Assembly (NCBI GenBank): GCA_964016885.1
Contig: OZ024759.1
Coordinates: forward strand, 3,224,001-3,288,000
Direction of reading: 5' to 3'
DNA length: 64,000 nucleotides
Origin: Eledone cirrhosa
Taxonomy: Eukaryota
Shown here: positions 1 through 64,000 of the stretch, in pieces
Position numbering within the stretch: the stretch's first letter is position 1
Layout: each line of letters begins with the position of its first letter
Made by a program: the position numbers and the translations under genes
Notes under the pieces: model-generated
What the model was told of the DNA's origin: nothing
The model's input: only the letters and a program-made list of their open reading frames with translations
Database searches by the model: none

Positions 1-185
1 ATCGCCTTTGAGAGGTGCAATTGGGTAAGGTCGGCTTTTATCACCTCTCCAAGGCTATCATCGAATGTTAGTGCTCTGCACCTTTTTATGCAGCTGTCAT
101 CCTTCATACGCATCACATGTCCATACCAATGCAATCTCCTCTCCTGCACACAGCATTTGATTTCTCTTATGCTCAGTCTCTCTCA
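1..185 (-). pseudogene. RTE-clade LINE ORF C-terminal fragment
   Basis: Minus-strand translation gives ...IREIKCCVQERRLHWYGHVMRMKDDSCIKRC...EVIKADLTQLHLSK, with the RL.W.GHV.RM motif typical of RTE C-termini. It also resembles 3538-3690. Confidence 0.8.
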
Positions 186-607
186 ATTCGTTTATGCTTT
201 GCCGTTCGCGTATATTACTATTATGTTATATATATAACAATGCAAATATATGAACGTTTATATAAGCGATGTGATAAATGTTATGATATAACAGGCGCTA
301 ACCAGAAGTGTAGACATTTGAAAATTTTAAAAGAAGTGAATCTTAAAATAAGCAATCATTATATATAATATTTATGTTTAATCAACAGCTACGAAATTTA
401 GTACAAAAATTATTTAATATTCATTATTTATTCAAAGTAATCCAACTTATTTTACTAACGGGATAAAAAAATATAAAATGGACAGTCTCACACTTTATTA
501 CATTACTAGACCACCCATCACCCAACGGGTCATGTTCGCTTAAAATAATTTTTAAATAATTAAAATACATACAGACATGTATATAATGTAAAATGAAATT
601 AGAAGGC

Positions 608-609
<2 letters not shown>

Positions 610-645
<36 letters not shown>
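610..645. repeat. (TA)n microsatellite
   Basis: Pure TA run seen directly. Confidence 0.95.
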
Positions 646-650
<5 letters not shown>

Positions 651-1139
651 TGTCTGTGGCCTATATACATCAGTCACAGACATATATATACACATACACA
701 CACTTAGAAACCCTTTCTATTTAGCAGGATACAGTAATGCTGTATTCGTTTCTTTGAAGTCACCGGTTATAATTTCATTCAACACCACCAGCTCTCTCTC
801 TCTTCCATTTTCGTTCTCTGTCTCCTCTTTCTCTCTCTGTCTCTCTTTCAATCTACTCTCTCACTACCACTATCTCTTTCTCGCTATCCTTCTTTCTCTA
901 TGTTTATGAAGGTACCCAGAAAAACCTCATATCTTGGGGAAAATGTACTCTGATTTATGCGAAACTTGTTTTATTCCAGGGGCAACCTTTTTACAAAATA
1001 TTTTCCCATTATGTATCCTTTTGGCTGTATTACACTACAGACAAGCAATCACAGTGTTTTAGTAGTATATAGATGATCCTGTAACTTATACACACATGCA
1101 TACAGACCAACACAGACATACAGTGGCAGATTGGCAGCT

Positions 1140-2054
1140 TGGGAGAAGACCTTGACAGACTGAAAGTTTGGGAGAAGACCTTGACTGACTGAAAGTTTGG
1201 GAGAAGACTGACTGAAAGTTTGGAAGAAGACTGACTGACTGAAAGTTTGGAAGAAGACTGACTGAAAGTTTGGGAGAAGACTGACTGAAAGTTTGGGAGA
1301 AGACTGACTGACTGAAAGTTTGGAAGAAGACTGACTGAAAGTTTGGGAGAAGACTGACTGAAAGTTTGGGAGAAGACTGACTGAAAGTTTGGGAGAAGAC
1401 TGACTGACTGAAAGTTTGGAAGAAGACTGACTGAAAGTTTGGGAGAAGACTGACTGAAAGTTTGGGAGAAGACTGACTGACTGAAAGTTTGGAAGAAGAC
1501 TGACTGAAAGTTTGGGAGAAGACTGACTGAAAGTTTGGGAGAAGACTGACTGACTGAAAGTTTGGGAGAAGACTGACTGAAAGTTTGGGAGAAGACTGAC
1601 TGACTGACAGTTTGGGAGAAGACTGACTGAAAGTTTGGGAGAAGACTGACTGAAAGTTTGGAAGAAGACTGACTGAAAGTTTGGGCCAAGACTGACTGAC
1701 TGAAAGTTTGGGCCAAGACTGACTGACTGAAAGTTTGGGAGAAGACTGACTGAAAGTTTGGAAGAAGACTGACTGAAAGTTTGGGAGAAGACTGACTGAC
1801 TGAAAGTTTGGGAGAAGACTGACTGACTGAAAGTTTGGGAGAAGACTGACTGAAAGTTTGGGAGAAGACTGACTGACTGAAAGTTTGGGAGAAGACTGAC
1901 TGAAAGTTTGGGAGAAGACTGACTGAAAGTTTGGAAGAAGACTGACTGAAAGTTTGGGAGAAGACTGACTGACTGAAAGTTTGGGAGAAGACTGACTGAA
2001 AGTTTGGAAGAAGACTGACTGAAAGTTTGGGAGAAGACTGACTGAAAGTTTGGG
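1140..2054. repeat. 23/27-bp minisatellite (GACT)2-3 GAAAGTTTGG(G/A)AGAA
   Basis: Roughly 35-40 tandem units; unit length varies by one extra GACT. Followed by 2-3 copies of a ~38-bp unit (GGTGGACACC..GGAAGGCTGGCAGGTGTTCAGA) at 2071-2170. Confidence 0.95.
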
Positions 2055-2284
2055 TGGACGTTCTTGCAGACTGGTGGACACCTCGGAAGGCTGGCAGGTG
2101 TTCAGACATTCTGGTGGACACCTTGGAAGGCTGGCAGGTGTTCAGATAGACAGGTGGACATCTTGGCAGACTGACTGATGCTTTTACAGGTTCGGTAACT
2201 CTGGCAGAACCAGATGTAACTCTTCTCTCCAAGTGTCTTTAACCCTTTAGCATTTACATTACTCTATATTTACTTTCGTATTTT

Positions 2285-2548
2285 CACCTTTACAAAGGCA
2301 AAGGGGAGGCTCTTGAGTGAGGCAACTACTGTGGCCTCAAGCTTACCGATCAAGTAATGAAGCTGCTTGAGTGTGTGTTAGATTCCTACATTAGGTCCTA
2401 GTTCTGACTGACTGTATTAGGTCCTAGTACTGACACTACCGTGGCCTCAAGGTTACTGATCCAGTAATGAAGCTGCTTGAGCGTCTGTTAGATTCCTACA
2501 TTCGCAAGATGGTAAATATCAATGAAATGCAATTTGGCTTTGCGCCAT
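2285..2548 (+). pseudogene. RTE-clade reverse transcriptase fragment with internal duplication
   Basis: Translates to YKGKGEALE*GNYCGLKLTDQVMKLLECVLDSYIR, then YRGLKVTDPVMKLLERLLDSYIRKMVNINEMQFGFAP (KGKG..NYRG.KL and QFGF motifs). Segments ~2325-2391 and ~2436-2502 are duplicates. Confidence 0.85.
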
Positions 2549-2549
2549 T

Positions 2550-2930
2550 GCGTTGAAGAAAGGATCAATATCTTGAGAAGATTACGCAATAATGATTGCC
2601 TAAATTCAAGGAATGAACTTTTTACACATTGTCCACACATCTGGAAACATCTATTATATAATGACAAAGCTCCAGATTGAATAACATCAACAATCTAATA
2701 TTCTGAACAGCTCTAACAATTTATTCTGGACATCCAGAGTTATCTCCCTTACATAGATTGCCCATGGGATAACTTGGCCAGGAGAAGTGACCGTTTCTGA
2801 GCATGCAGCATGCAGTTTCATACGGTTCTTTTTCTTTTTCCATACAACTCTACTCAGACTGAGCTGAAGATCCGCTTAAGGTGAAACATTTGTTCTCAGT
2901 ATGGTGAACTAACTGTTGTGGAACTACTTA
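2550..2930 (+). mobile_element. Penelope-like element 3' remnant (end of GIY-YIG ORF plus pLTR)
   Basis: VEERINILRRLRNNDCLNSRNELFTHCPHIWKHLL...* resembles the L N.R.EL...C.H C-terminus of PLE ORFs, and a hammerhead motif lies downstream. Confidence 0.65.
2858..2900 (+). ncRNA. Minimal type I hammerhead ribozyme motif (PLE-associated)
   Basis: ACTGAG-CTGAAGA-TCCGCTTAAGGT-GAAA-C-ATTT-GTT-CTCAGT: perfect 6-bp stem I, CUGANGA and GAAA core, short near-palindromic stem III, GUU cleavage triplet. Stem II is weak. Confidence 0.7.
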
Positions 2931-2989
2931 TATATATATTTCACCCTTTCTCTGTAAAGTTATGTTGGTACCACAACATCCAGTCCAAA

Positions 2990-3240
2990 ATAAATGAGGT
3001 CGTGTAGGTGTCACAGCAAAAAAAAACACACAGTCCATGCTGTAATGTAGCCGTGTAGGTAACATGGTAAAAAGCTCCCAGTTCACACTGTAAACGTGGT
3101 TGTTGTTAGGAAGGGTATCCAGCCGTAGAAAACCTGCCAGATAGTTCTTTACGAGCGAGACACCCTCACCCAACCAATATTGGGACAACTCCTGTCTAAC
3201 CCATGCTAGCGTGGAATATAGACGTTAAACGATGATGATA
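2990..3240 (+). mobile_element. Dispersed RTE/SINE 3' end containing one copy of the satellite monomer
   Basis: 3030-3140 is the reverse complement of one diverged 111-bp monomer. It continues into ...CCCATGCTAGCGTGGAATATAGACGTTAAACGATGATGAT. Confidence 0.85.
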
Positions 3241-3254
3241 TAATATATACATGC

Positions 3255-3370
3255 ATATCATGACTCATACACTGTTCACTTTCCTGACATTTGTACATTA
3301 TTCTATGTACTATACATACAGCTTGATGAGTTGTAGTGCACCTGAGCACTGTACACAATAATTTCATTAT
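3255..3370 (+). mobile_element. CR1-like LINE 3' UTR fragment
   Basis: Similar to 24050-24170 (CATGACTCAT.CACTGTTC...TGATGAGTTGTAGTGCACCT.AGCA.TGTACACAATA). Confidence 0.7.
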
Positions 3371-3537
3371 ACATAGTTTCATAGCTTTTATTGGTTATTT
3401 TGTATTCTGTTTACTGACATGCAGGGGTGGGGGGTCGCGCATTTTATGAAAGGGGTCAATGTTCTGTAAAGTTTGGGGGTCCAAATATAGATCCTTAAAT
3501 AAGTAGCAGACTTGGAAAAAGAAAAAAGATACTAGAA

Positions 3538-4050
3538 TTGAAAGTCGATGGCAGCCATGGTGTGGGCAGGCTTAGGAAGACTTGGGATGAGGTAATAAAA
3601 GCTGACATTGCACAATTACACCTCTCAAAGACAATGACACAGGACCACGACCTCTGGCGCTATGCAGTTTTACAGAAGACTCACCCTCTATTATTCTCAG
3701 GACAACACCTTCCTCAACCTTCTATCCCCTCTCATTCACCTCCCTTAGCGGTAACCATACCTCCCCTGCTACCCTGTTCACATTTTCCCACAAGCTCCTC
3801 CACCCTCCCTAGTCCCAAGACAAAAGTGCCCAGATCCCACTGTAAAGTGGTTGTGTCAGTGACACGACAAAGGTACCCAGCACACACTGTAAAAGTGGTT
3901 GGCGTTAGGAAGGGCATCCAGCCATAAACAACCCACCAGAAACAGTCCTATATGAGCGAGACACGGTCACCCGACCCAACTTGCCTCTAAATGGGACGAA
4001 CCCATCTAAACTATACTAGCATGGAAGATAGACGTTAATCGATGATGATA
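3538..4050 (+). mobile_element. 5'-truncated RTE LINE: ORF C-terminus, 3' UTR and (GAT)n tail
   Basis: KVDGSHGVGRLRKTWDEVIKADIAQLHLSKTMTQDHDLWRYAV (GRP.KTW..D...D...WR motif), then GTTGGCGTTAGGAAGGGCATCCAGCC...GACGTTAATCGATGATGAT. Confidence 0.85.
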
Positions 4051-4082
4051 TCAACAATAACTTGAATCATTATAGATCTATC

Positions 4083-4452
4083 TGTAGCGGTTGTCTCCCT
4101 TGTTTTGATTGGGATCTAGACGGGAGGTAGAACCCTTTCTGCAACTTCCGGTCAGAGCCCTATAAAACTAACAACTTTAAGCTTTCTAACTCTCATTGCC
4201 TTTTCGGCACCCTGGCCAAGAGCCTCTCATTTGGCTCTGCCATTTTTTTGGCCAACAGGCGCCTGGCCTTAGCCAGGCGTCCTCTGCCAGCCGCGTTTGC
4301 CTGGCAATCAAAACGGTAACTACTAACTTTGTTTCATTCTAACATCTATCTTTGACATGTCAAGTATACTATCTACCATTGTTAATTAAATATTATACAC
4401 ACAAACCATGTCTCGTTTTGTTACATTCATACAACCAAGTATCCTCGCTATA
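4083..4452 (+). mobile_element. 5' LTR (370 bp) of a non-autonomous LTR retrotransposon
   Basis: Begins TGTAGCG and ends CGCTATA (inverted termini), contains CCTATAAAA, is followed by a PBS, and its first ~150 bp recur near-identically at 5839. Confidence 0.85.
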
Positions 4453-4453
4453 T

Positions 4454-4485
4454 TGGTAACCCTGACGTGATACGAACACGCAGCC
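4454..4485 (+). promoter_or_regulatory. Primer binding site complementary to tRNA-Trp 3' end
   Basis: TGGTAACCCTGACGTGATACGAACACGCAGCC compared with the antisense of eukaryotic tRNA-Trp as recalled (TGGTGACCCCGACGTGATTYGAACACGCAACC). Starts 1 nt after the LTR end. Confidence 0.75.
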
Positions 4486-4904
4486 GTTCATCGCTATAAG
4501 TGGTCACCCCCCCCCCCCCCCAAAAAAAAAAATAGCACATCTGGTTTTGTGAGTAACATTACGAATACACAGCAAATTTAGCGACAAACTATGAAAATAC
4601 TCAAGGACACGCGCACATGTGGAATTCGCACAGACAGACTTTTTCTCTCACGCATCAATTAACTGTCGCATTTCACCAATATATATATATGTTTCTCGTT
4701 TCTTACAACGAACACTTTCAAAACAAAAAAAAAAAAACAAAACATTTCACGATATATATATATGTTTCTCGTTTCTTACAACGAACTCTTTCAAAACACA
4801 CAAAAAAAAAAAAGAAATTTGATATTCTTTAAAAAACATTTCAACAGGAACATTTATTTTCGATGAACCATTGCCTTTTTGTTCATCGTTTTCTTCATCG
4901 TTCA

Positions 4905-4938
<34 letters not shown>

Positions 4939-5826
4939 CCCCAAAGTTCACACCAATAATTATGCTGAGTGAAGCCTTTCTTTTTCATCATTGTCACTTT
5001 CAACATTGCACTATCATTTTCTCGCGCGTTAGAAATATTATTTTTTTTCAACCTTGTATTGGCACGTGTAGGCAGCACAAATTCTCGATTCACAGAGATG
5101 TCTCTACTCACAGACAGCCGCACGCCAGAGATAACATTTCTCACCAGGGATTCTTCAGCCTTAAGCTATATTCTTCTATTTGCCGGTTTATAAATTTACA
5201 ATGTAAATTTACAGTTGATAACCGCGCATTTATTAAGAATGCTTATTTCTCTGGTCGCTGGCCTCTTGACCCTTCCAGGTCAACGCATTCTCAACATCGA
5301 CCATCAACTTCGGCTGCTATTTCTAGCACTTTGCGCAACTCATTTTTTCTAAAAAAATTTTTTTTTACTGTGAATTAAACACCGAATACGCTCACTCAGC
5401 GAGACAACAGCAGCAGCAACAGCAATACATCAATACAGCTTCACCAAAGCCAGAGAATTCATTTTTGCAGCACTCTTCCTGTGAGAAAATCCATTCGGAG
5501 GTTGGAAATTTCACGATATACCACAGAACAGAAACCACCTGCATTCATTCTCTGGAACACACTTTCTTTCCTGCTGTCATGTGATTGCACACCTGTGAAC
5601 TATATTTTGAACTTTGAGCTCTTCTATTACTTTTACTTTATTACATTGTATCTTTGGGTGATGGATAGATGGATGTCCAGTCGTTCTCTGGCCAAGAGCG
5701 GTTGGCTACCTTGATATCTATCATTGATTTTTCCAAACATTCTTTTGTCGTAATTTTCATGCCTGTTACAACATTCTCGCCAACTTGCTACATATTTTCA
5801 TTTCGATTTTTATACACTAAAATTCT

Positions 5827-5990
5827 GGCGGGAGGTTATGTAGCGGTTATCTCCCTTGTTTTGATTGGGATCTAGACGGGAGGTAGAACCCTTTCTGCAA
5901 CTTCCGGTCAGAGCCCTATAAAACTAACAACTTTAAGCTTTCTAACTCTCATTGCCTTTTCGGCACCCTGGCCAAGAGCCTCTCATTTGG
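5827..5990 (+). mobile_element. Polypurine tract and truncated 3' LTR
   Basis: GGCGGGAGGTTA precedes TGTAGCGG at 5839. Matches the 5' LTR up to ...CTCTCATTTGG, then breaks off. Confidence 0.85.
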
Positions 5991-7429
5991 CAGAGCCAAA
6001 TAGATGTAAAGAGAGTGGGAGATAGAGTTATAGAAGTAAAGAGAGGGAAAGAAATAAGCGGTAGATAGAGTAATAGATGTAAAGAGAGGGTTAGAACGTT
6101 CAACTTGACAGTCAGTACAATGTTCAGCATGGTAGCCAGTACATATGCCAACTACCCAACCGGCCAGCCAGCCGTATTTGCGGTTGACTGACCAGTTGGG
6201 CGGTTGGTATATGGAACGTTCAACTACGCAGTCAGTACCAAAGTTCAACATTGTAGCCAGTGCATATGCCGATCGCCGCGCCCTCTTTGCTCTATTTTAG
6301 TGACCTGGAACTAAGTAAAAAGAGTAGGAGATAACTCGACAAGAGCGGAGAGGGTGAGATTCGAACCATGTAAAGTCGTTGGCTCCTGAAGTTCGTAAGC
6401 TGAGCAACGCCGGCAGCAAGGCAAATCGCGCATAAAATAACACTTATATCGACAACAAAAAAAAAAAAAATTTCAATGTTGCACTCTTGTTTGTTGTTCT
6501 TTTATTTTACGTAAACATTTCGCTGCTCTAGCCTCTTATTTCCTATTAGATTACACTTAATTCCATTAAACATTCATTCTTAGTCTCGTGGTAAACTATT
6601 TCATCTATATTTATATCGCTGTTACAGCCTTTTATTTCTACATCTATCACCTATAGCCACTGTTACGCCGGTAGTATAAGTAGCTTTATAACAAGAAACG
6701 ATGATATAACTCCACAAAATGTGTTCTTGAGCAAGACACTTCACTTCATATTGCTCCAGTACACCGAGTTACACATAGACAGATACATACATACACATAT
6801 ATATGTACACAGATAGAAATAAGAGGGAGATAGAGTAAAAGATGTAAAGATAGTGTAAAAGATTTAAAGAGAGGGTGAGAGTGTGACACACATTTATCTG
6901 TCTATCTCTCTCTATTTTAACACCGGTCGTTATAATTAGTTTTATAACACCGCTATATTACCGACATGAAAGAGGTAAATAATTATTTTTTAAATGTATA
7001 GAACATGTTTCTCTTGTCTTCTTAAATGTATAGAACATGTTTCTTATTTATATTCTTAACATAGCTACGACCTTATCTCATTTACTGGTCTCTACTTTTA
7101 GGACTTTGCTGGTCCCATGTGCCCTCCATCAAGACACACTCGTCCCTTCTCTGAACCCCTGTACTAATTACTACACATACGTATATATATTTATTTTAAG
7201 AAACCTGAATGACAAATAATATAAAGTGTTTGTAAAGTGGGGAAGAGTAGTTTTACGGTGCAGTTGTTATATAGATATCGTTTTTGCAGTGGGGTTGTGA
7301 CTGGCGTATAATAATGAGTCACTGTTGATGTATATACAAATCATATTTTGGATATAAGTGAAGTTATTTAAGAGATTTAGTTGTTTTGTATACATTCCAG
7401 TTGTTGTCTCCCTGTTTCTTCTTCAACAA

Positions 7430-9420
7430 CTATAACGGTACGCGATGGGGCCCACCCACAGCCCCGGCGGACAGAATGGAGAAGGCGTTTCCCCGGAGCA
7501 CGGCAAGGGAGACGCGCTGGAAAAGCCACTCCAACTCGCGGGGCTCACACCTGCGGCTGGCCAGCTCAGCGCCTATGGTGGTGAGTAAGGAGGTAGCCCT
7601 GGGGCCGAGGACACCAGAAGTCTCCACTTCCAGGGGTACGACCGCAAACCTGTCGGAGAGCGACCGATATGTGAGGAGTTTGGCCCCCACAGCCTGACGT
7701 GCAGCAGAACCTGGGCCAGTCGCAGACTGCACCAGGTTGCGGCTGCAGAAAGTGTCGGTGCAAGTGGCATCCCAGACGAGGGGTTTGCCACCGCGGAACG
7801 GGAAGGTGGTCATGCCATCTGGCCTTTTGCCGTCCCCTGGAGCTGGGAAGGGAAGCCTGCAGCGTCCAAGCCATGCTTAATGACTTCGTTGAGGGCAGCA
7901 TGGCGTGGATTGCGGCTGGCACTGTGGCGACAGGAAAGCGGGTGGAGGCCGAAAGAGTCCATTTTGGAACCGCAGCGACATTGGTGTGAGGCCGAGCCTC
8001 AGGGAAACGCCGATGCGCAAGCTATGGTTGTCTAGCTGCGTGCGAGTGGAGAAGGAGGGCAGGGCATGGAGCCAGCACCACTGTTGGGTTTGGAGGCCGC
8101 ACGAAAACAAACAAGGCGGTGCTGGTCGAGGTGGCGCGTGAGCCTGTCTGAGGCCAGGCTGCACTGGATGTCATCCCAAGTGTGTTGGGGGGACTTGACG
8201 TCAACAGGGGGAGAAGGAGGAGGAACGTCTACTGGGCTAAGTCCTAGCCGGTCCCACGTCTCACAGGCGGCCACGCGTTCTCTGAACACAGAGGGTTCTG
8301 TTGTGTTTTGAAGAACCCTGCTGAGGAGGACGTGGTACGAGGTTACCGACGAAAGATACGCCGGCAAAGCTAGTGAGATCGGGGACTGGAGGTGAAGGCC
8401 GCCATACCTGACAGGTAAAGTTGCATATCTCATCGGCTGCTGCTCGGATACAAGTCTGGGTGTAGCACAGAGTGTATAGAGGAGCTTCGGCATGGCGTAG
8501 CAGTTCCTCAGCAGAAAGAGAACTGGGTGGCCATCAATCAAGCCCAGTCGGCTCGTGAGAGTCTGGACTTGATGGTGGAGCGGATGGCCGGCGGGTGGAT
8601 CGGTGAGGGCATCCTCTTTGGGGGTCACCTGAACCTGGCGGAGAATGGACCGCACGTCCAAGACGGAGACTGCAAAGCTTGCAGTATCGAGGCTGACATT
8701 CACCACCTCCGACTTGGCTGAGTTGACCTGGAGGTCGATTCTCGCCAGGGCAGGAACCACCAATTGAAGGTCATGGCAGACCGTCTGTACGGGCCCACTC
8801 AAAGTAGCATCATCCAGATACCAAACGTTGAGAGGGGCCGTTATACTCCGGGCGATGTGGTCAATACCAAGGGTGAACAGGAGGGGTCCCAAAGGGTTGC
8901 CCTGTTGGATCCCAGTAGCCAAGGGTATGACCGTATCAGTAGCATGGCGCATGCTCGGGGCTCCATATGACAGGTAGGCTGAGGGGGCTCGGCTGAGGCA
9001 GGCCTCGAGCAGATGATCCCAGCGTAAAGAGTTGAAGGCATTCCTCATGTCAAACTTGACAATGAGGTGGCTGGAGGCCCTGGATGCCGGTTCCGAGTGT
9101 TACGGACTTGCAGATTACCTTGGCAGCTAGCCTCCGGAAAACATTGCCCACAGCAATGAGGCGTATGCCACCCTCTTTCTTCCTGAGAGCGGTGAGGCTG
9201 GCCGAAAAAAAGAGGCCTCGAGCGTAAGAGTCCGGGTCGCCATGGATGAGCCTATTGGTGAGCGCCACAATTGCACTCAGAAGGCGGCGCCCGGCCTCAG
9301 CAGAGAGGGGAGATATCAACTCCTTGAGGAGGCCTGGTCAGAGACCATCAACATCTCCGCAGCTGCTAGCTGGGAAGGACCTGATGGCGGACATGATGTC
9401 TGCATCAGAAGCCACAAGGA
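7430..9420 (-). pseudogene. Degenerate CRE-clade non-LTR retrotransposon (RT, Zn-finger remnant, restriction-like endonuclease), copy 1
   Basis: IR.IAVGNVFRRLAAK, MRNAFNSL, GIQQGNPLGPLLF, WYLDD, LPVRYGGL, RHAALNEVI, GKPLVWDATCTDT, PLEVETSGVLGP, FQRVSLAVLRGNA. Frameshifted and 5'-truncated. Confidence 0.85.
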
Positions 9421-9524
9421 GCAAGTGTGGATTACAATACAAAACCTCTGAGAATGATTTCTAAGAATTTCACCATAATTAATTTTCATCAATATATATT
9501 AATATTATTATTGTTTATTAGGTC

Positions 9525-9790
9525 AGGTGGATTGGCCAGAACAATTCTACTCTTCTTTTTTAGATGTCACGATTTTTCATGGCATTCCTGAGATCATTAA
9601 TCTCCAGGTGGAGATCCAGAGACATCTGATGTATGTAGGTGAACCTCAGTCATCCCACTTGGGTCTTACTATGTTTAGGTATCCACCACAGGAGCCAGCT
9701 CATCAGGTCATCCTACCCTCAGCAGCAATGTCCAGCATCTATTGACTTCCGCTCCCTAGTTATTGTGGTAATCTTCGATATCTGGGAATA
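9525..9790 (-). pseudogene. RTE/RTEX-like ORF C-terminal fragment
   Basis: Minus strand reads ...WIPKHSKTQVG..RFTYIHQMSLDLHLEINDLRNAMKNRDI, similar to the W.P.HG...GRP..TY..Q...AM.DR..W motif. Duplicated at ~16685-16950. Confidence 0.55.
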
Positions 9791-9872
9791 TATTTCTTCT
9801 GCTTAAGGGAGTAATAAATATATAGTTTAAAAAAAAATATATATATACACACACATATATATATGTTGACAT

Positions 9873-10020
9873 TTATAAGAGTTCTCTATCAAAAGCCTTC
9901 TCTATGTCCAAAGCTAAGTATAGTGGCTTATTTGTCTCTAAGAACCTCTCTTGTAGTTGTCTCACTAAGAAGAGGGCATCTGTTGTACTTTTCAGAGGCA
10001 CAAAAGCAAACTGCATCTCA
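9873..10020 (-). pseudogene. RTE reverse transcriptase fragment
   Basis: EMQFAFVPLKSTTDALFLVRQLQERFLETNKPLYLALDIEKAFDR. Duplicated at 17033-17180. Confidence 0.85.
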
Positions 10021-10066
10021 TACACATACATACATATACATACATACATACATATACACATACATA

Positions 10067-10409
10067 CATCATCATCATCATTTCGTTTTAAGTCCGCTTT
10101 TTCCCTGCTTGCAAGGGTGGGACGGGAACTGATTCTGGCTTGATTTCTACAGCAGGATGCCCTTCCTAACACCAACCTCATTTACAGTGAGTGCTGGGTG
10201 CTTTTTTGCTGTGGCACCTCCACGACCACTTTGCAGTGGAATGATATGGACCCCAGTCCCTATCATCTCATTTCTACAGCTGAGTAAACTGGAGCAATGT
10301 GAAATAAAGTGTATTGCTCAAGGAAACAACACATCACCCGGTCTGAGAATTGAACTCACAACCTTTCGATTGCCAGGCCAATGCTCTAACCACTAAGCCA
10401 TGTGCCTCC
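10067..10409 (-). mobile_element. Full-length tRNA-derived SINE with RTE-type 3' tail
   Basis: Minus strand: GGAGGCACATGGCTTAGTGGTTAGAGC (A box), GAGTTCAATTC (B box), central CCTTGAGCAATACACTTTATTTCACATTGCTCCAG, then GTTGGTGTTAGGAAGGGCATCC...(GAT)n. Confidence 0.9.
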
Positions 10410-10694
10410 ATATACATATACATACACATACATATACATACATATATATATATACATACATACATATATACACATACATACATACACATATATACATACA
10501 TACACATATACATACATATATATACATATACATACATACACATACATAAGCATATACACATAAGTATATATACATATACACACGTATATATACATATACA
10601 TACATACATATATACATATACATACATATATATACATATACATACATACATATATACATACACATACATACATATATACATATATACACATACA
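10410..10694. repeat. Compound (TACA/TA/CA)n microsatellite
   Basis: Low-complexity tract. Similar tracts at 11210-11277, 11885-12100, 12646-12812, 17576-17891, 18408-18647, 19197-19333 and 26334-26672. Confidence 0.95.
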
Positions 10695-12644
10695 TGGTGG
10701 CTACCAACTTGTTTTCGAGTACGGCCACTACTTTATATCCATGTAGGAGAACCCCTACCGATGTGCTGAACGAGTGTGACTTTTTAGTCCAGCCAGCGAC
10801 TTGAAAACTCTGGTACAAACACTACACTTGTGACAATTATTGACACATAGTGCTGGGCCCATGGTACCATGTGACGGCAAGTGCAGAGAGATCTCCAGAT
10901 ATAAAGCAATGCCTGTGCCGTGAAGCTTTTATAGTGAGCAAAGGCACTGCACAAAGCCAGTCCCACTCTCTTAACCAAGATGATATTTACCAAAAAGAAG
11001 AACAAGTCAACATCATTGGATACCATCAGGGTTGCAGGTGTTATATAAGAGTTTTCCTTCTCCTAGAATTCTGCCTTGACAAAAGCTAAGGGGTCATCTC
11101 TCCCAGTGATTTTGGATGGCCATTGACTCTTAAGAGCTCCTTTGCCCTTTGACAGGTTTTGTTTTTAGTCCTGCAGGATGTCCAAAGTCACCCTCCTCAC
11201 CAAGAAACCTTACATACATATATACATACATACACACATATACACATACATACACACATATACATACATATATACATGGTGGCTGCCAACTCGTTTTCGA
11301 GTACGGCCACTACTTTATATCCATGTAGGAGAACCCCTACCGATGCGCTGAACGAGTGTGACTTTTTAGTCCAGACAGCGACTTGACAACTCTGGTACAG
11401 ACACTACACTTGTGACAATTATTGACACATAGTGCTGGGCCCATGGTACCATGTGAGGACAAGTGCAGAGAGATCTCCAGATATAAAGTAGTGCCTGTGC
11501 CGTGAAGCTTTTATAGTGAGCAAAGGCACTGCACAAAGCCAGTCCCACTCTCTTAACCAAGATGATATTTACCAAAAAGAAGAACAAGTCAACATCATTG
11601 GATACCATCAGGGTTGCAGGTGTTATATCAGAGTTTTCCTTCTCCTAGAATTCTGCCTTGACAAAGGCTAAGGGGTCTTCTCTCCCGGTGATTTTGGATG
11701 GCCATTGACTCTTAAGAGCTCCTTTGCTCTTTGACAGGTTTTGTTTTTAGTCCTGCAGGATGTCCAAAGTCACCCGCCTCACCAAGAAACCTTGGTGGGG
11801 TTGCCAGTTTAGTCGCCAACGACCCGACCATGAGACAGGTTGTACTGGGATACATGTTACCAGTAGCACCAACTGGTGACCTGACATACATATATACATA
11901 TACACATACATACATATACATACATATACATACACATACATATATATATATATATACATACACACACATATACATACACACACATACATATACACATATA
12001 TACACATACATACACATACATATACATACATATACACATATACACTCATATATATACATACATACACACACATACATACATACATATATATACATACATA
12101 AAGACAAATCCACCTCATGGACGAGAATGCAAGGGCTCCTCCTCTTTGTTTCGGCCGCGGATGGCTAACATAACCCCATCCCCGCTCCCCACCGCTCCCA
12201 CCCTCCAAACGCAATCCAAAACTTCAGAGTTGGTACCATGAATGTAGGCACCTTAAAGGGTGGCTCTAACGAGATTGTAGAAATGCTTGAACGTAAGGAG
12301 GTCGATGTTTGTTTTATTCAAGAGACCAGGTGGAGGGGTGGGTCTGCTAGATTCATCGTGGGTAAAGAACGATGCAATAAGCTTTTCTGTGTGGGAAATG
12401 ACAATGGGCTGGGTATACACATACCACCCCACCACCCCACCGCAAAGTGGTCGTGGAGGCGCCGCGGCAAAAATGCACCCAGCCCACACTGTAAAGCTGA
12501 CGTGGAGGTGCCACGGAAAAAAAGCACCCAGCACTCACTGCAAACGGGGTTGGCGTCAGGAAGGGCACCCAGCTGTAGAAACCAATCCAGAATCAGCTCC
12601 CATCCCACCCTTGCAAGCATGGAAAAGCGGACGTATGATGAAGT

Positions 12645-12650
<6 letters not shown>
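10695..12650 (+). mobile_element. Internally deleted RTE derivative: putative 5' UTR (partly duplicated, microsatellite-interrupted), APE endonuclease N-terminus, and 3' tail
   Basis: [39 protein letters not shown] at ~12225-12410 is an APE N-terminus. It joins directly to the GGAAGGGCA.CCAGCTGTAGAAA...GATGA tail. Assignment of 10695-11884 as 5' UTR is inferred. Confidence 0.7.
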
Positions 12651-12710
<60 letters not shown>

Positions 12711-14589
12711 ATATGTACACATATACACATACATATATGTACATATATATACACATGCATATATACACACATATATATCAGTGTACATATACATATACAT
12801 ATATATATATATAAATGAATATTTATTCAATTTAAAGCCCCAATTATCTATATATAACAAGATATGAATTTTTCTAGGGATGGGGAAATTTTCAGTTTGT
12901 TTTTATATTTTCACTTCATTTTTTACTTTCTATTTAATACAGTCTTTGATCCAATATAATCCTGACAGTATTTGAACCAGTTTACCTCATATATATGTAT
13001 GCACACACAACACTCAAGTTTCGCCATCTACTGCTATTTCATTCATATTTATTGTTTAATTAACTCTGGTCTAATTCATCAACTATTGTTAATTATATTA
13101 TTACGTAGATTTCTTATAAAATCTAGTGCATATATACGTGTATATATACAGGGAGACACTGTAATAGATGTAAAGAGAGTGGGAGATAGAGTTATAGAAG
13201 TAAAGAGAGGGAAAGAAATAAGCGGTAGATAGAGTAATAGATGTAAAGAGAGGGTTAGAACGTTCAACTTGACAGTCAGTACAATGTTCAGCATGGTAGC
13301 CAGTACATATGCCAACTACCCAACCGGCCAGCCAGCCGTATTTGCGGTTGACTGGCCAGTTGGGCGGTTGGTATATGGAACGTTCAACTACGCAGTCAGT
13401 ACCAAAGTTCAACATTGTAGCCAGTGCATATGCCGATCGCCGCGCCCTCTTTGCTCTATTTTAGTGACCTGGAACTAAGTAAAAAGAGTAGGAGATAACT
13501 CGACAAGAGCGGAGAGGGTGAGATTCGAACCATGTAAAGTCGTTGGCTCCTGAAGTTCGTAAGCTGAGCAACGCCGGCAGCAAGGCAAATCGCGCATAAA
13601 ATAACACTTATATCGACAAAATAAAACAAAAATTTCAATGTTGCACTCTTGTTTGTTGTTCTTTTATTTTACGTAAACATTTCGCTGCTCTAGCCTCTTA
13701 TTTCCTATTAGATTACACTTAATTCCATTAAACATCCATTCTTAGTCTCGTGGTAAACTATTTCATCTATATTTATATCGCTGTTACAGCCTTTTATTTC
13801 TACATCTATCACCTATAGCCACTGTTACGCCGGTAGTATAAGTAGCTTTATAACAAGAAACGATGATATAACTCCACAAAATGTGTTCTTGAGCAAGACA
13901 CTTCACTTCATATTGCTCCAGTACACCGAGTTACACATAGACAGATACATACATACACATATATATGTACACAGATAGAAATAAGAGGGAGATAGAGTAA
14001 AAGATGTAAAGATAGTGTAAAAGATTTAAAGAGAGGGTGAGAGTGTGACACATTTATCTGTCTATCTCTCTCTATTTTAACACCGGTCGTTATAATTAGT
14101 TTTATAACACCGCTATATTACCGACATGAAAGAGGTAAATAATTATTTTTTAAATGTATAGAACATGTTTCTCTTGTCTTCTTAAATGTATAGAACATGT
14201 TTCTTATTTATATTCTTAACATAGCTACGACCTTATCTCATTTACTGGTCTCTACTTTTAGGTCTTTGCTGGTCCCATGTGCCCTCCATCAAGACACACT
14301 CGTCCCTTCTCTGAACCCCCGTACTAATTACTACACATACGTATATATATTTATTTTAAGAAACCTGAATGACAAATAATATAAAGTGTTTGTAAAGTGG
14401 GGAAGAGTAGTTTTACGGTGCAGTTGTTATATAGATATCGTTTTTGCAGTGGGGTTGTGACTGGCGTATAATAATGAGTCACTGTTGATGTATATACAAA
14501 TCATATTTTGGATATAAGTGAAGTTATTTAAGAGATTTAGTTGTTTTGTATACATTCCAGTTGTTGTCTCCCTGTTTCTTCTTCAACAA

Positions 14590-16580
14590 CTATAACGGTA
14601 CGCGATGGGGCCCACCCACAGCCCCGGCGGACAGAATGGAGAAGGCGTTTCCCCGGAGCACGGCAAGGGAGACGCGCTGGAAAAGCCACTCCAACTCGCG
14701 GGGCTCACATCTGCGGCTGGCCAGCTCAGCGCCTATGGTGGTGAGTAAGGAGGTAGCCCTGGGGCCGAGGACACCAGAAGTCTCCACTTCTAGGGGTACG
14801 ACCGCAAACCTGTCGGAGAGCGACCGATATGTGAGGAGTTTGGCCCCCTCAGCCTGACGTGCAGCAGAACCTGGGCCAGTCGCAGACTGCACCAGGTTGC
14901 GGCTGCAGAAAGTGTCGGTGCAAGTGGCATCCCAGACGAGGGGTTTGCCACCGCGGAACGGGAAGATGGTCTTGCCATCTGGCCTTTTGCCGTCCCCTGG
15001 AGCTGGGAAGGGAAGCCTGCAGCGTCCAAGCCATGCTTAATGACTTCGTTGAGGGCAGCATGGCGTGGATTGCGGCTGGCACTGTGGCGACAGGAAAGCG
15101 GGTGGAGGCCGAAAGAGTCCATTTTGGAACCGCAGCGACATTGGTGTGAGGCCGAGCCTCAGGGAAACGCCGATGCGCAAGCTATGGTTGTCTAGCTGCG
15201 TGCGAGTGGAGAAGGAGGGCAGGGCATGGAGCCAGCACCACTGTTGGGTTTGGAGGCCGCACGAAAACAAACAAGGCGGTGCTGGTCGAGCTGGCGCGTG
15301 AGCCTGTCTGAGGCCAGGCTGCACTGGATGGCATCCCAAGTGTGTTGGGGGGACTTGACGTCAACAGGGGGAGAAGGAGGAGGAACGTCTACTGGGCTAA
15401 GTCCTAGCCGGTCCCACGTCTCACAGGCGGCCACGCGTTCTCTGAACACAGAGGGTTCTGTTGTGTTTTGAAGAACCCTGCTGACGAGGCCGTGGTACGA
15501 GGTTACCGACGAAAGATACGCCGGCAAAGCTAGTGAGATCGGGGACTGGAGGTGAAGGCCGCCATACCTGACAGGTAAAGTTGCATATCTCATCGGCTGC
15601 TGCTCGGATACAAGTCTGGGTGTAGCACAGAGTGTATAGAGGAGCTTCGGCATGGCGTAGCAGTTCCTCAGCAGAAAGAGAACTGGGTGGCCATCAATCA
15701 AGCCCAGTCGGCTCGTGAGAGTCTGGACTTGATGGTGGAGCGGATGGCCGGCGGGTGGATCGGTGAGGGCATCCTCTTTGGGGGTCACCTGAACCTGGCG
15801 GAGAATGGACCGCACGTCCAAGACAGAGACTGCAAAGCTTGCAGCATTGAGGCTGACAATCACCACCTCCGACTTGGCTGAGTTGACTTGGAGGTCGATT
15901 CTCGCCAGGGCAGGAACCACCAATTGAAGGTCATGGCAGACCGTCTGTACGGGCCCACCCAAAGTAGCATCATCCAGATACCAAACGTTGAGAGGGGCCG
16001 TTATACTCCGGGCGATGTGGTCAATACCAAGGGTGAACAGGAGGGGTCCCAAAGGGTTGCCCTGTTGGATCCCAGTAGCCAAGGGTATGACCGTATCAGC
16101 AGCATGGCGCATGCTCGGGGCTCCATATGACAGGTAGGCTGAGGGGGCTCGGCTGAGGCAGGCCTCGAGCAGATGATCCCAGCGTAAAGAGTTGAAGGCA
16201 TTCCTCATGTCAAACTTGACAATGAGGTGGCTGGAGGCCCTGGATGCCGGTTCCGAGTGTTACGGACTTGCAGATTACCTTGGCAGCTAGCCTCCGGAAG
16301 ACATTGCCCACAGCAATGGGGCGTATGCCACCCTCTTTCTTCCTGAGAGCGGTGAGGCTGGCCGAAAAAAAGAGGCCTCGAGCGTAAGAGACCGGGGCGC
16401 CATGGATGAGCCTATTGTTGAGCGCCACAATTGCACTCAGAAAGCGGCGCCCGGCCTCAGCGGAGAGGGGAGATATCAACTCCTTGAGTAGGCCTGGTCA
16501 GAGACCATCAACATCTCCGCAGCTGCTAGCTGGGAAGGACCTGATGGCGGACATGATGTCTGCATCAGAAGCCACAAGGA
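14590..16580 (-). pseudogene. Degenerate CRE-clade non-LTR retrotransposon, copy 2
   Basis: Same motifs and frameshifts as copy 1; retains the canonical IRPIAVG. Confidence 0.85.
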
Positions 16581-17226
16581 ACAAGTGTGGATTACAATAC
16601 AAAACCTCTGAGAATGATTTCTAAGAATTTCACCATAATTAATTTTCATCAATATATATTAATATTATTATTGTTTATTAGGTCAGGTGGATTGGCCAGA
16701 ACAATTCTACTCTTCTTTTTTAGATGTCACGATTTTTCATGGCATTCCTGAGATCATTAATCTCCAGGTGGAGATCCAGAGACATCTGATGTATGTAGGT
16801 GAACCTCAGTCACCCCACTTGTGTCTTACTATGTTTAGGTATCCACCACAGGAGCCAGCTCATCAGGTCATCCTACCCTCAGCAGCAATGTCCAGCATCT
16901 ATTGACTTCCGCTCCCTAGTTATTGTGGTAATCTTCGATATCTGGGAATATATTTCTTCTGCTTAAGGGAGTAATAAATATATAGTTTAAAAAAAAATAT
17001 ATATATACACACACATATATATATGTTGACATTTATAAGAGTTCTCTATCAAAAGCCTTCTCTATGTCCAAAGCTAAGTATAGTGGCTTATTTGTCTCTA
17101 AGAACCTCTCTTGTAGTTGTCTCACTAAGAAGAGGGCATCTGTTGTACTTTTCAAAGGCACAAAAGCAAACTGCATCTCATACACATACATACATATACA
17201 TACATACATACATATACACATACATA

Positions 17227-17575
17227 CATCATCATCATCGTCATCATTTCGTTTTAAGTCCGCTTTTTCCCTGCTTGCAAGGGTGGGACGGGAACTGATT
17301 CTGGCTTGATTTCTACAGCTGGATGCCCTTCCTAACACCAACCTCATTTACAGTGAGTGCTGGGTGCTTTTTTGCCGTGGCACCTCCACGACCACTTTGC
17401 AGTGGAATGATATGGACCCCAGTCCCTATCATCTCATTTCTACAGCTGAGTAAACTGGAGCAATGTGAAATAAAGTGTCTTGCTCAAGGAAACAACACAT
17501 CACCCGGTCTGAGAATTGAACTCACAACCTTTCGATTGCCAGGCCAATGCTCTAACCACTAAGCCATGTGCCTCC
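17227..17575 (-). mobile_element. tRNA-derived SINE, duplicate of 10067-10409
   Basis: Near-identical sequence within the duplication. Confidence 0.9.
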
Positions 17576-17891
17576 ATATACATATACATACACATACATA
17601 TACATACATATATATATATATACATACATACATATATACACATACATACATACACATACATACATACACATATACATACATATATATACATATACATACA
17701 TACATCACATACATAAGCACATACACATAAGTATATATATATATACACACGTATATATACATATACATACATACATATATACATATACATACATATATAC
17801 ATATACATACATATATATACATATACATACATACATATATACATACATATATACATACACATACATACATATATACATATATACACATACA

Positions 17892-19193
17892 TGGTGGCTG
17901 CCAACTCGTTTTCGAGTACGGCCACTACTTTATATCCATGTAGGAGAACCCCTACCGATGTGCTGAACGAGTGTGACTTTTTAGTCCAGCCAGCGACTTG
18001 AAAACTCTGGTACAAACACTACACTTGTGACAATTATTGACACATAGTGCTGGGCCCATGGTACCATGTGACGGCAAGTGCAGAGAGATCTCCAGATATA
18101 AAGCAATGCCTGTGCCGTGAAGCTTTTATAGTGAGCAAAGGCACTGCACAAAGCCAGTCCCACTCTCTTAACCAAGATGATATTTACCAAAAAGAAGAAC
18201 AAGTCAACATCATTGGATACCATCAGGGTTGCAGGTGTTATATCAGAGTTTTCCTTCTCCTAGAATTCTGCCTTGACAAAAGCTAAGGGGTCATCTCTCC
18301 CAGTGATTTTGGATGGCCATTGACTCTTAAGAGCTCCTTTGCCCTTTGACAGGTTTTGTTTTTAGTCCTGCAGGATGTCCAAAGTCACCCTCCTCACCAA
18401 GAAAGCTTACATACATATATACATACATACACACATATATACATACATACACACATATACATACATATATACATATACACATACATACATATATATATAT
18501 ATACATACACACACATATACATACACACACATACATATACACATATATACACATACATACACATACATATACATACATATACACATATACACTCATATAT
18601 ATACATACATACACACACATACATACATACATATATATACATACATAAAGACAAATCCACCTCATGGACGAGAATGCAAGGGCTCCTCCTCTTTGTTTCG
18701 GCCGCGGATGGCTAACATAACCCCATCCCCGCTCCCCACCGCTCCCACCCTCCAAACGCAATCCAAAACTTCAGAGTTGGTACCATGAATGTAGGCACCT
18801 TAAAGGGTGGCTCTAACGAGGTTGTAGAAATGCTTGAACGTAAGGAGGTCGATGTTTGTTTTATTCAAGAGACCAGGTGGAGGGGTGGGTCTGCTAGATT
18901 CATCGTGGGTAAAGAACGATGCAATAAGCTTTTCTGTGTGGGAAATGACAATGGGCTGGGTATACACATACCACCCCACCACCCCACCGCAAAGTGGTCG
19001 TGGAGGCGCCGCGGCAAAAATGCACCCAGCCCACACTGTAAAGCTGACGTGGAGGTGCCACGGAAAAAAAAAGCACCCAGCACTCACTGCAAACGGGGTT
19101 GGCGTCAGGAAGGGCACCCAGCTGTAGAAACCAATCCAGAATCAGCTCCCATCCCACCCTTGCAAGCATGGAAAAGCGGACGTATGATGAAGT

Positions 19194-19197
<4 letters not shown>
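17892..19197 (+). mobile_element. Internally deleted RTE derivative, copy 2
   Basis: [34 protein letters not shown] plus 3' tail. Lacks the second ~600-bp unit present in copy 1. Confidence 0.7.
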
Positions 19198-19234
<37 letters not shown>

Positions 19235-19334
19235 CATATGTACACATATACACATACATATATGTACATATATACACACATGCATATATACACACATATA
19301 TATCAGTGTACATATACATATACATATATATACA

Positions 19335-19453
19335 GAAGGCGTGTGGCTGAGTGGTTAGAGAATTGGATTCGCAATCGTAAGGTTGTGAGTTCGATTCCTG
19401 GACCAGGTGATGCGTTATGTCCTTGAGCAAGACACTTTATTTCACGTTGCTCC
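19335..19453 (+). mobile_element. tRNA-derived SINE 5' half
   Basis: GGCGTGTGGCTGAGTGGTTAGAG (A box), GAGTTCGATTCC (B box), CCTTGAGCAAGACACTTTATTTCACGTTGCTCC. Same family as 10067-10409. Confidence 0.85.
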
Positions 19454-19907
19454 TTCTACCTGGAGTTGCGAACGATAGATAGTATTAGCAATTGGAAAGA
19501 CCAACGGAAACATTGTTCCCTCGGTCCGATTTGACGAAAGTCGATCGTTCCTTTTATATATATATATAAATGAATATTTATTCAATTTAAAGCGCCAATT
19601 ATCTATATATAACAAGATATGAATTTTTCTAGGGATGGGGAAATTTTCAGTTTGTTTTTATATTTTCACTTCATTTTTTACTTTCTATTTAATACAGTCT
19701 TTGATCCAATATAATCCTGACAGTATTTGAACCAGTTTACCTCATATCTGTTAGAACACGAAAAGTGTGAAACAACAGAATGTTTACTTTTCGTGTTCTA
19801 TCGTGTTCTAACATATATGCCTAACTTCTTCATAAATTTTCCCGGGATCGCCGTGGTGGTGGTGATCGTATGTCATTGGCTAATTTTCAACCAATCAGAG
19901 TAAGTGT

Positions 19908-19941
<34 letters not shown>

Positions 19942-20439
19942 TATTCCCCCTCTCTCTATATATATCTTACGCTTTCGCTTTACACTCCTCCCCTTCAATA
20001 ACACATTTTCCCCTCTCTATATATCTCTTCCACTGTTACTTACGCCTGTTTCTCTCTATCTGTTCCGTCTCTATATATATCTCTCTTACTCTTTCGCTTT
20101 GCACTCCTCCCCTTCAATACCATCTCTCCCCCTCTCTATATATTTGTTACTCTATCGCTGCACGCTCCTCTCCTTCAATATATCAATTACACACGCTTTA
20201 CACTCCTTTATCCCCAGCGCCCCTATATATACACCCCCCTCCCGCATCTATATTTTAATGTTCCGTTGCACCGTGAATATATGTGTCTATATACATATAT
20301 ATTGTATATACACATTCATGTATGTGTATACACACTCATGTATGTATATACACTGGTTTTATGTGTGTATTGTAAATTTGTACTGTTAAAACACGAAACT
20401 AACATTCGATTGACACTTTGATTATCTGTACAGGCAATA

Positions 20440-20490
20440 GTTATTAGAATGCTGTTGAAGTGTGTATATATTTTTGGGGGACATCCTGTA
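20440..20490 (-). mobile_element. Tc1/mariner-like terminal fragment
   Basis: Minus strand TA-CAGGATGTCCCCCAAAAA resembles CAGGGTGTCCC-type TIRs. No partner end found. Confidence 0.35.
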
Positions 20491-20503
20491 TATACACACA
20501 TTA

Positions 20504-21347
20504 TCTATATATATAAAACTGAGGTTGTCTGTCTATCGATTTTTGGCACACATCTCCTCTTAGAATCTCTCACGGAATTGCACCGAAATTGCTATACTTG
20601 TACATTGAGCCCTAGCGAAGACATCGGAAAAAAAATATTTCAAATTGACCCGCCCTATCTGACGAAATCGAATATAATGTATCGATTTTTGAGCGTAAGT
20701 GATCAGTTATTTCCCTTTGTTCTGTTTACATTGAGCGTCTGCGTGCAAAAATTAAAAAAATTACGCTGGCTTTCTCAGCGAAGCCTTTTAAAACAATATT
20801 TTTACTTGAAAACAAGTCTATTTAAAGACTACGTAAAACAAGCAAATATTTCGTAAAAAAAAAAGCAGAAATTATATAAGTTTATTTAAAATATATGTAT
20901 CTGTAAATTTCGTTAGGCGTGCAGACAGACAGTCGTGCAGAGAGGTGATATTCGCGTGCAGACAGATAGTCGTGCAGAGAGGTGATATAGGCGTGCAGAC
21001 AGACAGTCGTGCAGAGAGGTGATATAGGCGTGCAGACAGACATAACTGATAATTTGGTTACGCTAATGTTTTTCTCTGCGTTGCAGTGTTTACATTTTCG
21101 ATCTTTGTTAATAAATAACCAGTGCAGTTTCTATCCCCAGCATCCTCTTTTGTTATAACATTCGGGTTATCGTTATGTTTTCTTAACTTCATAAGGCATA
21201 TTGTTGGTTGAGGGAATATTAATCAAAAACACCACATGCAAGTCTGCACAGTAGACATTACAGTTTTTAAGCCAAAAAAGAAACTTAACATTGTAACTTT
21301 AACACAGCTACTGAGCGACCCCGAGCAACGCCGGGCTTTACTGCTAG
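20504..21347 (+). mobile_element. Non-autonomous Helitron
   Basis: 5' TC(TATATATATAAAA), 3' hairpin CCCGAGC-AAC-GCCGGG then CTAG, inserted between A and T. Internal ~37-bp tandem repeat at 20915-21040. Confidence 0.8.
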
Positions 21348-22100
21348 TATATAATACAATAAACAGATAAATACACACATATATATATATGAGCTTATTT
21401 AATTATAAATATTGTGAATTTTTAACTCAGTTCAATTATATATATAAATGGCTTTTACAGGACTAGAACTGTTTCATTCGAAAGAAATCATCATAATATT
21501 GAGAGGGGGGACTAGATAAAATATTTCAAATCAAATGTGTATAAGTTATAAGTTAAAATGTATAAATAGAGACGATAGTGGAGGTATATCTGTTTAGTGG
21601 AACAGTAGACGATAGAATTAAATACAGACGAGAATCTCCCTTTAATGAAACAGCAGACGATAGAATTAAGGCAATTTAAATTTTAAGCATTTGCATTTCA
21701 TCGTTACGGGGTCGATAAAATAAAGTACCAGTAATACACTGTCACTATAAGTAGACGACTTTCAAATTGAATTGTTGGTTCCATTTCTTTAGTATTTTCA
21801 ATTGTAGTTATCTACTTAAAAAGCGGTTAGAGACATAATTGATAAGTTATATCTTCCCTATTAAACCATTGCATTATTTCGCCTACAATAGAACAAAAAT
21901 GAAATGTTCTTTAAAGAAACAGGAATATAACTTTATAAAAAAAAAAGTTGCATCCGCTTCTTTTATCATTGATAATTTTTTCGTTTTAATATTAATTGTT
22001 TTTTGTAGTTGTTTATATTAAAAATCTTACTGTAATATTTACTTAAACGAAGGCAGACATCTAAACTTATAGATTAATCTTGAGCGAAGGACTAGATAAA

Positions 22101-22180
<80 letters not shown>

Positions 22181-22183
<3 letters not shown>

Positions 22184-22392
22184 GAAGAATGATAACATTT
22201 CAAGCAAAGAGTTTAATTAGGTAATGACTTACAAATTTGTTTCAGTATATATTTAATATAATATTAATATATTTTGTAATATTATTAACTAATTATTATA
22301 ATTAGCGCTTCAGGCTTTGTCTATATACTGAAACAAATTTGTAAGTCATTACCTAATTAAACTCTTTGCTTGAAATTTTATCACTCTTCGTT
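22181..22392. repeat. ~70-bp inverted repeat, possible Penelope-type inverted pLTR remnant
   Basis: 22181-22251 is the reverse complement of 22322-22392 with few mismatches. The arm carries GAAACAAATTTGTA, which resembles a hammerhead stem III. Confidence 0.7.
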
Positions 22393-22589
22393 TTGAATTT
22401 CTCCTAAGTATTCAATACTCTGTTGAGAAATACATTTTACATAAACAGTCTTTGTACCATTTATACGGTATTAATTACTTATATTTATATATATATATAT
22501 ATATATAGCGTATGATTAGAACTGTGTTTATTATTAATATTTTAATGGATTTAATGAAAAATTTTAGGTGTTCATATATATATTCTAAA

Positions 22590-22648
22590 ACTGCGCGAAA
22601 TCGTGAATCCGCGATAGTTGAACCGCCAAGTAGCGAGGTATCACTGTA
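22590..22648. mobile_element. Tigger/pogo-like terminal fragment
   Basis: Ends CGAGGTATCACTG-TA (reverse: TA-CAGTGATACCTCG), as in pogo/Tigger TIRs. Single end only. Confidence 0.45.
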
Positions 22649-22674
22649 TATATGTTTAAATATATAGTGTAGCT

Positions 22675-23139
22675 GTGATGTATCTCGCGAGTGAATCGAG
22701 ACCTGTCACTGATTTTGGTGTCCCCACTGCCGATGTGAATGAGCAACGCTGCACTTGTGAATTGGGTCTTGATGTTGCAGGCAGTTCATATACTTACAAT
22801 GATGCGGTCCCACAAGCTTGTTCACATTCCTGTGCTAATAATCTAGATGGGCGTATTAAATTGGATGTGAAAGCAGCTTACCGGATGCGGAATCGGGAGA
22901 AGTTGAGACAAAAACAGGCCGATTATAGAGCTGTGAATTTTGCTAAATTAACACAAAAACAGGCCAAGTATAGATGTTCAAAACGGTATGAGTTGGCAAA
23001 CAAGCAGGCCAAGTATAGATCTGCAAATTCAGCTATTATATCTCAAAAGCAAGCCGAGCGTAGAGCTTCTAAACGTACCGAGTTGGCTAAAGAGCAGACC
23101 GAGTACAGATCTGCAAATATCTTATTGCACAAACAATAA
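22675..23139 (+). other. 154-aa ORF with 15-aa basic repeats (K-Q-A-x-Y-R), possibly TE-derived or an exon
   Basis: Five diverged repeats: QKQADYRA, QKQAKYRC, NKQAKYRS, QKQAERRA, KEQTEYRS, at 45-bp spacing. Confidence 0.4.
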
Positions 23140-23164
23140 TTCTGCACAAATGTTGCTCCATTAT

Positions 23165-23347
23165 TTTGGCAGTATTGGTAGAGGGTCGGATGCCATGCTT
23201 TCCAGCATAGTTACGTCCCTTTACGATCTGAGTTCAAATCCTGCCGAGGTTGACTTTGCCTTTCATCCTTACGGGGTAGATAAAATAAAGTACCAGTAAT
23301 GCACTGGGTAATTGCTGGCCTTGTGCCTAAAGTAGAAACAATTATTA
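23165..23347 (+). mobile_element. SINE of a second family
   Basis: GAGTTCAAATCC B box followed by GACTTTGCCTTTCATCCTTACGGGGTAGATAAAATAAAGTACCAGT. Related copies at 24650-24826 and 21695-21742. Confidence 0.75.
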
Positions 23348-23529
23348 GATCTAATGTTGCAACGATACAGTTAAATGTTGTCTGTGTATTTTAAAAAAGA
23401 TTTGCTTATAATCTTTTCAAATTTCATTACGCCAATGATTCAAGCTCAAATTGACATTATCTAAAAAATTGTACAAACAGCGGTGGATTAGCAGTAGTGA
23501 ACAGATAAATCAGTCAATTTATTAAGATT

Positions 23530-24185
23530 GACTTGGCATCAATCAGCAAGACCTTCATTAGCTGCTCTCCAGCCATCTATTTAAAGCTGTATACATCTAT
23601 GGTACGAATACACTTGGAGTTCGCGTCATCAGTCTGGAACCCCTATCTTGCTCAGAACATTGACCTCCTGGAAACTGTTCAGAGACATGCAACCAAGCGC
23701 ATACCCTCCATCAGACACCTACCATACCCTGAATATTTTGCTTCCCTCTGGCAATGGACTTGGTAAACACCCACAAAGTTATTAACCATCCGACCAACAA
23801 CAACCCCGAACACCTTTTTGATCTCCATGTGTCTAACACGTGGACATGCCTACAAAGTCAGAAAACAACACAGCTCCCATGACTTTAGGAAATATTTCTT
23901 CATGCTCAGAGTTGCTGAAGGATGGAACAAACTTCCTGCATCAGTTGTTAGCTGATGACACACTGCATCCTTTAAAACCATCATACATTCCGAAATACAC
24001 CAAAACTACACCTGATGTCCCCCTTCCATACACATGCACATATGTGTATATCATGACTCATGCACTGTTCTTTTTTCCTGACGTTTTTATATTACCCTAT
24101 GTATTATATATGCACTTTTGATGAGTTGTAGTGCACCTCAGCATTGTACACAATATTTTCATTATTATTATCATTATTATTATTA
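23530..24185 (+). mobile_element. 5'-truncated CR1-clade LINE
   Basis: LKLYTSMVRIHLEFASSVWNPY...LETVQRHATK and TRGHAYKV...RKYFFMLRVAEGWNKLP motifs; ends in (ATT)n. Confidence 0.9.
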
Positions 24186-24649
24186 CACTCATTGATCCAT
24201 TTTGCACTAACTCTGCATCAAGGACCCTCACCTAAATATTAACCAATCAAGGATCCAATACAGCTATCTGTTGGATGAGTATTGTATAGTGCCAAAAACG
24301 AAACCAATCAGTTTAGCAGAAAATTTCCAGACAAGAAACACGCATATTTTGCTATCCTCAAACACGTTTACACATGGCATGAAATATAACTAATCCGAGA
24401 TGGCTAGGTTTCATCTTCTAACTGGATATACGAAATCCATTATGTCTTGACAACAACATGAGGTAACATTATGTTATTCACAGACACACTTTGTACACTG
24501 TTCCATATCAGAATGTATTTCCTTCGTCACATTCACAAACAGTATTGAAAATATGTTCTTCGGCAAATAAAAATGTTTTGTTCATAATATTTCAACTAGC
24601 GATTGCTCTACTCCACGCACGACCACCATAAATTAATGACCAGCTCAAC

Positions 24650-24826
24650 ACAAGTATTGGTAGAGCGTCAGACACCATGCTTTGCAGTATTGTTATGGTC
24701 CTTTGCATTCTAAGTTCAAATCCTGCCGAGGTTAACTTCGACTTTCATACTTACTAATTCGATAAAATAAAGTACCAGTAATGGACTGCCGTAATGGATT
24801 TGTGCCGAAAAATAGAAACACTATTA
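24650..24826 (+). mobile_element. SINE, second family, diverged copy
   Basis: Collinear with 23170-23347, including downstream flank. Confidence 0.7.
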
Positions 24827-25376
24827 ATGTGCAATAAGAGCAAAATATAACGACATTGCTCAATTATTTTATCTAATGTTGTAATAACACAAGGAAATGT
24901 TGTTTGTGTATTTTTTTTTATATTTGCTCATAGGCTTTTACAATTTCGCTCAGCCAACAACTATTAAAAAGTGAGTTGCTTAAGATAACAATTTAATCAC
25001 AAATTGTTGCTATCTTTTAATACACTCCAACAAGTCATCAAATTATGTACAATAAAAACAAATCTTATTAATTTGCTCAGGGAATATAAAGAAAATGTAT
25101 ATACACTGATAATTGCAATTGTATGTAAATATTTTGTTTTTGTATTGTTTATTTTATGTTTTCTATTATGTATAATATATTGATTTAATATTGATTGTTT
25201 TTTGTAGTTGTTTATATTAAAAGTCTGAAAATATTTTTATACATCTTACACTAATATTTATAAGATAATTTATAATAACAATTACATAATCTAATTACAT
25301 TACAACGATAATTTATTATTAATATATATCCTCTTTAACTAGAGTTATTACAAGCGTTGCCTTAAAAAAATATTAA

Positions 25377-26333
25377 ACTAGACATGAAAAATGCGCAAGC
25401 TCAAAAGTGCCACAGAATGTTATAATAAACCTTCAAAAGTGTGGGACTAGAGTTGTTGCTAAAAAATATTGTAATCATTATATATCGTACATTCTGTGGC
25501 ATCCTTTATAAAAATAGCTTAAACCAACGAAGCCTTTATTTTTACGCTATTTCACTTAGTTAATTCTTAGAGTGTAACATATAAAAATAAATACATCTAT
25601 GTTTAATGTAATAACAGCTATAAATAATTACGTAATATTATTATCATATACTCATAGTAACAAAATAATTGTGTTGAAAATTAATATGATGCTTATATGA
25701 ACGATCAAATCTATAATGATAATTTCTTAAATATACTAATAGTAAAATAATTTAGTTATCTATTGTTACATTTTCATAGAACTATAATATTAACAATCGT
25801 ATTGCATTATCAAATTTTTATCACTACAAACTTTCATATTGGAATTACCTTAAGCCACTTATTATTACTTCGCTTTCGTACTTTTACAGCTGTAGATATT
25901 GCGCTGTATCTTATATCTAATATCAATATCTCATGGTAATTTGCATGCAGTGTAAAATAGGTTTATTAATAACTTTAATATGAAATGTATTATACAGGGC
26001 TGCGGAGTCGGCCAAAAATTGACTGGCTCCAACTCAGGATCCGATATTCCCTTATTTCCTAAATTTCAGCTCCGCAGCTCTGTTATTATATTAATTAATT
26101 TATTTTATAGTTGTAAATCATATTTTTATATGTTACACTCTAAGAATTAACTAAGTGAAATAGCGTAAAAATAAAGGCTTCGTTGGTTTAAGCTATTTTT
26201 ATAAAGGATGCCACAGAATGTACGATATATAATGATTACAATATTTTTTAGCAACAACTCTAGTCCCACACTTTTGAAGGTTTATTATAACATTCTGTGG
26301 CACTTTTGAGCTTGCGCATTTTTCATGTCTAGT
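25377..26333. repeat. 213-bp apparently perfect inverted repeat (fold-back structure)
   Basis: 25377-25589 is the reverse complement of 26121-26333, with a 531-bp spacer. Confidence 0.9.
25995..26082. mobile_element. 88-bp hAT-type MITE
   Basis: TIRs CAGGGCTGCGGAG / CTCCGCAGCTCTG (12/13), with 8-bp flanks GTATTATA / TTATTATA (7/8 TSD). Confidence 0.75.
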
Positions 26334-26591
26334 ATTACATACGTATATATAAATATATATATTACATACATATATATAAATATATACATATATAGATACG
26401 TATATATATATATGTATATATTTATATATATATATGTATATATTTATATATATATATGTATATATTTATATATACATGTTATATATATATATATATTACA
26501 TACGTATATATAAATATATACATATATAGATACGTATATATATATATGTATATATTTATATATATATATGTATATATTTATATATACATGT

Positions 26592-26622
<31 letters not shown>

Positions 26623-26804
26623 CATACGTATATATAAATATATACATATATAGATACGTATATATATATATATGCAAAATTAAATTAAGATAGACGTGTT
26701 ACAGACCTGCGCATTACACACTTTACAAATTATTCCCTGTGATTGTTTCATGTGTTTATTTTAAATATATATATATATATATATATGTCAATCAATTTCT
26801 TGTT

Positions 26805-26842
<38 letters not shown>

Positions 26843-26847
26843 CGTCA

Positions 26848-26951
26848 ATCATCATCATTATCATCATCGTTTAACGTCCGTGTTCCACGCTTGCATGGGT
26901 TTGGACGGGAGTTTTCCCACTTGAGGCAAGAGTGATTGTCTTGCTCGCATA
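26848..26951 (-). mobile_element. RTE/SINE 3' terminus contiguous with the satellite
   Basis: Minus strand: ...CAGTCCTATGCGAGCAAGAC...CCCATGCAAGCGTGGAACACGGACGTTAAACGATGATGAT, homologous to 3141-3240 and 3940-4050. Confidence 0.9.
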
Positions 26952-29900
26952 GGACTGTCTGGCGGGTTTTCTACAGCTGGATGCCCTTCCTAACACCAAC
27001 CACATTTACAGTGTGGACTGGGAGATTTTTACCGTGTTGCCTACACGGCCACATTACAGCGTGGACTGTCTGGCGGGTTTTCTACAGCTGGATGCCCTTC
27101 CTAACACCAACCACATTTAGTGTGGGGTTGCGAGGTTTTTACCGTGTTGCCTACACGGCCACATTACAGCATGGACTGTCTGGCGGGTTTTTTTACGGCT
27201 GGATGCCCTTCCTAACACCAACCACATTTACAGTGTGGGGCTGGAAGGTTTTCACCGTGTTGCCTACACGGCCACATTACAGCGTGGACTGTCTGGGGGG
27301 TTTTCTACAGCTGGATGCCCTTCCTAACACCAACTACGTTTACAGTGTGGAACTGGGAGGTCTTTACCGTGTTGCCTACACGGCCACATTACAGCATGGA
27401 CTGTCTGGCGGGTTTTCTACGGCTGGATGCCCTTCCTAACACCAACCACATTTACAGTGTGGGCTGGAAGGTTTTTACCGTGTTGCCTACACGGCCACAT
27501 TACAGCGTGGACTGTCTGGCGGGTTTTCTACAGCTGGATGCCCTTCCTAACACCAACTACGTTTACAGTCTGGAACTGGGAGGTTTTTCCCGTGTTGCCT
27601 ACACGGCCACATTACAGCGTGGACTGTCTGGCGGGTTTTCTACGGCTGGATGCCCTTCCTAACACCAACCACATTTACAGTGTGGGCTGGGAGGTTTTTA
27701 CCGTGTTGCCTACACGGCCACATTACAGCGTGGACTGTCTGGCGGGTTTTCTACAGCTGGATGCCCTTCCTAACACCAATCACATTTACAGTGTGGACTG
27801 GGAGATTTTTACCGTGTTGCCTACACGGCCACAATACAGCGTGGACTGTCTGGCGGGTTTTCTACGGCTGGATGCCCTTCCTAGCACCAACAACATTTAC
27901 AGTGTGGACTGGGAGGATTTTACCGTGTTGCCTACACGGCCACATTACAGCGTGGACTGTCTGGCGGGTTTTCTACGGCTGGATGCCCTTCCTAACACCA
28001 ACCACATTTACAGTCTGGACTGGGAGGTTTTTACCGTGTTGCCTACAAGGCCACATTACAGCGTGGACTGTCTGGCGGGTTTTCTACGGCTGGATGCCCT
28101 TCCTAACACCAACCACATTTACATTGTGGACTGGGAGATTTTTACCGTGTTGCCTACACGGCCACATTACAGCGTGGACTGACTGGCGGGTTTTCTACAG
28201 CTGGATGCTCTTCCTAACACCAACCACATTTACAGTGTGGACTGGGAGATTTTTACCGTGTTGCCTACACGGCCACATTACAGCGTGGACTGTCTGGCGG
28301 GTTTTCTACGGCTGGATGCCCTTCCTAACACCAACCACATTTAGTGTGGGGTTGCGTGGTTTTTACAGTGTTGCCTACACGGCCACATTACAGCGTGGAC
28401 TGTCTGGCGGGTTTTCTACGGCTGGATGCCCTTCCTAACACCAACCACATTTACAGTGTGGGGCTGGGAGGTTTTTACCGTGTTGCCTACACGGCCACAT
28501 TACAGCGTGGACTGTCTGGCGGGTTTTCTATGGCTGGATGCCCTTTCTAACACCAACCACATTTACAGTGTGGGCTGGGAGGTTTTTACCGTGTTGCCTA
28601 CACGGCCACATTACAGCGTGGACTGTCTGGCGGGTTTTCTACAGCTGGATGCCCTTCCTAACACCAACTACGCTTACAGTGTGGAACTAGGAGGTTTTTT
28701 CCGTGTTGCCTACACGGCCACATTACAGCGTGGACTGTCTGGCGGGTTTTCTACAGCTGGATGCCCTTCCTAACACCAACCACATTTACAGTGTGGACTG
28801 GGAGATTTTTACCGTGTTGCCTACACGGCCACATTACAGCGTGGACTGTCTGGCGGGTTTTCTACGGCTGGATGCCCTTCCTAACACCAACCACATTTAC
28901 AGTGTGGACTGGGAGGTTTTTACCGTGTTGCCTACACGGCCACATTACAGCGTGGACTGTCTGGCGGGTTTTCTACGGCTGGATGCCCTTCCTAACACCA
29001 ACTACGTTTACAGTGTTGAACTGGGAGGTTTTTAGCGTGTTGCCTACACGGCCACATTACAGCGTGGACTGTCTGGCGGGTTTTCTACAGCTGGATGCCC
29101 TTCCTAACACCAACCACATTTACAGTGTGGACTGGGAGATTTTTACCGTGTTGCCTACACGGCCACATTACAGCGTGGACTGTCTGGCGGGTTTTCTACG
29201 GCTGGATGCCCTTCCTAACACCAACCACATTTACAGAGTGGACTGGGAGGTTTTTACCGTGTTGCCTACACGGCCACATTACAGCGTGGACTGTCTGGCG
29301 GGTTATCTACGGCTGGATGCCCTTCCTAACACCAACCACATTTACAGTGTGGACTGGGAGGTTTTTACCGTGTTGCCTACACGGCCACATTACAGCGTGG
29401 ACTGTCTGGCGGGTTTTCTACGGCTGGATGCCCTTCCTAACACCAACCACATTTACATTGTGGACTGGGAGATTTTTACCGTGTTGCCTACACGGCCAGA
29501 TTACAGCGTGGACTGACTGGCGGGTTATCTACGGCTGGATGCCCTTCCTAACACCAACCACATTTACAGTGTGGGGCTGGGAGGTTTTTACCGTGTTGCC
29601 TACACGGCCACATTACAGCGTGGACTGTCTGGCGGGTTTTCTATGGCTGGATGCCCTTTCTAACACCAACCACATTTACAGTGTGGGCTGGGAGGTTTTT
29701 ACCGTGTTGCCTACACGGCCACATTACAGCGTGGACTGTCTGGCGGGTTTTCTACAGCTGGATGCCCTTCCTAACACCAACTACGCTTACAGTGTGGAAC
29801 TGGGAGGTTTTTTCCGTGTTGCCTACACGGCCACATTACAGCGTGGACTGTCTGGCGGGTTTTCTACAGCTGGATGCCCTTCCTAACACCAACCACATTT

Positions 29901-32900
29901 ACAGTGTGGACTGGGAGATTTTTACCGTGTTGCCTACACGGCCACATTACAGCGTGGACTGTCTGGCGGGTTTTCTACGGCTGGATGCCCTTCCTAACAC
30001 CAACCACATTTACAGTGTGGACTGGGAGGTTTTTACCGTGTTGCCTACACGGCCACATTACAGCGTGGACTGTCTGGCGGGTTTTCTACGGCTGGATGCC
30101 CTTCCTAACACCAACTACGTTTACAGTGTTGAACTGGGAGGTTTTTAGCGTGTTGCCTACACGGCCACATTACAGCGTGGACTGTCTGGCGGGTTTTCTA
30201 CAGCTGGATGCCCTTCCTAACACCAACCACATTTACAGTGTGGACTGGGAGATTTTTACCGTGTTGCCTACACGGCCACATTACAGCGTGGACTGTCTGG
30301 CGGGTTTTCTACGGCTGGATGCCCTTCCTAACACCAACCACATTTACAGAGTGGACTGGGAGGTTTTTACCGTGTTGCCTACACGGCCACATTACAGCGT
30401 GGACTGTCTGGCGGGTTATCTACGGCTGGATGCCCTTCCTAACACCAACCACATTTACAGTGTGGACTGGGAGGTTTTTACCGTGTTGCCTACACGGCCA
30501 CATTACAGCGTGGACTGTCTGGCGGGTTTTCTACGGCTGGATGCCCTTCCTAACACCAACCACATTTACATTGTGGACTGGGAGATTTTTACCGTGTTGC
30601 CTACACGGCCAGATTACAGCGTGGACTGACTGGCGGGTTATCTACGGCTGGATGCCCTTCCTAACACCAACCACATTTACAGTGTGGACTGGGAGGTTTT
30701 TACCGTGTTGCCTACACGGCCACATTACAGCGTGGACTGTCTGGCGGGTTTTCTACGGCTGGATGCCCTTCCTAACACCAACCACATTTACATTGTGGAC
30801 TGGGAGATTTTTACCGTGTTGCCTACACGGCCACATTACAGTGTGGACTGACTGGCGGGTTTTCTACAGCTGGATGCTCTTCCTAACACCAACCACATTT
30901 ACAGTGTGGACTGGGAGATTTTTACCGTGTTGCCTACACGGCCACATTACAGCGTGGACTGTCTGGCGGGTTTTCTACAGCTGGATGCCCTTCCTAACAC
31001 CAAGCACATTTACAGTGTGGACTGGGAGATTTTTACCGTGTTGCCTACACGGCCACATTACAGCGTGGACTGTCTGGCGGGTTTTCTACGGCTGGATGCC
31101 CTTCCTAACACCAACCACATTTACAGTGTGGACTGGGAGGTTTTTGCCGTGTTGCCTACACGGCCACATTACAGCGTGGACTGTCTGGTGGGTTTTCTAC
31201 GGCTGGATGCCCTTCCTAACACCAACCACATTTAGTGTGGGGTTGCGAGGTTTTTACTGTGTTGCTTACACGGCCACATTATAGCGTGGACTGTCTGGCG
31301 GGTTTTCTACGGCTGGATGCCCTTCCTAACACCAACCACATTTACAGTGTGGACTGGGAGGTTTTTACCGTGTTGCCTACACGGCCACATTACAGCGTGG
31401 ACTGTCTGGCGGGTTATCTACGGCTGGATGCCCTTCCTAACACCAACCACATTTACAGTGTGGACTGGGAGGTTTTTACCGTGTTGCCTACACGGCCACA
31501 TTACAGCGTGGACTGTCTGGCGGGTTTTCTACGGCTGGATGCCCTTCCTAACACCAACCACATTTACATTGTGGACTGGGAGATTTTTACCGTGTTGCCT
31601 ACACGGCCACATTACAGCGTGGACTGACTGGCGGGTTTTCTACAGCTGGATGCTCTTCCTAACACCAACCACATTTACAGTGTGGACTGGGAGATTTTTA
31701 CCGTGTTGCCTACACAGCCACATTACAGCGTGGACTGTCTTGCGGGTTTTCTACGGCTGGATGCCCTTCCTAACACCAACCACATTTACGGTGTGGGGCT
31801 GGGAGGATTTTACTGTGTTGCCTACACAGCCACATTACAGCGTGGACTGTCTGGCGGGTTTTCTACAGCTGGATGCCCTTCCTAACACCAACCACATTTA
31901 CAGTGTGGACTGGGAGATTTTTACCGTGTTGCCTACACGGCCACATTACAGCGTGGACTGTCTGGCGTGTTTTCTACGGCTGGATGCCCTTCCTAACACC
32001 AACCACATTTACAGTGTGGACTGGGAGATTTTTACCGTGTTGCCTACACGGCCACATTACAGCGTGGACTGTCTGGCGGGTTTTCTACAGCTGGATGCCC
32101 TTCCTAACACCAACCACATTTACATTGTGGACTGGGAGGTTTTTACCGTGTTGCCTACACGGCCACATTACAGCGTGGACTGTCTGGCGGGTTTTCTACG
32201 GCTGGATGCCCTTCCTAACACCAACCACGTTTACAGTGTGGACTGGGAGGTTTTTACCGTGTTGCCTACACGGCCACATTACAGCGTGGACTGTCTGGCG
32301 GGTTTTCTACGGCTGGATGCCCTTCCTAACACCAACCACATTTACAGTGTGGGCTGGGAGGTTTTTACCGTGTTGCCTACACGGCCACATTACAGCGTGG
32401 ACTGTCTGGCGGGTTTTCTACGGCTGGATGCCCTTCCTAACACCAACCACATTTACAGTGTGGTGCTGGGAGGTTTTTACTGTGTTGCCTCCACAGCCAC
32501 ATTACAGCGTGGACTGTCTGGCGGGTTTTCTACAGCTGGATGCCCTTCCTAACACCAACTACGTTTACAGTGTGGAACTGGGAGGTTTTTACCGTGTTGC
32601 CTACACGGCCACATTACAGCGTGGACTGTCTGGCGGGTTTTCTACGGCTGGATGCCCTTCCTAACACCAACCACATTTACAGTGTGGTGCTGGGAGGTTT
32701 TTACTGTGTTGCCTCCACAGCCACATTACAGCGTGGACTGTCTGGCGGGTTTTCTACAGCTGGATGCCCTTCCTAACACCAACTACGTTTACAGTGTGGA
32801 ACTGGGAGGTTTTTACCGTGTTGCCTACACGGCCACATTACAGCGTGGACTGTCTGGCGGGTTTTCTACGGCTGGATGCCCTTCCTAACACCAACCACAT

Positions 32901-35900
32901 TTACAGTGTGGGCTGGGAGGTTTTTACCGTGTTGCCTACACGGCCACATTACAGCGTGGACTGTCTGGCGGGTTTTCTACAGCTGGATGCCCTTCCTAAC
33001 ACCAACCACATTTACAGTGTGGACTGGGAGATTTTTACCGTGTTGCCTACACGGCCACATTACAGCGTGGACTGTCTGGCGGGTTTTCTACGGCTGGATG
33101 CCCTTCCTAACACCAACCACATTTACAGTGTGGACTGGGAGGTTTTTACCGTGTTGCCTACACGGCCACATTACAGCGTGGACTGTCTGGCGGGTTTTCT
33201 ACGGCTGGATGCCCTTCCTAACACCAACTACGTTTACAGTGTTGAACTGGGAGGTTTTTAGCGTGTTGCCTACACGGCCACATTACAGCGTGGACTGTCT
33301 GGCGGGTTTTCTACAGCTGGATGCCCTTCCTAACACCAACCACATTTACAGTGTGGACTGGGAGATTTTTACCGTGTTGCCTACACGGCCACATTACAGC
33401 GTGGACTGTCTGGCGGGTTTTCTACGGCTGGATGCCCTTCCTAACACCAACCACATTTACAGAGTGGACTGGGAGGTTTTTACCGTGTTGCCTACACGGC
33501 CACATTACAGCGTGGACTGTCTGGCGGGTTATCTACGGCTGGATGCCCTTCCTAACACCAACCACATTTACAGTGTGGACTGGGAGGTTTTTACCGTGTT
33601 GCCTACACGGCCACATTACAGCGTGGACTGTCTGGCGGGTTTTCTACGGCTGGATGCCCTTCCTAACACCAACCACATTTACATTGTGGACTGGGAGATT
33701 TTTACCGTGTTGCCTACACGGCCAGATTACAGCGTGGACTGACTGGCGGGTTATCTACGGCTGGATGCCCTTCCTAACACCAACCACATTTACAGTGTGG
33801 GGCTGGGAGGTTTTTACCGTGTTGCCTACACGGCCACATTACAGCGTGGACTGTCTGGCGGGTTTTCTATGGCTGGATGCCCTTTCTAACACCAACCACA
33901 TTTACAGTGTGGGCTGGGAGGTTTTTACCGTGTTGCCTACACGGCCACATTACAGCGTGGACTGTCTGGCGGGTTTTCTACAGCTGGATGCCCTTCCTAA
34001 CACCAACTACGCTTACAGTGTGGAACTGGGAGGTTTTTTCCGTGTTGCCTACACGGCCACATTACAGCGTGAACTGTCTGGCGGGTTTTCTACAGCTGGA
34101 TGCCCTTCCTAACACCAACCACATTTACAGTGTGGACTGGGAGATTTTTACCGTGTTGCCTACACGGCCACATTACAGCGTGGACTGTCTGGCGGGTTTT
34201 CTACGGCTGGATGCCCTTCCTAACACCAACCACATTTACAGTGTGGACTGGGAGGTTTTTACCGTGTTGCCTACACGGCCACATTACAGCGTGGACTGTC
34301 TGGCGGGTTTTCTACGGCTGGATGCCCTTCCTAACACCAACTACGTTTACAGTGTTGAACTGGGAGGTTTTTAGCGTGTTGCCTACACGGCCACATTACA
34401 GCGTGGACTGTCTGGCGGGTTTTCTACAGCTGGATGCCCTTCCTAACACCAACCACATTTACAGTGTGGACTGGGAGATTTTTACCGTGTTGCCTACACG
34501 GCCACATTACAGCGTGGACTGTCTGGCGGGTTTTCTACGGCTGGATGCCCTTCCTAACACCAACCACATTTACAGAGTGGACTGGGAGGTTTTTACCGTG
34601 TTGCCTACACGGCCACATTACAGCGTGGACTGTCTGGCGGGTTATCTACGGCTGGATGCCCTTCCTAACACCAACCACATTTACAGTGTGGACTGGGAGG
34701 TTTTTACCGTGTTGCCTACACGGCCACATTACAGCGTGGACTGTCTGGCGGGTTTTCTACGGCTGGATGCCCTTCCTAACACCAACCACATTTACATTGT
34801 GGACTGGGAGATTTTTACCGTGTTGCCTACACGGCCAGATTACAGCGTGGACTGACTGGCGGGTTATCTACGGCTGGATGCCCTTCCTAACACCAACCAC
34901 ATTTACAGTGTGGACTGGGAGGTTTTTACCGTGTTGCCTACACGGCCACATTACAGCGTGGACTGTCTGGCGGGTTTTCTACGGCTGGATGCCCTTCCTA
35001 ACACCAACCACATTTACATTGTGGACTGGGAGATTTTTACCGTGTTGCCTACACGGCCACATTACAGTGTGGACTGACTGGCGGGTTTTCTACAGCTGGA
35101 TGCTCTTCCTAACACCAACCACATTTACAGTGTGGACTGGGAGATTTTTACCGTGTTGCCTACACGGCCACATTACAGCGTGGACTGTCTGGCGGGTTTT
35201 CTACAGCTGGATGCCCTTCCTAACACCAAGCACATTTACAGTGTGGACTGGGAGATTTTTACCGTGTTGCCTACACGGCCACATTACAGCGTGGACTGTC
35301 TGGCGGGTTTTCTACGGCTGGATGCCCTTCCTAACACCAACCACATTTACAGTGTGGACTGGGAGGTTTTTGCCGTGTTGCCTACACGGCCACATTACAG
35401 CGTGGACTGTCTGGTGGGTTTTCTACGGCTGGATGCCCTTCCTAACACCAACCACATTTAGTGTGGGGTTGCGAGGTTTTTACTGTGTTGCTTACACGGC
35501 CACATTATAGCGTGGACTGTCTGGCGGGTTTTCTACGGCTGGATGCCCTTCCTAACACCAACCACATTTACAGTGTGGACTGGGAGGTTTTTACCGTGTT
35601 GCCTACACGGCCACATTACAGCGTGGACTGTCTGGCGGGTTATCTACGGCTGGATGCCCTTCCTAACACCAACCACATTTACAGTGTGGACTGGGAGGTT
35701 TTTACCGTGTTGCCTACACGGCCACATTACAGCGTGGACTGTCTGGCGGGTTTTCTACGGCTGGATGCCCTTCCTAACACCAACCACATTTACATTGTGG
35801 ACTGGGAGATTTTTACCGTGTTGCCTACACGGCCACATTACAGCGTGGACTGACTGGCGGGTTTTCTACAGCTGGATGCTCTTCCTAACACCAACCACAT

Positions 35901-38900
35901 TTACAGTGTGGACTGGGAGATTTTTACCGTGTTGCCTACACGGCCACATTACAGCGTGGACTGTCTTGCGGGTTTTCTACGGCTGGATGCCCTTCCTAAC
36001 ACCAACCACATTTACGGTGTGGGGCTGGGAGGATTTTACTGTGTTGCCTACACAGCCACATTACAGCGTGGACTGTCTGGCGGGTTTTCTACAGCTGGAT
36101 GCCCTTCCTAACACCAACCACATTTACAGTGTGGACTGGGAGATTTTTACCGTGTTGCCTACACGGCCACATTACAGCGTGGACTGTCTGGCGGGTTTTC
36201 TACGGCTGGATGCCCTTCCTAACACCAACCACATTTACAGTGTGGACTGGGAGATTTTTACCGTGTTGCCTACACGGCCACATTACAGCGTGGACTGTCT
36301 GGCGGGTTTTCTACAGCTGGATGCCCTTCCTAACACCAACCACATTTACATTGTGGACTGGGAGGTTTTTACCGTGTTGCCTACACGGCCACATTACAGC
36401 GTGGACTGTCTGGCGGGTTTTCTACGGCTGGATGCCCTTCCTAACACCAACCACGTTTACAGTGTGGACTGGGAGGTTTTTACCGTGTTGCCTACACGGC
36501 CACATTACAGCGTGGACTGTCTGGCGGGTTTTCTACGGCTGGATGCCCTTCCTAACACCAACCACATTTACAGTGTGGGCTGGGAGGTTTTTACCGTGTT
36601 GCCTACACGGCCACATTACAGCGTGGACTGTCTGGCGGGTTTTCTACGGCTGGATGCCCTTCCTAACACCAACCACATTTACAGTGTGGTGCTGGGAGGT
36701 TTTTACTGTGTTGCCTCCACAGCCACATTACAGCGTGGACTGTCTGGCGGGTTTTCTACAGCTGGATGCCCTTCCTAACACCAACTACGTTTACAGTGTG
36801 GAACTGGGAGGTTTTTACCGTGTTGCCTACACGGCCACATTACAGCGTGGACTGTCTGGCGGGTTTTCTACGGCTGGATGCCCTTCCTAACACCAACCAC
36901 ATTTACAGTGTGGTGCTGGGAGGTTTTTACTGTGTTGCCTCCACAGCCACATTACAGCGTGGACTGTCTGGCGGGTTTTCTACAGCTGGATGCCCTTCCT
37001 AACACCAACTACGTTTACAGTGTGGAACTGGGAGGTTTTTACCGTGTTGCCTACACGGCCACATTACAGCGTGGACTGTCTGGCGGGTTTTCTACGGCTG
37101 GATGCCCTTCCTAACACCAACCACATTTACAGTGTGGGCTGGGAGGTTTTTACCGTGTTGCCTACACGGCCACATTACAGCGTGGACTGTCTGGCGGGTT
37201 TTCTACAGCTGGATGCCCGTCCTAACACCAACTACGCTTACAGTGAGGAACTGGGAGGTTATTACCGTGTTGCCTACACGACCACATTACAGCGTGGACT
37301 GTCTGGCGGGTTTTCTACAGCTGGATGCCCTTCCTAACACCAACCACATTTACAGTGTGGACTGGGAGATTTTTACCGTGTTGCCTACACGGCCACATTA
37401 CAGCGTGGACTGTCTGGCGGGTTTTCTACGGCTGGATGCCCTTCCTAACACCAACCACATTTACAGTGTGGACTGGGAGGTTTTTACCGTGTTGCCTACA
37501 CGGCCACATTACAGCGTGGACTGTCTGGCGGGTTTTCTACGGCTGGATGCCCTTCCTAACACCAACCACATTTACAGTGTGGACTGGGAGGTTTTTACCG
37601 TGTTGCCTACACGGCCACATTACAGCGTGGACTGTCTGGCGGGTTTTCTACGGCTGGATGCCCTTCCTAACACCAACCACATTTAGTGTGGGGTTGCGAG
37701 GTTTTTACTGTGTTGCTTACACGGCCACATTATAGCGTGGACTGTCTGGCGGGTTTTCTACGGCTGGATGCCCTTCCTAACACCAACCACATTTACAGTG
37801 TGGACTGGGAGGTTTTTACCGTGTTGCCTACACGGCCACATTACAGCGTGGACTGTCTGGCGGGTTATCTACGGCTGGATGCCCTTCCTAACACCAACCA
37901 CATTTACAGTGTGGACTGGGAGGTTTTTACCGTGTTGCCTACACGGCCACATTACAGCGTGGACTGTCTGGCGGGTTTTCTACGGCTGGATGCCCTTCCT
38001 AACACCAACCACATTTACATTGTGGACTGGGAGATTTTTACCGTGTTGCCTACACGGCCACATTACAGCGTGGACTGACTGGCGGGTTTTCTACAGCTGG
38101 ATGCTCTTCCTAACACCAACCACATTTACAGTGTGGACTGGGAGATTTTTACCGTGTTGCCTACACGGCCACATTACAGCGTGGACTGTCTGGCGGGTTT
38201 TCTACGGCTGGATGCCCTTCCTAACACCAACCACATTTACAGTGTGGGGCTGGGAGGTTTTTACTGTGTTGCCTACACAGCCACATTACAGCGTGGACTG
38301 TCTGGCGGGTTTTCTACAGCTGGATGCCCTTCCTAACACCAACTACGTTTACAGTGTGGAACTGGGAGGTTTTTACCGTGTTTCCTACACGGCCACATTA
38401 CAGCGTGGACTGTCTGGCGGGTTTTCTACGGCTGGATGCCCTTCCTAACACCAACCACATTTACAGTGTGGGCTGGGAGGTTTTTACCGTGTTGCCTACA
38501 CGGCCACATTACAGTGTGGACTGTCTGGCGGGTTTTCTACAGCTGGATGCCCTTCCTAACACCAACTACGCTTACAGTGTGGAACTGGGAGGTTTTTACC
38601 GTGTTGCCTACACGGCCACATTACAGCGTGGACTGTCTGGCGGGTTTTCTACAGCTGGATGCCCTTCCTAACACCAACCACATTTACAGTGTGGACTGGG
38701 AGTTTTTACCGTGTTGCCTACACGGCCACATTACAGCGTGGACTGTCTGGCGGGTTTTCTACGGCTGGATGCCCTTCCTAACACCAACCACATTTACAGT
38801 GTGGACTGGGAGGTCTTTACCGTGTTCCCTACACGGCCACATTACAGCGTGGACTGTCTGGCGGGTTTTCTACGGCTGGATGCCCTTCCTAACACCAACC

Positions 38901-41900
38901 ACATTTACAGTGTGGACTGGGAGGTTTTTACCGTGTTGCCTACAAGGCCACATTACAGCGTGGACTGTCTGGCGGGTTTTCTACGGCTGGATGCCCTTCC
39001 TAACACCAACCACATTTACATTGTGGACTGGGAGATTTTTACCGTGTTGCCTACACGGCCACATTACAGCGTGGACTGTCTGGCGGGTTTTCTACAGCTG
39101 GATGCCCTTCCTAACACCAACCACATTTAGTGTGGGGTTGCGAGGTATTTGCTGTGTTGCTTACACGGCCACATTACAGCGTGGACTGTCTGGCGGGTTT
39201 TCTACAGCTGGATGCCCTTCCTAACACCAACCACATTTACAGTGTGGACTGGGAGATTTTTACCGTGTTGCCTACACGGCCACATTACAGCGTGGACTGT
39301 CTGGCGGGTTTTCTACGGCTGGATGCCCTTCCTAACACCAACCACATTTACAGTGTGGACTGGGAGATTTTTACCGTGTTGCCTACACGGCCACATTACA
39401 GCGTGGACTGACTGGCGGGTTTTCTACAGCTGGATGCTCTTCCTAACACCAACCACATTTACAGTGTGGACTGGGAGATTTTTACCGTGTTGCCTACACG
39501 GCCACATTACAGCGTGGACTGTCTGGCGGGTTTTCTACAGCTGGATGCCCTTCCTAACACCAACCACATTTACAGTGTGGACTGGGAGATTTTTACCGTG
39601 TTGCCTACACGGCCACATTACAGCGTGGACTGTCTGGCGGGTTTTCTACGGCTGGATGCCCTTCCTAACACCAACCACGTTTACAGTGTGGACTGGGAGG
39701 TTTTTACCGTGTTGCCTACACGGCCACATTACAGCGTGGACTGTCTGGCGGGTTTTCTACGGCTGGATGCCCTTCCTAACACCAACCACATTTACATTGT
39801 GGACTGGGAGATTTTTACCGTGTTGCCTACACGGCCACATTACAGCGTGGACTGTCTGGCGGGTTATCTACGGCTGGATGCCCTTCCTAACACCAACCAC
39901 ATTTACAGTGTGGACTGGGAGGTTTTTACCGTGTTGCCTACACGGCCACATTACAGCGTGGACTGTCTGGCGGGTTTTCTACGGCTGGATGCCCTTCCTA
40001 ACACCAACCACATTTAGTGTGGGGTTGCGAGGTTTTTACTGTGTTGCTTACACGGCCACATTATAGCGTGGACTGTCTGGCGGGTTTTCTACGGCTGGAT
40101 GCCCTTCCTAACACCAACCACATTTACAGTGTGGACTGGGAGATTTTTACCGTGTTGCCTACACGGCCACATTACAGCGTGGACTGTCTGGCGGGTTATC
40201 TACGGCTGGATGCCCTTCCTAGCACCAACCACATTTACAGTGTGGACTGGGAGGTTCTTACCGTGTTGCCTACACGGCCACATTACAGCGTGGACTGTCT
40301 GGCGGGTTTTCTACGGTTGGATGCACTTCCTAACACCAACCACATTTACATTGTGGACTGGGAGATTTTTACCGTGTTGCCTACACGGCCACATTACAGC
40401 GTGGACTGACTGGCGGGTTTTCTACAGCTGGATGCTCTTCCTAACACCAACCACATTTACAGTGTGGACTGGGAGATTTTTACCGTGTTGCCTACACGGC
40501 CACATTACAGCGTGGACTGTCTGGCGGGTTTTCTACGGCTGGATGCCCTTCCTAACACCAACCACATTTACAGTGTGGTGCTGGGAGGTTTTTACTGTGT
40601 TGCCTCCACAGCCACATTACAGCGTGGACTGTCTGGCGGGTTTTCTACAGCTGGATGCCCTTCCTAACACCAACTACGTTTACAGTGTGGAACTGGGAGG
40701 TTTTTACCGTGTTGCCTACACGGCCACATTACAGCGTGGACTGTCTGGCGGGTTTTCTACGGCTGGATGCCCTTCCTAACACCAACCACATTTACATTGT
40801 GGGCTGGGAGGTTTTTACCGTGTTGCCTACACGGCCACATTACAGTGTGGACTGTCTGGCGGGTTTTCTACAGCTGGATGCCCGTCCTAACACCAACTAC
40901 GCTTACAGTGAGGAACTGGGAGGTTTTTACCGTGTTGCCTACACGACCACATTACAGCGTGGACTGTCTGGCGGGTTTTCTACAGCTGGATGCCCTTCCT
41001 AACACCAACCACATTTACAGTGTGGACTGGGAGATTTTTACCGTGTTGCCTACACGGCCACATTACAGCGTGGACTGTCTGGCGGGTTTTCTACGGCTGG
41101 ATGCCCTTCCTAACACCAACCACATTTACAGTGTGGACTGGGAGGTTTTTACCGTGTTGCCTACACGGCCACATTACAGCGTGGACTGTCTGGCGGGTTT
41201 TCTACGGCTGGATGCCCTTCCTAACACCAACCACATTTACAGTGTGGACTGGGAGGTTTTTACCGTGTTGCCTACACGGCCACATTACAGCGTGGACTGT
41301 CTGGCGGGTTTTCTACGGCTGGATGCCCTTCCTAACACCAACCACATTTAGTGTGGGGTTGCGAGGTTTTTACTGTGTTGCTTACACGGCCACATTATAG
41401 CGTGGACTGTCTGGCGGGTTTTCTACGGCTGGATGCCCTTCCTAACACCAACCACATTTACAGTGTGGACTGGGAGGTTTTTACCGTGTTGCCTACACGG
41501 CCACATTACAGCGTGGACTGTCTGGCGGGTTATCTACGGCTGGATGCCCTTCCTAACACCAACCACATTTACAGTGTGGACTGGGAGGTTTTTACCGTGT
41601 TGCCTACACGGCCACATTACAGCGTGGACTGTCTGGCGGGTTTTCTACGGCTGGATGCCCTTCCTAACACCAACCACATTTACATTGTGGACTGGGAGAT
41701 TTTTACCGTGTTGCCTACACGGCCACATTACAGCCTGGACTGACTGGCGGGTTTTCTACAGCTGGATGCTCTTCCTAACACCAACCACATTTACAGTGTG
41801 GACTGGGAGATTTTTACCGTGTTGCCTACACGGCCACATTACAGCGTCGACTGTCTGGCGGGTTTTCTACGGCTGGATGCCCTTCCTAACACCAACCACA

Positions 41901-44900
41901 TTTACAGAGTGGGGCTGGGAGGTTTTTACTGTGTTGCCTACACAGCCACATTACAGCGTGGACTGTCTGGCGGGTTTTCTACAGCTGGATGCCCTTCCTA
42001 ACACCAACTACGTTTACAGTGTGGAACTGGGAGGTTTTTACCGTGTTGCCTACACGGCCACATTACAGCGTGGACTGTCTGGCGGGTTTTCTACGGCTGG
42101 ATGCCCTTCCTAACACCAACCACATTTACAGTGTGGGCTGGGAGGTTTTTACCGTGTTGCCTACACGGCCACATTACAGTGTGGACTGTCTGGCGGGTTT
42201 TCTACAGCTGGATGCCCTTCCTAACACCAACTACGCTTACAGTGTGGAACTGGGAGGTTTTTACCGTGTTGCCTACACGGCCACATTACAGCGTGGACTG
42301 TCTGGCGGGTTTTCTACAGCTGGATGCCCTTCCTAACACCAACCACATTTACAGTGTGGACTGGGAGTTTTTACCGTGTTGCCTACACGGCCACATTAGA
42401 GCGTGGACTGTCTGGCGGGTTTTCTACGGCTGGATGCCCTTCCTAACACCAACCACATTTACAGTGTGGACTGGGAGGTTTTTACCGTGTTCCCTACACG
42501 GCCACATTACAGCGTGGACTGTCTGGCGGGTTTTCTACGGCTGGATGCCCTTCCTAACACCAACCACATTTACAGTGTGGACTGGGAGGTTTTTACCGTG
42601 TTGCCTACAAGGCCACATTACAGCGTGGACTGTCTGGCGGGTTTTCTACGGCTGGATGCCCTTCCTAACACCAACCACATTTACATTGTGGACTGGGAGA
42701 TTTTTACCGTGTTGCCTACACGGCCACATTACAGCGTGGACTGTCTGGCGGGTTTTCTACAGCTGGATGCCCTTCCTAACACCAACCACATTTAGTGTGG
42801 GGTTGCGAGGTTTTTGCTGTGTTGCTTACACGGCCACATTATAGCGTGGACTGTCTGGCGGGTTTTCTACGGCTGGATGCCCTTCCTAACACCAACCACA
42901 TTTACAGTGTGGACTGGGAGGTTTTTACCGTGTTGCCTACACGGCCACATTACAGCGTGGACTGTCTGGCGGGTTATCTACGGCTGGATGCCCTTCCTAA
43001 CACCAACCACATTTACAGTGTGGACTGGGAGGTTTTTACCGTGTGGCCTACACGGCCACATTACAGCGTGGACTGTCTGGCGGGTTTTCTACGGCTGGAT
43101 GCCCTTCCTAACACCAACCACATTTACAGTGTGGACTGGGAGATTTTTACCGTGTTGCCTACACGGCCACATTACAGCGTGGACTGACTGGCGGGTTTTC
43201 TACAGCTGGATGCCCTTCCTAACACCAACCACATTTACAGTGTGGACTGGGAGATTTTTACCGTGTTGCCTACACGGCCACATTACAGCGTGGACTGTCT
43301 GGCGGGTTTTCTACGGCTGGATGTCCTTCCTAACACCAACCACATTTACAGTGTGGGGCTGGGAGGTTTTTACTGTGTTGCCTACACAGCCACATTACAG
43401 CGTGGACTGTCTGGCGGGTTTTCTACAGCTGGATGCCCTTCCTAACACCAACTACGTTTACAGTGTGGAACTGGGAGGTTTTTACCGTGTTGCCTACACG
43501 GCCACATTACAGCGTGGACTGTCTGGCGGGTTTTCTACGGCTGGATGCCCTTCCTAACACCAACCACATTTACAGTGTGGACTGGGAGGTTTTTACCGTG
43601 TTGCCTACACGCCCACATTACAGCGTGGACTGTCTGGCGGGTTTTCTACGGCTGGATGCCCTTCCTAACACCAACCACATTTACAGTGTGGACTGGGAGG
43701 TTTTTACCGTGTTGCCTACACGCCCACATTACAGCGTGGACTGTCTGGCGGGTTTTCTACGGCTGGATGCCCTTCTTAACACCAACCACATTTACAGTGT
43801 GGACTGGGAGGTTTTAACCGTGTTGCCTACAAGGCCACATTACAGCGTGGACTGTCTGGCGGGTTTTCTACGGCTGGATGCCCTGCCTAACACCAACCAC
43901 ATTTACATTGTGGACTGGGAGATTTTTACCGTGTTGCCTACACGGCCACATTACAGCGTGGACTGTCTGGCGGGTTTTCTACAGCTGGATGCCCTTCCTA
44001 ACACCAACTACGTTTACAGTGTGGAACTGGGAGGTTTTTCCCGTGTTGCGTACACGGCCACATTACAGCGTGGACTGTCTGGCGGGTTTTCTACAGCTGG
44101 ATGCCCTTCCTAACACCAACCACATTTACAGTGTGGACTGGGAGGTTTTTACCGTGTTGCCTACACGGCCACATTACAGCGTGGACTGTCTGGCGGGTTA
44201 TCTACGGCTGGATGCCCTTCCTAACACCAACCACATTTACAGTGTGGAACTGGGAGGTTTTTACCGTGTTGCCTACACGGCCACATTACAGCGTGGACTG
44301 TCTGGCGGGTTTTCTACAGCTGGATGCCCTTCCTAACACCAACTACGTTTACAGTGTGGAACTGGGAGGTTTTTACCGTGTTGCCTACACGGCCACATTA
44401 CAGCGTGGACTGTCTGGCGGGTTTTCTACGGCTGGATGCCCTTCCTAACACCAACCACATTTACAGTGTGGGCTGGGAGGTTTTTACCGTGTTGCCTACA
44501 CGGCCACATTACAGTGTGGACTGTCTGGCGGGTTTTCTACAGCTGGATGCCCGTCCTAACACCAACTACGCTTACAGTGAGGAACTGGGAGGTTTTTACC
44601 GTGTTGCCTACACGACCACATTACAGCGTGGACTGTCTGGCGGGTTTTCTACAGCTGGATGCCCTTCCTAACACCAACCACATTTACAGTGTGGACTGGG
44701 AGATTTTTACCGTGTTGCCTACACGGCCACATTACAGCGTGGACTGTCTGGCGGGTTTTCTACGGCTGGATGCACTTCCTAACACCAACCACATTTACAG
44801 TGTGGACTGGGAGATTTTTACCGTGTTGCCTACACGGCCACATTACAGCGTGGACTGTCTGGCGGGTTTTCTACGGCTGGATGCCCTTCCTAACACCAAC

Positions 44901-47900
44901 CACATTTACAGTGTGGACTGGGAGGTTTTTACCGTGTTGCCTACACGGCCACATTACAGCGTGGACTGTCTGGCGGGTTTTCTACGGCTGGATGCCCTTC
45001 CTAACACCAACCACATTTAGTGTGGGGTTGCGAGGTTTTTACTGTGTTGCTTACACGGCCACATTATAGCGTGGACTGTCTGGCGGGTTTTCTACGGCTG
45101 GATGCCCTTCCTAACACCAACCACATTTCCAGTGTGGACTGGGAGGTTTTTACCGTGTTGCCTACACGGCCACATTACAGCGTGGACTGTCTGGCGGGTT
45201 ATCTACGGCTGGATGCCCTTCCTAACACCAACCACATTTACAGTGTGGACTGGGAGGTTTTTACCGTGTTGCCTACACGGCCACATTACAGCGTGGACTG
45301 TCTGGCGGGTTTTCTACGGCTGGATGCCATTCCTAACACCAACCACATTTACATTGTGGACTGGGAGATTTTTACCGTGTTGCCTACACGGCCACATTAC
45401 AGCGTGGACTGACTGGCGGGTTTTCTACAGCTGGATGCTCTTCCTAACACCAACCACATTTACAGTGTGGACTGGGAGATTTTTACCGTGTTGCCTACAC
45501 GGCCACATTACAGCGTGGACTGTCTGGCGGGTTTTCTACGGCTGGATGCCCTTCCTAACACCAACCACATTTACAGTGTGGGGCTGGGAGGTTTTTACTG
45601 TGTTGCCTACACAGCCACATTACAGCGTGGACTATCTGGCGGGTTTTCTACAGCTGGATGCCCTTCCTAACACCAACTACGTTTACAGTGTGGAACTGGG
45701 AGGTTTTTACCGTGTTGCCTACACGGCCACATTACAGCGTGGACTGTCTGGCGGGTTTTCTACGGCTGGATGCCCTTCCTAACACCAACCACATTTACAG
45801 TGTGGGCTGGGAGGTTTTTACCGTGTTGCCTACACGGCCACATTACAGTGTGGACTGTCTGGCGGGTTTTCTACAGCTGGATGCCCTTCCTAACACCAAC
45901 TACGCTTACAGTGTGGAACTGGGAGGTTTTTACCGTGTTGCCTACACGGCCACATTACAGCGTGGACTGTCTGGCGGGTTTTCTACAGCTGGATGCCCTT
46001 CCTAACACCAACCACATTTACAGTGTGGACTGGGAGGTTTTTACCGTGTTGCCTACACGGCCACATTACAGCGTGGACTGTCTGGCGGGTTATCTACGGC
46101 TGGATGCCCTTCCTAACACCAACCACATTTACAGTGTGGACTGGGAGGTTTTTACCGTGTTGCCTACACGGCCACATTACAGCGTGGACTGTCTGGCGGG
46201 TTTTCTACGGCTGGATGCCCTTCCTAACACCAACCACATTTACATTGTGGACTGGGAGATTTTTACCGTGTTGCCTACACGGCCACATTACAGCGTGGAC
46301 TGACTGGCGGGTTTTCTACAGCTGGATGCTCTTCCTAACACCAACCACATTTACAGTGTGGACTGGGAGATTTTTACCGTGTTGCCTACACGGCCACATT
46401 ACAGCGTGGACTGTCTGGCGGGTTTTCTACGGCTGGATGCCCTTCCTAACACCAACCACATTTACAGTGTGGGGCTGGGAGGTTTTTACTGTGTTGCCTA
46501 CACAGCCACATTACAGCGTGGACTATCTGGCGGGTTTTCTACAGCTGGATGCCCTTCCTAACACCAACTACGTTTACAGTGTGGAACTGGGAGGTTTTTA
46601 CCGTGTTGCCTACACGGCCACATTACAGCGTGGACTGTCTGGCGGGTTTTCTACGGCTGGATGCCCTTCCTAACACCAACCACATTTACAGTGTGGGCTG
46701 GGAGGTTTTTACCGTGTTGCCTACACGGCCACATTACAGTGTGGACTGTCTGGCGGGTTTTCTACAGCTGGATGCCCTTCCTAACACCAACTACGCTTAC
46801 AGTGTGGAACTGGGAGGTTTTTACCGTGTTGCCTACACGGCCACATTACAGCGTGGACTGTCTGGCGGGTTTTCTACGGCTGGATGCCCTTCCTAACACC
46901 AACCACATTTACAGTGTGGACTGGGAGGTTTTTACCGTGTTCCCTACACGGCCACATTACAGCGTGGACTGTCTGGCGGGTTTTCTACAGCTGGATGCCC
47001 TTCCTAACACCAACTACGTTTACAGTGTGGAACTGGGAGGTTTTTCCCGTGTTGCCTACACGGCCACATTGCAGCGTGGACTGTCTGGCGGGTTTTCTAC
47101 AGCTGGATGCCCTTCCTAACACCAACCACATTTACAGTGTGGACTGGGAGGTTTTTACCGTGTTGCCTACACGGCCATTTTACAGCGTGGACTGTTTGGC
47201 GGGTTATCTACGGCTGGATGCCCTTCCTAACACCAACCACATTTACAGTGTGGAACTGGGAGGTTTTTACCGTGTTGCCTACACGGCCACATTACAGCGT
47301 GGACTGTCTGGCGGGTTTTCTACGGCTGGATGCTATTCCTAACACCAACCACATTTACATTTTGGACTGGGAGATTTTTACCATGTTGCCTACACGGCCA
47401 CATTACAGCGTGGACTGACTGGCGGGTTTTCTACAGCTGGATGCTCTTCCTAACACCAACCACATTTACAGTGTGGACTGGGAGATTTTTACCGTGTTGC
47501 CTACACGGCCACATTACAGCGTGGACTGTCTGGCGGGTTTTCTACGGCTGGATGCCCTTCCTAACACCAACCACATTTAGTGTGGGGTAGCGAGGTTTTT
47601 ACTGTGTTGCCTACACGGCCACATTACAGCGTGAACTGTCTGGCGGGTTTTCTACGGCTGGATGCCCTTCCTAACACCAACCACATTTACATTGTGGACT
47701 GGGAGATTTTTACCGTGTTGCCTACACGGCCACATTACAGCGTGGACTGACTGGCGGGTTTTCTACAGCTGGATGCTCTTCCTAACACCAACCACATTTA
47801 CAGTGTGGACTGGGAGATTTTTACCGTGTTGCCTACACGCCCACATTACAGCGTGGACTGTCTGGCGGGTTTTCTACGGCTGGATGCCCTTCCTAACACC

Positions 47901-50900
47901 AACCACATTTACAGTGTGGGCTGGGAGGTTTTTACCGTGTTGCCTACACGGCCACATTACAGTGTGGACTGTCTGGCGGGTTTTCTACAGCTGGATGCCC
48001 TTCCTAACACCAACTACGCTTACAGTGTGGAACTGGGAGGTTTTTACCGTGTTGCCTACACGGCCACATTACAGCGTGGACTTTCTGGCGGGTTTTCTAC
48101 AGCTGGATGCCCTTCCTAACACCAACCACATTTACATTGTGGACTGGGAGATTTTTACCGTGTTGCCTACACGGCCACATTACAGCGTGGACTGTCTGGC
48201 GGGTTTTCTACAGCTGGATGCCCTTCCTAACACCAACCACATTTACAGTGTGGACTGGGAGATTTTTACCGTGTTGCCTACACGGCCACATTACAGAGTG
48301 GACTGTCTGGCGGGTTTTCTACGGCTGGATGCCCTTCCTAACACCAACCACATTTACAGTGTGGACTGGGAGGTTTTTACCGGGTTGCCTACACGACCAC
48401 ATTACAGCGTGGACTGTCTGGCGGGTTATCTACGGCTGGATGCCCTTCCTAACACCAAACACATTTACAGTGTGGACTGGGAGGTTTTTACCGTGTTGCC
48501 TACACGGCCACATTACAGCGTGGACTGTCTGGCGGGTTTTCTACAGCTGGATGCCCTTCCTAACACCAACTACGCTTACAGTGTGGAACTGGGAGGTTTT
48601 TACCGTGTTGCCTACACGGCCACATTACAGCGTGGACTGTCTGGCGGGTTTTCTACAGCTGGATGCCCTTCCTAACACCAACCACATTTACAGTGTGGAC
48701 TGGGAGATTTTTACCGTGTTGCCTACACGGCCACATTACAGCGTGGACTGTCTGGCGGGTTTTCTACGGCTGGATGCCCTTCCTAACACCAACCACATTT
48801 ACAGTGTGGACTGGGAGGTTTTTACCGTGTTGCCTACACGGCCACATTACAGCGTGGACTGTCTGGCGTGTTTTCTACGGCTGGATGCCCTTCCTAACAC
48901 CAACCACATTTACAGTGTGGACTGGGAGGTTTTTACCGGGTTGCCTACACGGCCACATTACAGCGTGGACTGTCTGGCGGGTTTTCTACGGCTGGATGCC
49001 CTTCCTAACACCAACCACATTTAGTGTGGGGTTGCGAGGTTTTTACTGTGTTGCTTACACGGCCACATTATAGCGTGGACTGTCTGGCGGGTTTTCTACG
49101 GCTGGATGCCCTTCCTAACACCAACCACATTTACATTGTGGACTGGGAGATTTTTACCGTGTTGCCTACACGGCCACATTACAGCGTGGACTGACTGGCG
49201 GGTTTTCTACAGCTGGATGCTCTTCCTAACACCAACCACATTTACAGTGTGGACTGGGAGATTTTTACCGTGTTGCCTACACGGCCACATTACAGCGTGC
49301 ACTGTCTGGCAGGTTTTCTACGGCTGGATGCCATTCCTAACACCAACCACATTTACAGTGTGGAACTGGGAGGTTTTTACCGTGTTGCCTACACGGCCAC
49401 ATTACAGCGTGGACTGTCTGGCGGGTTTTCTACGGCTGGATGCCCTTCCTAACACCAACCACATTTACAGTGTGGGCTGGGAGGTTTTTACCGTGTTGCC
49501 TACACGGCCACATTACAGTGTGGACTGTCTGGCGGGTTTTCTACAGCTGGATGCCCTTCCTAACACCAACTACGCTTACAGTGTGGAACTGGGAGGTTTT
49601 TACCGTGTTGCCTACATGGCCACATTACAGCGTGGACTGTCTGGCGGGTTTTCTACAGCTGGATGCCCTTCCTAACACCAACCACATTTACAGTGTGGAC
49701 TGGGAGGTTTTTACCGTGTTGCCTACACGGCCACATTACAGCGTGGACTGTCTGGCGTGTTTTCTACGGCTGGATGCCCTTCCTAACACCAATCACATTT
49801 ACAGTGTGGACTGGGAGGTTTTTACCGTGTTGCCTACACGGCCACATTACAGCGTGGACTGTCTGGTGGGTTTTCTACGGGTGGATGCCCTTCCTAACAC
49901 CAACCACATTTACAGTGTGGACTGGGAGGTTTTTACCGTGTTGCCTACAAGGCCACATTACAGCGTGGACTGTCTGGCGGGTTTTCTACGGCTGGATGCC
50001 CTTCCTAACACCAACCACATTTACATTGTGGACAGGGAGATTTTTACCGTGTTGCCTACACGGCCACATTACAGCGTGGACTGTCTGGCGGGTTTTCTAC
50101 AGCTGGATGCCCTTCCTAACACCAACCACATTTACAGTGTGGACTGGGAGATTTTTACCGTGTTGCCTACACGGCCACATTACAGCGTGGACTGTCTGGC
50201 GGGTTTTCTACGGCTGGATGCCCTTCCTAACACCAACCACATTTACAGTGTGGACTGGGAGGTTTTTACCGGGTTGCCTACACGGCCACATTACAGCGTG
50301 GACCTTCTGGCGGGTTATCTACGGCTGGATGCCCTTCCTAACACCAACCACATTTACAGTGTGGACTGGGAGGTTTTTACCGTGTTGCCTACACGGCCAC
50401 ATTACAGCGTGGACTGTCTGGCGGGTTTTCTACAGCTGGATGCCCTTCCTAACACCAACTACGTTTACAGTGTGGAACTGGGAGGTTTTTCCCGTGTTGC
50501 CTAAACGGCCACATTACAGCGTGGACTGTCTGGCGGGTTTTCTACGGCTGGATGCCCTTCCTAACACCAACCACATTTACAGTGTGGACTGGGAGGTTTT
50601 AACCGTGTTGCCTACACGGCCACATTACAGCGTGGACTGTCTGGCGGGTTATCTACGGCTGGATGCCCTTCCTAACCCCAACCACATTTACAGTGTGGAA
50701 CTGGGAGGTTTTTACCGTGTTGCCTACACGGCCACATTACAGCGTGGACTGTCTGGCGGGTTTTCTACGGCTGCATGCTATTCCTAACACCAACCACATT
50801 TACATTTTGGACTGGGAGATTTTTATCGTGTTGCCTACACGGCCACATTACAGCGTGGACTGACTGGCGGGTTTTCTACAGCTGGATGCTCTTCCTAACA

Positions 50901-53900
50901 CCAACCACATTTACAGTGTGGACTGGGAGATTTTTACCGTGTTGCCTACACGGCCACATTACAGCGTGGACTGTCTGGCGGGTTTTCTACGGCTGGATGC
51001 CCTTCCTAACACCAACCACATTTAGTGTGGGGTTGCGAGGTTTTTACTGTGTTGCCTACACGGCCACATTACAGCGTGGACTGTCTGGCCGGTTTTCTAC
51101 GGCTGGATGCCCTTCCTAACACCAACTACGCTTACAGTGTGGAACTGGGAGGTTTTTACCGTGTTGCCTACACGGCCACATTACAGCGTGGACTGTCTGG
51201 CGGGTTTTCTACAGCTGGATGCCCTTCCTAACACCAACCACATTTACATTATGGACTGGGAGATTTTTACCGTGTTGCCTACACGGCCACATTACAGCGT
51301 GGACTGTCTGGCGGGTTTTCTACAGCTGGATGCCCTTCCTAACACCAACCACATTTACAGTGTTGACTGGGAGATTTTTACCGTGTTGCCTACACGGCCA
51401 CATTACAGCGTGGACTGTCTGGCGGGTTTTCTACGGCTGGATGCCCTTCCTAACACCAACCACATTTACAGTGTGGACTGGGAGGTTTTTACCGTGTTGC
51501 CTACACGGCCACATTACAGCGTGGACTGTCTGGCGGGTTTTCTACAGCTGGATGCCCTTCCTAACACCAACTACGTTTACAGTGTGGAACTGGGAGGTTT
51601 TTCCCGTGTTGCCTACACGGCCACATTACAGCGTGGACTGTCTGGCGGGTTTTCTACAGCTGGATGCCCTTCCTAACACCAACCACATTTACAGTGTGGA
51701 CTGGGAGATTTTTACCGTGTTGCCTACACGGCCACATTACAGCGTGGACTGTCTGGCGGGTTTTCTACGGCTGGATGCACTTCCTAACACCAACCACATT
51801 TACATTGTGGACTGGGAGATTTTTACCGTGTTGCCTACACGGCCACATTACAGCGTGGACTGACTGGCGGGTTTTCTACAGCTGGATGCTCTTCCTAACA
51901 CCAACCACATTTACAGTGTGGACTGGGAGATTTTTACCGTGTTGCCTACACGGCCACATTACAGCGTGCACTGTCTGGCGGGTTTTCTACGGCTGGATGC
52001 CCTTCCTAACACCAACCACATTTACAGTGTGGGGCTGGGAGGTTTTTACTGTGTTGCCTACACAGCCACATTACAGCGTGGACTGTCTGGCGGGTTTTCT
52101 ACAGCTGGATGCCCTTCCTAACACCAACTACGTTTACAGTGTGGGCTGGGAGGTTTTTACCGTGTTGCCTACACGGCCACATTACAGTGTGGACTGTCTG
52201 GCGGGTTTTCTACAGCTGGATGCCCTTCCTAACACCAACTACGCTTACAGTGTGGGACTGGGAGGTTTTTACCGCGTTGCCTACACGGCCACATTACAGC
52301 GTGGACTGTCTGGCGGGTTTTCTACAGCTGGATGCCCTTCCTAACACCAACCACATTTACAGTGTGGACTGGGAGATTTTTACCGTGTTGCCTACACGGC
52401 CACATTACAGCGTGGACTGTCTGGCGGGTTTTCTACGGCTGGATGCCCTTCCTAACACCAATCACATTTACAGTGTGGACTGGGAGGTTTTTACCGTGTT
52501 GCCTACACGGCCACATTACAGCGTGGACTGTCTGGTGGGTTTTCTACGGCTGGATGCCCTTCCTAACACCAACCACATTTACAGTGTGGACTGGGAGGTT
52601 TTTACCGTGTTGCCTACAAGGCCACATTACAGCGTGGACTGTCTGGCGGGTTTTCTACGGCTGGATGCCCTTCCTAACACCAACCACATTTACATAGTGG
52701 ACAGGGAGATTTTTACCGTGTTGCCTACACGGCCACATTACAGCGTGGACTGTCTGGCGGGTTTTCTACAGCTGGATGCCCTTCCTAACACCAACCACAT
52801 TTACAGTGTGGACTGGGAGGTTTTTACCGTGTTGCCTACACGGCCACATTACAGCGTGGACTGTCTGGCGGGTTATCTACGGCTGGATGCCCTTCCTAAC
52901 ACCAACCACATTTACAGTGTGGAACTGGGAGGTTTTTACCGTGTTGCCTACACGGCCACATTACAGCGTGGACTGTCTGGCGGGTTTTCTACGGCTGGAT
53001 GCTATTCCTAACACCAACCACATTTACATTTTGGACTGGGAGATTTTTACCGTGTTGCCTACACGGCCACATTACAGCGTGGACTGACTGGCGGGTTTTC
53101 TACAGCTGGATGCTCTTCCTAACACCAACCACATTTACAGTGTGGACTGGGAGATTTTTACCGTGTTGCATACACGGCCACATTACAGAGTGGTCTGTCT
53201 GGCGGGTTTTCTACGGCTGGATGCCCTTCCTAACACCAACCACATTTAGTGTGGGGTTGCGAGGTTTTTACTGTGTTGCCTACACGGCCACATTACAGCG
53301 TGGACTGTCTGGCCGGTTTTCTACGGCTGGATGCCCTTCCTAACACCAACTACGCTTACAGTGTGGAACTGGGAGGTTTTTACCGTGTTGCCTACACGGC
53401 CACATTACAGCGTGGACTGTCTGGCGGGTTTTCTACAGCTGGATGCCCTTCCTAACACCAACCACATTTACATTGTGGACTGGGAGATTTTTACCGTGTT
53501 GCCTACACGGCCACATTACAGCGTGGACTGTCTGGCGGGTTTTCTACAGCTGGATGCCCTTCCTAACACCAACCACATTTACAGTGTTGACTGGGAGATT
53601 TTTACCGTGTTGCCTACACGGCCACATTACAGCGTGGACTGTCTGGCGGGTTTTCTACGGCTGGATGCCCTTCCTAACACCAACCACATTTACAGTGTGG
53701 ACTGGGAGGTTTTTACCGGGTTGCCTACACGGCCACATTACAGCGTGGACTGTCTGGCGGGTTATCTACGGCTGGATGCCCTTCCTAACACCAACCACAT
53801 TTACAGTGTGGACTGGGGGGTTTTTACCGGGTTGCCTACACGGCCACATTACAGCGTGGACTGTCTGGCGGGTTATCTACGGCTGGATGCCCTTCCTAAC

Positions 53901-56900
53901 ACCAACCACATTTACAGTGTGGACTGGGAGGTTTTTACCGTGTTGCCTACACGGCCACATTACTGCGTGGACTGTCTGGCGGGTTTTCTACAGCTGGATG
54001 CCCTTCCTAACACCAACTACGTTTACAGTGTGGAACTGGGAGGTTTTTCCCGTGTTGCCTACACGGCCACATTACAGCGTGGACTGTCTGGCGGGTTTTC
54101 TACAGCTGGATGCCCTTCCTAACACCAACCACATTTACAGTGTGGACTGGGAGGTTTTTACCGTGTTGCCTACACGGCCACATTACAGCGTGGACTGTCT
54201 GGCGGGTTTTCTACAGCTGGATGCCCTTCCTAACACCAACTACGTTTACAGTGTGGAACTGGGAGGTTTTTCCCGTGTTGCCTACACGGCCACATTACAG
54301 CGTGGACTGTCTGGCGGGTTTTCTACAGCTGGATGCCCTTCCTAACACCAACCACATTTACAGTGTGGACTGGGAGATTTTTACCGTGTTGCCTACACGG
54401 CCACATTACAGCGTGGACTGTCTGGCGGGTTTTCTACGGCTGGATGCCCTTCCTAACACCAACCACATTTACATTGTGGACTAGGAGATTTTTACCGTGT
54501 TGCCTACACGGCCACATTACAGCGTGGACTGACTGGCGGGTTTTCTACAGCTGGATGCTCTTCCTAACACCAACCACATTTACAGTGTGGGCTGGGAGGT
54601 TTTTACCGTGTTGCCTACACGGCCACATTACAGTGTGGACTGTCTGGCGGGTTTTCTACAGCTGGATGCCCTTCCTAACACCAACTACGCTTACATTGTG
54701 GAACTGGTAGGTTTTTACCGCGTTGCCTACACGGCCACATTACAGCGTGGACTGTCTGGCGGGTTTTCTACGGCTGGATGCCCTTCCTAACACCAACCAC
54801 ATTTACAGTGTGGACTGGGAGATTTTTACCGTGTTGCCTACACGGCCACATTACAGCGTGGACTGTCTGGCGGGTTTTCTACGGCTGGATGCCCTTCCTA
54901 ACACCAATCACATTTACAGTGTGGACTGGGAGGTTTTTACCGTGTTGCCTACACGGCCACATTACAGCATGGACTGTCTGGTGGGTTTTCTACGGCTGGA
55001 TGCCCTTCCTAACACCAACCACATTTACAGTGTGGACTGGGAGGTTTTTACCGTGTTGCCTACAAGGCCACATTACAGCGTGGACTGTCTGGCGGGTTTT
55101 CTACGGCTGGATGCCCTTCCTAACACCAACCACATTTACATAGTGGACAGGGAGATTTTTACCGTGTTGCCTACACGGCCACATTACAGCGTGGACTGTC
55201 TGGCCGGTTTTCTACGGCTGGATGCCCTTCCTAACACCAACTACGCTTACAGTGTGGAACTGGGAGGTTTTTACCGTGTTGCCTACACGGCCACATTACA
55301 GCGTGGACTGTCTGGCGGGTTTTCTACAGCTGGATGCCCTTCCTAACACCAACCACATTTACATTGTGGACTGGGATATTTTTACCGTGTTGCCTACACG
55401 GCCACATTACAGCGTGGACTGTCTGGCGGGTTTTCTACAGCTGGATGCCCTTCCTAACACCAACCACATTTACAGTGTTGACTGGGAGATTTTTACCGTG
55501 TTGCCTACACGGCCACATTACAGCGTGGACTGTCTGGCGGGTTTTCTACGGCTGGATGCCCTTCCTAACACCAACCACATTTACAGTGTTGACTGGGAGG
55601 TTTTTACCGGGTTGCCTACACGGCCACATTACAGCGTGGACTGTCTGGCGGGTTATCTACGGCTGGATGCCCTTCCTAACACCAACCACATTTACAGTGT
55701 GGACTGGGAGGTTTTTACCGGGTTGCCTACACGGCCACATTACAGCGTGGACTGTCTGGCGGGTTATCTACGGCTGGATGCCCTTCCTAACACCAACCAC
55801 ATTTACAGTGTGGACTGGGAGGTTTTTACCGTGTTGCCTACACGGCCACATTACTGCGTGGACTGTCTGGCGGGTTTTCTACAGCTGGATGCCCTTCCTA
55901 ACACCAACTACGTTTACAGTGTGGAACTGGGAGGTTTTTCCCGTGTTGCCTACACGGCCACATTACAGCGTGGACTGTCTGGCGGGTTTTCTACAGCTGG
56001 ATGCCCTTCCTAACACCAACCACATTTACAGTGTGGACTGGGAGGTTTTTACCGTGTTGCCTACACGGCCACATTACAGCGTGGACTGTCTGGCGGGTTT
56101 TCTACAGCTGGATGCCCTTCCTAACACCAACTACGTTTACAGTGTGGAACTGGGAGGTTTTTCCCGTGTTGCCTACACGGCCACATTACAGCGTGGACTG
56201 TCTGGCGGGTTTTCTACAGCTGGATGCCCTTCCTAACACCAACCACATTTACAGTGTGGACTGGGAGATTTTTACCGTGTTGCCTACACGGCCACATTAC
56301 AGCGTGGACTGTCTGGCGGGTTTTCTACGGCTGGATGCCCTTCCTAACACCAACCACATTTACATTGTGGACTGGGAGATTTTTACCGTGTTGCCTACAC
56401 GGCCACATTACAGCGTGGACTGACTGGCGGGTTTTCTACAGCTGGATGCTCTTCCTAACACCAACCACATTTACAGTGTGGGCTGGGAGGTTTTTACCGT
56501 GTTGCCTACACGGCCACATTACAGTGTGGACTGTCTGGCGGGTTTTCTACAGCTGGATGCCCTTCCTAACACCAACTACGCTTACAGTGTGGAACTGGGA
56601 GGTTTTTACCGCGTTGCCTACACGGCCACATTACAGCGTGGACTGTCTGGTGGGTTTTCTACGGCCTGATGCCCTTCCTAACACCAACCACATTTACAGT
56701 GTGGACTGGGAGGTTTTTACCGTGTTGCCTACAAGGCCACATTACAGCGTGGACTGTCTGGCGGGTTTTCTACGGCTGGATGCCCTTCCTAACACCAACC
56801 ACATTTACATAGTGGACAGGGAGATTTTTACCGTGTTGCCTACACGGCCACATTACAGCGTGGACTGTCTGGCGGGTTTTCTACAGCTGGATGCCCTTCC

Positions 56901-59900
56901 TAACACCAACCACATTTACAGTGTGGACTGGGAGATTTTTACCGTGTTGCCTACACGGCCACATTACAGCGTGGACTGTCTGGCGGGTTTTCTACGGCTG
57001 GATGCCCTTCCTAACACCAACCACATTTACAGTGTGGACTGGGAGGTTTTTACCGGGTTGCCTACACGGCCACATTACAGCGTGGACTGTCTGGCGGGTT
57101 ATCTACGGCTGGATGCCCTTCCTAACACCAACCACATTTACAGTGTGGACTGGGAGGTTTTTACCGTGTTGCCTACACGGCCACATTACAGCGTGGACTG
57201 ACTGGCGGGTTTTCTACAGCTGGATGCTCTTCCTAACACCAACCACATTTACAGTGTGGGCTGGGAGGTTTTTACCGTGTTGCCTACACGGCCACATTAC
57301 AGTGTGGACTGTCTGGCGGGTTTTCTACAGCTGGATGCCCTTCCTAACACCAACTACGCTTACAGTGTGGAACTGGGAGGTTTTTACCGCGTTGCCTACA
57401 CGGCCACATTACAGCGTGGACTGTCTGGTGGGTTTTCTACGGCCTGATGCCCTTCCTAACACCAACCACATTTACAGTGTGGACTGGGAGGTTTTTACCG
57501 TGTTGCCTACAAGGCCACATTACAGCGTGGACTGTCTGGCGGGTTTTCTACGGCTGGATGCCCTTCCTAACACCAACCACATTTACATAGTGGACAGGGA
57601 GATTTTTACCGTGTTGCCTACACGGCCACATTACAGCGTGGACTGTCTGGCGGGTTTTCTACAGCTGGATGCCCTTCCTAACACCAACCACATTTACAGT
57701 GTGGACTGGGAGATTTTTACCGTGTTGCCTACACGGCCACATTACAGCGTGGACTGTCTGGCGGGTTTTCTACGGCTGGATGCCCTTCCTAACACCAACC
57801 ACATTTACAGTGTGGACTGGGAGGTTTTTACCGGGTTGCCTACACGGCCACATTACAGCGTGGACTGTCTGGCGGGTTATCTACGGCTGGATGCCCTTCC
57901 TAACACCAACCACATTTACAGTGTGGGGCTGGGAGGTTTTTACTGTGTTGCCTACACAGCCACATTACAGCGTGGACTGTCTGGCGGGTTTTCTACAGCT
58001 GGATGCCCTTCCTAACACCAACTACGTTTACAGTGTGGGCTGGGAGGTTTTTACCGTGTTGCCTACACGGCCACATTACAGTGTGGACTGTCTGGCGGGT
58101 TTTCTACAGCTGGATGCCCTTCCTAACACCAACTACGCTTACAGTGTGGGACTGGGAGGTTTTTACCGCGTTGCCTACACGGCCACATTACAGCGTGGAC
58201 TGTCTGGCGGGTTTTCTACAGCTGGATGCCCTTCCTAACACCAACCACATTTACAGTGTGGACTGGGAGATTTTTACCGTGTTGCCTACACGGCCACATT
58301 ACAGCGTGGACTGTCTGGCGGGTTTTCTACGGCTGGATGCCCTTCCTAACACCAATCACATTTACAGTGTGGACTGGGAGGTTTTTACCGTGTTGCCTAC
58401 ACGGCCACATTACAGCGTGGACTGTCTGGTGGGTTTTCTACGGCTGGATGCCCTTCCTAACACCAACCACATTTACAGTGTGGACTGGGAGGTTTTTACC
58501 GTGTTGCCTACAAGGCCACATTACAGCGTGGACTGTCTGGCGGGTTTTCTACGGCTGGATGCCCTTCCTAACACCAACCACATTTACATAGTGGACAGGG
58601 AGATTTTTACCGTGTTGCCTACACGGCCACATTACAGCGTGGACTGTCTGGCGGGTTTTCTACAGCTGGATGCCCTTCCTAACACCAACCACATTTACAG
58701 TGTGGACTGGGAGGTTTTTACCGTGTTGCCTACACGGCCACATTACAGCGTGGACTGTCTGGCGGGTTATCTACGGCTGGATGCCCTTCCTAACACCAAC
58801 CACATTTACAGTGTGGAACTGGGAGGTTTTTACCGTGTTGCCTACACGGCCACATTACAGCGTGGACTGTCTGGCGGGTTTTCTACGGCTGGATGCTATT
58901 CCTAACACCAACCACATTTACATTTTGGACTGGGAGATTTTTACCGTGTTGCCTACACGGCCACATTACAGCGTGGACTGACTGGCGGGTTTTCTACAGC
59001 TGGATGCTCTTCCTAACACCAACCACATTTACAGTGTGGACTGGGAGATTTTTACCGTGTTGCATACACGGCCACATTACAGAGTGGTCTGTCTGGCGGG
59101 TTTTCTACGGCTGGATGCCCTTCCTAACACCAACCACATTTAGTGTGGGGTTGCGAGGTTTTTACTGTGTTGCCTACACGGCCACATTACAGCGTGGACT
59201 GTCTGGCCGGTTTTCTACGGCTGGATGCCCTTCCTAACACCAACTACGCTTACAGTGTGGAACTGGGAGGTTTTTACCGTGTTGCCTACACGGCCACATT
59301 ACAGCGTGGACTGTCTGGCGGGTTTTCTACAGCTGGATGCCCTTCCTAACACCAACCACATTTACATTGTGGACTGGGAGATTTTTACCGTGTTGCCTAC
59401 ACGGCCACATTACAGCGTGGACTGTCTGGCGGGTTTTCTACAGCTGGATGCCCTTCCTAACACCAACCACATTTACAGTGTTGACTGGGAGATTTTTACC
59501 GTGTTGCCTACACGGCCACATTACAGCGTGGACTGTCTGGCGGGTTTTCTACGGCTGGATGCCCTTCCTAACACCAACCACATTTACAGTGTGGACTGGG
59601 AGGTTTTTACCGGGTTGCCTACACGGCCACATTACAGCGTGGACTGTCTGGCGGGTTATCTACGGCTGGATGCCCTTCCTAACACCAACCACATTTACAG
59701 TGTGGACTGGGGGGTTTTTACCGGGTTGCCTACACGGCCACATTACAGCGTGGACTGTCTGGCGGGTTATCTACGGCTGGATGCCCTTCCTAACACCAAC
59801 CACATTTACAGTGTGGACTGGGAGGTTTTTACCGTGTTGCCTACACGGCCACATTACTGCGTGGACTGTCTGGCGGGTTTTCTACAGCTGGATGCCCTTC

Positions 59901-62900
59901 CTAACACCAACTACGTTTACAGTGTGGAACTGGGAGGTTTTTCCCGTGTTGCCTACACGGCCACATTACAGCGTGGACTGTCTGGCGGGTTTTCTACAGC
60001 TGGATGCCCTTCCTAACACCAACCACATTTACAGTGTGGACTGGGAGGTTTTTACCGTGTTGCCTACACGGCCACATTACAGCGTGGACTGTCTGGCGGG
60101 TTTTCTACAGCTGGATGCCCTTCCTAACACCAACTACGTTTACAGTGTGGAACTGGGAGGTTTTTCCCGTGTTGCCTACACGGCCACATTACAGCGTGGA
60201 CTGTCTGGCGGGTTTTCTACAGCTGGATGCCCTTCCTAACACCAACCACATTTACAGTGTGGACTGGGAGATTTTTACCGTGTTGCCTACACGGCCACAT
60301 TACAGCGTGGACTGTCTGGCGGGTTTTCTACGGCTGGATGCCCTTCCTAACACCAACCACATTTACATTGTGGACTAGGAGATTTTTACCGTGTTGCCTA
60401 CACGGCCACATTACAGCGTGGACTGACTGGCGGGTTTTCTACAGCTGGATGCTCTTCCTAACACCAACCACATTTACAGTGTGGGCTGGGAGGTTTTTAC
60501 CGTGTTGCCTACACGGCCACATTACAGTGTGGACTGTCTGGCGGGTTTTCTACAGCTGGATGCCCTTCCTAACACCAACTACGCTTACATTGTGGAACTG
60601 GGAGGTTTTTACCGCGTTGCCTACACGGCCACATTACAGCGTGGACTGTCTGGCGGGTTTTCTACGGCTGGATGCCCTTCCTAACACCAACCACATTTAC
60701 AGTGTGGACTGGGAGATTTTTACCGTGTTGCCTACACGGCCACATTACAGCGTGGACTGTCTGGCGGGTTTTCTACGGCTGGATGCCCTTCCTAACACCA
60801 ATCACATTTACAGTGTGGACTGGGAGGTTTTTACCGTGTTGCCTACACGGCCACATTACAGCATGGACTGTCTGGTGGGTTTTCTACGGCTGGATGCCCT
60901 TCCTAACACCAACCACATTTACAGTGTGGACTGGGAGGTTTTTACCGTGTTGCCTACAAGGCCACATTACAGCGTGGACTGTCTGGCGGGTTTTCTACGG
61001 CTGGATGCCCTTCCTAACACCAACCACATTTACATAGTGGACAGGGAGATTTTTACCGTGTTGCCTACACGGCCACATTACAGCGTGGACTGTCTGGCCG
61101 GTTTTCTACGGCTGGATGCCCTTCCTAACACCAACTACGCTTACAGTGTGGAACTGGGAGGTTTTTACCGTGTTGCCTACACGGCCACATTACAGCGTGG
61201 ACTGTCTGGCGGGTTTTCTACAGCTGGATGCCCTTCCTAACACCAACCACATTTACATTGTGGACTGGGATATTTTTACCGTGTTGCCTACACGGCCACA
61301 TTACAGCGTGGACTGTCTGGCGGGTTTTCTACAGCTGGATGCCCTTCCTAACACCAACCACATTTACAGTGTTGACTGGGAGATTTTTACCGTGTTGCCT
61401 ACACGGCCACATTACAGCGTGGACTGTCTGGCGGGTTTTCTACGGCTGGATGCCCTTCCTAACACCAACCACATTTACAGTGTTGACTGGGAGGTTTTTA
61501 CCGGGTTGCCTACACGGCCACATTACAGCGTGGACTGTCTGGCGGGTTATCTACGGCTGGATGCCCTTCCTAACACCAACCACATTTACAGTGTGGACTG
61601 GGAGGTTTTTACCGGGTTGCCTACACGGCCACATTACAGCGTGGACTGTCTGGCGGGTTATCTACGGCTGGATGCCCTTCCTAACACCAACCACATTTAC
61701 AGTGTGGACTGGGAGGTTTTTACCGTGTTGCCTACACGGCCACATTACTGCGTGGACTGTCTGGCGGGTTTTCTACAGCTGGATGCCCTTCCTAACACCA
61801 ACTACGTTTACAGTGTGGAACTGGGAGGTTTTTCCCGTGTTGCCTACACGGCCACATTACAGCGTGGACTGTCTGGCGGGTTTTCTACAGCTGGATGCCC
61901 TTCCTAACACCAACCACATTTACAGTGTGGACTGGGAGGTTTTTACCGTGTTGCCTACACGGCCACATTACAGCGTGGACTGTCTGGCGGGTTTTCTACA
62001 GCTGGATGCCCTTCCTAACACCAACTACGTTTACAGTGTGGAACTGGGAGGTTTTTCCCGTGTTGCCTACACGGCCACATTACAGCGTGGACTGTCTGGC
62101 GGGTTTTCTACAGCTGGATGCCCTTCCTAACACCAACCACATTTACAGTGTGGACTGGGAGATTTTTACCGTGTTGCCTACACGGCCACATTACAGCGTG
62201 GACTGTCTGGCGGGTTTTCTACGGCTGGATGCCCTTCCTAACACCAACCACATTTACATTGTGGACTGGGAGATTTTTACCGTGTTGCCTACACGGCCAC
62301 ATTACAGCGTGGACTGACTGGCGGGTTTTCTACAGCTGGATGCTCTTCCTAACACCAACCACATTTACAGTGTGGGCTGGGAGGTTTTTACCGTGTTGCC
62401 TACACGGCCACATTACAGTGTGGACTGTCTGGCGGGTTTTCTACAGCTGGATGCCCTTCCTAACACCAACTACGCTTACAGTGTGGAACTGGGAGGTTTT
62501 TACCGCGTTGCCTACACGGCCACATTACAGCGTGGACTGTCTGGTGGGTTTTCTACGGCCTGATGCCCTTCCTAACACCAACCACATTTACAGTGTGGAC
62601 TGGGAGGTTTTTACCGTGTTGCCTACAAGGCCACATTACAGCGTGGACTGTCTGGCGGGTTTTCTACGGCTGGATGCCCTTCCTAACACCAACCACATTT
62701 ACATAGTGGACAGGGAGATTTTTACCGTGTTGCCTACACGGCCACATTACAGCGTGGACTGTCTGGCGGGTTTTCTACAGCTGGATGCCCTTCCTAACAC
62801 CAACCACATTTACAGTGTGGACTGGGAGATTTTTACCGTGTTGCCTACACGGCCACATTACAGCGTGGACTGTCTGGCGGGTTTTCTACGGCTGGATGCC

Positions 62901-64000
62901 CTTCCTAACACCAACCACATTTACAGTGTGGACTGGGAGGTTTTTACCGGGTTGCCTACACGGCCACATTACAGCGTGGACTGTCTGGCGGGTTATCTAC
63001 GGCTGGATGCCCTTCCTAACACCAACCACATTTACAGTGTGGACTGGGAGGTTTTTACCGTGTTGCCTACACGGCCACATTACAGCGTGGACTGACTGGC
63101 GGGTTTTCTACAGCTGGATGCTCTTCCTAACACCAACCACATTTACAGTGTGGGCTGGGAGGTTTTTACCGTGTTGCCTACACGGCCACATTACAGTGTG
63201 GACTGTCTGGCGGGTTTTCTACAGCTGGATGCCCTTCCTAACACCAACTACGCTTACAGTGTGGAACTGGGAGGTTTTTACCGCGTTGCCTACACGGCCA
63301 CATTACAGCGTGGACTGTCTGGTGGGTTTTCTACGGCCTGATGCCCTTCCTAACACCAACCACATTTACAGTGTGGACTGGGAGGTTTTTACCGTGTTGC
63401 CTACAAGGCCACATTACAGCGTGGACTGTCTGGCGGGTTTTCTACGGCTGGATGCCCTTCCTAACACCAACCACATTTACATAGTGGACAGGGAGATTTT
63501 TACCGTGTTGCCTACACGGCCACATTACAGCGTGGACTGTCTGGCGGGTTTTCTACAGCTGGATGCCCTTCCTAACACCAACCACATTTACAGTGTGGAC
63601 TGGGAGATTTTTACCGTGTTGCCTACACGGCCACATTACAGCGTGGACTGTCTGGCGGGTTTTCTACGGCTGGATGCCCTTCCTAACACCAACCACATTT
63701 ACAGTGTGGACTGGGAGGTTTTTACCGGGTTGCCTACACGGCCACATTACAGCGTGGACTGTCTGGCGGGTTATCTACGGCTGGATGCCCTTCCTAACAC
63801 CAACCACATTTACAGTGTGGACTGGGAGGTTTTTACCGTGTTGCCTACACGGCCACATTACAGCGTGGACTGTCTGGCGGGTTTTCTACAGCTGGATGCC
63901 CTTCCTAACACCAACTACGTTTACAGTGTGGAACTGGGAGGTTTTTCCCGTGTTGCCTACACGGCCACATTACAGCGTGGACTGTCTGGCGGGTTTTCTA
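26952..64000. repeat. 111-bp satellite array (~330 monomers, continues past the window end) with higher-order repeats
   Basis: Consensus GGACTGTCTGGCGGGTTTTCTACRGCTGGATGCCCTTCCTAACACCAACCACATTTACAGTGTGGACTGGGAGRTTTTTACCGTGTTGCCTACACGGCCACATTACAGCGT. Head-to-tail in one orientation, with 110-112-bp variants and no visible insertions. Confidence 0.99.

Follow-up and report, generated by a model that had tools for sequence, protein, structure and literature searches.

The stretch of DNA that we analysed (hereafter the window) covers 64,000 nt of the Eledone cirrhosa genome (assembly GCA_964016885.1, contig OZ024759.1, positions 3,224,001-3,288,000 of the forward strand). According to Tandem Repeats Finder, an array with a 111-bp period extends from position 26952 to the window end, and relatives of its monomer are dispersed elsewhere in the window (Table 1). 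The full monomers are 111 bp (236 monomers), 112 bp (79), 110 bp (17) or 113 bp (1) long. Their mean identity to the array consensus is 97.1% and shows no trend with position in the array. At its other edge, the terminal array unit runs on to the element end. About 600 bp from this edge lies a perfect 213-bp inverted repeat (25377-25589 / 26121-26333), which has the look of a recent insertion of the foldback or MITE type.

Table 1. Coordinates of the satellite array, the dispersed copies and their parts within the window
Feature	Position	Strand	Description
Satellite array	26952..64000	-	333 full monomers of 110-113 bp; continues past the window end
Element 3' continuation and GAT-repeat tail	26850..26951	-	Joins the terminal monomer without a break
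Copy A	2942..3240	+	5'-truncated member of the abundant retroelement-tail family, terminating in a GAT-repeat tail; over 3037-3147, 99/111 positions match the array consensus
Third subrepeat, upstream (subrepeat 1)	2947-2997	+	Weaker; 138/3000 shuffles reach the 1-vs-2 score
Two diverged ~50-bp subrepeats (2 and 3)	2998-3049, 3050-3099	+	0/3000 shuffles reach the 2-vs-3 score
Upstream ACAGTCC, copy A	3030..3036	+	CAGTCC motif of internal subrepeat 2
Downstream partner ATAGTTC, copy A	3141..3147	+	ACAGTCC in the array and the edge copy
Copy B	3820..4050	+	Downstream ACAGTCC intact (3942-3948); upstream site CCAGATCC; 89/115 identical to the consensus
Copy C	10060..10410	-	SINE-like, tRNA-like head at 10343-10400; duplicate (C2) at ~17225-17570
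Copy D	12436..12640	+	Two subrepeats; upstream site CCCAGCCC; duplicate (D2) at ~18983-19190

Six dispersed relatives of the monomer were identified in the window, all of which terminate in a short GAT-type tail. Four of them are independent (copies A to D), the other two (C2, D2) lying within a local duplication. Identity to the array consensus is 73-89% for the dispersed copies overall (89/116 for copy C and 83/114 for copy D). Copies C (10110-10155) and D (12568-12612) lack about 40 bp from the downstream CAGTCC-like site on, a segment present in copies A and B and in the edge copy. As for the type of the parent element, a tRNA-like head is seen in copy C, which belongs to another subtype (Rfam tRNA, 27.6 bits, under the cut-off of 29), copy A is 5'-truncated, and ARAGORN called 0 genes. 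An endonuclease-like fragment lies before copy D (Pfam Exo_endo_phos, E-value = 0.0088, under the cut-off). A search for a target-site duplication of copy A returned a low-complexity AT run only. For the protein encoded by the frame at 3499-3690 we found no Pfam family, unnamed clusters only, and no homologue among 25 candidates; this frame, which lies before copy B, may look like the terminal part of an RTE LINE. The repeats are presumably octopus-like, and the family may be similar in sequence to the octopus OR2 CORE-SINE and its relatives.

The local tandem duplication measures about 7 kb (5999-12992 / 13163-19747, 98% identical over 5.3 kb); it contains copies C and D, and a reverse-transcriptase frame on the minus strand (8032-9099, Pfam RVT_1, E-value = 1.6e-11). 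A 153-bp direct repeat (4083-4235 / 5839-5991, 99% identical) has its second end near the start of this duplication. The window also holds a minisatellite at 1154-2054 with periods of 23, 50 and 73 bp, and an imperfect palindrome of about 214 bp (79%) at 22180-22393.

The element is itself internally repetitive. Each of the three subrepeats of copy A carries a CAGYYC motif (at 2981, 3031 and 3079), and the monomer halves are paralogous to each other (0/3000 shuffles). The satellite monomer is thus a diverged two-subrepeat unit of 48 + 63 bp, and the 7-mer ACAGTCC discussed below is a relic of this older subrepeat periodicity.

The earlier note had placed ACAGTCC at 3030-3036, its degenerate partner ATAGTTC 111 bp away at 3141-3147, and further ACAGTCC sites at 26952-26958 (minus strand) and 3942-3948, all of which is correct. 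In the whole window, ACAGTCC occurs outside the array only at 3030 and 3942, each time within a family copy. Within the array, the last 7 nt are ACAGTCC in 293 of the 333 monomers and TCAGTCC in 29; the extended monomer end GCCAGACAGTCC is found in 278/333 and the monomer start ACGCTGTAATGT in 287/333. On a template combining the upstream side of copy A with the downstream side of the array-edge copy, the microhomology at the monomer junction amounts to 7 nt. For units of 40-250 bp, 7 nt or more is reached by 83 of 27,641 breakpoint pairs (0.30%), and 6 nt or more by 146 (0.53%). This template is composed of two copies, both sites being intact in no single dispersed copy of the window. In copy A the arms are spaced by one unit length, 111 bp, if the downstream arm is read from the edge copy. 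The 7-mer is the sole exact stretch common to both junction contexts: to its right the two show no extended similarity (2723/3000 shuffles reach the score), and to its left a weak one (238/3000). Five out of five single-strand folds computed at the junction were unremarkable (z between -1.0 and +0.3).

The upstream 7-mer is found in copy A only and is absent from B, C/C2 and D/D2, that is, it is present in one of four independent dispersed copies. The homologous site reads CCAGATCC in copy B and CCCAGCCC in copy D, and is unrelated in copy C. That a short direct repeat in the dispersed element served to cut out the monomer, as proposed, is supported by the monomer ends and the 7-nt junction. 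ACAGTCC does not seem to be a special, family-wide site: it is a motif of the ~50-bp subrepeat, copies B and D differ there, and many family reads carry ATCAGTTC downstream. We infer from one cousin copy that the microhomology may safely be put at 6-7 nt for the array's own subfamily.

The abundance of the family was assessed in public reads mapped on 2940-3270, two runs (X1 and X2, assembled contigs) coming from one sample and two (X7 and X8, RAD reads) from another study. The copy A region recruited 16,780 (X1) and 16,334 (X2) contigs, and 24,391 (X7) and 25,128 (X8) RAD reads. Read depth shows no step at 3030, both sides of the monomer being covered, and loose ends go on upstream of 2942, which together indicate that copy A is an ordinary 5'-truncated member of a very large family. 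Contigs from other family members are colinear across 3030. The tail form of the edge copy is represented by 36-38 contigs per run, and a form with ATCAGTTC downstream by the loose ends of 1139 and 1396 RAD reads. Since the tails of copy A and the edge copy are identical at 72 of 94 positions and the edge form has separate contigs, copy A is to be regarded as a cousin of the founder rather than the founder. A pattern scan for family copies returned none in metagenome contigs and none in viral contigs.

Copy A differs from the array at 12 positions, 10 of which are among the 40 of 136 read-derived positions listed. The upstream site (3030-3036) is not among these 40; positions 3060 and 3135, where entries were expected, are likewise missing, and a reading of the absence of 3030 as conservation was therefore rejected. 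The array base is the X1 majority (72-98%) at 8 of these 10, counts to which array-derived contigs may add. At 3142 the array base (C) accounts for 47% of X1, and at 3146 (also C) for 98% of X1 depth; at 3095 it accounts for 9% in X1 and 66-77% in X7. The X1 majorities place the array near the family master. With monomers 97% identical to their consensus against 73-89% for the dispersed copies, the array is also younger than these copies. What the array multiplies is an internal 111-bp piece of the tail of an abundant dispersed retroelement. The direction from element to satellite is supported by the abundance of the family, by the colinear flanks and by the unbroken join to the tail.

Signs of the later growth of the array are readable in the order of its monomers, of which 121 are distinct (64 singletons). 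Runs of identical monomers recur at a lag of 53 (28 and 23 monomers long) and at a lag of 38 (15, 10 and 8). Shorter runs of 5-7 monomers are found at lags of 60, 48, 46, 33, 28, 17, 10, 8 and 7. When the monomer order was shuffled (200 trials), no identical run exceeded 4. No array-wide variant period was detected at any lag, lag 4 included; a 445-bp higher-order repeat of four monomers was tried as a candidate and rejected, there being no dip at lag 4. Nested blocks of this kind are in keeping with segmental duplication or with unequal exchange proceeding in steps, and not with one pass of a rolling circle. Rolling-circle amplification, suggested in the earlier note, is thus unsupported for the growth that can be read, the blocks being nested at many lags without a single period. 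No self-cleaving ribozyme family was found among 76 Rfam matches (E-value ≤ 1) in positions 1-27500, which include about 5 monomers. The monomer also contains a longer repeated pair, CAGTCCAC (8 nt, 48 bp apart), and gain or loss of the 48-bp unit between its members was seen in 0/333 monomers. As for point variation, G>A and C>T make up 31 of the 103 distinct variants of the array, and both transitions are found at 5/5 CpG sites of the consensus (10 variants).

We consider that the first duplication is best explained by slippage or unequal exchange between 6-7-bp repeats of the CAGTCC type, with block duplications thereafter, and we put the probability of this reading at roughly 0.58. One young copy of the element would have mispaired by two subrepeat periods, and the strands would have rejoined within the sole exact stretch common to both contexts. 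At its upstream site the founder copy would have had the full ACAGTCC or no less than CAGTCC, and this microhomology would have caused the first duplication. The dimer would then have grown in place, unequal exchange making the blocks. Slippage and the other routes that use microhomology would be expected to have the same outcome in sequence. Against this reading stand the presence of the upstream 7-mer in only one of four copies, the position of copy A outside the tail subfamily of the founder, the 141-bp junction described below, and the 8-nt pair of the monomer, which is longer and yet has not been reused in any of the 333 monomers. The earlier note had attributed the monomer to slippage, unequal exchange or circle excision at ACAGTCC. 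Seeding at a short repeat retains the support of the junction microhomology (0.30%), whereas the nested blocks speak against the rolling circle. No function is implied for the satellite.

A second tandem junction was found in the reads, among the 15 of 38 joints covered. A joint going back 141 bp (from 3141 to 3001) is present in 4/4 runs examined, with a depth of 599 in X1 (2 contigs) and 140 in X2 (1 contig), and with 22 reads from 3 starts in X7 and 12 reads from 1 start in X8. Given that most of the pieces listed have a depth of 8-24, this joint is probably multicopy. One X1 contig spells out the junction, which has about 1 nt of microhomology on the template of copy A and the edge copy. 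Its 3' break falls inside the 7-mer of the 111-bp junction and its re-entry point elsewhere. Among the weaker joints listed, some go back by 34, 43, 94, 95 or 124 bp and others skip one subrepeat (53-54 bp). An independent 111-bp joint was not seen among the 15 of 38 joints listed, although the contigs of variable satellites are short and may well miss it. The 141-bp junction, which comes from the same subfamily, is a candidate for a second satellite elsewhere in the genome. Expansions on unrelated breakpoints had been named beforehand as evidence against an origin at ACAGTCC. The 141-bp joint is such a case in part, having nearly the same 3' break but another re-entry point with about 1 nt of microhomology. 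It indicates that this element can form tandem junctions without a need for microhomology.

That two junctions, as well as the shorter subtype seen in copies C and D, reuse one 3' break is the one lead that merits pursuit. It bears on an alternative in which the first dimer arose in retrotransposition, the reverse transcriptase jumping near GCCAGA/CAGTCC and the inserted dimer expanding afterwards. The 111- and 141-bp junctions both break within 3140-3147 (about 3% by chance, a rough 8/260), the ~40 bp missing from copies C and D start at the same site, and the array retains an intact 3' tail. We nevertheless hold this origin to be unlikely: dispersed dimers bearing a target-site duplication of their own were not seen, a hotspot of DNA breaks or replication stalls would be expected to leave the same pattern, and the fold at the site is unremarkable (z -1.0 to +0.3). 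A wider version, decidedly speculative, would make the GCCAGA/CAGTCC site a recurrent template-jump point, at which retrotransposition keeps making tandem seeds (of 111 bp, 141 bp and subrepeat multiples) that grow into satellites. If this were true, the family would offer a natural series in which to test what seeds turn into satellites.

The match at the junction might also be incidental, a break having been repaired without microhomology and the first A of the ACAGTCC of copy A being private to that copy. The upstream site is CCAG in copies B and D and CCAGT at the paralogous subrepeat sites, the 141-bp junction makes do with about 1 nt, and the 111-bp junction was picked after the fact. 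Since even a 6-nt match is reached by just 0.53% of breakpoint pairs, we find such a coincidence improbable. We give equally little credence to the excision of a circle of 111 bp (or 111n bp) at the repeat, followed by its rolling-circle amplification and reinsertion. Excision between direct repeats would yield the same junction, and an early burst could be hidden by old homogenisation. However, the variants lie in nested blocks at many lags with no single period, the array is continuous with the element tail as expected for expansion in place, and positions 1-27500 matched no ribozyme family. Lastly, recombination might have moved the upstream ACAGTCC from the satellite into copy A, in which case the argument would be circular; we rate this as highly improbable. 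Copy A is the dispersed copy closest to the array (99/111) and the sole one with the upstream 7-mer, but contigs of other members are colinear over 3030 with no depth step, at none of the positions listed do copy A and the array agree on a base other than that of the family majority, and the 12 differences of copy A from the array look private.

The preferred reading, short-repeat seeding followed by block duplications, has known counterparts. In squamate reptiles, SINE-derived satellites (sSat) are described by Vassetzky et al. (2023, PMC10702118), in the text available, as tandem units of 70-290 nt that correspond to an inner portion of an interspersed element of high abundance. The unit at one terminus reaches the element end, there are up to hundreds of units, long arrays are homogeneous, and several independent units come from one family. 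The Eledone array resembles them in having a unit that is homologous to, and shorter than, the element (73-89% to copies A-D), a terminal unit that runs to the element end, and at least 4 middle monomers (333). It differs in belonging to an invertebrate genome and in that its parent may be the 3' UTR of a LINE and not a tRNA-headed SINE. Breakpoints of sSat are not discussed in the available text of that paper, where "microhomolog" and "junction" have 0 occurrences. Copy C may compare with the octopus OR2 CORE-SINE, named in the available text of PMC4758252, in its tRNA-like head and common tail.

In microhomology-mediated tandem duplication (MTD), as set out in the available text of Wei et al. 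(2026, PMC13167724), which builds on Haber and Louis, a segment between short direct repeats duplicates and may then expand. By the authors' criteria, nearly 80% of human tandem repeats with at least 3 copies carry such arms. Two features are shared here, namely a unit length equal to the arm spacing (111 bp) and a microhomology beyond random expectation (0.30% and 0.53% of breakpoint pairs). In contrast to MTD, the arms are older subrepeat relics in a multicopy retroelement, the single-copy state is read from a paralog instead of an allele, and the copies number at least 333. Other satellites derive from transposons, among them the common cetacean satellite from the LINE-1 3' UTR, the routes proposed in the available texts being microhomology-mediated end joining and non-allelic recombination (PMC9659126, PMC12628747). 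Both the cetacean satellite and this one come from part of a non-LTR element, the present case differing in element and lineage and in that the candidate arms can still be read in a dispersed relative. We found no published description of this satellite in its group, in a search whose coverage was thin for the subscription literature, including the original octopus SINE papers.

The Eledone array is therefore a satellite with a retroelement parent, probably seeded by microhomology-mediated tandem duplication, both being of known kinds. Its route of birth is ordinary and already described, and it adds detail at the level of the junction to the sSat and MTD models while leaving them unchanged. 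It provides a clean case in which the parent sequence of a satellite and its first junction are still readable. Taken genome-wide, the 111-bp, 141-bp and subrepeat junctions within one huge family could serve to gauge the weight of microhomology in the seeding of satellites.

Follow-up and report, generated by a model that had tools for sequence, protein, structure and literature searches.

The closest described systems are the SINE-derived satellites sSat1-3 of squamates (Vassetzky et al. 2023, PMC10702118), most of which keep one SINE terminus; such satellites occur at tens to thousands of loci, with 320, about 950 and >1200 units. Satellites have also arisen from retroelement 3' UTRs, including PisTR-A (Ogre), 18HT (HeT-A/TART) and the common cetacean satellite (L1) (PMC9659126), and further examples from retroelement 3' regions are given in PMC6947457. 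Bipartite RTE-derived elements and SINE bodies were described by Kojima (2018; PMC5786205).

We analyzed a 64,000-nt stretch of the Eledone cirrhosa assembly, hereafter the window, which holds a satellite array joined to the 3' end of a retroposon. The array shows three of the features by which an sSat is recognized (PMC10702118): its unit is a retroposon part (70-290 nt there, 111 nt here), it has at least four homogeneous middle units, and one terminal unit continues to the element's terminus. Homogeneity is also alike, with 94% similarity in the 320-unit cobra locus and 94% matches over 333 units here. Unlike sSat1-3, the array has an invertebrate RTE-type parent, an apparently leader-derived unit and a unit boundary at a 7-nt repeat between paralogous sub-units. 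As with PisTR-A, 18HT and the cetacean satellite, a non-coding 3' part of a retroelement became a satellite, but no RTE is named among those cases ("RTE" has 0 occurrences in the accessible text of PMC9659126), and Ogre is an LTR element. The parent shares its clade and its octopus host with RTE-2_OV of Octopus vulgaris (PMC9115989), and one related protein, P0008, also carries that species name; in contrast, the 3' UTR of RTE-2_OV is described as mostly microsatellite. The core motif of our unit was not found in the supplementary files of PMC9115989 covered by the search, and "satellite" has no occurrence in the accessible text of PMC12988792. A literature search that covered few subscription journals found no octopus or RTE-derived satellite of such a kind.

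The initial annotation had proposed that the array may mark the birth site of the satellite and had called the preserved junction unusually clear. Neither view is supported. SINE-derived satellites commonly retain one terminus, and do so at as many as thousands of loci (PMC10702118), so this layout is no evidence of a birth site, and the relatives in the window that were thought to make the junction clear are older cousins, at 74-83%.

The array and its junction with a retroposon 3' end

Analysis with TRF placed the array at 26952-64000 on the minus strand, with a period of 111, 333.2 copies and 94% matches; it reaches the end of the window and is open there. Monomer splitting gave 333 units of 110-113 nt, with 22 nt remaining at the window edge. 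None of the 333 units scored low, which, together with the short remainder, indicates that no sequence is inserted within the array. The window contains no N. There are 121 distinct unit sequences, differing pairwise by 5.5 columns on average and from their own consensus by a mean of 2.6% substitutions.

Each unit has two sub-units, A (48 nt; 27015-27062 in the last unit) and B (63 nt; 26952-27014), both on the minus strand. A contains a hairpin that is present also in RTE leaders. The local alignment score between A and B was equalled by 1 of 2000 shuffles, identifying them, by similarity, as paralogous sub-units of the 111-bp unit. The unit boundary carries a 7-nt direct repeat, ACAGTCC (27063-27069, minus strand; second copy at 26952-26958), which ends 293 of the 333 units.

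Read along the minus strand, the last unit passes without a gap into a 41-nt linker (26911-26951) specific to the sub-family, a 45-nt terminal segment (26866-26910) and a (GAT)n tail (26848-26868), which reads as seven triplets, one of them variant. The proposals that a >37-kb array, amplified ~330-fold, abuts a retroelement 3' end, and that it runs unbroken on the minus strand into that end and its (GAT)n at 26951-26848, were thus borne out: 333 units continue unbroken, gapless and in register, into the linker and tail. The stretch 26818-26930 matched the 3' end of an RTE in locus L013 (74% over 115 nt, E 5e-10), and the corresponding end of a dispersed copy, at 3194-3239, matched the end of L011 (83%). 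A stem-loop is predicted in the terminal segment, with a fold z of -2.3; 5 of 200 shuffles were equally good. From its homology to the ends of single-ORF elements encoding EN and RT, and from its short-repeat tail, the 26951-26848 end is identifiable as an RTE-type retroposon 3' end. The clade name RTE is provisional, based on known features of such elements and on PMC5786205.

Retrozyme repeats are tandem repeats with a self-cleaving ribozyme within the unit. No ribozyme family was present among the 72 Rfam matches (E ≤1) in window positions 1-28000, and the fold z of the 111-bp unit was -0.39. On these two results a retrozyme was rejected.

Other repeats were seen in the flank. A MITE-like element of 957 bp with perfect 213-nt terminal inverted repeats lies at 25377-26333, ~0.5 kb from the array tail, and the window also holds a minisatellite (1154-2054; units of ~23-27 bp, ~36 copies) and an imperfect palindrome of 214 nt (79%; 22180-22393).

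Dispersed relatives and the single-unit parent form

The unit with its tail matched window positions 3027-3240 (83%, E 3e-59) and 3840-4050 (74%, E 7e-29), and the unit matched 10134-10236 (81%) and 12480-12581 (77%). It had been claimed that the same end follows all four monomer-like segments. All four are present, but the 41-nt linker occurs only in the 3030 and 3840 copies, with none in the 10067 and 12430 copies. Two further copies (~17205-17405 and ~18970-19190) derive from a segmental duplication of 7.2 kb. This tandem duplication (5999-12800 / 13163-19330, offset ~7.2 kb) is 98% identical over the first 5.3 kb and carries SINE and RTE fragments.

The 3030 copy (2993-3240, plus strand) has the order A'-A-B-linker-tail, in which A' is an extra upstream A-type sub-unit ending in ACAGTCC, like B of both the array and the 3840 copy. 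Compared with the array end, it is 88% identical in A, 89% in B, 65% in the linker and 84% in the terminal segment. It was ruled out as a product of the array because its A is preceded by A' rather than by B. The 3840 copy (3538-4050, plus strand; 74% to unit and tail) consists of an RTE ORF C-terminus (3538-3672), a C-rich spacer and A-B-linker-tail. The full EN+RT protein P0006, which carries PF03372 and PF00078, aligned through its C-terminus to this ORF part (42%, E 2e-6 within 27 kb), and the ORF part itself gave no Pfam match; the alignment upholds the RTE ORF previously claimed to precede this 3' end. A full phmmer search with the peptide 3499-3690 returned 32 matches, the best being P0008, while a word-index protein search returned 0 matches among 26 candidates and the protein Atlas solely unnamed clusters with low recognition. 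A stop-free frame at 3499-3927 spans the RTE C-terminus, the spacer, A and most of B, and may be due to chance.

The 10067 copy (10067-10400, minus strand; second copy ~17205-17570) is a SINE in which a tRNA-like head (Rfam tRNA, 27.6 bits, under the gathering score of 29) is followed by A-B and the tail, without a linker. The 12430 copy (12226-12640, plus strand; second copy ~18773-19190) is an internally deleted RTE in which the endonuclease N-terminus is followed by A-A-B-tail, again without a linker and again with the extra A-type sub-unit upstream. On the question of whether the parent was a SINE or a LINE, the tRNA-headed copy is without the linker, and one linker-bearing copy follows an RTE ORF. 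Judged by their divergence, all of these relatives are older cousins (74-83%) and not the parent of the array. Fragments of a different non-LTR element lie at 7430-9460 and 14590-16500 on the minus strand (RVT_1 match, E 1.6e-11). The frame following that match, which has no Pfam match, resembles a restriction-like endonuclease in its motif.

A closer parent form was found in public sequence data. Four of the 24 matching runs (X1, X5, X8 and X22, the last being RAD reads from a second sample under the same species label) were aligned to 26832-27095, and the public records compared were the longest 24 of >36,000. Parent copies depart from the array sequence at 27069, where the 7-nt repeat has its outer edge: 75 X1 contigs and 2 X8 contigs had loose ends there, and the X8 consensus beyond this point corresponds to the A' of the 3030 copy. 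Among the matches listed, X5 and X8 records ending at 27069 or 27062 had 2-4 differences from the last unit in 74-94 nt, except for one with 8 and one with 6, and records of linker and tail had 1-3 differences in 59-80 nt, except for one with 11. Record 19 of X8 bridges B (43 nt) to the linker (37 nt) with 2 differences in 80 nt, and the junction of the array has the same register as this record and the 3030 and 3840 copies. The parent order is thus A'-A-B-linker-tail with a single A-B unit. In the array, successive ACAGTCC copies delimit exactly one unit, and the last unit joins the linker in the parent's register. Parent order, boundary repeat and junction register are direct observations.

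Read depth indicated which form is common. The ratio between the depths of A and the linker was 1.03 in X1, 0.80 in X22, 0.89 in X8 and 1.69 in X5, and the depth past 27069, across the tandem junction, was 0.23, 0.017, 0.087 and 0.12 of that of A in the same four runs. With A close to the linker in depth and the tandem junction in the minority, the single-unit form is the common one. In X8, depth was flat at 189.1 over 27048-27069 and 16.4 beyond, which by arithmetic corresponds to one record crossing the tandem junction; by a 31-letter rule, no record among the matches listed bridged it. In the best records among the matches listed, the single-unit parent form is, in sequence, 96-98% identical to the array unit. 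That contigs so close to the unit exit at ACAGTCC into A' argues for the direction from element to satellite. This direction had been proposed in the initial annotation, and it is sustained by unit boundaries that coincide with the parent's 7-nt direct repeat and by a tail and units about equally near the parent form: X5 and X8 records among the matches listed had 2-3 differences from the last unit in 84-94 nt and 1-3 from linker and tail in 59-66 nt, similar to the 2.6% mean distance of the units from their consensus.

The parental sub-family is abundant, with a linker depth one third that of the universal core in X1. Only X1 had depth in the flank beyond the tail, and X1 is possibly the source sample. 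Ten other organism labels hold 28-45% of the sampled words, and six RNA-type runs hold 5-7%. X8 mirrors the X1 depth ratios at ~1/12,000 of the level, and the linker in X5 has 0.03% of that run's core depth. The signal in X5 and X8, which carry other species labels, may therefore stem from traces of DNA from the window's own species or a near relative, and these runs were not counted as presence of the parent in other species.

Origin of the unit core

The core of B (26969-27001, minus strand) was used for a scan with an exact degenerate motif, which yielded 21 metagenome loci; in the viral contigs scanned, there were 0 matches. In 6 of the 21 loci an RTE ORF match starts 79-217 nt downstream of the core on the same strand, one (L006) has a mid-RT fragment upstream of the core, one has an RTE match 4 kb off on the opposite strand, and 13 have no RTE match. 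By eye, an RTE-like tail lies within ~110 nt after the core in L006, L007 and L019. In L013, the first letters of the core are also the last ones of a twister-P1 match (45.8 bits; gathering score 67.2). This ribozyme-like sequence (L013 2499-2577, minus strand), below the gathering score, forms the 5' end of an RTE with an internal deletion and immediately precedes the leader core. In L022, a canonical element passes directly from ORF to tail, and after it comes a second copy whose leader contains the core; the L022 RTE is near-complete and 60% identical to P0006. L022-L029 are contigs of prokaryotic MAGs with eukaryote-type RTE or SINE-like repeats bearing the same core, and they are likely to be animal DNA binned into prokaryotic MAGs.

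From its position in the metagenome loci, L013 and L022, the core of B is assigned, on sequence grounds, to a conserved RTE 5'-leader motif of other animals, which in the present lineage is sited 3' of the ORF, as in the 3840 copy. One of the 32 related proteins, P0032, continues past the RTE C-terminus into translated B, while P0033 seemed by eye to be an ORF followed by A and failed to score. The description of the array unit as a 3' UTR segment therefore holds for its location 3' of the ORF, but not for its nature, since its core elsewhere is a 5'-leader motif and not an ordinary 3' UTR.

The module is of the bipartite type described in PMC5786205, in which an RTE 5'-UTR piece is joined to an RTE 3' end; the joined piece also serves as a SINE body downstream of a tRNA head, an arrangement that the 10067 copy shows. 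The combination that characterizes a bipartite RTE, a 5'-UTR-derived segment with a 3' end, was found in the motif loci with an RTE-like tail and in the window module. Unlike those elements, the module here lies also 3' of an RTE ORF and is amplified in tandem. The core motif had 0 exact-string matches in the accessible supplement of PMC5786205. An origin from the Ceph domain or a Ceph-SINE was rejected, with 0 exact-string matches there and with SepiaSINE and OegopSINE differing by eye.

When seven sequences are compared, the two predicted A-B hairpins vary in a compensatory manner, with 83% pairing, a level that 0 of 500 shuffles reached; the sequences are related, two of them near duplicates, and the structure itself was derived from them. 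A pseudoknot in A, suggested by eye in L004, L019 and some of the dispersed copies, is not proposed here: its second stem is poor in the array, and the hairpins alone were counted.

These data bear on the reverse scenario, in which a satellite existed first and one of its units was taken up by a retroelement. The canonical RTE end is without an A-B insert (L022, and P0013 and P0017, where the ORF leads directly to the tail), so the segment must have been gained at some point. No support was found for a satellite as its source, however: the core recurs in unrelated animals as a motif of RTE leaders, older cousins at 74-83% have a single B, and the A hairpin has compensatory changes among dispersed elements and no constraint in the array. 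Capture is largely refuted already, and we give it almost no credence.

Growth of the array and its significance

No fixed multi-unit period was found in the array; lags of 1-12 units gave 5.2-5.7 differences, compared with the mean of 5.5, and a TRF period of 445, considered as a higher-order repeat, is merely a multiple of 111. Instead, the array contains nested block duplications at lags of 7, 10, 17, 33, 38 and 53 units. The two longest, both on the minus strand, are a tandem duplication of 38 units (28732-37183, as 28732-32957 / 32958-37183), with 3 differences in 4226 nt, and a duplication at a lag of 53 units (52080-63755, as 52080-57861 / 57974-63755), with 1 difference in 5782 nt. Such near-identity would mean that these blocks are very recent duplications or partly assembly artefacts, as it is also what over-expanded assemblies look like. 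That the assembler produced the array or part of its length is nevertheless very improbable, given the 121 distinct units, the nesting of the duplications and the depth past 27069 in X22 (~36 reads, 17 of them fitting two places).

The long blocks do not include the 14 units nearest the tail, which have 8 private variants, or 0.57 per unit, versus 0-0.25 per unit elsewhere. These units thus resemble an old array edge, unlike a recent join, which speaks against a boundary made by ectopic homologous recombination, in which an array from elsewhere would have been joined through A-B to a dispersed copy, giving an in-register tail. The abundance of the sub-family (the linker having a third of the universal core depth in X1) would offer many partners for such an event, and the window flank is itself rearranged by the 7.2-kb duplication, but the tail and the units are equally near the parent form. 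We consider this origin of the boundary improbable.

Substitution types per position did not differ between proposed paired (1.03) and unpaired (0.88) positions (permutation p 0.85), so that selection on RNA structure within the array was rejected, the stems varying like other positions. At CpG positions there were 1.6 substitution types, versus 0.86 elsewhere. Mutations accumulate neutrally in the array, which expands through irregular block duplications; no host function is indicated for it.

Taken together, the array is an A-B satellite of a young, abundant RTE-type retroposon sub-family and probably grew inside one copy by unequal exchange. In a first step, the end of B would have mis-paired with the end of the paralogous A', duplicating A-B by unequal crossover or replication slippage; short flanking repeats are known as a trigger of tandem duplication (PMC6947457). 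Repeated unequal exchange would then have copied blocks of 7-53 units and homogenized the interior, sparing the 14 tail-side units, with the original linker and tail staying attached to the array's end. By now the array would be neutral DNA in which the element's RNA structure is no longer maintained. These exchange steps and the single copy are what we infer from the arrangement, and the A-B duplication may date to this locus or to an ancestor of this copy. Against this reading, edge units do not resemble the 3030 copy more closely (95.8) than units of the interior do (96.7).

Sites 27025, 27017, 27004 and 26975 vary in the array and also among dispersed copies, which fits a single founder only with recurrent mutation or gene conversion. 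These shared variants would also suit a daughter array: A-B would have been duplicated in another copy, from which a tailed version with several units reached this locus by retrotransposition, or by DNA duplication, and then expanded further. An intact tail with a predicted fold, and the many squamate loci with one kept terminus (PMC10702118), fit this reading as well. The tandem junction, at ~9% (X8) and 23% (X1) of A depth, likely exceeds what one 333-unit array would give; one very long array could account for it as well. Summed X1 depth at the junction was 0.63 million, versus 5-24 for 7 of 8 X1 contigs among the matches listed, which may point to a genomic total of tandem units well above 333, although a summed depth is no copy number. 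On the other hand, neither a second array nor a tailed short multimer was present in the 27-kb flank or the 29 fetched loci, and the 31-letter bridge over the tandem junction is absent among the matches listed. We regard a daughter array as unlikely, if the most serious competitor to growth inside one copy.

On present evidence, the locus reveals no new mechanism or host function. The kept-tail configuration was already known; new here are the resolved unit boundary and the leader origin of the unit. The array adds an invertebrate, RTE-type case to the retroposon-derived satellites. A unit boundary pinned to a 7-nt repeat between paralogous parental sub-units provides a concrete, testable start for a satellite, and an RTE 5'-leader module is found relocated to the 3' end of elements in this lineage. 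A whole assembly would allow a clean test between growth in place and spread by retrotransposition. As a doubtful extension, to which we give slightly less weight than to a daughter array, an array that retains the RTE recognition tail could be a self-spreading satellite, its read-through transcripts being reverse-transcribed by the partner RTE. If true, such spreading would seed new 5'-truncated arrays, each with a tail and a target-site duplication, and would explain why retroposon-derived satellites so often retain just one terminus.
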